Assembly (NCBI GenBank): GCA_002303765.1
Contig: DBCB01000122.1
Span: forward strand, 1 to 52,833
From: Planctomycetaceae bacterium UBA969
GTDB lineage: Bacteria > Planctomycetota > Planctomycetia > Gemmatales > Gemmataceae
Direction: 5' to 3'
DNA length: 52,833 nt
Part shown: piece after piece, positions 1 to 52,833 of the stretch
How positions within the stretch are numbered: position 1 is the stretch's first letter
How the letters are laid out: every line of letters starts with the position of its first letter
The notes under the pieces: model-generated
The model's input: only the letters and a program-made list of their open reading frames with translations
Database searches by the model: none
Told to the model about the DNA's origin: nothing
Position numbers and translations under genes: made by a program

Positions 1-503
1 GTCATAGTGTCACCCGAAACACCCTAAAAAAATTCTTGGAATACTGTCCGAAAAATGCCATTAAGGTGTTCGATATTAATCTTAGGCAAAACTTTTATTC
101 GCGTGAAATCCTCGAGGAATCGCTATATAAAGCCAGTTGGGTTAAGGTGAATGAGCAGGAACTGGAAACCTTGACGGATCTCCTAGGATTGAAAGGCGAT
201 GACCTAAAAGAGTCGCTCGAAATATTGCGCAGACGATATAAATTAGATTTGGCAGCATTAACTCTTGGAGAAAATGGCTGCTTGGTTAATACCAAAAACG
301 AACGGATTTATCTGCAAGGTCATAAAATTGAAGTGGTAGATACTATTGGTGCGGGCGACTCTTTTACCGCTGGATTGTTAGTTGGGCTTTTAAAGAAAAA
401 ACCATTGCGACGAGCAATTACCCTTGCGAATGATTTGGCTGCACAAGTGGCTTCAAAGCAGGGCGGAACACCTTTAGTCGATTTAGCTGAAAAAGCGCTT
501 TAA
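1..503 (+). CDS. PfkB-family carbohydrate kinase (fructokinase-like), C-terminal part; the 5' end lies outside the window
   Basis: The frame is open from base 3 to the TAA at 501-503. The track start at 36 is a TTG inside that open frame. Contains PfkB signature-2 DTIGAGDSFTAGLL. Confidence 0.8.
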   Translation, partial: HSVTRNTLKKFLEYCPKNAIKVFDINLRQNFYSREILEESLYKASWVKVNEQELETLTDLLGLKGDDLKESLEILRRRYKLDLAALTLGENGCLVNTKNERIYLQGHKIEVVDTIGAGDSFTAGLLVGLLKKKPLRRAITLANDLAAQVASKQGGTPLVDLAEKAL

Positions 504-571
504 TTCCTAAGTTCATATGCTCAAACAACTTAAATCTTCCAAAGCGTAAACCCATAGTGCGTAAATTTCCC

Positions 572-610
572 ATTGTATTATATTGAACAAGGTGTTTAAT
601 ATAATACAAT
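572..610. repeat. Perfect 13-bp inverted repeat (ATTGTATTATATT / AATATAATACAAT) with a 13-nt spacer, between the kinase gene and the Cys-rich protein gene
   Basis: Read directly: arms at 572-584 and 598-610, spacer gaacaaggtgttt. No T-run follows on either strand. Confidence 0.7.
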
Positions 611-747
611 CGTTAAATAGATCCTAAAGCTCCTAAACTTTTCATGTTTTTTCACTTTAATTTCTTGCCTAGAGATAAAATCTTCTCTAACCTATGTGGA
701 CTGGGGAGGTTTATACATCCAATGTTTATTTTCTGGGAGATTTGTAG

Positions 748-1494
748 ATGAAGAAGTTTTTGTTGTCTGTTGCTTTTGTAGCGATTGCTGGCTTGGCTAT
801 GTTGCCAGCCGATGCTAAGGCCTTTGGTGGCCGTAAGTCTTGCAAAGATGCTTGTGAACAACCATGCGAAATGACATGGGAAGATCGCAAGGTAACTTGC
901 TACAAGACTGTAACCAAGGAAAAGGAAATCGAAGTCACTGTCTGCAAGCCAGAATATCGTGACGAAGTTCGTAAGTACACTACCACTGTATGTGTACCAG
1001 TTTGGACCGAACAAAAGAAAACTTGCACCACTTACAAGCGAGTTGCCAAGGAAGTTGAACGAGAAGTAACCAAGTGCGTTCGCGTACCAGTTACCACTTG
1101 TGATCCTTGCACAGGCCGTACTCGTACTTGCTGCCAAAGGCAGATGGTTACCGAAAAGGTAAAGTGCACCGTTTACGAATGCGTTCCTGAAACCAAAGAA
1201 GTAACCGTAAAGGTTTGCTCATGGAAGAAGGAAGAAAAGACTACCGAATGCAAAGTACGCGTTTGCGAAATGAAGCAAGTTAAAGAAAAACGTAAAGTTC
1301 AATATTGCGAAAGCGTTCCTTACGAAACCACCATCAAGGTATGCGTTCGTAAGCCAGTTGAAGCCAAGAAGGTTGAAGTAGCAAAGCCTGCAGAATGTGC
1401 ACCAGCTTGCGAAAAGACTGCTTGCTGCGAAAAGAAGTGTGGCCGAGGTTTGAACCTTGGTGGCCGTCTTTCTAGCCGTAAGTCTTGCAGCTAA
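748..1494 (+). CDS. Secreted Cys-rich, K/E/T/V-rich repeat protein resembling planctomycetal YTV-type cell-envelope proteins
   Basis: Signal peptide MKKFLLSVAFVAIAGLAMLPADA. About 25 Cys in roughly 225 mature residues. Quasi-periodic units VTCYKTVTKEKE, KTCTTYKRVAKE, VKCTVYECVPE, VQYCESVPYE. A GGR..RKSC motif occurs at both termini. Confidence 0.75.
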   Translation: MKKFLLSVAFVAIAGLAMLPADAKAFGGRKSCKDACEQPCEMTWEDRKVTCYKTVTKEKEIEVTVCKPEYRDEVRKYTTTVCVPVWTEQKKTCTTYKRVAKEVEREVTKCVRVPVTTCDPCTGRTRTCCQRQMVTEKVKCTVYECVPETKEVTVKVCSWKKEEKTTECKVRVCEMKQVKEKRKVQYCESVPYETTIKVCVRKPVEAKKVEVAKPAECAPACEKTACCEKKCGRGLNLGGRLSSRKSCS

Positions 1495-1523
1495 TCTGAT
1501 AAGGTTTTAATTAAACCAAGAAG

Positions 1524-1556
1524 CAGGGGGGTAATACTTTACCTCCCTGTTTTTTT
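1524..1556 (+). terminator. Rho-independent terminator of the Cys-rich protein gene
   Basis: 8-bp GC-rich stem CAGGGGGG (1524-1531) / CCTCCCTG (1542-1549) with one G-U pair, a 10-nt loop, then T7 (1550-1556), about 30 nt after the stop codon. Confidence 0.75.
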
Positions 1557-1694
1557 GTATTTTACGGTGTCGAAAGTTAGGGTTTCTATGTAGCTAATTA
1601 TATTAATCGTGCGTTCTTTGATGGAAAGATTGCATTTTTTGAATTAAACTTATAATAATATATTATCAGAAAATAGGATAGATGAGTCTAGTTT

Positions 1695-4600
1695 ATGAAT
1701 CCTCAATACCCGGATGAAAAAAAGTCCGATTTCATTGAAACCAAGTTTTTGGAATCCAACAATTCCGAAGATGTGCTTGCTACAAGATTAGTCGAAAATA
1801 TCACTACCCAGGAATCCCCTCATTCCCCTCCTAATCCTGCCATTGGCAATCTATTATTGAATCGTTTTTTAGTGCTTAAAGTGCTTGGTGAGGGTTCATT
1901 CGGAAAAGTTTTTCTTGCCAAGGATGAGCAACTTGGCAGATTAGTTGCGGTTAAGGTTTTCAAGCGCCCTGTACAGGATAAAAAGCAATTTGAAGTCTTC
2001 CTTTCGGAAGCAAGGATGCTTGCGAAATTGGATCATCCTAATATTGTTCCCGTTTATGATGTGATTAATTCTGAGTCTGAAGGGGTTTTCATTATCTCCA
2101 AATATTTGGATGGTGGAAGCTTGTCTGAGATTATAGCCAAGGGGGCTCATTCGTATCAAAATATTTCGAAATGGATTGCAACAATAGCAGAAGCGCTGCA
2201 CCATGCCCATATGCGTGGCCTTGTGCACCGCGATATCAAGCCGGATAACATTCTTCTCGATTCCACGGGAAATCTTTATATTGCAGATTTCGGGCTGGCC
2301 CTTAGTGAGGAATTATTTGGAAAGGTAACGGGATTGTTGGGAACACCAGCTTACATGAGCCCTGAACAGGCATCGGGGTTGGCGCACATGGTGGACGGGC
2401 GCACAGATTTTTTTAGCTTAGGGGTTATTTTATATGAAATGCTAACCGGTCGCAGGCCTTTTGAAGCAAAGACGATTTCTCTCACTCTGCAACAAATTAT
2501 TAGGATTGAAGCCAAGCCGCCAAGGCAAATGAAAGACACCATTCCAAAAGAGTTGGAAAGGATATGTTTAAAGGCGTTAAGTAAAAACTTGAACAACCGA
2601 TACCTTACGGGGCTCGATTTTTCGGAAGACCTCCAAAATTATTTGAAGCAAACTGATGTTGTACCTAGCATGAAAAATGCTGCGGAATTGAATGCAGCCA
2701 ATCTTTCTGGGGTTTCTTCATTCCATGCTTCTTTATCTGGATCTGTGTCGAGTTGGGCGAAGATTTCCAAAACCCCGGGAATGGATAGCGTCAACAAGAT
2801 TTTGGAATCGGGTGCTTCAATTTTGCAATCAGCCTTGGAGAGTTCTGACAAGGAGTTTTCTGTTACCAGACCTTTGCTAGAGCAGCATTTGAGCGATATT
2901 AAAGATGATACTAACGCAAAAACTAGGGTATTGCTTGCTCTTTTGCCCGCTGATCCATCCTACGCTAAGGCGTTACTTGAGCCTCTCCTAGTTGCAAAAC
3001 CTCAAGACTATATTGTAATGCGCCAGCGCCTTGCACCTTATGCGGACATCGTGATCCCGCTTCTTGAACAAAAATTCGCACAACTGCCAGAATCTGATTG
3101 CACTATGAGTTTGCGAATTGCAGGGGCACTAGCACTGTGGCGTTCTTCCTCACCTTTGCTGGATAAAATCGTACCTTCAATTGTTGGTAAGCTTGTTGCG
3201 CAGGATCTGATTTATCTTCAAGAGTGGGCGGAAATATTCAAACCCCTGCAAAAGTTACTAATTCATCGACTGGTTTCTTTCGGGCAGGATCATTCGAATC
3301 CTTCTTCGAGCCGTAGTTATGCCAATGCAATTGCGCTTGAATATGCAAGTGATAACGAAAGAGTATTGTTCCATTTGTTTGTTAGTTCTGAACACAGCAT
3401 TATAAAAACAATCTTTAAAAAGATTGTTCCAGTCAAAGATAAAATGATCGCCTATCTTAAAAGATTTCGATCTGCGGTTGTTCCCGTAACTAGTCCCCAA
3501 GAAAAAGTGAATGCAGAAATACGCAAGGGCATGGCGGCTTCTTTGCAGTTGGCACTGGGAGACGCTGAAGGATTTAGTATTTTTGCTAATTCATCAGACG
3601 CAACCTCAAGGAGTCAAGCGCAGACTTTAATTGGCGCACTTGGTGTAAGCGCTCAGATGCTTTTCGAAAAAATCCAGAAAGAAACAGATCTGGGAACCCG
3701 TGCAGCCTTGGTTCTTGCGCTGGGTGGTTTAAGCTTCGAAGAAATTTCCGAAGCCATAAAAAAACAGTGGAAAGATTATTTTCTCGATTTATATGAGAAT
3801 CATCCTGATTCTGGGTTGCATAGTGCCTTGGATTGGATATTGAGGCAAAAACTAGGCCTTGGCGCTGCCTGTGATAAATGCATTCGAGATCGTGAGCAGG
3901 TTTCTGAACCCGCAAAAAATTGGAGGTTTAATTTTCTTGGGCAATGTTTTATTAATATAAATGGCCCTGTTCAATTCTTGATGGGTTCGCCCAAAGATGA
4001 ACTCGATAGGGTTGAAAACGAAAAGCTCCATGAAACTTTAATACCAAGGTCTTTTGCATTATCTCAAAAACTTGTCACTGTTGAACAATACTTGAAATTT
4101 AATCCGAGCTTTCAGGCTGGCAGAAACAATATCAAGGTTGCGGATAATCCCGTTGCGGGAATTTCTTGGTACCAAGCTGCAGAATATTGCAACTGGCTTA
4201 GTGAGCAGGAAAAAATCCCCCAATCCCAATGGTGTTATCTCCCTAATGAGAGGGGGAATTATGCAGGGGGAATGCGCCCAGCAAATGATTTTCTCAAGAA
4301 AAAAGGTTACCGTTTACCTACCGAGGCCGAGTGGGAATTTTGTGCTAGGGCAGGTACGAAAACACCTTGGTTCTTCGGCTTCGATGGTTCACAAATTGAT
4401 CAATTCGCTTACTATCAAATTAATTCCAACAACCATTTATGGCCTGTCGGGCAATTAAAACCCAATGATCTTGGCTTTTTTGATGTTGCAGGAAATCTCT
4501 ATCAATGGACTCAGGATATTTTGCAGCCTTACAGTGATGTTCCAATCGTTGAAGATTCAAAGGCCGATTTGCGGGTTGTTGATGATTTGTCCACTAGAGT

Positions 4601-4721
4601 ATTACGAGGTGGTGCGTTTTACTACCCCAAAGATATTTTGCGCTCTGCTCATCGGGGTGGTTTAAAACCTGATCAGTCTAGCGATGGTAGTGGTTTCAGA
4701 ATTGCCAGAACTTTATCTTAG
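1695..4721 (+). CDS. Ser/Thr protein kinase fused to a helical-repeat middle region and a C-terminal FGE-sulfatase (SUMF1-like) domain lacking the catalytic cysteines
   Basis: Hanks kinase motifs GEGSFGKV, VAVK, HRDIKPDN, DFG, GTPAYMSPEQ. C-terminal FGE-fold motifs GISWYQAAEYCNWL, YRLPTEAEWEF, RGGAF, GFRIAR. The Cys pair of active FGE is replaced (GGAFYYPKDILRSAHR). Confidence 0.85.
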   Translation: MNPQYPDEKKSDFIETKFLESNNSEDVLATRLVENITTQESPHSPPNPAIGNLLLNRFLVLKVLGEGSFGKVFLAKDEQLGRLVAVKVFKRPVQDKKQFEVFLSEARMLAKLDHPNIVPVYDVINSESEGVFIISKYLDGGSLSEIIAKGAHSYQNISKWIATIAEALHHAHMRGLVHRDIKPDNILLDSTGNLYIADFGLALSEELFGKVTGLLGTPAYMSPEQASGLAHMVDGRTDFFSLGVILYEMLTGRRPFEAKTISLTLQQIIRIEAKPPRQMKDTIPKELERICLKALSKNLNNRYLTGLDFSEDLQNYLKQTDVVPSMKNAAELNAANLSGVSSFHASLSGSVSSWAKISKTPGMDSVNKILESGASILQSALESSDKEFSVTRPLLEQHLSDIKDDTNAKTRVLLALLPADPSYAKALLEPLLVAKPQDYIVMRQRLAPYADIVIPLLEQKFAQLPESDCTMSLRIAGALALWRSSSPLLDKIVPSIVGKLVAQDLIYLQEWAEIFKPLQKLLIHRLVSFGQDHSNPSSSRSYANAIALEYASDNERVLFHLFVSSEHSIIKTIFKKIVPVKDKMIAYLKRFRSAVVPVTSPQEKVNAEIRKGMAASLQLALGDAEGFSIFANSSDATSRSQAQTLIGALGVSAQMLFEKIQKETDLGTRAALVLALGGLSFEEISEAIKKQWKDYFLDLYENHPDSGLHSALDWILRQKLGLGAACDKCIRDREQVSEPAKNWRFNFLGQCFININGPVQFLMGSPKDELDRVENEKLHETLIPRSFALSQKLVTVEQYLKFNPSFQAGRNNIKVADNPVAGISWYQAAEYCNWLSEQEKIPQSQWCYLPNERGNYAGGMRPANDFLKKKGYRLPTEAEWEFCARAGTKTPWFFGFDGSQIDQFAYYQINSNNHLWPVGQLKPNDLGFFDVAGNLYQWTQDILQPYSDVPIVEDSKADLRVVDDLSTRVLRGGAFYYPKDILRSAHRGGLKPDQSSDGSGFRIARTLS

Positions 4722-4747
4722 TGGTTCTCAAATTACTGAAACAAACA

Positions 4748-5893
4748 TTAGGCTGCAACTTTATTTGTTGTATTACCTGATACAAATTTTGAAATTTGAT
4801 CAAGCATACCTTGCTCAAAATTTTTCTGATTAAAGGTAAGTGCAAATTTGCGTGCAGCATGACTGTTGTAGAAATTCTTTTCTTTATCAAACTCCCTGAT
4901 GGCATTAGTCATGCATTCAACAGATGGTTCTGCAAAGAATAATCCGGTAGCTTCATTGCTTGATTCGCGGCCAATGATTGTTTCAGTTGCGCCACCTTTT
5001 CCCAAAGCTATGACTGGAGTACCACAAGCTTGCGCTTCGACCGGAACGATTCCAAAATCTTCGAACCCAGGAAAGAGCAGGGCGCTGCATCGTTGCATAT
5101 GGTCGCGGATGGAGGCATCCGTCTGCCAGCCAAGGAAATGCGTTTGCGGGCCTGCTAGTGAGCGCAGCCTTTTTTCGTCTTGCCCGGTACCTATGATTAC
5201 TAGCTTTTTCCCCAAGGCTTTGCATGATTCAATTGCAAGATCAATACGCTTGTAGGGAGCGAAAGCTGAAACTACGAGATAAAAATCTTCGCGTTGGGCA
5301 TTTGTAGGTGTATAGAAATCGGTATCCACCGGAGGATATACCACCGAGCTTTCTCGTGAATAACAATCGTTTATTCTGCTTTGAATTGTTTTGCTGATCG
5401 CAATAAAATGGGTCACTCGTTCAGATGTTTTTTTGTCCCATTCCCGAATGTGGTTCAACACCGGCGCAGCTAATCTCTTTTTCATACTCGGCTTTTCGCC
5501 TGTTCCAAAGTAATCATCCCGCAAGTGCCATGCATATCTTACAGGCGTAAAACAATAACATAAATGTGGTACGCCCTTGGGTGGGATAACACCTTTCGCA
5601 ACACAATGACTTAAGCTGACGACAAGATCGCAATCGGGGATTTTAATTGATTCGATGGCACTGGGCATGAAGGGTAGCAGATACCGATAGTAATTATGAA
5701 CGCCCGGAAGTTTCCCGAGCCAGGATGTTTGAGGGTTTAAATTTTCGATCGTGGGGCTGAGTGCGCCTTTTTTGTGAAGCAGTGTGTACAATTTCGCATC
5801 GGGAAATAGTTTGCATAACGATTCGAGGCATTTTTCCCCACCCCGCATTCCCGTTAGCCAGTCATGAACAAAAACGATTCGTGGTTTCAACAT
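4748..5893 (-). CDS. Glycosyltransferase, GT4 / group 1 family
   Basis: 381 aa. C-terminal GT-B motif PGFEDFGIVPVEAQACGTPVIA (E-x7-E type). Confidence 0.85.
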   Translation of the reverse strand: MLKPRIVFVHDWLTGMRGGEKCLESLCKLFPDAKLYTLLHKKGALSPTIENLNPQTSWLGKLPGVHNYYRYLLPFMPSAIESIKIPDCDLVVSLSHCVAKGVIPPKGVPHLCYCFTPVRYAWHLRDDYFGTGEKPSMKKRLAAPVLNHIREWDKKTSERVTHFIAISKTIQSRINDCYSRESSVVYPPVDTDFYTPTNAQREDFYLVVSAFAPYKRIDLAIESCKALGKKLVIIGTGQDEKRLRSLAGPQTHFLGWQTDASIRDHMQRCSALLFPGFEDFGIVPVEAQACGTPVIALGKGGATETIIGRESSNEATGLFFAEPSVECMTNAIREFDKEKNFYNSHAARKFALTFNQKNFEQGMLDQISKFVSGNTTNKVAA

Positions 5894-6056
5894 TGCACCT
5901 ATTATCCCCGCAAAATTAAAAGGCGATGCAAGTGTACTTGGGGGCTGTTTTTTAAGCTAGACGAAGATCTTTTACGGTGGAAAGGGGATAGTGAATCTTG
6001 CCTAAACTTCCATTTTAAGTTTAAAAATTAGTGGGAGTTGTCTGCCCAGTAATTAC

Positions 6057-8999
6057 TTATTTGCCTGTTTTACCAAGGCTTTTCATGTACGCAAATAGAT
6101 CTGCGATTTCTTGGTCTTTCGCCTCATCCAGCAAGCCTGCTGGCATAATCGATTTTTGCGTCTGTTGCCTAAGCGATATCTCGTTTCCAGATAGTCGTTG
6201 AGGCTCGCCTGTGGATGTTTGCAAAAGCACCCCATCCGCGGATTCGTAAACCACAAGACCCAAAATGATCTTACCTTTGGTTGTGGTGTATGCAATAGCG
6301 CGATAACGATTGGGCACGTCCTTGTCTGGATGGACGATCGCATTTAAAAGATCAAACCGGGAAAACCTTTGTGCAACTCCCTCGAGTGCTGGCCCCAGTG
6401 CCTGAGATCCTGAATGGCATGATGCGCATTTAAGTTGAGTGAAGGTTTTCTTTCCTTTTGAAATATCGCCTTCGTCCCATTTAATTTTATCAAAGCGGGT
6501 TTTCCATTGGTCCAGACTGATCCCGCCCGACATAGTCAAAGATGTTAAAAGTTTTGCATCATTGGCTTTGGCCCACATAATCCATTCTTGCATTTGGTTA
6601 GTGGCAGGTGCAGTGGCCCACTTCTTGCGTAAAAGAGAAAACACCTGATCCTGAAGAGGCTTGTATTTTGGTTCACTGGGAAGGTTTGGAAGTTTTTGCG
6701 CCAGAAGTAAATACTCGGCTTCGCCAAGGGGCGCAAGCTTATCTAGGGCAAGAAGAATGTCAGGCAGATCATCATTCGAGATTTGGCGTAGAATAGTTGT
6801 AAACTTTTGTAGATCTTCCCTCACAGGATTTTTGGCAAGAATCTTGATTAGTATTTCGTCCAATCCATGCTCGCCCCAGAGCACTCTTATTGCTGGAAAC
6901 GATTCTTCTGGGGGTAGTAATTCCAAGACTCGCACGGATTGCGAGTTCCAAGCTAGATCTGGCTTTGCCTGCATCTTTGCTGCGAATTTCTTGGCAGCAT
7001 TCTTTTTCGCTTCTTTCATCTCTCCCAAATAAATTGCATGATCGGGGAACCCGAAATGATCTGAATTCGCAACCAAATTGCTGAAATCTTTGTTGTTTTT
7101 GCAAAGATCTGCGAAAATCTCTTGCAACCTTAATGGCCAGTTTCTATCTCGCTTCATGCTCTTAATGTTGAGCTCTGCTCCAAGATTTAACATCGCTTTG
7201 ATGGCCTTAGGTTTTTGTTCCTCTGAAAAGGAAGATCCGGTTTGTGCGATGGATGCCAGAAGATGAATTTTTCTTACAGGATCATCTGAATTGCTTAACT
7301 GATCAAGAAGTAAGCTTAAGATTTTATTGTCGTTAAATTTCATCAGGCCAAAGGTTCGTTCTAATTCGAAATCAAGACCTGAGTCTCCGGATGGATAAGA
7401 AAGAGCAAGTAACTTCGTTTGTTCTAATGTTGGAGACCACGATTCTTTAAGTTGTTTTATCGAATACCCTTCGCGGTAATTGCCGCGCTGCGAAATATTG
7501 GGAAGCTCACCCATTGCCATTTGCATAATTCGAACAGAATCAAGCCTTGTTGGAAAAGAGGCTTTCTTATTGATGGTGTTTTCAAATGCAATTATTCCTG
7601 CTTTTGAGGGTTGCGATTTTAACTCTGCCAGCCCCAAGGTGTTTGCAGCTATGTTATTGCTGGGAATAATGTTTATCCCTTTGTGTGTTTCAATCAACTT
7701 AGTGGTTGCATATCTGATGAAACGATCAGGATGATCTGCGTTGGCAGAAAAAATCTTATTAATGGACTCTGGTGTTAGAGCAGTTTCGAAACGGAGGAAC
7801 TCAATTGCTTTTCTTCGTTCCAAAAGATTTGACGAGGATGTTGCTGTAATTAATGCTTTTTCAGGGTTAATGATTTTAACCTTATAGGGCAAAGTGCTTG
7901 CAGAAATTGGATTTGTTTTGTGTTTGATGCGAAAAACAGAACCTTTGGTGCCTCGCCCCCCAATAGAAATAAATAATTCTCCAGTAATGGGGTTCATATC
8001 TACCGCAGTGGGGGCAAACCCAGAGTTGCCTTTGGGCTCAAGAAAAACATCGGCATTGGTGCTGTAGGAAGAATCTTTGGGTTGAAGTTCGCAAGTAAGA
8101 ATTCTGCCAAATGTCCAATCTAATATAAAAAGTGCGCCTTGATACTTTGGCGGAAAGTGAGTTCCCTTGTAACAAAGTACTCCAGTGGGCGAACCTCTAC
8201 CTGCAGTTGCAATCGGTGGAATGATATCCGCATGCGATGGAGGCGAGCGCCAAGTTTCTGAATGCTGCGGATTCCACCAGCCATATCTTCCTCCTGAAAC
8301 CAAATGATATATTCTTGTTGGTTCATACCAAGGAAGTGCGATACAGCGTTCATTATCCGAATCAAAGGTAAAAAGTTCGCCATCGAGATTGAAATCAAAA
8401 CAGTACGGGTTACGAAGTCCGTCAACAAAGACTTCTGTCTTTTTGTTTTCTGGATTGTATTTGATCACAGTGCCAGCGATGGGCTTCTTTACAGGCGAAG
8501 AATCCTCCATTGCAAATGCAGAATTAATACCAGTGTTATTGCCACACAGGATGTATATCAATCCATCGGGCCCCCTTTTGACTGCGTGGGCTTCGTGCTC
8601 TCCACCCGTTTTAAAAGATAGGTGTTTTACCCCGGGCCCCGCTGCGGTTACGCCATCATCAGCAATGGGAATTGACCATAGTCCTTGATTCCCTGTGTAC
8701 CATAGGAGGTTTTTTTCAAAGAGAAGTCCGGTGGCACCATCGATGGGGGCCTTGCCAAAATCTTTGAAAGAGTCCGCTTTCCCATCGTTATTTGAGTCAA
8801 TAAGAATACGAAAGTATCCCTTGCCCGACACCATCACATCGCCTTTGGGGCTTATGGATAAACAATAAATGTCACTTGCCAAAGAGTCATCCGCATAGGG
8901 AAGGATTTCGAACCCTGTAGGCATCTTCACTTCGGGAAGTTGATTTGATATTTGCGATGATGTAAATAATACCAATGCAAAATAGGCTAATAGGTTCAT
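6057..8999 (-). CDS. Secreted beta-propeller (glucose/sorbosone dehydrogenase-like) - HEAT repeat - c-type cytochrome protein (Pirellula/Verrucomicrobium-type putative membrane-bound dehydrogenase)
   Basis: N-terminal signal MNLLAYFALVLFTSSQ. Propeller-like N-terminal third, helical-repeat middle, C-terminal heme motif KCASCHSGSQALGPALEG followed by MPAGL...DLFAYMKSL. 4-nt overlap with the upstream FGE gene. Confidence 0.8.
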   Translation of the reverse strand: MNLLAYFALVLFTSSQISNQLPEVKMPTGFEILPYADDSLASDIYCLSISPKGDVMVSGKGYFRILIDSNNDGKADSFKDFGKAPIDGATGLLFEKNLLWYTGNQGLWSIPIADDGVTAAGPGVKHLSFKTGGEHEAHAVKRGPDGLIYILCGNNTGINSAFAMEDSSPVKKPIAGTVIKYNPENKKTEVFVDGLRNPYCFDFNLDGELFTFDSDNERCIALPWYEPTRIYHLVSGGRYGWWNPQHSETWRSPPSHADIIPPIATAGRGSPTGVLCYKGTHFPPKYQGALFILDWTFGRILTCELQPKDSSYSTNADVFLEPKGNSGFAPTAVDMNPITGELFISIGGRGTKGSVFRIKHKTNPISASTLPYKVKIINPEKALITATSSSNLLERRKAIEFLRFETALTPESINKIFSANADHPDRFIRYATTKLIETHKGINIIPSNNIAANTLGLAELKSQPSKAGIIAFENTINKKASFPTRLDSVRIMQMAMGELPNISQRGNYREGYSIKQLKESWSPTLEQTKLLALSYPSGDSGLDFELERTFGLMKFNDNKILSLLLDQLSNSDDPVRKIHLLASIAQTGSSFSEEQKPKAIKAMLNLGAELNIKSMKRDRNWPLRLQEIFADLCKNNKDFSNLVANSDHFGFPDHAIYLGEMKEAKKNAAKKFAAKMQAKPDLAWNSQSVRVLELLPPEESFPAIRVLWGEHGLDEILIKILAKNPVREDLQKFTTILRQISNDDLPDILLALDKLAPLGEAEYLLLAQKLPNLPSEPKYKPLQDQVFSLLRKKWATAPATNQMQEWIMWAKANDAKLLTSLTMSGGISLDQWKTRFDKIKWDEGDISKGKKTFTQLKCASCHSGSQALGPALEGVAQRFSRFDLLNAIVHPDKDVPNRYRAIAYTTTKGKIILGLVVYESADGVLLQTSTGEPQRLSGNEISLRQQTQKSIMPAGLLDEAKDQEIADLFAYMKSLGKTGK

Positions 9000-9907
9000 G
9001 GGTCAAGCACGCAGCGAAATCCCGTGTGAGAAAGACCAGTATCTTCCGCACCATGCATTCTTAAACCAACCCGGTATCGAACGCAGTAATTAGAACTGCA
9101 AAGAAAAGAGCCACCCCTTTGTACCCGAACCTTTGCTTCGTTCCCATGCGGATCGATAGGCGAGGCAGGGCCCTTAGGATTTAACAAGGGTATTTTTAAT
9201 GCGTCTGAATCTAAGCCACGATACAAAAGTGAATAAGCATCAGGCCTGTACCAGTCTGCGCACCATTCCCACACATTGCCACTGACATCGTATAACCCGT
9301 ATCCGTTTGCTGGATAACTTTTAACCGGCGCTGTGCCACCAAACCCATCGGTTTTATCATCCCGGTTAGGGAAGGGGCCTTGCCAAATGTTGGCCCTAGG
9401 TTTGCCTTCGAATGGTGATTCGGATCCCCATGAATAAGGCTGACGTTCTAATCCTCCTCTTGCAGCATATTCCCACTCTGCTTCTGTAGGTAATCGATAC
9501 CCACCCTTGGTGTTTGCATTCAGTTTCTTGATAAACTCTTGACAATCATTCCAAGTTACATCCGTTACGGGCAACTTGGCCCCCTTATTGGAACTTGGGT
9601 TGTTTCCCATCAACGCTTCCCATTGCTCCTGCGTGACCTCATACTTACCTAGGTAAAATGATTTTGATAAAGTAACTTCGTGAAGTGTTTCATTGTTACT
9701 GCGACCTTTTTCATCCTCTGGAGACCCCATCGTAAACTTACCTGAAGGAATCAAAACTAACTCTAGATTCAAATTCTTGCCTAAGTTGACCAAGGCTATT
9801 TTAGGTTCTGAGCTTTGGGTTAATTCTAAAATCGATAACAAAAAAATCGCAGCAACGCATTCATTTCTTATAAGCTTCATACCTTGCCCCACCTGATTTA
9901 GTTTCAT
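8996..9907 (-). CDS. Formylglycine-generating enzyme (FGE/SUMF1 family), catalytic Cys pair intact, with N-terminal signal or anchor
   Basis: YRLPTEAEWEYAARGG, NVWEWCADWY, RGGSFLCSSNYCVRYRV...GFRC. Cys codons at 9098-9100 and 9083-9085. Hydrophobic leader MKLIRNECVAAIFLLSILELTQS (alternative start at 9880). Confidence 0.85.
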   Translation of the reverse strand: MKLNQVGQGMKLIRNECVAAIFLLSILELTQSSEPKIALVNLGKNLNLELVLIPSGKFTMGSPEDEKGRSNNETLHEVTLSKSFYLGKYEVTQEQWEALMGNNPSSNKGAKLPVTDVTWNDCQEFIKKLNANTKGGYRLPTEAEWEYAARGGLERQPYSWGSESPFEGKPRANIWQGPFPNRDDKTDGFGGTAPVKSYPANGYGLYDVSGNVWEWCADWYRPDAYSLLYRGLDSDALKIPLLNPKGPASPIDPHGNEAKVRVQRGGSFLCSSNYCVRYRVGLRMHGAEDTGLSHTGFRCVLDP

Positions 9908-10073
9908 GGAACGATTTAGTTTTCAATACTTTAAATTAGATTAACGCAAATCAGTGGCTGGTTACAACAAAATGAAATTTTAAACTTTTAATTACGGTAC
10001 ATATTTTAATAAGAATTGAAACTCGATTATAAATTAGAGTTATAAAATTCGCCTAGTTGAATATTTAATTAAA

Positions 10074-10103
10074 CCAATCAAAGTTTATGGGTGCTTTGAT
10101 TGG
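10074..10103 (-). terminator. Candidate terminator hairpin for the upstream minus-strand operon
   Basis: Perfect 10-bp stem CCAATCAAAG / CTTTGATTGG with a 10-nt loop. On the minus strand it is followed by TTTAATTAAATATT. It lies about 210 nt past the stop at 10314, so the assignment is tentative. Confidence 0.3.
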
Positions 10104-10313
10104 AATGCTTGCAGAGAAATAAGGCAGAAAAATGGAGATTAAAAACACAGCCCACCCGCCTCCGTGGGTAGACTTTGTAAGAAAAGTGGGAAGAAAAAGT
10201 AAAACACTCGGACTTGCAAAGTAAAAGGCCATTTTCCTGAAGGGAAGAGGGTTGGCAGTTGAGGGAAATAAAAGAAATAATGAATAATCAAAACGACATT
10301 AATAGTAAATTAT

Positions 10314-11210
10314 TTAGTTTGGTATAAGGCTTTCAATAAAATTTTTGCAATAACTAGAAGCCCAATCTTTAGCACCCGTCGACCGAGCCAAGGTACGGCC
10401 ACCGCCCCCAATCAGCCAGAATGCAGGCAGGGTTTGCACCTCATAGCGGGCCAGGCCAATACCAGAAGTTTCAACAACGATTTTAATGCCAGGCGCATAT
10501 TTCGAAGCAATTTGTTGCGCAACTTTTGCATCCTCTTCATCCGTGCAAACATGCAGCACAACAAACGATTTTCCCTGAAACGATTTCTCAAGTTCCAACA
10601 GGGATTGCATTTCCTTTAAGCAATGCGGGCACTGCACGCCCCAGAAATGAAGCATCACTGTTTTATCTTTGTAATCTGAAAGCTTTAATTTATTCCCCTG
10701 CTCATCTTCCAATTGCAATAACGGTGCAGGGCTATTCGCAACTAAAACAAACCCAGCATCTACAGCAAGCTGGTCGGTTTTAGAAAAAACTTTCATGGTG
10801 AGAGATGGGTTTTGATCTGCCAACTTCAAAACATGCTTCGCCAAGGCATCCAGAGCAGGTTCTGCCAAAGCATTTTTAATTCCGGGCATTACGGTGCCCG
10901 GAATTCCGTCAACAATTACTTTCTTAATCGAAGGTAAATCGACCAGAGTTTTCCAAGGACGCAGAGAAAAATCTCGAGGTGCGCTTTTTAAATTCTGGGC
11001 GGAGACTCCATCTCCCCTTCCTTCAGACCCATGGCAAGATGCACACATTCCCTGATAAAGAAATGGCCCCCTAGAAGCCGATTGCTCTGATGTTGGGTTT
11101 TTGGGTGTGCTTCTTTTTCCAATTAACAATCCGCCAGCGACTGCAATGGCAAAAAGCCCAACCATGGTTGCGATTAAAACGGAATTTCCTTTTGCAGGCA
11201 TCTGGCTCAT
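10314..11210 (-). CDS. Membrane-anchored c-type cytochrome fused to a TlpA/ResA-like thioredoxin (thiol:disulfide oxidoreductase) domain
   Basis: TM helix VLIATMVGLFAIAVAGGLLI. Heme motif CASCHGSEGRGDG. Thioredoxin active site FWGVQCPHC. Start moved to the ATG at 11210, which forms an ATGA overlap with the upstream stop (the track start 11243 would overlap by 37 nt). Confidence 0.8.
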   Translation of the reverse strand: MSQMPAKGNSVLIATMVGLFAIAVAGGLLIGKRSTPKNPTSEQSASRGPFLYQGMCASCHGSEGRGDGVSAQNLKSAPRDFSLRPWKTLVDLPSIKKVIVDGIPGTVMPGIKNALAEPALDALAKHVLKLADQNPSLTMKVFSKTDQLAVDAGFVLVANSPAPLLQLEDEQGNKLKLSDYKDKTVMLHFWGVQCPHCLKEMQSLLELEKSFQGKSFVVLHVCTDEEDAKVAQQIASKYAPGIKIVVETSGIGLARYEVQTLPAFWLIGGGGRTLARSTGAKDWASSYCKNFIESLIPN

Positions 11211-12619
11211 GGTTTCGATTCTTTCACCACTATTGCACCGCACCTTACCTTCTTGAATTTTATCGCTTTTCCAGCTTCAGATAGTTCATTCCAAGCAATA
11301 AGTAAATCCCCATCTTGGGCGATTGCAATCGCAGGCCTGGTTTGAAACACTCCAGATTTTTCATCTACGGCCTTCACTGAGCCAAATTTCTTCCCTTCTT
11401 TTTCGAACGTAGCAACCATAATGTTTCGACCAACCCCGGCACTAAAATCCTGCGCTCCATGTTTGTGTTCTGCACCCGCATCAACTACCAATGCCGCTTC
11501 CTTACTTTCCTCCCAAACCACATGCACATCACCTCGTGCATCCAGCGCCAACTTGGCATTTCCCTGACTCCCCTGAGTGATTGGGTGTAACTCCGTTGCA
11601 GTGAATTTCATTTCATTACAGTTGGCGTAAGCATGATAACAACGCTGCGAACCAGAGCGGGCATCCATCCAAGTGATGTGGAATGTATCACCGGCCAAGA
11701 CCATAGAGGCACCATCATGAGGGCAGCCATCGAACTTCCACGTTGGGGAAATAACAGGGATAGGAGCTTCAAAAGAACTTGCACCGGGCTTCCTTCGACT
11801 GATATAAAAATCGCGGTATCCATCTTGGATATTTCGAAATGCGACATAAACAGTGCCATCTAAAGCGACCAGAGTTGAGGTTGGGCAGCAAGGGCAAACA
11901 CCTTTATCCGGATCCCCCGCGCCCGCAGTTTCTTCCATTGCGAACTCGGTTTTTGCGGGTCCTTTTACTGAAGCAAATGTTTTTTGTTTCTTATCACGAT
12001 TATCAAGCCATGAAGAAACCATGGTGCCATCTTGGCCAAGAGATATGGAGGTAAAAGCAGCACGGGCATTTTCACCATGGTGAACCGGGGCAGGGGTTCC
12101 GAAGCTTTCGCCACCATCCTTGGAGGAAGAAACCACCATCCGAACGCCGCTTAAATCGGGCAACGCCTCAGTCCAAGCCAGAAAGATTTCGTCCTTCCCT
12201 GCAATCACATGGGGAGTCATGCGGACATCGCGGGAAATGGTTTTACCCTTCATCTGGGATACGGCTTTGAATATGCCAGACTTGATCACTTCTTTAGCTG
12301 GATTGAAAGACTCACCCTGATTGTCCGATGTTGCAAGCAAAAGTTTCTTGTCTGCATCACTGGTCTGAGAGGCCCAAGCAAGATAAATCCGGCCCTTGCC
12401 ATCGACTGCAAGGCTAGGGCGTTCCTGAGTATCCTTGACATCATATTGCTCGAGGGGGAAACTCTTGGAACCCCCCTTTAGCTCTGATTGATTACAGCAG
12501 GAAGAAGGAAGAGAAGTAGGGCCATCAAAATCGGTTGCGAGGTACAACCCCAGAGATCCACCAAGAATTACGGGAACCCCAAGGAACAATAACTTCAGCC
12601 ATGAGCCATTACTTATCAT
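11207..12619 (-). CDS. BNR/Asp-box repeat beta-propeller protein (sialidase-like fold), N-terminal TM anchor
   Basis: Asp-boxes SDNQGESF and SKDGGESF. Repeated blade endings (YLAWASQ, FLAWTE, YVAFRN, HITWMD, VHVVWEE, LLIAWNE). Cys clusters SSCCNQ, GVCPCCPTS, DGCPHDG. Confidence 0.7.
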   Translation of the reverse strand: MISNGSWLKLLFLGVPVILGGSLGLYLATDFDGPTSLPSSCCNQSELKGGSKSFPLEQYDVKDTQERPSLAVDGKGRIYLAWASQTSDADKKLLLATSDNQGESFNPAKEVIKSGIFKAVSQMKGKTISRDVRMTPHVIAGKDEIFLAWTEALPDLSGVRMVVSSSKDGGESFGTPAPVHHGENARAAFTSISLGQDGTMVSSWLDNRDKKQKTFASVKGPAKTEFAMEETAGAGDPDKGVCPCCPTSTLVALDGTVYVAFRNIQDGYRDFYISRRKPGASSFEAPIPVISPTWKFDGCPHDGASMVLAGDTFHITWMDARSGSQRCYHAYANCNEMKFTATELHPITQGSQGNAKLALDARGDVHVVWEESKEAALVVDAGAEHKHGAQDFSAGVGRNIMVATFEKEGKKFGSVKAVDEKSGVFQTRPAIAIAQDGDLLIAWNELSEAGKAIKFKKVRCGAIVVKESKP

Positions 12620-12655
12620 TGATTATACTCCTTATACCACATCAATACTTTGCTT

Positions 12656-13765
12656 TTAAGGTAGAGTCCCAACTTCGCCCCCATCACGCGTTGCAGCAGC
12701 TTGCCACATTACAGAATCAATCTGATTAGTGACAAACCTTACCGAGCCATCCACCATAGCACAATTTGCACCGCCCGAGTGTTTACTTCGTGCAGCAAAC
12801 CATCCCCTACCATGGGCTCCACAATCTAGGGAAGTATCATTGGGCTTGAGAGTTGTGTTGAAAACCGAGTTCCAGTCTCGACCGCCCCAAAACCAAGTGC
12901 TGCCACGCAACACGCCCCATGCCCGCGTGCCGGTATCGCATTCTGTGGGCCGGGTTAAAACAACAGAGCCGCGTATCCACCCTCCAGGCATAACAGAATT
13001 CGAGGTAAAGGTGCCGGTATTAAGGGCAACATAATATTTACCCGTGTTGTCAGGCGGGGCAATGCTTGATGCAGGGGCAGTTCCACCCGGGCCCAGAAGG
13101 CATTCTGATGCAAGCAGCGTATTTGAAGCCCCATCCATTATCCCACTATACCTAACATTTGAACCGTACCAAAACATCCCATCCGTTGGAAATTGGGCAT
13201 CATAATTCACTTGTGTTGCAGTCGCCTTACCCGAACCCATGTTGAATACATAATTGGTGCCCGCAGTGGTAAAGGCATTGGGTGTGCGAGTTGTATTTGA
13301 TTGGGCAAAAAGCGGATTCCCGCCATCAGAAGAACATAAAAACATTTTTATCTGCGAACTAGCCGCAGGGTCATGAACGGGGTTAATATCTCCTCTCCAA
13401 CCGCTAAGGGTTGCAGGCTGCGTGTAATCGATCAACTTTTGCAAAGAGCCCTGTTCAAGGTAGGGCAATAAATTAGCAAGCACACCAAAGGCATAATGGG
13501 CGGTGGTCATACCTGCAGGAAGAGGTTTTGGCGCACCATCTGATAAGCCAGGAAAATAACCCCGAACCGATTCATGGTTAGCCATCCCTAGGGATATTTG
13601 CCTAAGGTTATTGGAGCAGCTCATTCTAGCTGCGGCTTCCCGCACTTTTTGCACAGCGGGCAATAAAAGCCCAATTAAAATTGCAATGATTGCAATTACG
13701 ACCAAAAGCTCTATCAGAGTAAAGGCTTTCCTTTTCATGGGAAGCAACTTTTTAAAAGAATTCAC
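12656..13765 (-). CDS. DUF1559 protein with prepilin-type N-terminal cleavage/methylation motif (planctomycete H-X9-DG family)
   Basis: [33 protein letters not shown] at the N-terminus. C-terminal [17 protein letters not shown] (H-X9-DG). An alternative start at 13738 ([12 protein letters not shown]) is possible. Confidence 0.9.
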
Positions 13766-13889
13766 GACATTAACTCCTGTTTAATTTACTTGGATTAATT
13801 TCACAAAGGTTTGGATTGCTGCAATAAAAAATATGCAAGCAATAGTTCATCCCCAAAAAACGGGAACGCTTTGAAAACTGAAAAGTAAA

Positions 13890-14333
13890 TTAAATCCGAG
13901 GAGGCTTAAAGTTAGAAAGCTTTACACCACTGGAAAGAATGGAAGCATCTGTAGGTTGATTTGTATCAGAGGCGAGTATCAAATCAATTGAACCTATTTC
14001 TTGAATAGCCATATCAACACCAAACTGACTGATCAAATTCGTGCCTTTGCACTTATTGCTGGAAACGGGATTCAACCAGAGAATTTGAACACCCTGCCCC
14101 ACGGGGTTTTCTTGCAACAAGGCAAAATCATCCGAGGCCAATTCATTCGAAGAGCAGCATTTGCAATCATTACCACAACAAGAAATTTTGGCATTAGAAG
14201 TACAACAACCTTTAAACTGCAATGAAACTAGGGAATCTGGATTTGAAGTAAACGCCAAGGGTAAGCCAAATACATTCACCACTTGCCCTAGCAAGCAACC
14301 AAGGATCAGAAGTTGGGAAAGGTATTTGAGCAT
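13890..14333 (-). CDS. Small secreted hypothetical protein with a dense Cys cluster
   Basis: Signal-like N-terminus MLKYLSQLLILGCLLGQVVNVFG. Motif GCCTSNAKISCCGNDCKCCSS (CC-x7-CC-x3-C-x-CC). I recognise no family. Confidence 0.55.
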   Translation of the reverse strand: MLKYLSQLLILGCLLGQVVNVFGLPLAFTSNPDSLVSLQFKGCCTSNAKISCCGNDCKCCSSNELASDDFALLQENPVGQGVQILWLNPVSSNKCKGTNLISQFGVDMAIQEIGSIDLILASDTNQPTDASILSSGVKLSNFKPPRI

Positions 14334-14558
14334 GAATTCTTATAAAAGCAAATTTAACAAAAAAGCCATATTGCCCATCTTACCATTGAAAAAACCGTTT
14401 GCAATGAGTTAATGGGCATTATTTTGAGATACCGGTTTAATAATCATTATAGCAGCCATAACTTACAGCAAGTATTGACCAAACTAAAATTCTTAGGTAT
14501 GGGATTCGGGAAGGATGGACTATTGTCATTTAGGGGTGCTCCATTGAGCAAGAATATC

Positions 14559-15446
14559 ATGGCTAAGAACACAGTTTACGAGATTTTGGGATCTGCAATC
14601 ATAGTGGGATCGGTACTGACCGGGTGTGGTAAAAAATCTGCCCCAGAACCTATCGCCAAAGCAGAACCCGCTGAAGTAAAAGCAATCACGACTTCCAACC
14701 AAAATAACAAGCAAGAAGAAGCCACTGAAGATTTGCTGCACCAGCCATTCTTAAAAGCCGTTTGCATAGGTGATAACCCACCCGAATACTGTAACAGGCC
14801 ACCCGATGTAACTGTGACCAAGAAATCTGTTTACAAACTTTACGAAGCAGTACAGGCATGCTGGGCTGAGATTCGATTTAAAGACAAAGCTGGGAATTTG
14901 ATCGATTACACTGCAATTATTAGCACCGATCAAGGCGATATCGAGATGGAACTTTTTCCAACTCAGGCACCAAATCATGTTCGAAACTTCATCGCTCTTG
15001 CTAAGGTTGGTTATTACGATGGGCTATTCTTTGAAGAAGTTCATCTCGAAGAATCAGAAGAACCTGTGGTTAAGCTGGAACAACTGCGCGCTGGTTGCCC
15101 ATTGGGAACAGGCGAGGTAGGCTATGGCAGTATCGGATATTGGCTAAAGCCTGAATACAGCCCTGAAACCAAGCACGAAGCAGGCACAATCGGCTCTTTT
15201 TACGAATTAGATCCAGAAACCTCTGCCTGCAGGTTTTACCTTAATTTAGATAAAGCCCCATTCATGGACGAAAACTACAGCGCAATTGGCAAAATTACCA
15301 AAGGGATGGAAGTTGCCAAGAAAATCTACACTATGCCCTTAAAAGCTGAAAATGATGAGGGAAGTCGCAAGCCTGAAAAGCCTGTAACGATAAAGAAAAT
15401 AACAATTCAAACGAGAAATAGTGTCAATACGGTTGCGGGCCGATAA
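14559..15446 (+). CDS. Cyclophilin-type peptidyl-prolyl cis-trans isomerase, lipoprotein
   Basis: GDIEMELFPTQAPNHVRNFIALAKVGYYDGLFF cyclophilin core. Start moved to the ATG at 14559, giving MAKNTVYEILGSAIIVGSVLTGC (lipobox LTGC). The track start 14412 adds a non-signal extension. Confidence 0.85.
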   Translation: MAKNTVYEILGSAIIVGSVLTGCGKKSAPEPIAKAEPAEVKAITTSNQNNKQEEATEDLLHQPFLKAVCIGDNPPEYCNRPPDVTVTKKSVYKLYEAVQACWAEIRFKDKAGNLIDYTAIISTDQGDIEMELFPTQAPNHVRNFIALAKVGYYDGLFFEEVHLEESEEPVVKLEQLRAGCPLGTGEVGYGSIGYWLKPEYSPETKHEAGTIGSFYELDPETSACRFYLNLDKAPFMDENYSAIGKITKGMEVAKKIYTMPLKAENDEGSRKPEKPVTIKKITIQTRNSVNTVAGR

Positions 15447-15487
15447 GATAGAAATATGTCCGCACCAGCGGGCGCGGTTTAATTAGC

Positions 15488-15611
15488 CGCAGCGAGGCGC
15501 TGGGAGGGGCCCCACGCAAAGGGAAGTTGTTAACCTGGTCAGGCCGGAAGGTGCAGCCATACGCAGCGTACCCTTGTGCAGTGGATTCGCCTCTCTCGGC
15601 GCCACGCTGCG
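15488..15611 (+). ncRNA. ffs: Signal recognition particle RNA (small bacterial 4.5S type)
   Basis: Conserved helix-8 core CCUGGUCAGGCC-GGAA-GGUGCAGCC (compare E. coli GGUCAGGUCCGGAAGGAAGCAGCC). Terminal helix GCAGCGAGGCGCUGGGAGG pairs with CCUCUCUCGGCGCCACGCUGC. GC-rich island in AT-rich surroundings. The position upstream of dnaX is a recurrent bacterial arrangement. Ends are accurate to about 5 nt. Confidence 0.8.
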
Positions 15612-15646
15612 CCTTACTTTTTCCTTACTTTTCTATAAATCGATCC

Positions 15647-17419
15647 ATGGCCAAAGCTGCTCCAAAAAACCAGGCCACAAGCACCACGCCTCCGGAAGGT
15701 TACACGGTTCTGGCTCGAAGGTATCGCCCGGGCGGGTTTAGCGATCTCATTGGCCAAGAAGCAATTTCTCAAGTTCTTACGAATGCAATCAAGCACAATC
15801 GTGTGGCCCATGCATATTTATTCACGGGTGCTCGTGGTGTGGGAAAAACATCTGCAGCACGAATTCTCGCCAAGGCCCTGAATTGCGAAAAAGGTTCTTC
15901 CGTTACCCCTTGCGGAGTCTGCTCGATATGCACTGCAATCGCAACGGGTGAAGATGTCGATGTGCTAGAAATCGATGGCGCAAGCAATCGAGGCATCGAT
16001 GAAGTGCGTGAGATCCGCAACAATGTTCAATACAGGCCAAGCAGATCGCGCTACAAGATTTACATCATTGACGAAGTGCACATGCTTACAGGGCCAGCTT
16101 TTAACGCCTTGTTAAAAACACTTGAAGAACCACCTTCCCATGTGAAGTTCATCTTCGCAACCACTGAAGTTCAAAAAATTCCGATTACGATTCTCTCACG
16201 CTGTCAACGCTTTGATTTTTCCAGCATCGGCACAAAACAAATTGCAGCGCATCTGCAGGAAATCACAGTCAAAGAAGGACTGGAAGCAGAACCCGAAGCC
16301 ATCGAACTAATCGCACGCAGGGCGGGTGGTTCTATGCGGGATGCCCAATCGCTGTTAGATCAGGCTCTATCCTTCTCCAACGGAAAAATCACCCGGGATG
16401 AAGTACACCGACTCATTGGCGCAGTTGATGAAAACCACATCATGGATCTTGCTGAGGCGATTTTAACAGGTGAATCTTCCAAGGTTCTTGAACTCATGGA
16501 CCAAACCAATTCCAAAGGTTTGCAAATGGGGGAACTGATTGAGCAGATGATTTCCTACTGGCGCGATCTGATGGTTTACGCTTCTTCCAATCAAATTCCG
16601 GTGGATGCAGGCATTGCAACTTCCCAGCATGATCGTTTCAAAAAAATGGCCCAGGGAATTTCTCTTGATACCCTGCTTGCTGGCCTCGATATTTTGTCGC
16701 TCACAAAAATCCGGCTCAAAGCAACCCATCAACCAAGAATCATGGTGGAATTCGGGCTCATCCGTCTTTCCAGGCTGGTAAATTTAATCCCACTGCAACA
16801 AATATTACAACTCCTTCAATCGGGTGGTTTGCCAGCACAAACGCAAACTACTGCAAAGCAAATAACCTCACCCCCCGAGGGCTTAAAAAAAAATTTCCTG
16901 AGTGAAATAGATAGCCTAATTGAGGCCCCAACAACATCCTCTGAAGTACGATTATCTTCCCAAAATATTTCTTCCATTTGGCCACAAGTCATTGATGCAA
17001 TTGGACCTATGCTCGGTAATGAGGTGAAAAAATCAGGCCTTCCAGCAATTTCCGGGCCAAACGCTCTGGTTATTGAATTCCCTAGGCAGTACAATCAAGC
17101 TTTAGAGTACTGCTCTGATCCTGCCAGAATCATGAGAATTCAAACTGCCCTGAATAAAATTACGGGGCAAAGTTGGCAGGTAAGGGTTACTAGCAAGGTC
17201 ATAACAGACCCTAATGAAATCGTAGAACCGGCTCCCATCGAGATTGAACCCGTGGCTTCAAAGCCTAAAGTTAATCCCAAGGATGCTGCAGAAAAAGAAC
17301 CGATTGTTCAAAGAGTTTTAGAAATTTTTAACGCTCAGATTGTACGGGTCGATGCAGGGTTCGGAGTTCTCCCTCCTGAATCCAAACCTAGTGCGGATGA
17401 TGATAACGACGAGGCTTAA
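15647..17419 (+). CDS. dnaX: DNA polymerase III subunits gamma and tau
   Basis: Walker A GARGVGKTS, Zn module CEKGSSVTPCGVCSIC, Walker B IIDEVHML, sensor ILSRCQRF. Start moved to the ATG at 15647 (MAKAAPKNQ) because 15527-15646 overlaps the SRP RNA. Confidence 0.9.
   Translation: MAKAAPKNQATSTTPPEGYTVLARRYRPGGFSDLIGQEAISQVLTNAIKHNRVAHAYLFTGARGVGKTSAARILAKALNCEKGSSVTPCGVCSICTAIATGEDVDVLEIDGASNRGIDEVREIRNNVQYRPSRSRYKIYIIDEVHMLTGPAFNALLKTLEEPPSHVKFIFATTEVQKIPITILSRCQRFDFSSIGTKQIAAHLQEITVKEGLEAEPEAIELIARRAGGSMRDAQSLLDQALSFSNGKITRDEVHRLIGAVDENHIMDLAEAILTGESSKVLELMDQTNSKGLQMGELIEQMISYWRDLMVYASSNQIPVDAGIATSQHDRFKKMAQGISLDTLLAGLDILSLTKIRLKATHQPRIMVEFGLIRLSRLVNLIPLQQILQLLQSGGLPAQTQTTAKQITSPPEGLKKNFLSEIDSLIEAPTTSSEVRLSSQNISSIWPQVIDAIGPMLGNEVKKSGLPAISGPNALVIEFPRQYNQALEYCSDPARIMRIQTALNKITGQSWQVRVTSKVITDPNEIVEPAPIEIEPVASKPKVNPKDAAEKEPIVQRVLEIFNAQIVRVDAGFGVLPPESKPSADDDNDEA
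16885..16893 (+). other. A9 slippery tract in dnaX (candidate transcriptional slippage or ribosomal frameshift site producing the gamma subunit)
   Basis: GGC TTA AAA AAA AAT TTC. The -1 frame reads AAA TTT CCT GAG TGA (stop at 16903-16905). The +1 frame reads ATT TCC TGA (stop at 16899-16901). Located at codons 413-416 of 590. Confidence 0.5.
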
Positions 17420-17424
17420 CACCA

Positions 17425-17766
17425 ATGTTTAAAGAAATGGGCCAGATTGCTAACCTGATGCGTAACCTTCCTAAAATGAAGGAGCAGATGGAAGAAATGC
17501 AATCGAAGCTCGATAAAATCCACGCCGATGGCGAATCGGGCGCTGGCATGGTTCGGGTTCGAGCCAATGGGAAAATGGAAATTACTTCCATCGTTATTTC
17601 GAATGAAGCTTTCAAAATGCAAGACAAGCCTTACCTCGAAGAACTTATTCGCTCTGCTTCGAATCAAGCACTTGCAAAAGCTAAGCTTGCGATTGCTGAA
17701 GAAACTGCAAAAATGACACAGTCACTTGGTTTACCCGGGGGCTTTCAACTTCCAGGATTTAGCTAA
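17425..17766 (+). CDS. ybaB: Nucleoid-associated protein YbaB/EbfC
   Basis: 113 aa. MFKEMGQIANLMRNLPKMKEQMEEMQSKL...GAGMVRVRANGKMEI is typical of the YbaB family. Conserved dnaX-ybaB-recR context. Confidence 0.9.
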   Translation: MFKEMGQIANLMRNLPKMKEQMEEMQSKLDKIHADGESGAGMVRVRANGKMEITSIVISNEAFKMQDKPYLEELIRSASNQALAKAKLAIAEETAKMTQSLGLPGGFQLPGFS

Positions 17767-17778
17767 ACCGATTTTCTT

Positions 17779-18408
17779 TTGGAGCCTAGGAATTTGACAC
17801 TGTCTGATTCAAATCAACAACTGGGCATTATAGCTCGATTGATCGAAGAACTCGGAAAACTTCCAGGCATTGGCCCGAAGTCTGCCGAACGTTTGGCTCA
17901 TTACATTTTGACCGCCGATAAAAAACAGGTGCTATCTCTTGCAGAATGCCTTCGCTCGGTCAAAGAATCCATTAAACAATGTAAAATCTGCTGCAATCCC
18001 ACAGAAAATGAACTCTGCTTAATTTGCTCCGATCCTAGAAGAGATTCTTCCGTAGTTTGCATTGTCGAACAACCGAGGGATCTTTCTTCCATCGAACGTT
18101 CTGGGATGTTCCGTGGCCTCTACCATGTATTACATGGGAAACTTGCGCCCTTAGATAACATGGGCCCCGATAACCTAACCATCGACCAACTTATGCTCAG
18201 GGTTGAAAAAGGGGATATTCAAGAAATAATCATGGCAACTAATCCAACCATGGAAGGGGATGGAACTTCTCTTTACCTTTCCAGCTTATTGGGCCCTTCA
18301 GGAATCAAAGTAACGCGACTTGCACGCGGCATTCCTTCGGGCTCGGGTTTGGAATTTGCAAACTCTCAAATTCTGGCGGATGCACTTGAAGGACGTAGAG
18401 AACTTTGA
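17779..18408 (+). CDS. recR: Recombination protein RecR
   Basis: HhH LPGIGPKSAERLAHYIL, Cys4 zinc finger CKICCNPTENELCLICSD, Toprim region. The start codon is non-ATG (TTG at 17779) and uncertain by a few codons. Confidence 0.9.
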   Translation: MEPRNLTLSDSNQQLGIIARLIEELGKLPGIGPKSAERLAHYILTADKKQVLSLAECLRSVKESIKQCKICCNPTENELCLICSDPRRDSSVVCIVEQPRDLSSIERSGMFRGLYHVLHGKLAPLDNMGPDNLTIDQLMLRVEKGDIQEIIMATNPTMEGDGTSLYLSSLLGPSGIKVTRLARGIPSGSGLEFANSQILADALEGRREL

Positions 18409-18454
18409 TTGCTCGACTTTCGATTGTGATGCTATTTGGTCTTAAGGAAAACGA

Positions 18455-19957
18455 ATGCGGCTAGAACATTCCATGGGCTTGAGGATGGGGCACGAACTGC
18501 ATCTTGCACCTCGCATGATTCAGTCGATGGAGATACTCCAGCTACCGATCATGGCTTTGGAAGAAAAAATCCAACAAGAGCTTCAGGAAAATCCAGTTCT
18601 TGAACTCACTCAAGATGCCGAAAATGCGAATCCCAACGATGATTGGAATGACGGCCAAAACGAACATGAATTTGAACCAAATAATTCCAAAGACACCACT
18701 GACAAAACTTTGGTGATCGATACCAAAGGCCAGGCAGAAGCCGATTTCGAGCGCCTTGATGGCATGCCCGAAGAATGGAAAGAATCTCTTTACGATGATC
18801 ACAGGCCATCGCGTAACGCCATCGAAGAATTTTCCGAACGCAAGCACAATGCCATGCAAAACATGGTTTCCAGACCACAATCTCTCGAAGATTATCTCAT
18901 CGATCAGCTTTCATTCTTTGATATTTCAAAAGAAGAAAGGCGACTTGTAAATCTGGTTATCGCCAACCTTGATGATGGTGGGTATCTTAAATCGAGTGCA
19001 GAAGAAATTGCCAATTCGATTGATCCGCCTTGCACCCCTGATCAAATCAGACAAGCGATTTCCATCGTTCAAAGGTTAGATCCGCCTGGCATATGCGCAA
19101 GAGATTTAGCTGAATGCCTTTTACTGCAACTCACCTCGGAAACCCCAAACCCCGATGCAGTCAAAAGCCTGATCACCAACCATTTGGAAAACATCAGGCA
19201 CAACCGTATACCCGCAATTCAAAAAACCACAGGCCTTGATATGACACAGATCAAGGAAGCTATCGAGGTTATTCGAAAACTAAATCCAAAACCCGCAGCC
19301 ATCTTTAATTCGGAAAGTATTCCCTATGTGGTGCCGGATATTGAAATATTCAAGTCGGAAGAGGGCGATTACCTCGTTCGCCTGGCTGACGAACTTTTAC
19401 CCAATGTGCAAATCAATCAGACTTATGTTGCGGAGTGTAAAAACCGAGCTACCGATAAAAAAGTGAAAGAGTTTCTCAGACCAAAAATCCAATCCGCACA
19501 ATGGTTGCTCGAAGCAATCGAACAACGCAGGTCTACTTTAAAAAAAGTTACACAAGCAATCATCCAAAGGCAGTTGAGCTTTTTAGAACTCGGCCCTGAA
19601 CATATTGAACCGCTGAAAATGCTGCAAATTGCAGAAGTGGTTGGCGTGGATGTTTCAACCATCAGCAGGGCGGTCGATGATAAATGGGTTCAAACCCCGC
19701 GGGGAGTTTTCCCCCTGAAACGATTCTTTGGCGGAGGCACTCAGAGCGCAACTGGTGAAGATATCGCTTGGGAAAAAATCCGCAGAAAACTTCTTGAAGT
19801 GGTTGGCGCAGAAGATAAATCTAATCCGCTTTCCGATGAAGATCTCGTAAACAAACTTCAGGAAGAAGGATACCCTGTGGCTCGTAGAACCATCACCAAG
19901 TATCGAAAAATCCTCAACATCCCATCATCAAGGGAACGAAAAGATTGGACACCTTGA
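18455..19957 (+). CDS. rpoN: RNA polymerase sigma-54 factor
   Basis: Region I LAPRMIQSMEILQLPIMALEEKIQQELQENPVLE, acidic region II, C-terminal HTH and RpoN box ARRTITKYR. Confidence 0.9.
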   Translation: MRLEHSMGLRMGHELHLAPRMIQSMEILQLPIMALEEKIQQELQENPVLELTQDAENANPNDDWNDGQNEHEFEPNNSKDTTDKTLVIDTKGQAEADFERLDGMPEEWKESLYDDHRPSRNAIEEFSERKHNAMQNMVSRPQSLEDYLIDQLSFFDISKEERRLVNLVIANLDDGGYLKSSAEEIANSIDPPCTPDQIRQAISIVQRLDPPGICARDLAECLLLQLTSETPNPDAVKSLITNHLENIRHNRIPAIQKTTGLDMTQIKEAIEVIRKLNPKPAAIFNSESIPYVVPDIEIFKSEEGDYLVRLADELLPNVQINQTYVAECKNRATDKKVKEFLRPKIQSAQWLLEAIEQRRSTLKKVTQAIIQRQLSFLELGPEHIEPLKMLQIAEVVGVDVSTISRAVDDKWVQTPRGVFPLKRFFGGGTQSATGEDIAWEKIRRKLLEVVGAEDKSNPLSDEDLVNKLQEEGYPVARRTITKYRKILNIPSSRERKDWTP

Positions 19958-20377
19958 TTATTCTGCAGCAGATTTAAACCCCGCAGGCACTTCTCCACCC
20001 GCAAAATAAACATCTCTATCCGGCCTGCACCCAGGGGCATGAATATCCAGCATCTCTAAACCGTTAGGTCCAGCCCTGAACGCATGCTTTGTACCAGGAG
20101 GCAATCGCAAAAATACCCCCGCCTTCAACTCATGTTCCACCCCATCCAAAATTGCAACCCCCTCACCCGCAAGCACATAATAAAGTTCTTCAGCAATTTG
20201 ATGATAACTGGTGCTAGTGCTTGATTCTGCTTGAACTTTAACCCTATAAGCCGTGGTTCGAATTTCCTCGTCCACCATGATCAGAGTTTCAATTCCGTAA
20301 GGGCCGAGCTGCTTTAATGCATCTTTATTTCCAGCAGTTCTAACGATAATTTCTGGACTACCCATTAAAGCCTTCAC
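19958..20377 (-). CDS. Cupin-domain protein
   Basis: 139 aa. Small beta-barrel pattern with EELYYVLAGEG...LPPGTKHAF. Its stop codon directly abuts the rpoN stop (19957/19958). Confidence 0.6.
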   Translation of the reverse strand: MKALMGSPEIIVRTAGNKDALKQLGPYGIETLIMVDEEIRTTAYRVKVQAESSTSTSYHQIAEELYYVLAGEGVAILDGVEHELKAGVFLRLPPGTKHAFRAGPNGLEMLDIHAPGCRPDRDVYFAGGEVPAGFKSAAE

Positions 20378-20409
20378 CTTCCCTTTTGCAGCTTGATTGA
20401 TCCCAACGG

Positions 20410-21270
20410 CTAGCTGTTGAATATATCTTCAAGCGCCTTGCGCATCACCTTGGGATCGGGATCGATACCCGCCCAATGCTTTATACCAATAACCCCTTGG
20501 TTGACGAGCATCCCAAGTCCATCAATCACTTTGCAACCTTTACCACGGGCATCCTTTACCAATCTGGTTTCAGGAGGATTAGGGATAACATCTGCAACCA
20601 CCATCGAGGGTTTTAAAGTAGAAACATCAAGCTCAAGCCTGGCTTCTCGGTCAGGATAAAGGCCGATGGAAGTGGCATTGATCACTACATCGGTGCCCTC
20701 GGGGATTTTGAAATCACCCTTCCATTGAACAAATTCAACCTTTACATTTACTTTTTCCCGAAGCAATTTAGCCAACTCTTCACCCCGGGTGACGCTGCGA
20801 TTTACCAGGGTGAAATGGCTGGCACCCGCAAGCGCAAGCTCTACGGTGATGGCCCGTGCGGCACCACCTGCACCAAAAATCACAATGCGCTTCCCCTTGG
20901 GATCGGTCAACTCTTTTAACGATTCAAGGAAACCCTTGCCATCGGTGTTTTCACCAATCAGCTTTTCACCCCTGCGCACAACACAGTTAACCGCACCCAT
21001 GACTGATGCTGATTCACCCAACCCGTCCAAGTGAGCGATGACTGCAACCTTGTGCGGAATAGTGCAATTAAACCCTACAAAACCCATTGCGCGAGCGCCT
21101 TTTACCGCTTCACTCAAATGGCTCGGCGCAACCTCAATCGTCAGATAGCGCCAATCCAATCCATGATGCTTATAAGCTGCTTCGATCATCGCCTGGGTCG
21201 GATTTTCACTAACAGGTTGACCAAAACATGCGGTAAGTTCTTGCTTGAAATTCAAAGCCTTAGTCATCAT
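20410..21270 (-). CDS. aroE: Shikimate dehydrogenase family protein (AroE-like)
   Basis: GFNCTIPHK, GAVNCV, ENTDGKGF, Rossmann GAGGAARA. The N-terminal substrate motif is non-canonical (QPVSENPTQAMIEA instead of the N-P-I-x-H-S-x-S-P type). Confidence 0.75.
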   Translation of the reverse strand: MMTKALNFKQELTACFGQPVSENPTQAMIEAAYKHHGLDWRYLTIEVAPSHLSEAVKGARAMGFVGFNCTIPHKVAVIAHLDGLGESASVMGAVNCVVRRGEKLIGENTDGKGFLESLKELTDPKGKRIVIFGAGGAARAITVELALAGASHFTLVNRSVTRGEELAKLLREKVNVKVEFVQWKGDFKIPEGTDVVINATSIGLYPDREARLELDVSTLKPSMVVADVIPNPPETRLVKDARGKGCKVIDGLGMLVNQGVIGIKHWAGIDPDPKVMRKALEDIFNS

Positions 21271-21277
21271 TTCATCC

Positions 21278-22267
21278 TTATTTAAGTTCAGGGTCTTTCA
21301 TTGCATCAGCTTTTTTATACAAGCCCGTAGGAATCAAAACTTCTTTAGGTGGCGTCTTGCCATCGAAATAATCCAGGATTGCAGCAACAGTTTGCTGACC
21401 AATTTTATCGGGGAATTGCACCGGGTCTGCAAATATCTTCCCTTCCTTGATCGCTTGCTTACCATCAGGCTGACCATCAAACCCTATGATTTTTACTGCA
21501 TCAGCCTTGTTAGCTCGTTCGAGTGCAGCCCGGGCCCCCAATGCTGAAGGATCATTGATTGCGAAAATTGCTGCTAGATCTGGATGGGTTTGCAATACAT
21601 CTTCAGTGGCACTTTGGCTTTTATCTTTCTTCCCATCGCCTGGAAGCTCTGCAACGATCGTTATCTGTGCCTTTGGGTTTTTCTTGTTGTGCGCATCGAT
21701 AACTTCTTTAAAACCTTTGACCCGCAAGATGCATGATTCAGCCTGTCTAAAATCGAGCACCGCAACTTTGCCCCCTGCTTCACCCATCGCTTCAATCGTG
21801 GCAATTCCAGCTTGCTTGCCCCCTTCGTAATTATCGGTTGCGATATGAGTCACTACTTTGGCATCGGGAGCCAGGCATGCGATATCTGCGGTAAATACAG
21901 GCACTCCCGCTTTATTCGCTTCTTGGATAACTGCACCAATCGAGCGCGAGTCACAAGGGCATAACACAATCGCAACTACTTTTTTCACTAAGAAATCTTT
22001 GACCTGACTTTGCTGCTTTGCAACATCAAATTCCCCGCTCACCACCTCAACAGAATATCCTGCTTTTTCTGCCTGCTCTTTTATCGTGTCGCCTATAACC
22101 TTAAAAAATGGATTCGTAAGAGTAAGTACAGAAACACCTATAATACCCTTCACTTTGACAGATGCTTTTTCTTTGGCCTTTTCGTTTTTATCCGGAGTAT
22201 TATTTCCACCACAGCCCACTGCTGCAAAAACTGCAAACAACAAAACCGTCTTTATTAAAGCATTCAT
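21278..22267 (-). CDS. Periplasmic sugar-binding lipoprotein (RbsB/LacI-type ABC substrate-binding fold), with no transporter genes adjacent
   Basis: Lipoprotein signal MNALIKTVLLFAVFAAVGC. Type I periplasmic-binding-protein pattern (IGVSVLTLTNPFF, VVAIVLCP, VPVFTADI, AIFAINDPSALGA). 7-nt gap to aroE. Confidence 0.75.
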   Translation of the reverse strand: MNALIKTVLLFAVFAAVGCGGNNTPDKNEKAKEKASVKVKGIIGVSVLTLTNPFFKVIGDTIKEQAEKAGYSVEVVSGEFDVAKQQSQVKDFLVKKVVAIVLCPCDSRSIGAVIQEANKAGVPVFTADIACLAPDAKVVTHIATDNYEGGKQAGIATIEAMGEAGGKVAVLDFRQAESCILRVKGFKEVIDAHNKKNPKAQITIVAELPGDGKKDKSQSATEDVLQTHPDLAAIFAINDPSALGARAALERANKADAVKIIGFDGQPDGKQAIKEGKIFADPVQFPDKIGQQTVAAILDYFDGKTPPKEVLIPTGLYKKADAMKDPELK

Positions 22268-22341
22268 ACTTATATCCCATCCATTTTACTTGGTAATAGC
22301 TTTTGGTATTGTTGCTTAGAAATAGCAGCAAAGAAATAGAA

Positions 22342-23535
22342 TTATGGCTTCAATGATTGAAGAGGCATCAGGGTGATATCAAACCCCATTTCAACTTCTT
22401 CGCGAAGGATCATAACTTTTACAACATCACCCACTTTTTTGGCATCCAATACGGAATACAGATCTTTCAGTACCTTGATTTGCTTGTCATCGACTGATTT
22501 GATGATATCACCAAGCACGATGTTTCCTGTTTTCTTTCTGGAAGATCCGCGAATCCCCACCTTTGCTGCAGCACCTTCCGGAAGAACATCTAAAACCACA
22601 ACACCTTCAGGCACCCATTGCCTCGACATATTATCAGGCGCAAGTGTAACCCCCAGACCTGGCTTGGTAACTTTTCCATTCTTGATAAGCTCTGGCACAA
22701 CCCGGTTCACCTCATCCACAGGAATTGCAAAACCAATCCCTGCGGAAACACCGGAAGTACTATAAATTGCAGTGTTCACGCCAATAAGCAAACCCGCACT
22801 GTCAAGAAGTGGACCACCCGAATTACCTGGATTGATCGCAGCATCAGACTGAATCACATTCTTGATCGGCCTTTTATTTACTGAATCTATCTCCCGGCCC
22901 AACGCACTTATAATCCCTGTGGTCAAGGTCTGATCAAGGCCAAAGGGATTTCCAATCGCATACACTTTCTGCCCAACTTGGAGATCATCGGAACGGCCCA
23001 ATGGCAATGGTTTTAGCTTCCCCTTTGGGGCATCGACTTTTAAAACTGCAAGATCTTTATCTGCAAAATACCCTACGAGCCTGGCTTGAAATACGGATTG
23101 ATCTGCAAAGGTAATCTGCGCTGCATCTGCGTTTTGAATTACATGAAAATTAGTTACAATGTGCCCTGCATCATCCCACACAAACCCCGACCCTGTACCC
23201 TCGGGCATCTGCTGAATGTTCAAATTGATGCCAGTCTTGCGATTAGCTAGGGTGGTGATATTAACAACTCCCTGCCTTGATTGATTATAAAGCTCGATAG
23301 TGGATTTTTCATCCTCTGCGAGATTTCCCCGCGCAACAATCGGTCTAGCAGAACCATACTTAATATTATCGGAGTCTCCATTATCTTTAAATAGGATATC
23401 CTTGCCAAAGATAAACGCAAGGACAATGACAAAAGGCAACGAAAGGGCAAAGATGGAAATGATTACGACAAAAAGCCAGAGCATAACTGATCTGGATCTT
23501 GGTGGGTCATTATTTAAAATCTCATCATTGCTCAT
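22342..23535 (-). CDS. HtrA/DegP-family serine protease with PDZ domain, membrane anchored
   Basis: TM VMLWLFVVIISIFALSLPFVIVLAFIF. Trypsin-fold motifs HIVTNFHV, DLAVLKV, GNSGGPL. C-terminal PDZ. Start moved to the ATG at 23535 (MSNDEIL) to remove the overlap with the upstream gene. Confidence 0.85.
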   Translation of the reverse strand: MSNDEILNNDPPRSRSVMLWLFVVIISIFALSLPFVIVLAFIFGKDILFKDNGDSDNIKYGSARPIVARGNLAEDEKSTIELYNQSRQGVVNITTLANRKTGINLNIQQMPEGTGSGFVWDDAGHIVTNFHVIQNADAAQITFADQSVFQARLVGYFADKDLAVLKVDAPKGKLKPLPLGRSDDLQVGQKVYAIGNPFGLDQTLTTGIISALGREIDSVNKRPIKNVIQSDAAINPGNSGGPLLDSAGLLIGVNTAIYSTSGVSAGIGFAIPVDEVNRVVPELIKNGKVTKPGLGVTLAPDNMSRQWVPEGVVVLDVLPEGAAAKVGIRGSSRKKTGNIVLGDIIKSVDDKQIKVLKDLYSVLDAKKVGDVVKVMILREEVEMGFDITLMPLQSLKP

Positions 23536-23554
23536 GTGTTTTTTAATCCGTTGG

Positions 23555-24940
23555 TCAGATAAACAGCTTTTTAATCGGCTTCCCGGTAGAAACAGCAACC
23601 GGGCGGTTCAATAGATCATGATAATGTTCGGTGGGTGGAACGCCAAGCGCATCAAACAGCGTGGTGATAATATCTTGTGGGGTAACCCGATCCTGTATGG
23701 GATAAGCGGCTGCGCGATCAGTGGCACCAACTATGCCCCCTTGGGTAACCCCTGCACCTGCAAAAACAACAGAGTAAGTTGCAGCCCAGTGTTTTCTACC
23801 AGGCGTTGCCCCCGCAAATCTAGGCTCTAATGCAACCAAAGGCGCCCTGCCAAACTCTCCCATGCAAACCACCAATGTTGAATCCAACAACCCTCGTGAA
23901 TCCATGTCTTCTAAAAGGGCGGAAAAACTTTGGTCAAAACGAGGCAGCAAATGATCCTTCATTGATTCAAAAATATCGTTGTGGGTATCCCAGCCATATT
24001 GATCAGTTTCGTTGGGTGCAGAATCTTGCCCTCGGATATTCGGATTCCAAAATACTGTTACCCAAGGCATTTCTCTTTCAATCAATCTGCGGGCAAGCAA
24101 ACAAGCTTGGCCAGAACGATTTCGACCATAGCGATCGCGAACAGAATCCTTCTCTTGGGAAAGATCAAACGCACTTCGAGCCTTGGGATCACTTAAAATT
24201 TGATACGCCTGCTTGTAACGCAAATCGTGATCAAGCAAACCAGGCACTGACTCCCACTTGCGCTGTTCTTTTTCCAACGCATTCTTCAAGGATTGCCTTT
24301 GCTGAATTCGCACCGTGGGTAGTTCTTCGCGCGGATTGAGCGAAGGAAGCGATTTCTCGGGGTTGCTGCCATCTACCGCAAGGGGATCATAAGCCCGACC
24401 CAAATAGCCACTATTTTGCCCAGGCGAATTTAACTCGGGCACCAACAATGGCCCATTAACATGAGAACTAGAAAAACCAAAAGGCCCAATGGGCCGGATT
24501 CTTCGAAAGATTGATCCAACAGTAGGTAGATCATCAGGCTTAGGCGGCGGATTCGCTGATTTCTGCGGATGAAAATGCCCGGTTAAACTCAGATAACAAG
24601 CAGAACCATGATCCAAATCATCATGACTAACACTTTTAAGAACCGTGAATTTATTAGCTACATTTGCAACTTTGGGAAGATGTTCAACAAAGCGCAAACC
24701 GGGAACTTTCGTGGCAATCGAACCAAAGGCGCCTCGGATTTCTACCGGAGCGTTGGGTTTGGGATCCCACATTTCCAACTGACTTTGGCCGCCACCACAA
24801 AACACTACAAGCACCGACTTTGCCTTGCGAGTTTTCGCACTATCCCCAGTGCTGCCATTGGCAATACCAGAAAGCAAAGGCATTCCCAAAGCAAGGAACA
24901 TCCTTCGATCAAACATAGTGTCAGTACGAAACGCCAGCAT
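23555..24940 (-). CDS. DUF1501 domain protein (sulfatase-like fold), Tat signal
   Basis: Twin-arginine leader MFDRRMFLALG. Motifs EMWDPKP, GWDTHND, GEFGRAP are typical of DUF1501. Confidence 0.85.
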   Translation of the reverse strand: MLAFRTDTMFDRRMFLALGMPLLSGIANGSTGDSAKTRKAKSVLVVFCGGGQSQLEMWDPKPNAPVEIRGAFGSIATKVPGLRFVEHLPKVANVANKFTVLKSVSHDDLDHGSACYLSLTGHFHPQKSANPPPKPDDLPTVGSIFRRIRPIGPFGFSSSHVNGPLLVPELNSPGQNSGYLGRAYDPLAVDGSNPEKSLPSLNPREELPTVRIQQRQSLKNALEKEQRKWESVPGLLDHDLRYKQAYQILSDPKARSAFDLSQEKDSVRDRYGRNRSGQACLLARRLIEREMPWVTVFWNPNIRGQDSAPNETDQYGWDTHNDIFESMKDHLLPRFDQSFSALLEDMDSRGLLDSTLVVCMGEFGRAPLVALEPRFAGATPGRKHWAATYSVVFAGAGVTQGGIVGATDRAAAYPIQDRVTPQDIITTLFDALGVPPTEHYHDLLNRPVAVSTGKPIKKLFI

Positions 24941-24995
24941 GTATCCTCCGAATTAATTCTACCATAATAGATAAAATCAGGGAGGAATATTCTGA

Positions 24996-27611
24996 TTACA
25001 CTTGCATGGTTGTATCAAACTTTAGCACACCTTTGGCCTTATCGAAATCAACCATAACTTTGCAATGATCTTTAACTTTCCCTTCAAGCATCAATCTTGA
25101 AAGCGGGTTTTCGATTTCTTTTTGAATGGTGCGTTTCAAAGGGCGTGCGCCATAAGCAGGGTCGTAACCCACCGCAACCAAATGCAACCGTGCAGCTTCG
25201 GTAAGCTCAAGCAAAATATGCTTTTCATCCAATCTGGAACGAAGTCGGCCAAGAAGGATTTCAACAATTTTTTCCAGATGCTTTTCGCTAAGGGCATGAA
25301 ATACAATAATATCATCAACCCGATTAAGAAACTCCGGCCTGAAATTCTTCCTCAACTCTTCAAGCACTGCATCTTTCATGTGATCATAAATTTCCCCAAC
25401 GAAGGAACCCTTAAACTGAAGAATCCTATTGCTGCCTATATTCGAGGTCATGATAACAATGGTGTTTTTGAAATTAACCGTACGGCCTTGGCCATCCGTT
25501 AGTCTGCCATCATCCAGAACCTGCAAAAGGATGTTAAACACATCAGGATGCGCTTTTTCGATCTCATCAAAAAGTATGACGCAGTAAGGTTTTCGCCTGA
25601 CTGCCTCAGTCAACTGCCCGCCCTCTTCATAACCAATATAGCCTGGCGGCGCACCTAGAAGCCTGGCCACAGTATGTTTTTCCTGATATTCAGACATATC
25701 AATGCGGATCATCGATCGCTCATCATCGAACAAGAATTCAGCAAGCGCCCTTGCAAGTTCAGTCTTCCCTACGCCCGTTGGCCCAAGAAAAATAAAACTC
25801 CCTACTGGCCTATTAGGGTCTTTCAAGCCGCTGCGAGCCCTTAAAACAGCATCCGAAACCGCAGTTACTGCTTCATCCTGCCCAACAACGCGCTGATGAA
25901 GTTCTTCTTGAAGGTGCAAAAGTTTCTGCAGTTCGCCCTCAAGCAATTTCGAGACCGGCACACCAGTCCACCTGCTCACAACGTCTGCAATGTCTTCTTC
26001 ATCAACTTCTTCTTTAATAAGCTTGCTTTCACCCTGCTTCGATGTAAAAGCCTCCTCTTCAATCTTAAGCTTTCGCTCTAATTCGTTTAATTTTCCGTAC
26101 TTGAGTTCCGCAGCTTTGCTAAGATCGTAACTGCGCTCGGCTTGCTCTGCATCGAGTTTGGTTTGATCGATTTGCTGCCTAAGGGAACGTAGCTTTAGTA
26201 CCGCTTCTTTTTCGATATCCCATTGGCCCTTAAGAGCACCCGACTGACCTTTCAAATCTGAAAGTTCCTTTTCGAGTTTCAAAAGCCGGTCTTTAGATGC
26301 AGCATCTTTTTCCTTTTTAAGCGCCTCTCTTTCAATTTCTAATTGCATGGTGCGCCTCATGATTTCATCTAATTCAGAAGGCATGCTATCAATTTCAGTG
26401 CGCAGTTTAGCAGCCGCTTCATCGATAAGATCGATTGCTTTATCAGGCAAAAACCGATCAGCAATATAACGATTCGAAAGTACCGCTGCTGCAACCAGAG
26501 AGGCATCTTTAATTCTTACACCATGATGCAATTCATAGCGCTCTCTTAACCCGCGCAAAATACTGATGGTATCTTCCACCGTGGGTTGATCAACAATTAC
26601 AGGCTGAAACCTGCGCTCAAGGGCGGCATCTTTTTCAATATTTTGCTTATACTCATTGAGGGTGGTGGCACCAATACAATGAAGTTCTCCCCGGGCCAGC
26701 ATTGGTTTCAAAAGGTTGCCTGCATCCATGGCACCCTCAGCTTTTCCTGCGCCAACAACCGTATGAAGCTCATCGATAAAAAGAACGATTTCGCCTGCGG
26801 ATTGCTGAACTTCTTTAAGGACAGCCTTAAGGCGCTCTTCGAATTCACCCCGGAATTTCGCACCTGCAATCAATGCTCCCATATCGAGGGAGACTATCAT
26901 TTTGTTTTTTAAACCTTCGGGAACATCACCCCGAACGATGCGCTGCGCAAGCCCTTCAACGATTGCAGTTTTCCCAACGCCTGGCTCACCAATGAGAACA
27001 GGGTTGTTTTTAGTTCTGCGGGAAAGAACCTGAATCACCCTGCGAATTTCTTCATCACGGCCTATTACAGGATCGAGTTTGTTGGCAGCGGCCATTTTGG
27101 TGAGATCACGGCCATACTTTTCTAGAGATTGATAAGTGGCTTCGGGGTTTTGATTGGTCACGCGTTGGTTTCCTCTTACTTCTTGAAGTGCGGTCATTAA
27201 TAGATCACGGGTAATTCCAAACTCTTTGAACAGTTTTCCGATTGAAGCTTTATCTTCCAACAACGCCAGAAGAATATGCTCGACGGAAATATAATCGTCC
27301 TTAAACTTTTTAGCCTCTTCCTCCGATTGCTTTAGAATCGTGTTCAATCTGCCTGCAAGGTAAATATTGCCATCTTGATTGGAACCAGAAACCTTGGGAA
27401 GGCGATCGATTTCTTGATCACAGCGTTTGCGCAAGGCATCGGTATTGATGTTGGATTTCCGCAAAATAGATAACGCTAAGCCTGGATCCTGAGCCAATAA
27501 GCTTGAAAGCAAATGCTCCAAATCTACCTGCGGTTGCCCCTTAGACTGGGCAATCTTGGAAGCCTGCTGTAAGGCTTCCTGCGCTTTTTCAGTGTATCGA
27601 TCAATGTTCAT
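24996..27611 (-). CDS. clpB: ATP-dependent chaperone ClpB
   Basis: 871 aa. Clp N-domain, Walker A GEPGVGKT and GPTGVGKT, a long coiled-coil middle domain between the AAA+ modules. Confidence 0.95.
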
Positions 27612-27925
27612 TACAAGAATCCATTAAGCCTTTAATACATCACATCTACATTATTCGCTAAACAAGATAAGAATGTACACAAATACATCCCTATCCTTCA
27701 ATATTTTTGAAAATTAACGTAAACCTATACAAGTAAATACCTTACATAAAACACATAGATTAAATTAAAAGCGAATAATCGCCCAGAGAACCTAGGCTAT
27801 TGTTCGTGCGAATATAAGCCCAGCAATCCTAAAAAGTGGGCTTGAACGATTTGAAATAAAGCTTATGCCTGTGGTCTGTAACCGGTTTAAGTGAATATCT
27901 TGTTATATTTGAACAGGCAAGCATT

Positions 27926-28360
27926 ATGAAACGATCATTCCCTTTAATATTAAATGTTGCTGCGCTATTTTCCATCATTGGATGTGATGCCTCGCCATTT
28001 CGAATGTATTCTGCGAGAACAGACGCCCATTTTGAAAAAGCCAAAAATGATATTCACGAAGCTGCTAACTCAACTGCTGAGGCCCTTAGCTCTGCCCGGG
28101 TGGATTATGTCAACGAAAGCCAGGCAAAATTGAACGCGTTAGATAAACAATATGTGGCTATCAAAGAGCAAGGGAAAAACGCTACGGGAGAAGCCAAGGC
28201 GGACCTTTATAAACAACTGCAGACCTTGCAAGAGCGCAGAGATGGCATACGCGAACGCTTAGATGAGTATCGTAAGTCTAATGATAAAGCTGCAGAAAAC
28301 TTGCGCACTGGAATCGAGGCAGCTTTGGTGGATTACCAAAACGCCCTAATAGGCAAATAA
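27926..28360 (+). CDS. Hypothetical helical lipoprotein
   Basis: Lipobox FSIIGC after MKRSFPLILNVAALFSIIGC. The rest is A/K/E/Q-rich and predicted helical. No family recognised. Confidence 0.5.
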   Translation: MKRSFPLILNVAALFSIIGCDASPFRMYSARTDAHFEKAKNDIHEAANSTAEALSSARVDYVNESQAKLNALDKQYVAIKEQGKNATGEAKADLYKQLQTLQERRDGIRERLDEYRKSNDKAAENLRTGIEAALVDYQNALIGK

Positions 28361-28409
28361 CATCATCCTGCTTGATTTAGCATTACTAAAGGCTTAAGTA
28401 AAAAATTGC

Positions 28410-29399
28410 TTACGTCTTTTCCAGCGAAGCTTTCAAACGCACCAATCCTTCTTTGATCGAAACCTTGGGTTCATACCCAAGATCTTTTCTTGCGTTCGAA
28501 ATATCAAACCAATGCGATGTGGATAACTCCTTAGCAAGAAACCTTGTCATGGGTGGTTCGTTTTGTATTCGAAAAAGGCTGTAAGTCATTTCAAAAATCC
28601 AACCCATGAAGTAAGCAAGCGAAACCGGAACACTTTTATCCACCGCCTTGCCATTGCCCGCACGGATAATTTCATTCACCAAATCCCAAAGCTTCCAAGG
28701 TTCACCATTAGAAATAAAGTACGCCTTACCTGAGCATGAGGAGTGAAAAGCTAAGTGATTTAGCGCCAAAAGATGGGCACTTGCAGCATTATCAATATAG
28801 ACAGAATCAACCATAACAATGCGATTACCAATCTTACGAAGCCTGCCAGCCTTGGCGCGGGCCAGAATTCTGGGGACAAGATGGTTATCGCCTGGGCCCC
28901 ATATTAAATGCGGCCTCAATGCCACCGTCGCAAGCGTATCATCATTGGCTTTCAAAACCATTTGCTCTGCAAGGGCTTTTGTTTTTGGGTATGCAGTAAG
29001 ATAACTTTCAGGATAGGGAACCGTTTCGTCAACGCCTTCCATATCGCCATTATTGAAAACCACACTAGGCGAACTGGTGTATACCAATTTAGGAATGCCC
29101 AAGCTTTTACAAACCTCAAGAATGTTTTTAGTCCCCATAACATTGGTTTGGTAATAGCTATTGTAATCGCCCCAAATACCAGCTTTTGCAGCAGTATGTA
29201 TGATTGCATCGCAACCTTGCGCTGCTAGATGAATCGCACCTTTATCGGCCAAATCGCCTTGAAACTGCGCAACACCCATAGCATTCAATTTTGCATATGG
29301 CTTACGGGAAATGCTTTGAACATTATCGCCTCGTGAAACCAACATCGAGCAAATTGCAGAGCCCAGAAAACCGCCACCCCCTGTTACTAAAACTTTCAT
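28410..29399 (-). CDS. oleD: OleD-type NAD(P)H-dependent 2-alkyl-3-ketoalkanoate reductase (3-beta-HSD / epimerase-dehydratase fold)
   Basis: Rossmann VLVTGGGGFLGS, catalytic YPKTK. Start at the ATG at 29399 forms an ATGA overlap with the oleC stop. Last gene of the ole set. Confidence 0.8.
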   Translation of the reverse strand: MKVLVTGGGGFLGSAICSMLVSRGDNVQSISRKPYAKLNAMGVAQFQGDLADKGAIHLAAQGCDAIIHTAAKAGIWGDYNSYYQTNVMGTKNILEVCKSLGIPKLVYTSSPSVVFNNGDMEGVDETVPYPESYLTAYPKTKALAEQMVLKANDDTLATVALRPHLIWGPGDNHLVPRILARAKAGRLRKIGNRIVMVDSVYIDNAASAHLLALNHLAFHSSCSGKAYFISNGEPWKLWDLVNEIIRAGNGKAVDKSVPVSLAYFMGWIFEMTYSLFRIQNEPPMTRFLAKELSTSHWFDISNARKDLGYEPKVSIKEGLVRLKASLEKT

Positions 29400-31033
29400 G
29401 AAAGCCTCCCTGCAGCCCAAACTGCAAGTTCTTCCCGCTTGATTTTAGAATTATGCCTTATGTCCACGGGGAAGGATGGATGGATCAAAAATTTAGTGAT
29501 GTCTTTGGTTTGGGGATAAAGCAAAGCCCTGCTTGCAAGATTGCGTAATAGCTCTTGATCACTGAACATACCCTTTTCTTTTTCGACACAAACAACAGGG
29601 AGTTGTAATCCTACGGGCCCAACCCCGACAAGTGCGCTACGAAAAACACCAGGAACTGAATCAAATATTCCCTCGATAGGGACGGTATGAAAAAGCTTAT
29701 TCGCAGAGAGTACGCGCTGAGATTTCCGGCCACAAAACCAAAGCCTTCCCTCAGAATCGAAATACCCAAGGTCACCCATTCGATGGAGGGTTTGCCCATC
29801 AGCATCAAGAATTTTTGCAAGGTTTGTTTGAACAGGGCGATTGAAATAATGCTTGGTAACAACCGGGCCACGCACTACCAGTTCACCAATTTCACCAGGC
29901 ATAACCCGCAGGGATTCAGACCAATTTTCAATTGCAGCATCATCGATTTTAATAATACGAACATCGATGCCTTCAACAGGCTTACCCACGCAAACACCTT
30001 TCCCTGAAGAGGTGAATTGTTGGGTTTCGGAAAGGATAACGGCACTAGAAATGGTTGCAACAGGAAGGGATTCGGTCGCTCCATAGGGAGTATGCAGATG
30101 AATTCCAGGATTTAATCGGTTGGCGAGATTGGCAATATCTCGAGCGGGCACCGGGGCCCCTGCAGAAAGAATGCGCTTTAGTGTTGGGAAATTAATATCT
30201 TTCGGAAGGCTTGCCAATCTACGAAGCAAAGCGGGAGAAGCAAAAAGATTAGTCACCTTAAAATGCCTGATGGCACCAAGAATCTTGTACGGATCCGCTT
30301 TAGCAGGCTTGGTGAAATCCATTTCTGGAATAACCGCAGTCATACCCAATGCTGGAGAAAAAAGCCCAAAAAGAGGAAAGGTAGGGAGATCAATTTCACC
30401 CGGAGCAATTTGATAAAGGCTTTTAAGAAGTTGGACTTGGGCATGAAATTGTTCATGTTCGTACACCACGCCTTTGGATACCCCAGTGCTACCACTCGTA
30501 AACAAAATAGCAGCGGGATCAACAGCGTTGCACACCAAAGGTGTATTTAAAACGGAGCCTTTTCGTAAAACATCCGACCATCGGGTTCCAAATATGGCAC
30601 CCCCAACAGTGATGGTTTTCCTTATAGAAGTTTTACCCCACCCGAAGAGAATCCTTGCCATTTGAGCAAGCGGAATCCCGATGAATGCATCAGGTTTGAC
30701 TTCTTTAAGGCAGGAGCCTATCCCCTTTAACCCAAGCCCAGGATCAACAACAACAACCGTTGCGCCAATGGTGAAAAGTGAAAAAACAACTTGGAGGAAT
30801 TCGATGCCTGGCTTGACCATAACAGCAACGCGCATTCCAGGTTGAAATCCCTGATCGAGAAGACCACGGGCAGCGGCATCGATGGAATTCTGCAATTGTG
30901 AGAAGGATAGTTGGGCAGAGATTTTTGGGCCGGAAGAAAGGTGCGCACCATTTTGCACAATAACAGCAACGGCATCGGGAAAATTATGCGCCATTTCCCG
31001 GACTAGGTTGGCGATATTAAGCGAGCCCTGCAT
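29396..31033 (-). CDS. oleC: OleC-type AMP-dependent synthetase (olefin beta-lactone synthetase)
   Basis: 545 aa. Adenylate-forming P-loop FTSGSTGVSKGV, YGATE motif. Position between the OleB-like and OleD-like genes. Confidence 0.8.
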   Translation of the reverse strand: MQGSLNIANLVREMAHNFPDAVAVIVQNGAHLSSGPKISAQLSFSQLQNSIDAAARGLLDQGFQPGMRVAVMVKPGIEFLQVVFSLFTIGATVVVVDPGLGLKGIGSCLKEVKPDAFIGIPLAQMARILFGWGKTSIRKTITVGGAIFGTRWSDVLRKGSVLNTPLVCNAVDPAAILFTSGSTGVSKGVVYEHEQFHAQVQLLKSLYQIAPGEIDLPTFPLFGLFSPALGMTAVIPEMDFTKPAKADPYKILGAIRHFKVTNLFASPALLRRLASLPKDINFPTLKRILSAGAPVPARDIANLANRLNPGIHLHTPYGATESLPVATISSAVILSETQQFTSSGKGVCVGKPVEGIDVRIIKIDDAAIENWSESLRVMPGEIGELVVRGPVVTKHYFNRPVQTNLAKILDADGQTLHRMGDLGYFDSEGRLWFCGRKSQRVLSANKLFHTVPIEGIFDSVPGVFRSALVGVGPVGLQLPVVCVEKEKGMFSDQELLRNLASRALLYPQTKDITKFLIHPSFPVDIRHNSKIKREELAVWAAGRLS

Positions 31034-31036
31034 GGC

Positions 31037-31984
31037 TCAACCCCCGGGGTATTTCATGAAGAATTCTTGGATCTTCGCAATGATCGGAGCAGGCGCATCT
31101 TCGAGAAGGTAATGCCCAGCATCTTCAAAGACATTATAATCTGCGTTGGGAAAATGTTTTTTCCATTCCGCAAGAAAGTCATCGTTGAAGATAAAGTCGT
31201 GTCTACCCCAGCAAAATATTTTGGGCGTATCATTCAAATTAGAAAGGCCGGATCTAGTGCCTTCAATAATCTCATACGAGGGGTGCTGCGGATTGATGGG
31301 GATATCCTGCACAAAGCGGAATATAGCAAGTCGATCCTTCCAGCTTGAATAAGGGGAAAGAAAGCCAGCCCGAACTTTGCTATTAAGACCTTTGATAGCG
31401 CAGTATCTTGCAGCGCCCAAGCAAAACCCATTAAACCCGCGCACCATCAACGAGCCAATAACCTTGGATCTGCAGACCTTGAGAGTCCAAGGAAGGGGCT
31501 TGCCTTGCGGAAGGCCAAAACCTGCGGTGTTCAAAAAAACGATACTTTCAATTCTAGATGCATTACGAACGGCCCAAGAGGTTCCGATCATGCCGCCCCA
31601 GTCATGCACTACCAAGCTGATTTTTCCAGTCGGCGCAATATGATTGATTAACTTATCAAGATCGTTGAGCCTGCTTTCAAGCGTGTAGCTGTATTGTTCA
31701 TCGCTAGGCCTATCGGAAAGGCCGCATCCAACATGATCAGGAACAATAACCCGCATGAACTTCGAAAGTGCGGGAATCAAGTTGCGATAAAAAAAGGACC
31801 ATGTCGGGTTGCCATGAATCATAAACACGGGCCTGCCCGAACCTTCATCGAGGTAATGAAGTTTGTGATTGCCAAGGTTTAGATATTTACCCTTGAAAGG
31901 ATAAAGGGAGGGGTTTTCCCTGATCCAGTTTAAAAGGGTTTGGGGAGGACCTGAAACATCGCCAGGCTTATTACCAACTACCAT
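31037..31984 (-). CDS. oleB: OleB-type alpha/beta hydrolase (haloalkane-dehalogenase-like; beta-lactone decarboxylase)
   Basis: HGNPTWSFFYR and the Asp nucleophile elbow VVHDWGG. 315 aa. 7-nt overlap with the oleA stop. Confidence 0.8.
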   Translation of the reverse strand: MVVGNKPGDVSGPPQTLLNWIRENPSLYPFKGKYLNLGNHKLHYLDEGSGRPVFMIHGNPTWSFFYRNLIPALSKFMRVIVPDHVGCGLSDRPSDEQYSYTLESRLNDLDKLINHIAPTGKISLVVHDWGGMIGTSWAVRNASRIESIVFLNTAGFGLPQGKPLPWTLKVCRSKVIGSLMVRGFNGFCLGAARYCAIKGLNSKVRAGFLSPYSSWKDRLAIFRFVQDIPINPQHPSYEIIEGTRSGLSNLNDTPKIFCWGRHDFIFNDDFLAEWKKHFPNADYNVFEDAGHYLLEDAPAPIIAKIQEFFMKYPGG

Positions 31985-33075
31985 TCTACGCCCAGCATAA
32001 GGCAGTTAAGCCCGCTGCCAATCCCTAGCAAGCCGACCCTGTCTCCTGGGAGCAGGAATTTTCGTTCCTCTGCAATCGCTGCGGTCAATGGTAGAGAAAC
32101 TGTACCGATATTTCCTAGGAATGGGAAAGTAGAATAATCCTTGTGCAAAGATATTCCAAGGGCTTTCAAAACCGAATCACGGTGCGGAGCGCCAACCTGA
32201 TGACAGATAACCTTATCGATTGCATCGGGTGTCCAGCCGATCTTACCTACAAAATTTTTCCAAGTGCGCATGCCGAGATCAACACCATACTTCAACACTG
32301 CAACCGAATCGGTAGTCATAAAATGCCTTGCAGCATGAATAACGCCCTGAATGATTTGTTTGGGTGAAGCGCCATCGGGGATAAAATCTGGAATGGGATC
32401 ATTGGTCAGGCCCCATCTGCAAAGGCTATGGTGCTCTGCTGCGCTTTGGGCACTGGCAGCAATAAGCTTTCTTCTTTTTTCACTTGAGAAGGATCCATCT
32501 GTAACAACAACAGCCACTGCGCCGGAACCGCCTGTAAGGGTAGCAAGTGAATCTTTAAAGGTTTCAATATTTTTTCTTTTGAGCAACTCAGCAATCATGG
32601 TGTCGTTGATTTCGCGTGAGGTTTCGCAAGATACAACAACGCCCGCACGAATTTGGCCAAGCTCAATACGGTTGGCAATATCAAGAATGCCATTTAATAC
32701 ACCGAGGCAGGCATTGCTAATATCGTAAACGAGGGCATTACTACCAACGCCCAACTTCGCTGCAACCGAGCAAGCGGTTGCGGGTTCAAATTGTTCTCTG
32801 CAAACAGCAGAGTAAATTACAACTTCGAGATCTTGAGCAGTAACATTAGAACGGTCGAGTGCTTTTCTGGCAGCAAGCGTTGCGCCTTCAGCAACGGAAA
32901 ACCCTGGTTCCCACCAGCGTCGTTCCTGAATACCGGTCCAAGCGAGCAACTGACCTGCATTAAATTTCAATGCTTCATAAACGGGGAGCAATCTGGTTTC
33001 GAGTTCCTCGGTGGAAACTACCACCGGTGGAAGTTCGTAACCAATTGCATCGAGATACACCCGGGAATATTTCAT
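31978..33075 (-). CDS. oleA: OleA-type thiolase (FabH-like; head-to-head Claisen condensation of acyl thioesters)
   Basis: Thiolase fold with active-site DISNACLGVLNG. About 365 aa from the ATG at 33075 (MKYSRVYLDAIGYELPP). The track start 33114 would overlap pfaC by 13 nt. Confidence 0.8.
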   Translation of the reverse strand: MKYSRVYLDAIGYELPPVVVSTEELETRLLPVYEALKFNAGQLLAWTGIQERRWWEPGFSVAEGATLAARKALDRSNVTAQDLEVVIYSAVCREQFEPATACSVAAKLGVGSNALVYDISNACLGVLNGILDIANRIELGQIRAGVVVSCETSREINDTMIAELLKRKNIETFKDSLATLTGGSGAVAVVVTDGSFSSEKRRKLIAASAQSAAEHHSLCRWGLTNDPIPDFIPDGASPKQIIQGVIHAARHFMTTDSVAVLKYGVDLGMRTWKNFVGKIGWTPDAIDKVICHQVGAPHRDSVLKALGISLHKDYSTFPFLGNIGTVSLPLTAAIAEERKFLLPGDRVGLLGIGSGLNCLMLGVEW

Positions 33076-33101
33076 AAAAGTTCTATCCTGAATAATCGCT
33101 G

Positions 33102-36100
33102 TTACGACTTCCAAGCCTTTAGGCGGAAGTCTTTCATTTCATAGATGATCAAGCCATCTACGGATAGTTTGCCATCTGCAACCAATAAACCAGAGGGATC
33201 ATCCCTGTTGGTAATAGTTGCTTCGACTATCACAGTGTTATTATGCGGAATAACCTGCCCGCGGTAAATCCAAATATGTGGTTCTGGGCTTACAATAGGC
33301 AAAAAAGTGTTAACTTCAGGCCAGAAGTCTGTTGCAAGGATTTTCATTAATTGAATCATTGCTTCAAGGCCAAGCGAGCCAGGCCAAACAGGATCTTGAT
33401 AGAAATGTGCTTTAAAAAACCAGTCTTTGGGGTTAACCTGCTTGATTCCCCGGATGTACCCCAGACCGTTTGCACCCCCCTTTTGCTCAAGATATTCCAC
33501 TCGATCCAACATTCTTAAAAAATCATCAGGAAATGGCGGTTCTGCACTGATCAAAGCATCCACACGGGCATATTTCTCAACATTCCACAAACTAGCGCCT
33601 CGAACCCCAACCTGATTTGCAAGAGCATCCTTCGAAAAGAACCCAAAAGTAGTATCCCCCTTGTAGATACTTTTGCCCTTACAAAAAACATCAAACAAAT
33701 ACGATTGCACCACCATCCCCGCAGAGGATGACACGCGTGTAATCTTAACCTTGATAGAAAGTGTCCCTGCATCTGCAAGAACAGGCTCCAGGTAAACAGC
33801 CTTCCCCCCCAGATTACGGAAGGAAAGATCATCCTTGCTAGTAAGCGCAGATCCCAAATAAGCAGCAAGCCAGCCACATGGCTGCAAGGCGATTTCTAGA
33901 AGAATGGCAAAAGGCATTGCTGCCTGTCTTTCAGAACTGAAATACCATTCATCGAGTGGAACATCATACTCTGCAACAATTTCACCCCCAGCAACCATCT
34001 TCCAAGGTTCGCAGTTAACCTCCATGATCCGATCGAGGAATTTATAAGGTGGCCCGGGAAGCCTAGCGATTTTTCTTTCAGTATCAAAAACCTTGTACGC
34101 ATCTCCAAACGCTTCGGAAGGATTGCCTATCGCAAACGCCATAATGCTGGCATTGTCAAAGAGTGGTGTTTTCACTGCACCAGAAATCCCACCCGACCAA
34201 ATTGCTTCAACCGATTCTTTGCTCCATCCTGTCATACGAAGCGACATGGATTTTATCTCAACCACATTTTTACCATCCGCATACATGTATGCATCAACGA
34301 TGGTGTAGGGTTCTGGGCGATAACCTCTTTCCCTTATCAAAACTTCATAGGTAACTTTTTTCGTGGTAGCAGTAACCTGCCCTCTGCAGCGAAGTTTACC
34401 CGTAATCCCAGGCACTGGTTCGAACGCAACATTCGATTTTTCGCCCACCCATCCCATGCGATAAAGAAAAATTCGCAGGGTATGCAGGCAACATTCATAC
34501 ATTAGCGTGCCGGGCATTACCTGATCATCCACAAAATGACAGGTAAGAAACCAATCATCAGGATGAATATCAGCTTCGCCTAAAATACGGCCAAGGCCAG
34601 CGGGCCCGCCTTCAGGTTCAAGAAGAGGCACCCGATGCACAAGCCGCATTTTTCCACCGGGCAAAGTTGCAGGATCCCGAATAGGCAGATTGGCAAACTG
34701 AGCACCAAAGCAAGCCGCCAAATCTCCACTTCGCAATGCATCTAATTGCTCTTCACTAAAAGATTCTTTAACCATTGGAAGCAAAGGCGGAGTTGAAATC
34801 ACATCTTCTTTTTTATCTGCGTTTGCTGAAATAACGATGCCTTTTCCAGCAGCAAGTGCTTCTTCTGTGAAGAAACCTGCGCAACCTTCGCGCATTGCCA
34901 TGAAAGGTTCGCCATTGACGGTGGCATCGTACCAAAATCGAAAAAGATAAGTGTCATTATGGCGGAAGAACCGATCAATGCGAATATCGTAATGAATGAC
35001 TTCGCCCTCTACAGGCAGGGAACGATGGAAAGTAACCTCTGCATCAAGTAGGCGATAAACTGCAAGGCCTTTGGTTTTATGATCGATGCCTAAAAAGCCT
35101 GATAGAAATAGATCTGCCTGCCCCGATTCTACAGCAATGCAAGTTGGGATTCTGCCATGATCCAAATACCATGCACCGGGCAAAACATCGTGCTCGGTAA
35201 TGATTCTTCCCGAACCCATCGAACAAGGTTCGCCCTCGATTGCCAAGATTCTATCCACAAGCATCAAGGGTTCATCTGGTAATCTAACTCGAGTAGGGTA
35301 GGCATCAATTTCGGCATACATCGAGCCCAACACCCCTGCGATATTCCCTCGGGCGTAATGCAAGCAAGCGTTCCGATCAAGAGTTCTAGGTGGTGTCAAA
35401 AGCATTTCAAACGGTTTATCAGAGCTAGTACTATCAGAAACATCCTCAGAAAAAACATCGAACTGCGTATCGCCCAAGTTCACCGATTGCAGCATCTGAT
35501 TTTGAAATTCAACCAGGGCGGTCATCTGCCCAAGAGTTGATTGCGAAAGTTTTAAATAAGCAGCATGGGCTTCCATTGCAGAGTGGTTCATGTTCACAGC
35601 GTGTTCAACGCCATGAAGCTGCAGCGCATTTTCATTTTCCATGAAATGTATTCTTTCTTCCGTAACTTCTTGAGTGCTAATCCAATTCGAACTGGGGGCG
35701 GTGAATGCAAAACCTGTAGAGCCTGTAATCAATCTCACCTTATTACCCTTTGCACTCACCAAATCAGTGGGAGTAAAAAGGAAGCTACAATCCAAAGAGA
35801 CTCGTTCAGAAATCAAGGCAGCGATGGTTTTCAAAAATCCTAGATACTGGCTGCCTCGCATAGTGCTTAGTGATTTAGCAAAATGAGGCCTACCCTTGAG
35901 AATATTAGCAATGATTCTGGTACAAGAAGAGCCAGGTCCCATTTCCAAAAATATGCGTGCGCCATCCTCGTATGCAGTTTCAACAATTTTATTAAAATCC
36001 ATAGTGCTTAAGGCCAGCCCTGTGATCGCTTCCGACGCTGCTTCTTTCGTAACCTCGTAAGCAGAGCCAAACGATGCGCTGTAAACATAGGGCGTTGCCA

Positions 36101-39100
36101 TGAGATTCGTTGGCAGCAAATGAAATCTTCGATAAGCATCAGCAATGGGCCTTGCAGCTTCGCAATGAACCGCTGCAGTTTCAGTGCTTAAAGGAAACAA
36201 TCTGCAGTTCAATTGTTTGACCAATTTTTTGACTTGAGTCGCGTCTCCCCCGATGACACATTCATTTGGGCTATTAATAATTAGCAAATAAACACGGTCA
36301 AATTCGACTAACAACTGTTCAATATCTTCCGGGGATTTTTCCACCAATCCCACAAGCCAATCAGGAACCTTCCCTGGCTCCATGCCCCATGAAAGAGCGA
36401 TTGCCTGCCTTTTTCCAACAAGATCTTCCTTAAAAAGAGTCGAACCTTCCAGCGCATGCCAAAGCCCATCGCGATCAGCCCAATAACCCATTGCAACCAA
36501 TGCGGTTGATTCACCCAGACTATAACCCAGCACCAAATCTGTTTTTATACGTGCAAGCCGCATGATCTCTGCAGTGGCGCATCCAAACGAAACTTGCGCC
36601 ATGATTCGTTCATGGGGCAAAGGCTGGCGAAAAGGCCTACCCTGCCAGTAAAACTCAGGAAGCACCTGTGCTCTTAATTTGAGACTATTTTTATCGTAAA
36701 CTAGATGGCTCTGTGGCCAGCGAAGCGATAGGTCTGCACCCATCGAAGCAAAATCCGCGCCCGAACCTGGAAAAACCATGGCAACTTGCCCTTCGTTTCC
36801 AAGCGGGTTGTGATTATAAAAAACCCTGTCAGCAACAGAAGAATCAAGGGGTTCGCCCTTCAAGGTTTTGAATCCCGCCTCAATGATCAGGGGAAACTCG
36901 ATAAGATTGCAAACGACAAAAGACAATGCAAAGGGTGAATCAGCTAAAGCAAGATTCTTCTCATGCCAAGCTTTTGCCAAAGAAAGCAACGAAGTAAAAT
37001 TGCCCTCTGACGCAAATTGTTTTAAAAGAAAGAGATTAGCTTCAAGAGTAGAGGCATCTTCTGCATAAATTGCAAAAAGTGTTTCAGAGAAAGCTGATGC
37101 AGCCAGATTGGGAGTTGTTGCGCTATTTTCTAATTCAGGTTCTTCAAGCAAGATATGAAACCAAGTACCATCGCTGCCCAAAGAATTAACCCCTGCTCTG
37201 CGTGGGCCATCTTCCCTGTTTCGAAGCCAAGGAGTGGGGCTGAAATTTTCTGCTAGAAATCGTGCGTCCTCATATCTGCGATCAATTTCTGGTTGTTCAA
37301 TAGCATTTCCGGGCAACACTTTCTGGCTTAAACAAAGGCAAGCTTTTGCCAAAGATTGCAAACCTGTTGCAGCCCCCGACCAACCAAGTTGAAACCTGGA
37401 ACAATGAAGCACCGCTTGACCAGAAACCTGCCTAGGGGAAAAGAAATCGCCAAGAGCTCTGGCTTCTGCGGCGTCGTCCTGCTCTAGGCCCGAAGAATTT
37501 GATTCAAGATATTGAATGGTTGCGGGATGAATACCCGAGGAAAGATATGCACTTTCCATTGCTGTTCTACAGGCTTTATCAGATATTCCTTTAGCAATCG
37601 GGTCTTTAAAAGTGCCGATGCCCCGGAGTACCGCAAGGATGGTATCACCGGATTTTTCCGCATCTTCAAGCCTTTTTAAAACAAGGACTGCAGAGCCATC
37701 AGAAGGAAGAACACCCGTCTTCCCCAGAGCTAAAGCAGGGTTTAGAATTGCATCCGTAAGTTTGCCTTCTTTTGCAAGAGGGACAATCATGCGTGGGTCG
37801 AGACAAAAATCTACTGCCCCTACCAAGGCGCTATCGATCTGAAAAGATACCAACGAATCCCATGCAATTTCGAGAGCCCTTAACCCCGAGTTCTCATCTG
37901 CAGCAATTGTAAACGCAACACCGCCCACCCTGTATTCACGGGCGATTCTGGAAGCTGCAATACTTGCAAGTGCGCCCATGGTTCGATCTGCATTCAAGGC
38001 AGGGCCCGCAGCATCGGCATATTCAGGATTTTGATTGTTTGCAAGCCACCACCAACGCAAGTGGTAGTTTGTCGTATTTAAATCAAGGCCTACTCCGAGA
38101 AAGACTCCCATCCTTTGAAAATCAGATTCCTTGAACTTCATGGATTCAAGTGCTTCGCGTGCGGTGTCAAGAGCCAACCCCTGTTGCGGAAGCATCTGCT
38201 CAAGTTCCCTGGGCGGAATTCGAAACGCATCCAGTGGCAACTCCACTGCTTTTTTAGGCCTCCCATTTAGAGTTACATTATGGGGCAAATCCGCAGCAAT
38301 GGCTTCCGATGATTGCACATTCCAGGCATTTACAAGAGGTTCGACTTCAACTTTACCAAACCCTATCGCCCGCTGATAGAAAGGCTCTGTGCTGATATCG
38401 CCTGCGTTTCTGGCTGCAACCGAAACAACTGCAAGTGGGCCATGCTCTGCTTGAGGCTCTGCAACTTGAAGTTTCTGGCCTATCCATTCCTCGACAAGAA
38501 CATGAGCGTTGATGCCACCAAATCCAAAACCGCTAAGCGCTGCTCTGCGAGGAATATCTGCCTGTCTTCTTTCCCAAGGTTGCGCTGTTTTCAAAACCCG
38601 GAATGCAGAAGCATCCATTTTAATCGATGAAGAACAAGCTTCGAAACCTGAAGTAGGTGGAAGTTGCTGACGACTTAAACCAGCTAAAACCTTGGCAAGG
38701 CCGGCACCGCCCGCAGCAGTAAGCACATGCCCAACATTCGACTTTACAGATCCTATAACGCATTGATTAGCTTTATAGGATTCAGATTTCCATAATTCGG
38801 CCATGCTAGAAAATTCAACCCCATCGCCAACCGGGGTACCCGCAGCATGACATTCAATTAAATCGATATCCGAAGGCTTGAGGCCCGATTGCTGATATGC
38901 TGCACGCATGGCACGCAATTGGCCTTCGCTATTGGGGGCTAACAAACCGCCACCGATGTCATTCGAAAGGCCTATGCCCCTGATCACTCCAAGAATTTCA
39001 TCTCCAGCTTCAATTGCATCTTGCAAGCGCTTGAGCAAAAATATCCCTGCACCCTCGCCCACCATCAAACCATCACCACGATGATCAAACGGTCTGCAAT

Positions 39101-39857
39101 TACCCGACATAGATAAAGCCCTTAGCTGGCTGAATCCCATGTGGGTGTAAAGGCTATCCGCACCAGAAACACCCCCCGCAAGCACTGCATCCGCTCTACG
39201 ATAATAAAGGGCATCCGATGCAAGCTTAAGTGCATAAAAACTAGAAGCACAGGCTGCATCCAATGTGAAGCAAGGCCCACCAAGATTAAAAGCCTTGGCG
39301 ATAAGATTAGCGGGAAGTGCTGCAGGTTGCGATAACCATGATGGCTCAACCCCGAAGCATTCTTCGGGAACGGGCAGTCCCGCAGCTTCTGATAGAACTT
39401 TCCCCAACACTTGAAGGTTGAGTTTGCAGGTGCCTTCGGTAGGCAATGCGATATGCCCTAATATCACTCCCACACGCTGGCGATCTAGGTTTTCAATCTT
39501 CCCTTTTAAAGCTTGATTAGCAGCTTCCAAACCAAACAAACTACCAGCATCGATCTTCTGAAGCATCTCTTGGGGCAAGGGATATTTTTTGGGATTACGC
39601 TCGGGAATTTTAGCAAAAAAACCTCTGGTGGTATGAACCTTGTCGGCTTGCGCCATCGAATCAGCACGAAGGGTTGAGGGGTCTAAAACCCAACGCCCAG
39701 ATGGAACCTCACTTGAAGCATTTTGCCCTGAAGCAATAAGCTGCCAAAGAGATTCAAGGTTAGGTGAACCTGCAAAAACGCAACCAGCGCTGACGATGGC
39801 AATGGGAGAAAAAAAAGATTGATCAGGTACGCCAGGGCCGTGCTTCGTGTTGTTCAT
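33102..39857 (-). CDS. pfaC: PUFA-synthase subunit, PfaC-like with embedded acyltransferase: KS - CLF - AT - (pseudo-DH) FabA-DH - (pseudo-DH) FabA-DH
   Basis: KS: TLDAACASS (Cys203, nt 39249-39251), ECHAAGTPVGD, SNVGHVLTAAG. CLF: FTIAADENSG, with the Cys replaced. AT: LGYSLGES (Ser1113, nt 36519-36521). FabA-type DH: LTCHFVDDQVMPG (His1774) and KAHFYQDPVWPG (His2151). Confidence 0.9.
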   Translation of the reverse strand: MNNTKHGPGVPDQSFFSPIAIVSAGCVFAGSPNLESLWQLIASGQNASSEVPSGRWVLDPSTLRADSMAQADKVHTTRGFFAKIPERNPKKYPLPQEMLQKIDAGSLFGLEAANQALKGKIENLDRQRVGVILGHIALPTEGTCKLNLQVLGKVLSEAAGLPVPEECFGVEPSWLSQPAALPANLIAKAFNLGGPCFTLDAACASSFYALKLASDALYYRRADAVLAGGVSGADSLYTHMGFSQLRALSMSGNCRPFDHRGDGLMVGEGAGIFLLKRLQDAIEAGDEILGVIRGIGLSNDIGGGLLAPNSEGQLRAMRAAYQQSGLKPSDIDLIECHAAGTPVGDGVEFSSMAELWKSESYKANQCVIGSVKSNVGHVLTAAGGAGLAKVLAGLSRQQLPPTSGFEACSSSIKMDASAFRVLKTAQPWERRQADIPRRAALSGFGFGGINAHVLVEEWIGQKLQVAEPQAEHGPLAVVSVAARNAGDISTEPFYQRAIGFGKVEVEPLVNAWNVQSSEAIAADLPHNVTLNGRPKKAVELPLDAFRIPPRELEQMLPQQGLALDTAREALESMKFKESDFQRMGVFLGVGLDLNTTNYHLRWWWLANNQNPEYADAAGPALNADRTMGALASIAASRIAREYRVGGVAFTIAADENSGLRALEIAWDSLVSFQIDSALVGAVDFCLDPRMIVPLAKEGKLTDAILNPALALGKTGVLPSDGSAVLVLKRLEDAEKSGDTILAVLRGIGTFKDPIAKGISDKACRTAMESAYLSSGIHPATIQYLESNSSGLEQDDAAEARALGDFFSPRQVSGQAVLHCSRFQLGWSGAATGLQSLAKACLCLSQKVLPGNAIEQPEIDRRYEDARFLAENFSPTPWLRNREDGPRRAGVNSLGSDGTWFHILLEEPELENSATTPNLAASAFSETLFAIYAEDASTLEANLFLLKQFASEGNFTSLLSLAKAWHEKNLALADSPFALSFVVCNLIEFPLIIEAGFKTLKGEPLDSSVADRVFYNHNPLGNEGQVAMVFPGSGADFASMGADLSLRWPQSHLVYDKNSLKLRAQVLPEFYWQGRPFRQPLPHERIMAQVSFGCATAEIMRLARIKTDLVLGYSLGESTALVAMGYWADRDGLWHALEGSTLFKEDLVGKRQAIALSWGMEPGKVPDWLVGLVEKSPEDIEQLLVEFDRVYLLIINSPNECVIGGDATQVKKLVKQLNCRLFPLSTETAAVHCEAARPIADAYRRFHLLPTNLMATPYVYSASFGSAYEVTKEAASEAITGLALSTMDFNKIVETAYEDGARIFLEMGPGSSCTRIIANILKGRPHFAKSLSTMRGSQYLGFLKTIAALISERVSLDCSFLFTPTDLVSAKGNKVRLITGSTGFAFTAPSSNWISTQEVTEERIHFMENENALQLHGVEHAVNMNHSAMEAHAAYLKLSQSTLGQMTALVEFQNQMLQSVNLGDTQFDVFSEDVSDSTSSDKPFEMLLTPPRTLDRNACLHYARGNIAGVLGSMYAEIDAYPTRVRLPDEPLMLVDRILAIEGEPCSMGSGRIITEHDVLPGAWYLDHGRIPTCIAVESGQADLFLSGFLGIDHKTKGLAVYRLLDAEVTFHRSLPVEGEVIHYDIRIDRFFRHNDTYLFRFWYDATVNGEPFMAMREGCAGFFTEEALAAGKGIVISANADKKEDVISTPPLLPMVKESFSEEQLDALRSGDLAACFGAQFANLPIRDPATLPGGKMRLVHRVPLLEPEGGPAGLGRILGEADIHPDDWFLTCHFVDDQVMPGTLMYECCLHTLRIFLYRMGWVGEKSNVAFEPVPGITGKLRCRGQVTATTKKVTYEVLIRERGYRPEPYTIVDAYMYADGKNVVEIKSMSLRMTGWSKESVEAIWSGGISGAVKTPLFDNASIMAFAIGNPSEAFGDAYKVFDTERKIARLPGPPYKFLDRIMEVNCEPWKMVAGGEIVAEYDVPLDEWYFSSERQAAMPFAILLEIALQPCGWLAAYLGSALTSKDDLSFRNLGGKAVYLEPVLADAGTLSIKVKITRVSSSAGMVVQSYLFDVFCKGKSIYKGDTTFGFFSKDALANQVGVRGASLWNVEKYARVDALISAEPPFPDDFLRMLDRVEYLEQKGGANGLGYIRGIKQVNPKDWFFKAHFYQDPVWPGSLGLEAMIQLMKILATDFWPEVNTFLPIVSPEPHIWIYRGQVIPHNNTVIVEATITNRDDPSGLLVADGKLSVDGLIIYEMKDFRLKAWKS

Positions 39858-39869
39858 GCAAAACCCGGT

Positions 39870-42800
39870 CTAGATTGTGGCTGGTTTTCCGAGTCGATTT
39901 TTGCGAAAGGCTCTGGCTAGGGATGCATCTAAAACGCCTTCAACGCCTTCCAAACGCATAACCACGCCAAACACCGGATCAATCATATCAACATCTGCAA
40001 CTGCATGAAGCTCATTGGCTTTGCGAATTTCCAATACAGCTTTAAGCTTTTGGTTGAAGACTGGTTTTCGAAACAATCGAAGGCTCCCAATTCTACAAGG
40101 CAATGATCCCATGCTCTGCATCTTGGAAGTCCAAACAATCATCATTTGCAAAACCGCATCCAACCCTAATGGATCAAGAATCCAACGCTGCCTTAAAGGC
40201 TGCCTTATCCATTCGGAAGGTTCAGGAGCGCCCTTCACCCAGCATGTGATCCCGCGTTCGCCACAGCTTTCAACATTTTCCAAACAATGCATCATCTTGC
40301 CATGAAAAAGAACATCGCGGTAAAGATCATCAATCAAGTATTCGACCTTGGGGGCAGTGATCGATCGAAGATTTGCAGGAGAACCAGGCAGTGCTTCAAC
40401 TAAAAGAATGTCTGCCTTAGCGTGCAATACATCTTTACCGTTATTACGAAAACTTCGGGCTTCCACAGGAATAATAAGGCCATTAGCAGTTGCCCGCGGA
40501 ACGCCGGAAAGATAACGCAATTGCAATGGTTCGGGCTGATCACAAATCACACCATGCAAAATTCTAAAGTCATCACAGCCATGAAATTGATAACCCGGAT
40601 TCTCGTGCAAGGCTGCATGCGCAAGCCATTCCAGCATAATTGCCATCGGCAACACAGGTCTGCCATCAATCACATGATGCTCAAGGAAAGGATGCTCTAA
40701 AAGATCCAGTCTGCGTTCAAAAGTAAGAAGCGCAGGAACTTCTGATTTTAGTTTTGCGGGAACTTCTTCACGTGGGATAGAAGAACCTTTAGCAAGCACA
40801 CTAACTTCAACAGAAGAATTATTTGCGAGTAATTCACACGCAAGCAAAGCTGCCCCTTCCTTCAGAGGAATCAGGCCAATGCCTTCCTTGAGGAAAAGTT
40901 TTTTCAAGCCCTCGCCTACCATGCCGCCTTCCCATGGGCCCCAGTTAAAGGAAACCACACGAGTGTTTTTCAACAACCGAGAGTACTTCTGCGCCATCTT
41001 GTTGAGTACTTCATTCGCCATGGCGTAATCAACCTGACCGGTTCTGCCAAAGCGGGCCGTAGTGCTAGAAAACATCGCCAAGAAATTAAGCTTACGAACA
41101 TCAATACTAGAAAGTATATTTTGCAATCCAGTGACCTTGGTTGCAAAAACGCGCTGGAATTGTTCAGCAGTCTTATCTTCAATCAAGGCATCTGCCAAAA
41201 CCCCTGCACCATGAATAATGCCACACACAGGCCCCAACTCAGTCTGAACTTCAGCAAGAATTTGGGCAACGGAACCTGCATCGCGAATATCTACCGAGCG
41301 ATAAAGCACCTTAGAACAACTAGCACTAAGCTTTTCCAAGTTCGTTCTTACTTCGCGATTCGCAAGTATCTGTTTGCACTGTTCGCCGATGGCTTTGGGT
41401 GAAAGGGATGCGCCAGATCGGGCTGCAAGTTCTTTCTTAATTTCCATTTCGGAATTCAACTTCATGAGCCAATCGGGCTCATTGGTAGGTTCAGGGCTTC
41501 TGCCCAAAACTAAAATTGAAGGTGCATGAAGATCAGCAATCGCCTGGGCACATGCTGCGGTAACACCCCGGGCCCCTCCGGTAACCAACACTAACTTGCC
41601 TTCAAGGTTTGATTCAGTCTGGGAAAGTTCGACATCCGTAACATCAAGTTGGATGGTTCTTCTGCCCGAAGAATTGATAGCTACTTCAATTGGCCCATGA
41701 AACAAAATTTCGTCTGCGATTTTCTCTGCTGCATCACTGATACCAATGCGAGGATCAATATCGATGGCACGGGAACGGATAAGCGGCCATTCGCGGGCTG
41801 CAGTTTTCACAAGACCAAGCAAACCAGCATCCAGAGGATTGCGATCATCTGCAAATGATTCAAAACCCAAGGCGCCATCAAGCCTCGTAACAGCAAAAAG
41901 GATGGATCCTGAAGATGAAGATTCCGAGCGCAATGCTTTGCCAACCGATTGCACAGCCATTAAAGATTTCAAAAGAAAATCTTCATTTGAATGCAAAGGA
42001 GAAGAAAGGATAATGAGCCCACCCAATCGATCCCAAGATGCATTAATTACTTCATTCAATCCAATTTTTTCAGCTTTGAATCCACGTTTGATAATAGCAT
42101 TACAAACTTCGATCGATAATTCTGCATCTGAACCTGTGACGAGTATTTGTTTGTCAATACTGAAGGTCCCGTGGTTGCCAGCCACCTTAGCCAACCTAGG
42201 AACCAACCGGTCAAGCCCGGTAGGAATCGAAGGCTGGCTGAATGATTTTTTTGCGGGGGGTGCCTCGTGTGCCGTTTCTTTTTGCTGAACACCTCCACCA
42301 TCAAGATGATTCAAAACCTCGCGAAGTGTATTTAAAGTCCCCAAGTGTTCGGGCTTTACAATCGGAGCTTCGGGCAACTTTTCCTGAATTGCTGCTAGTA
42401 TTTCCACCCGCTTGATCGAATCAATTCCCAAATCAGCATCCAACGCCATGTCGAGTTCCAACATTTCCGTTGGGTAGCCAGTCTTCTCAGAAACAACCTG
42501 AATTAAAACAGATTCCGCTGAGCTTGTTTTTCTCACCACAACAGGCGCAACAGCAACAACTACTGGTGCACTATTTTTAACTTCAACTTTAATTTCATCA
42601 ACTTTGGAGCCCAGAAGAAATTCCGCAACTTGGCGCAGCGTGTTGAGAGAGCCTAGATGTTCTGGCTTAACGATTGGCGCTTCGGGCAACCTCTCTTGAA
42701 TTGCTGCCAAGATTTCGACTCGCTTGATGGAATCGATGCCAAGGTCTGCATCCAAAGCCATATCGAGTTCAAGCATTTCGGTAGGATAGCCAGTTTTTTC

Positions 42801-45800
42801 AGAAACCACCATCATCAAAACCGAAGCGATGGACCCAATTGGAGGAGGGTTTTGGGCAGATAAAACCGAAGTCGCAACAGGTGCAGCAACCACGGGCGCA
42901 GCAACCACAGGCGCAGCAACAACTGGTTCAGGTGCGGGCTGGGTTCTTACAATCGCAGGGGTAGGAACGGGTTGCGTTCTTACAACCGCAGGTGCAGCAA
43001 CCGTAGGCGCTTTGTAAGGTGCAACAGGTTTTGCTACAGGAGCAGAAACTGTTTCTTTGACAAAGGAAGTTTGAGGTGCAGGGGTGTTTGAAACAACTGG
43101 TTGAACTTTTTCTTCGAATTTGAGTTGAGGCATCGCAGTGTTCAAACCCAATGAGGCTTGCAAAACAATTTGCTGCTGTTGGATAAGAGCATGCAGATTT
43201 CGCTGCGCAGATTCCTGACCTTCCAGAAACATCTTGTGAATCTGAGAGGATTGTTCTTGCAATTTTTGCAGCATATCGAGGCTTGCTTTAGTTACATCAA
43301 GCACACGACCTATGCCTTCTGAATTAATATTTCTATTTGACATCGGTACGGATTTCACTTCCTGATTTACTTGCGGGGTCATGGTTGGGGTTATAATTTT
43401 CGGATTTTCAAGCGGTCTTGAAGAACTTAATGGAGATACAACTTTTGTTTCAATCACTTTTTCTGCAACAACTTTAACTGGAGCAACTAACACTGGCGCA
43501 ACTTTAGCAACACTTGGCGTCTTGGGCTCCACTTTATCCGTTTTGGTACGAACATAATTAGCACCGGTCAACGCAACAGTGAATCCTGGTTTTTCAACAG
43601 GCGCATCAACAAAGCCCTTATCCCACTGGGCAAGATCTACCTTAAGGCCCAATGCGCTAAGCTTGCATAACAATGCTGCGAGATCGTACTCGCCTGCTTT
43701 CTTACCTTGGCTAGCATCAAGCGAAATCGCATTATGCTTTTGGCCCTTAAGTATTTCAGATACCAAGCCAGTTAGTCTGCCACCAGGCCCGATTTCAACA
43801 AACGTGGTTGCCCCATCGCGGTGCATAGCAGAAATCATTTGACTGAATTCAACACTTTTCGCCAACTGGCCTGCAAGAATTTTATTCGCAGCAACATTTT
43901 CCGTTGGATAAACAGAGGCAGTCGAGTTTGCGTAAACAGGCACCTTGGTTGAATTCCACTGAATGTTCGATTGGATAAACTTAAGGAAAGGCTGCTCAGC
44001 ATTGGCGACCATCGGGCTGTGGAATGCGCCACCAACCTGAAGCTTCTTCGCTTTAAATCCGTTGGCTGCAAGAACTTTTTCTGCAAGATCAATCTGATCA
44101 ATCGGCCCTGCATAAACAATTTGGTTCAAAGTGTTTCGGTTGGCAGGAACTAAAGAAATGCCATTGGCTTGAAACAAGGCTGCAACATCTTTTTCAGGAG
44201 CGAGCACTGCAATCATGCCACCATTTCCGGTAGAGGCATGAGCCATGCATTTGCCACGTTGGAATGCGAGGTCAAGAAACTGCTCATCGGTGAAAGCCCC
44301 TGCACAAGCGAGCGCAGCAAGTTCACCAAAGCTATGCCCGGCTGTTAAATCGGGAGTCAAGCCAAAGCGACTAAGAACCTTCATTGCACCCAGTTCAATC
44401 ACGCCCAATGCAGGTTGTGCATTCAGGGTGTCCTGCAAGCGTAAAAGATCCTGCTCTGCCTCTTTAGGATCGAAGGTGGTCTGAGGATAAATCAGATCGA
44501 CCAGCAATGTTGCTTCTGCTTGATTTTTTAGTTGTAGTGCATGGGCCTTTTCGAAGACATCCAGCATTTCGGGGAACATACAGGAAAGATCAAGAAGCAT
44601 TCCTGGGTACTGTGCGCCCTGACCACTGAAAAGAAAAGCGAGTTTGCCCGAGTGTTGCCCCTGCTCGATGAAAATACCTGGGGGAAGAGGTTTATCTTTC
44701 TGAAACTGCGCCAAAGACTCACGAGTTTTTTGCAATACTTGAGCGATATCGGATTCGCCCTTGCGGGTAATCACTAACAAGCGCCAATCCATGCGGTGAT
44801 CAAAACTCGAACGCGACTTAAAGCAATCTCTGCGCCATTGCTCCCACTTGGGTTGAGCATTCAAGGCATCGAGTTTTTGCATCAGTTCGTTTTTGGAAGC
44901 AGAGCAAATCGAAAGAATCTGTGTATTACCATCCCAATCAGGTTGCGATTTTGTCTTCTGATATTCTTCGAGTACACAATGAAAATTACTGCCACCAAAA
45001 CCAAAAGCACTGACAGCGGCCCTGCGTGGATGATTGGGGTTTGAAATCCAAGGGCGCTTTTGGCCAGAGAAATAGAAGGGGCCTTTGCCACGGTTCATGC
45101 CTTCAAGAGGCTTTCGCACTTTGATGCTAGGGGGCAAGACTTTATTGTAAAGAGCAGCAGCAGCCTTAAGCAAACCAGCAGCGCCCGCAGCAGCTTTCGT
45201 ATGCCCGATCTGAGATTTGATAGACCCAACTGCACACCAGGAACCTTTCTTGCCTGACTCTTGAAACACTTTTAAGAGGGAGGAAAGTTCGGTCGCATCA
45301 CCGACCTTGGTGCCGGTGCCATGGGCTTCAACCATATCGATGGAATCGGGGGAAATTCCTGCTTCTTGGTAGGCAGCTCGCAGTGCGTTCATCTGGCCTT
45401 CAGCGCGGGGGGCATAAACAGCGCCACCCTTTCCGTCGCTTGAAGTACCAACCGAACGAAGTACTGCAATAATGTTGTCGCCAGCTTTTTCAGCATCAGA
45501 AAGTCGTTTAAGAACAAAAAGGCCAAGGCCTTCGCCAAGTACGGTGCCATCGCCCTCTGCATCGAAGGGGCGTGAATGGCCTGTGGGAGAAAGAGCGGGA
45601 GTTTTGCTGAAACACATGAACATGAAAATATCGTTGAAGGTATCAACCCCGCCCGAAATAACCATATCGGATCGATGCGACCAAAGCTCTAGTGCTGCAA
45701 GATGCAAAGCACCAAGCGAGCTAGCACACGCAGCATCGACAACGCAGTTGGTGCCACCGAAATCAAAGCGGTTTGCAATTCTACCAGCGACAACATTCCC

Positions 45801-46385
45801 CAATAGCCCAGGGAAGGAATTTTCCTGCCAAGGAACATAGGAGGCACTAATGTCATCGATTATTTTTTGAGTTGTGGCATCATCAACGCCAGCCTTTGAA
45901 AGCGCCTTGCGCCAGCGGGGGTGGCCAAGCCTTGCACCAAGGGGAATAACGAGTTCGAGAGTACCAGTAACACCGAGAATAACACTTGCACGCGAGCGAT
46001 CTAAAGGTTTCAAGCCAGGCTTTGGGTCACCAATACCGGATTGGTATCCAGCATGTTCAAGCGCTTGCTTTGCAGCCATCAAGCCGAGTAATTGCGATGT
46101 ATCAGTAGCTTCAAGGTTGTTAGGGGCAATGCCAAAGTCGCCTGGTGAAAAATCAACAGGAGAGATGAACCCACCGGTCTGACTATAAACCTTGTCAGGG
46201 AATTTGGGATCTTTGTCGAAGTAATCTTCGGGGTTCCAATGAGAATCGGGAATTTTGGTAATACCATCTTTGCCACTTTTCACGAAGCTCCAGAAAGCTT
46301 CAAATCCCTCGGAGCCAGGAAAGAAACAACCTGCTCCAACGATGGCCAATGGTTCCATTTTCATTTTGGGAGTTGCATCACTCAT
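39870..46385 (-). CDS. pfaA: PUFA-synthase subunit PfaA-like: KS - MAT - 2x ACP - KR - PKS-type DH
   Basis: KS: [9 protein letters not shown] (Cys220), [33 protein letters not shown] (Ser685). Two ACPs with [12 protein letters not shown] (Ser1219, Ser1323). KR: [11 protein letters not shown] and [19 protein letters not shown]. Confidence 0.9.
   Translation of the reverse strand: [2171 protein letters not shown]
42315..42809 (-). repeat. Tandem ACP-domain duplication inside pfaA (312-nt period)
   Basis: aa 1193-1253 and 1297-1357 are almost identical ([39 protein letters not shown][R/K][13 protein letters not shown][S/T]LNTLR). The nucleotide copies (42627-42809 and 42315-42497) differ at many third-codon positions. 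Confidence 0.85.
42874..42992 (-). repeat. In-frame micro-repeats encoding the Pro/Ala/Val linker upstream of the ACPs
   Basis: Three 15-nt units ACCACNGGCGCAGCA (42874-42918) encode AAPVV x3. GTTCTTACAA[T/C]CGCAGG repeats at a 33-nt period (42943-42959 and 42976-42992), encoding VRTQP. Confidence 0.7.
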
Positions 46386-47839
46386 GCGGGCACTCCTGCG
46401 TAACCTAGTTGCTCTTTAAGTTTTTCGTATTCGACAGGCAATGGCGAAGGGGTCCCCTGCTTTGCCAAACCGAGCAAAGAGGAGATACGGAATTGCATCA
46501 ACTGCGTTGCGCCATGCAATAGATTCAACGCAACAATACCAGCTTTGCGATTCTCGGGTTTTTCTAGGAAGGAGCCTTTGACCCATTCGTTGAAAGCCCC
46601 CATCGCAGGGCCACACCAAATTTGATAATCAACAACTCTGGTCGATTCGCCTGAATTAGCCCATCGTGAGGATTGGCCCAAATACCATCGGAAGACCAAA
46701 GCCATCTTATGCTTGGGATCTTTATCTGCGCGGGTAACTTGTTCGGGGTCTCGCTTGATGAAGAATTCTTTGGTCTGTTCCCAAATTTCTTCGAGGGAAG
46801 CTCTGAAGATCGTCTTCTCTAATTGCGCCTTTTCCAGCGCAGGAATAAGATCGATAGAAGCGTAATCTCTGTAGGTTTCGTAAAGCTTTTGAGCCCGCAT
46901 GGGGAACATGGTGCCGCGCTTTAAAACCTGTACCTTCACTCCCATTTCAAACATGTCTGCTGCAGGTGCCATCGCTACATCGGCCTGCCCTGATTCTGCA
47001 AGCATTTTACGAACCGTTGTGCAAGAACCTGATTCAACACACGATTGATTGATCGAACCTGAAACGACATATGCAGCGCCCATAATAAATGCCGCTGCAA
47101 CAGATGCTGGTGTCGAAATACCACCCGCAGCGCCAACCCGTAATGGTTGCGAATAGTTGTACTGCGCTTGCAACCGATCTCGCAATGCAATGATGGTAGG
47201 GACAAGTGTGATTGCAGGTCTGTTATCGGTATGGCCACCAGAATCAGCTTCAGCAGTGACATCTTGAGCAACAGGAACCAAAGAAGCCAGCTTGGCTTGC
47301 TCGGGGGTTAGCTTTCCTAGTTGAACTAATTCGTTAACAAATCGCTCTGGGGCAGGGCTGAAGAATTTGGTGGCAACCTCGATGCGCGATACTTTACCAA
47401 TTACCCTGTTTGGCGTAACAACATTTCCCTTGGCATCACGGTATATGCCATGCAGTCTGTAAAGAATCAAAGGCAGAGTTAAATCAAGATAAGCGGAGGC
47501 TTCCACCAAGCGAATTTCTTCGCGAAGAAAAAGCTCAGCGATCGCCATTTCATGACGGGGTTCATTGGGGCTGTGAATAAGATTAAAGCCAAAAGGCTTG
47601 TTTGGTACTTCAGATTTTAAACGCTGGATTGCATCTTCAACGCGGGAAAGAGAAAGGCCAGCAGCACCAAAAAAACCAAGCATGCCGGTGCGTGCCATTG
47701 CTGCAACTAATTCAACCGAAGCAATGCCATTAGCCATCGCCCCTGCCAAATAATTGTATTCGAGACCCAGATCGTTACGGAAAGACGGGTCACCCAGATC
47801 TTGCGGCCTGATCGTCATCGCCGAAGACCCTTTGAGCAA
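46382..47839 (-). CDS. pfaD: PfaD-type enoyl reductase (FMN / 2-nitropropane-dioxygenase-like fold)
   Basis: DLGLEYNYLAGAMANGIAS..., GAAGGISTP. About 480 aa, typical of PfaD. ATGA overlap with the pfaA start (46382-46385). The start is either TTG 47839 (preceded by GGAGGTG 13 nt upstream) or ATG 47818. Confidence 0.9.
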   Translation of the reverse strand: MLKGSSAMTIRPQDLGDPSFRNDLGLEYNYLAGAMANGIASVELVAAMARTGMLGFFGAAGLSLSRVEDAIQRLKSEVPNKPFGFNLIHSPNEPRHEMAIAELFLREEIRLVEASAYLDLTLPLILYRLHGIYRDAKGNVVTPNRVIGKVSRIEVATKFFSPAPERFVNELVQLGKLTPEQAKLASLVPVAQDVTAEADSGGHTDNRPAITLVPTIIALRDRLQAQYNYSQPLRVGAAGGISTPASVAAAFIMGAAYVVSGSINQSCVESGSCTTVRKMLAESGQADVAMAPAADMFEMGVKVQVLKRGTMFPMRAQKLYETYRDYASIDLIPALEKAQLEKTIFRASLEEIWEQTKEFFIKRDPEQVTRADKDPKHKMALVFRWYLGQSSRWANSGESTRVVDYQIWCGPAMGAFNEWVKGSFLEKPENRKAGIVALNLLHGATQLMQFRISSLLGLAKQGTPSPLPVEYEKLKEQLGYAGVPA

Positions 47840-48068
47840 TTAAACACCCCGCCACCTCCCCACAAAGTTACGGAAAAAAACGGACTGCCTGACCTCATTA
47901 GCCATCCTTGGCAGCTCCAGCCAACCCTGACTGGAAGCTAATATCATAACGCCCCATAGCGCACTCTTCCACAAGGCATTTGCAGGAATGCCAATATCTT
48001 TTCGCTATAACCGTAACAACCTACCAAAAGCCCCTTGACCTAAAACATTAAAACAAGCATGATTGTTG

Positions 48069-48099
48069 ACGTAAATCATTATATAGTAATATTTTACGT
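48069..48099 (-). promoter_or_regulatory. Candidate promoter/operator of the pfa-ole operon: minus-strand TATAAT bracketed by a 7-bp inverted repeat
   Basis: ACGTAAA (48069-48075) and TTTACGT (48093-48099) flank a minus-strand TATAAT (48083-48078). The -35 (TTCTCG at 17-nt spacing) is weak. Confidence 0.3.
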
Positions 48100-48176
48100 T
48101 CGAGAAAGCAGAGTTTCTTGCGTTTAGATTAGCTGAATGGGAGAGCTCTGGGAAATTTCAAATATTCTTGCTTTTC

Positions 48177-50732
48177 TTAGACCAAACCCCACCACCTGCG
48201 GAGCAACCACTCGGTAGCAACGATGCCAATAAAAAAGATCATGATAAAAGCATAAATAGGAGACCCGATGTTCGATTTCCAATCGGGGTAATATTTGCCC
48301 CCAGCTTTTTCAGTCAGAGGAGGTTCATTTAGCATCTTTTGCAGGAAAGTTTTCAATTCCTCAACCCTTTGGAAAGTTCCGCCACCGGCAGTTGCGATCT
48401 TTTTTAACAATTCATGGTCTGCAGCCCTGCGAGTCATTTCAAGGTCTTCATCATAAACCATGAAGCGCGCAGAAGATTTGCCAGCAATCACTTCCCCGCT
48501 AGGGTCTTTACCCTCAGCTTCAACTTCAATTTTGTATTCACCAGATAACTCAGAGTTTAAAAATGTACCACGCTCTTCCGTACCCTTTTTGGAAGTTGGA
48601 ACCCGAACTGCTTTACCATCAGGGCCAAAAACTTGAACTTGATATTTTCCAGCTTCCAATTCATTGCCATCTTTGCCGCGAAGAGCTACCCGGAAGCCAA
48701 GTTCATTGTTGGCGGGGATGCGCCTAGAATCAGGGATAACAATAACACTGCCCTCCATTTCTTCCTGCTTTGCAAGCCAGCGAACCATCTGAGCCCAAAA
48801 TCGTGCATGATTTTGCCTAGATTCAGGATCGCGGATCCATTTGTAAGAAGTATCCGCTCCGAAGGCCAAGGTTCGACCCTTCCCATAATTCTGAGTAACA
48901 AGTAAAGGCTCTTTGTTATCAGATTCTGCAAGCACAGAAGATAAGCCAGGCTTCAAACTGCCTAATTTGGTCTGGCCATCCAGTTCCTTAAGCTTGGCCC
49001 AAGCACCCTGAGCACCTGCGGCCTGATTAGAGATTTTAAGGATATAAGAATATCTTCTTAGCCCATCATCGGTAGGGACCATTTTTACAGGTGCGTCAAT
49101 CTGCCCTTGAACATCAAGCATAACGGGAAGAAGTTTTTCGATGGGAGTACCCTTCCAATCGGAATTACCGAAAGTGCTGTATCCGCCCAACATTAAAAAC
49201 CCTGTGCCTTTTTCAAACACCATTCGTTCGATCTGGCCAAGTACATCATTTCCTAGGGCCTTCACTTGTGCAGCGGTGACATCACCAAAAATAATTGCAT
49301 CATAATTACGCTGATCAAAACGAAAAAGGTCTTGAACATCGTCATCGGGTTTGTCATTACCCCGAAGCCAAACTGGGAAAAGGCTGATTTTAGAATCCTT
49401 GCCTAGCGCATCACAAATAAACTGCGGTTCCCAGGCCCGCAATTTATCGACCAAAAGAACTCTAGTGCCCTCTTTCACAACCGTAACGTAAGTATCAATT
49501 TTATTATTTGCAGCACTGATTTCCCCTGGTAATGGCAGAAAATCACGCCTAGGGTCGCCTACCTCAACCGTAACCTTAACCTCGCCCAAAGTGGCAAGGG
49601 GCCTGTGCCTGATTAAAATCTCATTGCCTTCTGCCCGCTTAAGCTGAATAGTTTGCCCTGGTGCTCCAGCCACTTTTACCTCGGCATCATCTTGAAAAAT
49701 TTTAGCCGCCACGGGTACACCATCTAAAAGAAGGCGCACACCCACCAAGGCGTTCTCAAAACCCGGAGCATTTAAACTTACCTTAACGCTGATCTCGCCC
49801 CCGAGTGGAATAGTAGGCGTAGGTTCAGTGGAAATTGAAACAAGGGCCAGATCGTTTTGGCCGGCGGTTGTTGTTGGTTTTCCCAAAGCAAACGAATGAA
49901 CATTAAGGGAAAGATCGCGCAAGCGCTGAGCCAAAGGAAGGGCAGGTTGCCTCGAAGTTCCATTATCAGCACCATCGCTAAAAAGCAACAAACCACGAAA
50001 TCGCTCTTGGCCAACCGTCCTATCAATCACGCCTTTAAGGGCATTACCAAGATCCGTTGTTTTACCTGAAGGAACACCGGGCTTCTCGAGTAAATAATCT
50101 GATAGTTGGGAAGAGAACTGAAATGCTTTAACTTCGGTATCTTGAACCTGAAGCTGCTTTAAAAGTGGATCATTATCTTTCAACACCTGTTGCAAATGAT
50201 CCCAGCGGGATGTTTGATCCGCCTCGTCAAGAATCGTCATGCTCTCGGAAGAATCCAATAGCAAATAAATGATGCTACGAACAGATTGTTTGTCAAAGAT
50301 CGCAAGCGATGGCCTAAAAGCAACAAGAAATGCCAATAACATCGCAAGCAGCCGAACAAAAAGAATAATTCCTATCCTAGAAGTAGTAGCTCGAGGAATT
50401 CCAATGTAAGTCCAAATCGTAATGCCCACAAGCAACGCAGGAAGGGCGAAAAACATCAACCCACCTACCGCTCGAAAACCCATCATCAATCCACCACCGC
50501 CCAGCGCCCCCTGCAATGCAGTCCATAACATTGCAAGAACCACCAAAATCATCCCACCCACCAAAGCAATTATCCTGCTACCCCGACTTGCCAACAAGGT
50601 AAACGCCGCTGGCAAGCCTACCGCCACCGCCAATATTATCACCAAGGGCATAAGCACTGAAAGCAGGGGCAATGCACCAAGCATTCCCATTGCAGTGGAC
50701 CATGGCCATAGCGGATCAATCACCCAATCCAT
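48177..50732 (-). CDS. Polytopic membrane protein with vWA domain (Bat/aerotolerance-operon-type)
   Basis: About 5 N-terminal TM helices. MIDAS motif LLLDSSESM. Large extracytoplasmic region. C-terminal TM IYAFIMIFFIGIVATEWLL. 40-nt gap to the upstream BatA-type gene. Confidence 0.65.
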   Translation of the reverse strand: MDWVIDPLWPWSTAMGMLGALPLLSVLMPLVIILAVAVGLPAAFTLLASRGSRIIALVGGMILVVLAMLWTALQGALGGGGLMMGFRAVGGLMFFALPALLVGITIWTYIGIPRATTSRIGIILFVRLLAMLLAFLVAFRPSLAIFDKQSVRSIIYLLLDSSESMTILDEADQTSRWDHLQQVLKDNDPLLKQLQVQDTEVKAFQFSSQLSDYLLEKPGVPSGKTTDLGNALKGVIDRTVGQERFRGLLLFSDGADNGTSRQPALPLAQRLRDLSLNVHSFALGKPTTTAGQNDLALVSISTEPTPTIPLGGEISVKVSLNAPGFENALVGVRLLLDGVPVAAKIFQDDAEVKVAGAPGQTIQLKRAEGNEILIRHRPLATLGEVKVTVEVGDPRRDFLPLPGEISAANNKIDTYVTVVKEGTRVLLVDKLRAWEPQFICDALGKDSKISLFPVWLRGNDKPDDDVQDLFRFDQRNYDAIIFGDVTAAQVKALGNDVLGQIERMVFEKGTGFLMLGGYSTFGNSDWKGTPIEKLLPVMLDVQGQIDAPVKMVPTDDGLRRYSYILKISNQAAGAQGAWAKLKELDGQTKLGSLKPGLSSVLAESDNKEPLLVTQNYGKGRTLAFGADTSYKWIRDPESRQNHARFWAQMVRWLAKQEEMEGSVIVIPDSRRIPANNELGFRVALRGKDGNELEAGKYQVQVFGPDGKAVRVPTSKKGTEERGTFLNSELSGEYKIEVEAEGKDPSGEVIAGKSSARFMVYDEDLEMTRRAADHELLKKIATAGGGTFQRVEELKTFLQKMLNEPPLTEKAGGKYYPDWKSNIGSPIYAFIMIFFIGIVATEWLLRRWWGLV

Positions 50733-50772
50733 AGGGCAGGCCTCCGCAATTCAGCATTAGATACACGCATTT

Positions 50773-52827
50773 TCATGCAGGGAGTGGTTCCTTTTTATAA
50801 AACTTGTTCGCTGCAAAACTTTCCATTGTAAGAATAAAAGGCAGCAGCAGAAGCAGCCAAGGCATCAGTTCTAAGGGTGGCTTGTAATTCTGTCTGATAC
50901 GCTCAGTCAAATCAGCATCCTTGCCCAAAGGTACAACCGATCCCTTGCCAAATAACTCTTCCACTTTTTCAATCGCAATCTTTTCGAGGTAACATTCCTC
51001 CGCAGCAATATTAAGACTAAAAGAGGAAAGCTCTTTTCCTTTGTTATCAAGAAGTTGATAATTTCCCGGCTCAACTGCTTGCCTCAAAACCAAAGGTCCA
51101 CGATTTTCACCCAGATTAATAACACTCTCTGTAGCACTCAAACCCGGGCCCCGAAGTTGCAAAGGAGTCTTTAAAGGCGCTGCAGGCAACTGGATGACTA
51201 CGGGCTGACCCGAAAGAAATTGCAATTCGGGAAGTCGACTCTCGCCCCCTAGATACTTCGCAGTTCGATCCAAAAGCACCAAGCCAAAAGAGGAATCCTG
51301 CCAATAGTTATTGTAAAACCGATTGCCTTCCATTTTGCTGCCATCCAAGGGCGTGGTGAACGCAACAACTTTTCCAGATCCGAAACTTTTCTCGATCAAA
51401 GCAGCATCCGCAAGGGCGCCATCAATTATGTAACTTGCAAGAATACTGGAATCTTCCGAAGGTTTAACTTTCCATCGCCCCAATACAAAAGGGCGAAGTT
51501 CCGGGCGATTAAAATCCGGATCAGCAGATGCAATCCAATCTTTAAAAGGCGCAGTAAGAGCATTGGCACTATCGAATCCACCTAGCCAATACCCCTGCTT
51601 TCCTGCAGGAATTCGTTCAAAAGAGTTGTAAGCTATAGGCAAAAGTTCTTTGGCTTCTGCTGTACTATAGGATTCTAAATTCATGCCAGGCGAAGGCACC
51701 ACCGCCATGCCACCGCCGGCCTTTACATAGACCTGCAACTTCTGCAAAACCGCAGGGTCCAGCTTGTTAACTTGAAACAAGACAACCGTTTTGAAAGAAG
51801 AAAGATCATCCAATTTAGGCACGCCCTGCAAAACCCTTGTCTCCGATTTAAAGGACCCCAAAGCATCTAGTGCGGCCCTGATGATACGAGGTGTTTTTGT
51901 ATCTTCTGCAAGGATAAGAACCCCAGGCTTTGGCCTAACCTGAAAAGTCGCATACCGTTTATCATTCGCATCCCAAGCATCGGTGGAGGTCAGCTTTGCA
52001 ACGATTTGGAAATACTGTGGCCCAGAGTCTAAATTTTCCAGCTTGGGTACGGGCAATTCAAACAATGCCTCGGTAGCAACACCTTTCGGGCAAAGGTAGG
52101 ATTTCTTATCCGCAATTTTCATATCTGCGGGTAGGTTTTCGATCGAACAACTTACTAAAGCCTTATGATCAATCCCCGTCGATCGTAAAAACATTCTGAC
52201 ATTAATACGGCCGCCCGGTTCAACAACTGCAGGCTCAACCGTCATTTTTTCGATTGCAAGTTCTGCAGGATTATCTTCACCAACATCGATGAAAACCGTG
52301 GATACATCTTTCGGGATAACTACGCCCCCACCTTCCATACCATTCCATGATTGAGCGGTTCGATCGGAAAAAATAAAGACAAACTTAGGAGGCACACCTT
52401 CACCTTCGCCAAGTGTTTGCAAAAGCCTGTATGCATAATTAACCTGAGAAGCGAGTGTTGTTCCTGCAGGATGGGTTTTTAATTCTGCGAGTTTTTGCTC
52501 GACCTGCCTTCTTCCGGGCAACCATTCTTGAGAAGCAGGCTTTGCGTTTTCCAAACTGGCAGCCAGATCGAGAACAGCAATTTTGCTATCAGGAGAAATT
52601 TCGTCAAGGAACTTACTGGCTTGAAAGCGAGCTTCATCAAGTCTGGATTTATCGCCTATTTTATAATCCATGCTGGGTGTGGTATCAAAAATCATGATCG
52701 CAGCAATCTGCTGATCCCTGCCAAAGGAAAAGTCACCCATGGTAATTCTGGGCCGTGATAACGCCAAACAAATCAAGGCCACCACCAACATGCGTAAGAG
52801 TAAAAGCAACCAGTGTTGAATATTCAT
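50773..52827 (-). CDS. BatA-type N-terminal double-TM protein with vWA domain
   Basis: MNIQHWLLLLLRMLVVALICLALSRPR is characteristic of the aerotolerance-regulator (BatA) N-terminal domain. MIDAS-like IFDTTPSM. C-terminal TM PWLLLLLPFILTMESF. Confidence 0.7.
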   Translation of the reverse strand: MNIQHWLLLLLRMLVVALICLALSRPRITMGDFSFGRDQQIAAIMIFDTTPSMDYKIGDKSRLDEARFQASKFLDEISPDSKIAVLDLAASLENAKPASQEWLPGRRQVEQKLAELKTHPAGTTLASQVNYAYRLLQTLGEGEGVPPKFVFIFSDRTAQSWNGMEGGGVVIPKDVSTVFIDVGEDNPAELAIEKMTVEPAVVEPGGRINVRMFLRSTGIDHKALVSCSIENLPADMKIADKKSYLCPKGVATEALFELPVPKLENLDSGPQYFQIVAKLTSTDAWDANDKRYATFQVRPKPGVLILAEDTKTPRIIRAALDALGSFKSETRVLQGVPKLDDLSSFKTVVLFQVNKLDPAVLQKLQVYVKAGGGMAVVPSPGMNLESYSTAEAKELLPIAYNSFERIPAGKQGYWLGGFDSANALTAPFKDWIASADPDFNRPELRPFVLGRWKVKPSEDSSILASYIIDGALADAALIEKSFGSGKVVAFTTPLDGSKMEGNRFYNNYWQDSSFGLVLLDRTAKYLGGESRLPELQFLSGQPVVIQLPAAPLKTPLQLRGPGLSATESVINLGENRGPLVLRQAVEPGNYQLLDNKGKELSSFSLNIAAEECYLEKIAIEKVEELFGKGSVVPLGKDADLTERIRQNYKPPLELMPWLLLLLPFILTMESFAANKFYKKEPLPA

Positions 52828-52833
52828 TCTGCG

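Follow-up and report, generated by a model that had tools for sequence, protein, structure and literature searches.

The locus described here raises the question of whether a Pfa synthase and the olefin enzymes encoded directly beside it form a single pathway and, if so, by what route the acyl chain passes from one to the other. Its host is a freshwater planctomycete of the Gemmataceae, uncultured and known from metagenome bins alone; this family is not known for obligate anaerobes. The window, that is the whole 52.8-kb stretch of DNA analysed, contains a compact Pfa cluster, probably of the 'Type I' kind, in tandem with oleABCD. This arrangement is likely to represent a pathway that is dedicated to a long-chain polyunsaturated olefin and fed by the Pfa synthase.

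Extent and packing of the gene block

Seven intact co-directional genes, encoding PfaD, PfaA, a PfaC-like protein, OleA, OleB, OleC and OleD (485, 2171, 2251, 378, 315, 545 and 336 aa as listed ORFs), occupy 47839..28410 on the minus strand, and the ORF list contains exactly the seven ORFs given in the preliminary description. The six junctions, recomputed from pfaD to oleD, are -4 (ATGA), +12, -13 (or +26), -7, +3 and -25 (or -4, ATGA) nt, the same values as before; the alternatives apply if oleA starts at ATG 33075 and oleD at ATG 29399. These internal starts, together with ATG 47818 in pfaD, are favoured because the profile alignments begin past the first residues (at residue 14 in OleA, 8 in OleD and 11 in PfaD).

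The seven genes appear to be co-transcribed. It was considered unlikely that the block is not one transcription unit and that promoters within coding sequence, for example at the 3' end of pfaBC, drive the ole genes apart from pfa. The earlier claim that there is no room for internal promoters holds for intergenic promoters but not for promoters inside coding sequence, which sequence cannot exclude. Furthermore, several Geobacter loci carry unrelated genes (YjdM/PhnA, toxin-antitoxin, Fic) between oleB and oleC, so the block tolerates interruption, although none is inserted here. Against separate transcripts, the two ATGA overlaps, the -7 overlap and gaps of at most 26 nt are typical of co-translated operon genes, and promoter-like matches within the block were fewer than in shuffled sequence (13 versus 25.1 +/- 4.7) in a consensus scan that is itself uninformative.

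The sole sizeable non-coding gap is a 337-nt region upstream of pfaD (47840..48176, minus strand). It is AT-rich, includes TATATAAT and presumably holds the promoter of the block; the sigma-70 consensus scan, again uninformative, gave no minus-strand match within it. At the other end, the block is bounded by a small convergent ORF outside the pathway (27926..28360, plus strand), which encodes 144 aa with a lipoprotein-like N-terminus and matches Pfam DUF2205 at only 22 bits, below the cut-off of 26.7. A close relative (L001) has oleD followed by a counterpart of this ORF and a ClpB gene.

The Pfa synthase

The gene identities proposed from the sequence were upheld by Pfam and NCBIfam/TIGR profiles, with assignments far beyond chance, and every catalytic motif previously listed was found in the translations. 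The enoyl reductase subunit is encoded by pfaD (46382..47839, minus strand; probable true start ATG 47818), the product of which matched TIGR02814 (pfaD_fam) at 651.5 bits (cut-off 449) over profile positions 2-442 of 444, in addition to Pfam NMO and FabD_helical_ins. The pfaD stop overlaps the start of pfaA as ATGA.

PfaA (39870..46385, minus strand) was assigned by TIGR02813 (omega_3_PfaA; 1423.6 bits, cut-off 1010), Pfam and motifs, and has the order KS-MAT-ACP-ACP-KR-DH. Its KS (44847-46358) contains DAACAS (Cys219), HGTGT and KSQIGH; the MAT (43707-44645) has GHSFGE at residues 683-688; ACP1 (42615-42821) and ACP2 (42303-42509) each carry LGIDSI, the motif serines being Ser1219 and Ser1323; the KR (40845-41612) shows TGGARGVT and YAMAN; and the PS-DH (39939-40730) has HVIDGRPVLP, of the HxxxGxxxxP form, at residues 1904-1913. 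Canonical PUFA synthases have 4-6 ACPs compared with the two found here, which counts against the olefin-feeder reading.

The third gene (33102..39857, minus strand; Pfam ketoacyl-synt twice, Acyl_transf_1 and FabA) had been described simply as pfaC, which overlooked a PfaB-type long-chain acyltransferase (AT) domain. The 2251-aa protein carries GYSLGE at residues 1111-1116, with the catalytic Ser1113 encoded at 36519-36521, and is therefore a pfaBC fusion of the order KS-CLF-AT-DH-DH. The KS (38418-39809) retains Cys202, His337 and His377, these Cys, His and His positions being Glu, Asn and Trp in the CLF (37140-38351); the two FabA-type dehydratases (34239-34769 and 33135-33530) contain His1774 and His2151. 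Among solved structures, the AT domain (35784-36797, residues ~1021-1358) is closest to PfaB of Shewanella baltica (9RY8, E 1.5e-22), its LGYSLGE falling opposite LGYSMGE in the alignment. FabD-type enzymes matched only at 9e-8 or weaker. The domain has the Tyr-Ser signature in GYSLGE, and the Gln and Arg found in malonyl-specific MATs have given way to other residues (GSGAD; Arg to Gly), both features being described in PMC12895367. Such a domain could also send product to other lipids.

The Ole enzymes

The thiolase encoded by oleA (31978..33114, minus strand; 365 aa from the probable start ATG 33075) matched NF006720 at 467 bits (cut-off 285) and the Xanthomonas campestris OleA structures 3S21 and 3ROW at E 4e-49. 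A FabH identity was rejected, FabH matches being 5e-19 or weaker, and the naming of this protein as OleA, a head-to-head condensing thiolase, stands. It has NACLG at residues 134-138 and equivalents of all the catalytic residues Glu117, Cys143, His285 and Asn315, four columns that are invariant in 21 aligned sequences. Purifying selection on this OleA is unusually strong. Some of its JGI homologues carry the name acyl-CoA:acyl-CoA alkyltransferase.

OleB (31037..31984, minus strand; Abhydrolase_1) is an alpha/beta-hydrolase of the haloalkane-dehalogenase type (beta-lactone decarboxylase), with HDWGG at residues 127-131. Its best PDB relatives are haloalkane dehalogenases (E 5e-32), in which the HDWG nucleophile motif is aligned. 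OleC (29396..31033, minus strand), an ANL-superfamily beta-lactone synthetase containing TSGSTGVSKG, reached 672 bits against NF006754 (cut-off 478); its best specific models, the olefin beta-lactone synthetases NF045786 (606 bits) and NF045785 (572), both fell under their equivalog cut-offs. OleD, the NAD(P)H-dependent 2-alkyl-3-oxoalkanoate reductase (28410..29420, minus strand; probable start ATG 29399, in ATGA overlap with oleC), contains GGGGFLG, and YPKTK at residues 144-148, and scored 204 bits with Pfam 3Beta_HSD; its best NCBIfam models, NF042422 (OleD, 455.7 bits) and NF042423 (430 bits), both lay under the 580 cut-off. As these scores fall short of the curated equivalog cut-offs, OleC and OleD are divergent members of their families, a point counted against a dedicated olefin pathway.

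In the proposed pathway, PfaD (ER), PfaA (KS-MAT-ACP2-KR-DH) and PfaBC (KS-CLF-AT-DH-DH) would assemble a polyunsaturated acyl chain in repeated cycles, with the two PfaA ACPs as carriers. Two such chains would be joined head to head by OleA into a 2-alkyl-3-oxo acid, which OleD would reduce, OleC would close to a beta-lactone and OleB would decarboxylate to a cis-olefin. By analogy with Geobacter and Shewanella, the product, including its chain length, is probably hentriacontanonaene-like (C31:9).

Conservation of the pfa-ole linkage

The idea of the synthase as a feeder for the Ole enzymes, already put forward for this locus, fits the synteny. Among the 71 related loci with enough flank for the test, drawn from several phyla, 55 have the PfaC C-terminus ending less than 400 nt upstream of oleA, with gaps mostly below 100 nt; in 63 of 74, oleB sits between oleA and oleC, no more than 400 nt behind oleA. 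The related loci include Gemmataceae, Isosphaeraceae (Tundrisphaera lichenicola, Aquisphaera insulae), Gemmata, Geobacter and Desulfuromonadales, as well as Elusimicrobia and Hydrogenedentota MAGs. Distances between Pfa proteins also co-vary with those between Ole proteins (Mantel r 0.90-0.96).

Both the adjacency and the co-variation speak against the reading that the two halves are neighbours with separate functions, the Pfa synthase making membrane PUFA or another secondary lipid while OleABCD condenses ordinary FAS II chains; adjacency would then reflect co-regulated membrane-lipid genes or shared horizontal transfer rather than substrate channelling. This was judged improbable. In its favour, once the genus-level lineage of the window is set aside, the nearest OleA relatives in Gemmataceae (L011, L013-L015 and L017; 67-71% OleA identity) come from loci in which no pfa gene adjoins oleABCD, so that the coupling is not obligatory in Gemmataceae. 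Shulse & Allen also allow a stand-alone product for pfa homologues (PMC3098273), and incorporation into phospholipids is a conceivable role for the PfaB-type AT. However, in Shewanella the Pfa-derived chain is the only one that OleA condenses, although FAS II is present (PMC6463001), and Geobacter bemidjiensis Bem, with the same tandem layout, is given as a producer of the C31:9 polyolefin in PMC4882568, which cites Sukovich et al. (2010).

Possible routes of acyl hand-off to OleA

For a Pfa-fed olefin pathway, the lack of a thioesterase, acyl-CoA ligase or PPTase in the operon had been taken to suggest that hand-off from ACP to OleA may be direct. No PPTase, stand-alone thioesterase, separate acyl-CoA ligase or pfaT-like gene was detected in the whole 52.8-kb window. 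The missing PPTase counts against a dedicated olefin pathway, and activation of the PfaA ACPs must rely on a PPTase gene in another part of the genome. While the absence of the PPTase and stand-alone thioesterase is upheld, the argument for direct hand-off was overstated, because the chain could instead be released by the in-cluster PfaB-type terminal AT. OleC, too, belongs to the adenylating enzymes of the ANL family.

It is a possibility, if a tentative one, that the same pathway operates with a non-direct hand-off, in which the AT (Ser1113) would take the polyunsaturated chain, either complete or still an intermediate, from the ACP and pass it on as acyl-enzyme or acyl-CoA, or free it as an acid to be re-activated elsewhere, OleA then using acyl-CoA. 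The cluster does encode an AT whose Tyr-Ser dyad is intact. PfaB, as a terminal long-chain acyltransferase, catalyses acyl exchange between CoA and ACP, and hydrolysis of long acyl chains is known for some homologues (PMC12895367). The closest solved relative, X. campestris OleA, is reported to act on acyl-CoA. On the other hand, the window holds no separate ligase, and in E. coli without FadD, OleA still made the 31:8 ketone from Pfa products, which argues for direct acyl-ACP use (PMC6463001).

Comparison with known systems

The novelty implied by the preliminary description is not sustained, since the tandem order, the olefin-feeder idea and direct hand-off have all been published (PMC4882568, PMC3098273, PMC6463001). 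The block is an ordinary further case of a layout described, together with its meaning, for Geobacter and Gemmata. In G. bemidjiensis Bem the order is pfaD-pfaA-pfaB-pfaC-oleA-oleB-oleC-oleD-pfaE in tandem (Yoshida et al., 2016, PMC4882568), and the present block shares the leading pfaD, the pfa domain set including the PfaB-type AT and the oleABCD genes directly downstream. The proteins of Geobacter-type loci are 47-65% identical to those found here. Eight of these loci have a PPTase immediately after oleD, whereas no pfaE-like gene follows oleD in our block; the G. bemidjiensis host, moreover, is an anaerobic metal reducer rather than a freshwater planctomycete.

The 'Type I' pfa clusters of Shulse & Allen (2011), found in Geobacter, Pelobacter, Desulfuromonas and Gemmata obscuriglobus, have a pfaBC fusion, are 'often linked' to ole genes and were proposed to supply olefin precursors (PMC3098273). 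The present block resembles them in the fusion and the ole linkage, the type itself being defined by KS phylogeny, and a Gemmata sp. locus (L036) has the same pfaC-oleABCD order. A PPTase gene is 'most often' found close beside such clusters, though not beside the block here, and Type I is statistically associated with obligate anaerobes (PMC3098273).

In Shewanella oneidensis MR-1 and Photobacterium profundum SS9, the Pfa synthase supplies 16:4n-3, which is condensed by OleA; Shewanella C31:9 requires Pfa products, and it has been proposed from experiments that OleA takes 16:4n-3 from the PfaA ACPs through direct OleA-ACP interaction (Allemann et al., 2019, PMC6463001). These species have separate pfa and ole operons, adjoining in P. 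profundum (PMC6463001), compared with one block here, and a separate pfaB and 4-6 ACPs compared with a fused AT and two. They also have an accessory thioesterase, pfaT, and a membrane EPA/DHA co-product.

Finally, X. campestris OleA (3ROW, 3S21, 4KU2), the closest solved OleA, has its four catalytic residues kept in the present enzyme and works with the same OleB, OleC and OleD partners, but its pathway is fed by FAS II acyl-CoA without a Pfa synthase. Compared with the Xanthomonas enzyme, the OleA encoded here carries 29 additional residues behind its LCRWG motif.

Organisation of the pfa-ole block

Seven intact, co-directional ORFs were recovered on the minus strand at exactly the positions reported in the preliminary description, namely pfaD (46382-47839), pfaA (39870-46385), a gene originally read as pfaC (33102-39857), oleA (31978-33114), oleB (31037-31984), oleC (29396-31033) and oleD (28410-29420). 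The junctions, when recomputed, agreed with those first given: -4 (ATGA), +12, -13 (or +26 from the ATG at 33075), -7, +3 and -25 (or -4, ATGA, from the ATG at 29399). Since the profile alignments of OleA, OleD and PfaD begin inside their ORFs, at residues 14, 8 and 11 respectively, internal ATG starts are likelier for these three genes. The genes oleB, oleC and oleD are contiguous with oleA in the order oleA-oleB-oleC-oleD, as they are in most of the related loci. All of the catalytic motifs listed earlier were found, at sensible positions.

Tightly packed as they are, the seven genes would be expected to be co-transcribed. Consensus scans were uninformative on this point: that for promoters, over the block and its upstream gap, returned fewer promoter-like matches than were found in shuffles, and that for terminators gave no convincing terminator 3' of oleD.

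A probable Type I pfa cluster containing a fused pfaBC gene

The PfaD-family enoyl reductase and the PfaA-family KS-MAT-ACPn-KR-DH protein both exceed the curated cut-offs of their families (PfaD, TIGR02814, 651 bits against 449; PfaA, TIGR02813, 1424 bits against 1010), and, judged by sequence, the family assignments of the block proteins are unambiguous. Two near-identical tandem ACPs (Ser1219 and Ser1323) are present in PfaA, fewer than the four to six known from Type A clusters (Shulse & Allen, 2011; PMC3098273). The two copies (42303-42821, minus strand) share the same 60-residue core with about three differing positions, and are about 80% identical to each other at the DNA level.

The 2251-aa "PfaC" has an intact KS triad, a CLF without the Cys, His and His, and two FabA-type dehydratase/isomerase domains in which His1774 and His2151 are present. 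Although the block as first described proved real and correct, one domain of this protein had been overlooked: an acyltransferase (AT) at about residues 1021-1358, giving the order KS-CLF-AT-DH-DH. A Tyr-Ser pair separates PfaB from malonyl transferases, the malonyl-specific MATs being marked by Gln and Arg (PMC12895367). The AT domain carries the Tyr-Ser pair within its GYSLGE motif and lacks the Gln and Arg, and its best solved relative is PfaB of Shewanella baltica (9RY8, E 1.5e-22), compared with 9e-8 or weaker for FabD-type enzymes. With a PfaB-like AT inside it, "PfaC" is therefore a pfaBC fusion.

Type I pfa clusters with such a fusion have been described in Geobacter, Pelobacter, Desulfuromonas and the planctomycete Gemmata obscuriglobus, and were suggested to be a source of precursors for olefin synthesis (Shulse & Allen, 2011; PMC3098273). 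Both marks of this class, the pfaBC fusion and the linked ole genes, occur in the window. In pairwise comparison the KS of PfaC is 0.51-0.55 identical to its Geobacter and Gemmata homologues, and the cluster is probably of Type I.

Identity of the Ole enzymes

The oleA product scores 467 bits against NF006720 (cut-off 285 bits) compared with 78 bits against the fabH model TIGR00747. An affiliation of this thiolase with FabH, named in the preliminary description as the outcome that would count against the olefin reading, was not borne out by similarity search: OleA chains of X. campestris match the window protein at E 4e-49 (171 bits) and the best FabH at 5e-19 (72 bits). Its motifs FEPATA, NACLG, HQVG and GNIG align to Glu117, Cys143, His285 and Asn315 in X. 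campestris numbering, and these four catalytic columns are invariant in 21 aligned sequences, which include the window protein and 19 relatives. The top 120 matches of the homologue search were all close planctomycete-type relatives, and some JGI homologues are named acyl-CoA:acyl-CoA alkyltransferase, which is the name of the OleA enzyme. The protein is annotated here as an OleA, which is predicted to join two long acyl thioesters by a non-decarboxylative Claisen condensation. Compared with the X. campestris enzyme it has a 29-residue insertion after the conserved LCRWG (residues 237-265, about 32320-32406, minus strand); among Pfa-linked OleA proteins the length of this loop varies between about 11 and about 55 residues, the longest loops being those of Gemmata/Fimbriiglobus-type loci.

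OleB is a haloalkane-dehalogenase-type alpha/beta hydrolase, the HDWGG of which (127-131) aligns with the HDWG of DhaA-type dehalogenases (E 5e-32), the Asp being the nucleophile. OleC exceeds the cut-off of NF006754 (672 bits against 478), while against two models for olefin beta-lactone synthetase it reaches 606 and 572 bits, under the equivalog cut-offs of 900 and 850; OleD likewise scores 456 and 430 bits against two 2-alkyl-3-oxoalkanoate reductase models with a cut-off of 580. Despite these sub-cut-off scores the NCBIfam OleC and OleD models are by far the best specific ones, and the two proteins are divergent members of their families, not non-members.

Distribution and synteny

Over 21 kb the window shares about 93.5-94.3% DNA identity, and also its flanking genes, with contigs from MAGs of freshwater Gemmataceae/Planctomycetota, and the 90%-identity cluster of its OleA comprises 106 member sequences from 88 contigs. 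Synteny was counted in 80 genome loci encoding the closest OleA relatives, 71 of which have enough upstream flank. In 55 of these 71 the PfaC C-terminus lies upstream of oleA at a distance of no more than 400 nt, mostly within 100 nt, and in 63 of 74 loci oleA is followed by OleB at a distance of 400 nt or less. Carriers were found in Gemmataceae, in Isosphaeraceae (Tundrisphaera lichenicola P12 and Aquisphaera insulae JC669) and in a Gemmata sp., as well as in many Geobacter and Desulfuromonadales, G. argillaceus included, and in MAGs labelled Elusimicrobia, Hydrogenedentota, Sumerlaeota and Nitrospirales. Six loci (L002, L003, L015, L028, L054 and L056) come from MAGs labelled Candidatus Kuenenia, Alcaligenaceae or Bacteroidales; they are 86-94% DNA-identical to the window or clearly planctomycete-type, and these assemblies are probably mis-binned or mislabelled.

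The distances of Pfa and Ole proteins co-vary strongly (Mantel r 0.90-0.96). The window proteins are about equally distant from those of Gemmata and Geobacter (about 0.63 for OleA in both), a pattern consistent with the block having moved as a whole from phylum to phylum. Beyond the genus-level lineage of the window, the loci of Gemmataceae with the closest OleA relatives (L011, L013, L014, L015 and L017, 67-71% identity) carry oleABCD and lack any pfa gene over as much as 10 kb upstream, so that the pfa-ole fusion was either gained or lost inside Gemmataceae.

The archetype of such clusters is the tandem pfaD-A-B-C-oleABCD-pfaE of G. bemidjiensis (Yoshida, 2016; PMC4882568), from which the window differs in having only two ACPs in PfaA and no genes inserted between oleB and oleC. 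A gene for a YjdM/PhnA-domain zinc-ribbon protein recurs at this place in several Geobacter-type loci (L041:11968-12306, L043:11965-12339 and L046:13029-13367), and others have toxin-antitoxin (BrnA), DUF559 or Fic genes there. These inserts were considered as missing accessory enzymes and rejected, none of the types found being a thioesterase.

Constraint on OleA

OleA evolves more slowly than any other protein of the block. In comparisons with five close relatives it shows a dN of 0.000-0.008 at a dS of 0.16-0.54 (omega 0-0.016), compared with an omega of 0.04-0.10 at similar dS for its six neighbours, and in 91-98% of 465 locus pairs its conservation exceeds that of each other segment. When the window oleA (31978-33075) and its neighbours were set against the related loci L001-L010, OleA was 84% identical to that of L010 and the neighbours 57-63%. 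Recent transfer or an overlapping gene, either of which might produce such high identity, was rejected because oleA and its neighbours have diverged equally at synonymous sites; with dS undiminished, the constraint is at the protein level. Docking to both the ACPs and OleBCD is one possible source of this constraint.

Phosphopantetheinylation and the hand-off to OleA

Genes for a PPTase or thioesterase were sought by Pfam on the 31 principal window ORFs (at least 139 aa), by a motif scan for FNxSH and WxxKEAxxK, and by tblastn, for which a pfaE-like protein from Geobacter served as query. Pfam detected no ACPS/Sfp-type domain in window ORFs of at least 139 aa, the tblastn query gave zero matches in the window at E <= 1, and neither kind of gene was found in the window (Pfam, motif scan and tblastn) or in any planctomycete locus by motif scan and tblastn. 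The absence of a PPTase, first remarked for the operon, thus extends to the entire 52.8 kb, which sets the window apart from the Geobacter archetype; the gene presumably lies elsewhere in the genome. Eight Geobacter-type loci (L033, L034, L039, L041, L043, L046, L050 and L052) have a pfaE-like PPTase gene with both motifs directly after oleD, for example at L033:14548-15288.

In the proposed pathway, PfaD, PfaA and PfaBC would assemble a polyunsaturated chain on the two ACPs and OleA would join two such chains head to head; the condensation product would then be reduced by OleD, converted to a beta-lactone by OleC and decarboxylated by OleB to a cis-olefin. A polyunsaturated hydrocarbon is thus the likely product, and G. 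bemidjiensis is mentioned as a producer of hentriacontanonaene (C31:9) in PMC3098273. OleA has been shown to draw on the Pfa synthase; it yielded the 31:8 ketone in E. coli mutated in fadD, and a direct interaction of OleA with the PfaA ACPs has been proposed (Allemann et al., 2019; PMC6463001). The same study noted that in Photobacterium profundum the pfa operon neighbours the ole operon, and that oleABCD may or may not be clustered with pfa according to the host.

The hand-off may take either of two routes. Direct ACP-to-OleA transfer, which had been suggested from the lack of a thioesterase, is favoured by the fadD-independent formation of the 31:8 ketone (PMC6463001). The argument from the missing thioesterase is weakened by the PfaB-type AT domain within the cluster, and transfer may instead proceed through this domain, as PfaB-type ATs move long acyl chains between CoA and ACP (PMC12895367). 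A more far-reaching reading is that the synthase is wholly dedicated to hydrocarbons within a physical Pfa-Ole assembly, OleA being docked on the PfaA ACPs and OleBCD at once with its near-absolute conservation as the docking footprint, and that the cluster is a minimal, PPTase-less, seven-gene 'polyolefin cassette' moving between phyla as a unit; this we regard as rather doubtful.

Given the Type I olefin-feeder proposal and the results of Allemann et al., both the coupling of Pfa to Ole and the idea of direct hand-off are already published, and no new mechanistic question is opened here. What is new is the host lineage only: a published cluster type, Type I pfa with oleABCD, is extended to an abundant, uncultured freshwater lineage of Gemmataceae, and its compact seven-gene form is widespread both in Planctomycetota (Gemmataceae and Isosphaeraceae) and in Geobacter-type bacteria. 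The finding is of use in annotating MAGs, in reading polyunsaturated hydrocarbons as lipid biomarkers in lakes, and in picking cultured carriers (Tundrisphaera, Aquisphaera and Gemmata) for experiments.

Other features of the window

The rest of the window holds typical planctomycete genes, such as those for DUF1501 and DUF1559 proteins. An Rfam scan of the whole window gave a single match, distant from the block, to the bacterial small SRP RNA (RF00169, 44.8 bits) at 15503-15598 on the plus strand. It overlaps the TTG (15527) that was called mechanically as the start of the dnaX ORF, so that dnaX probably begins at a position downstream of this codon. A 1008-aa protein encoded at 1695-4721 (plus strand) has a Ser/Thr protein kinase domain at its N-terminus and an FGE-sulfatase (formylglycine-generating-enzyme-like) domain at its C-terminus; another gene, at 8996-9907, encodes a stand-alone FGE-sulfatase.
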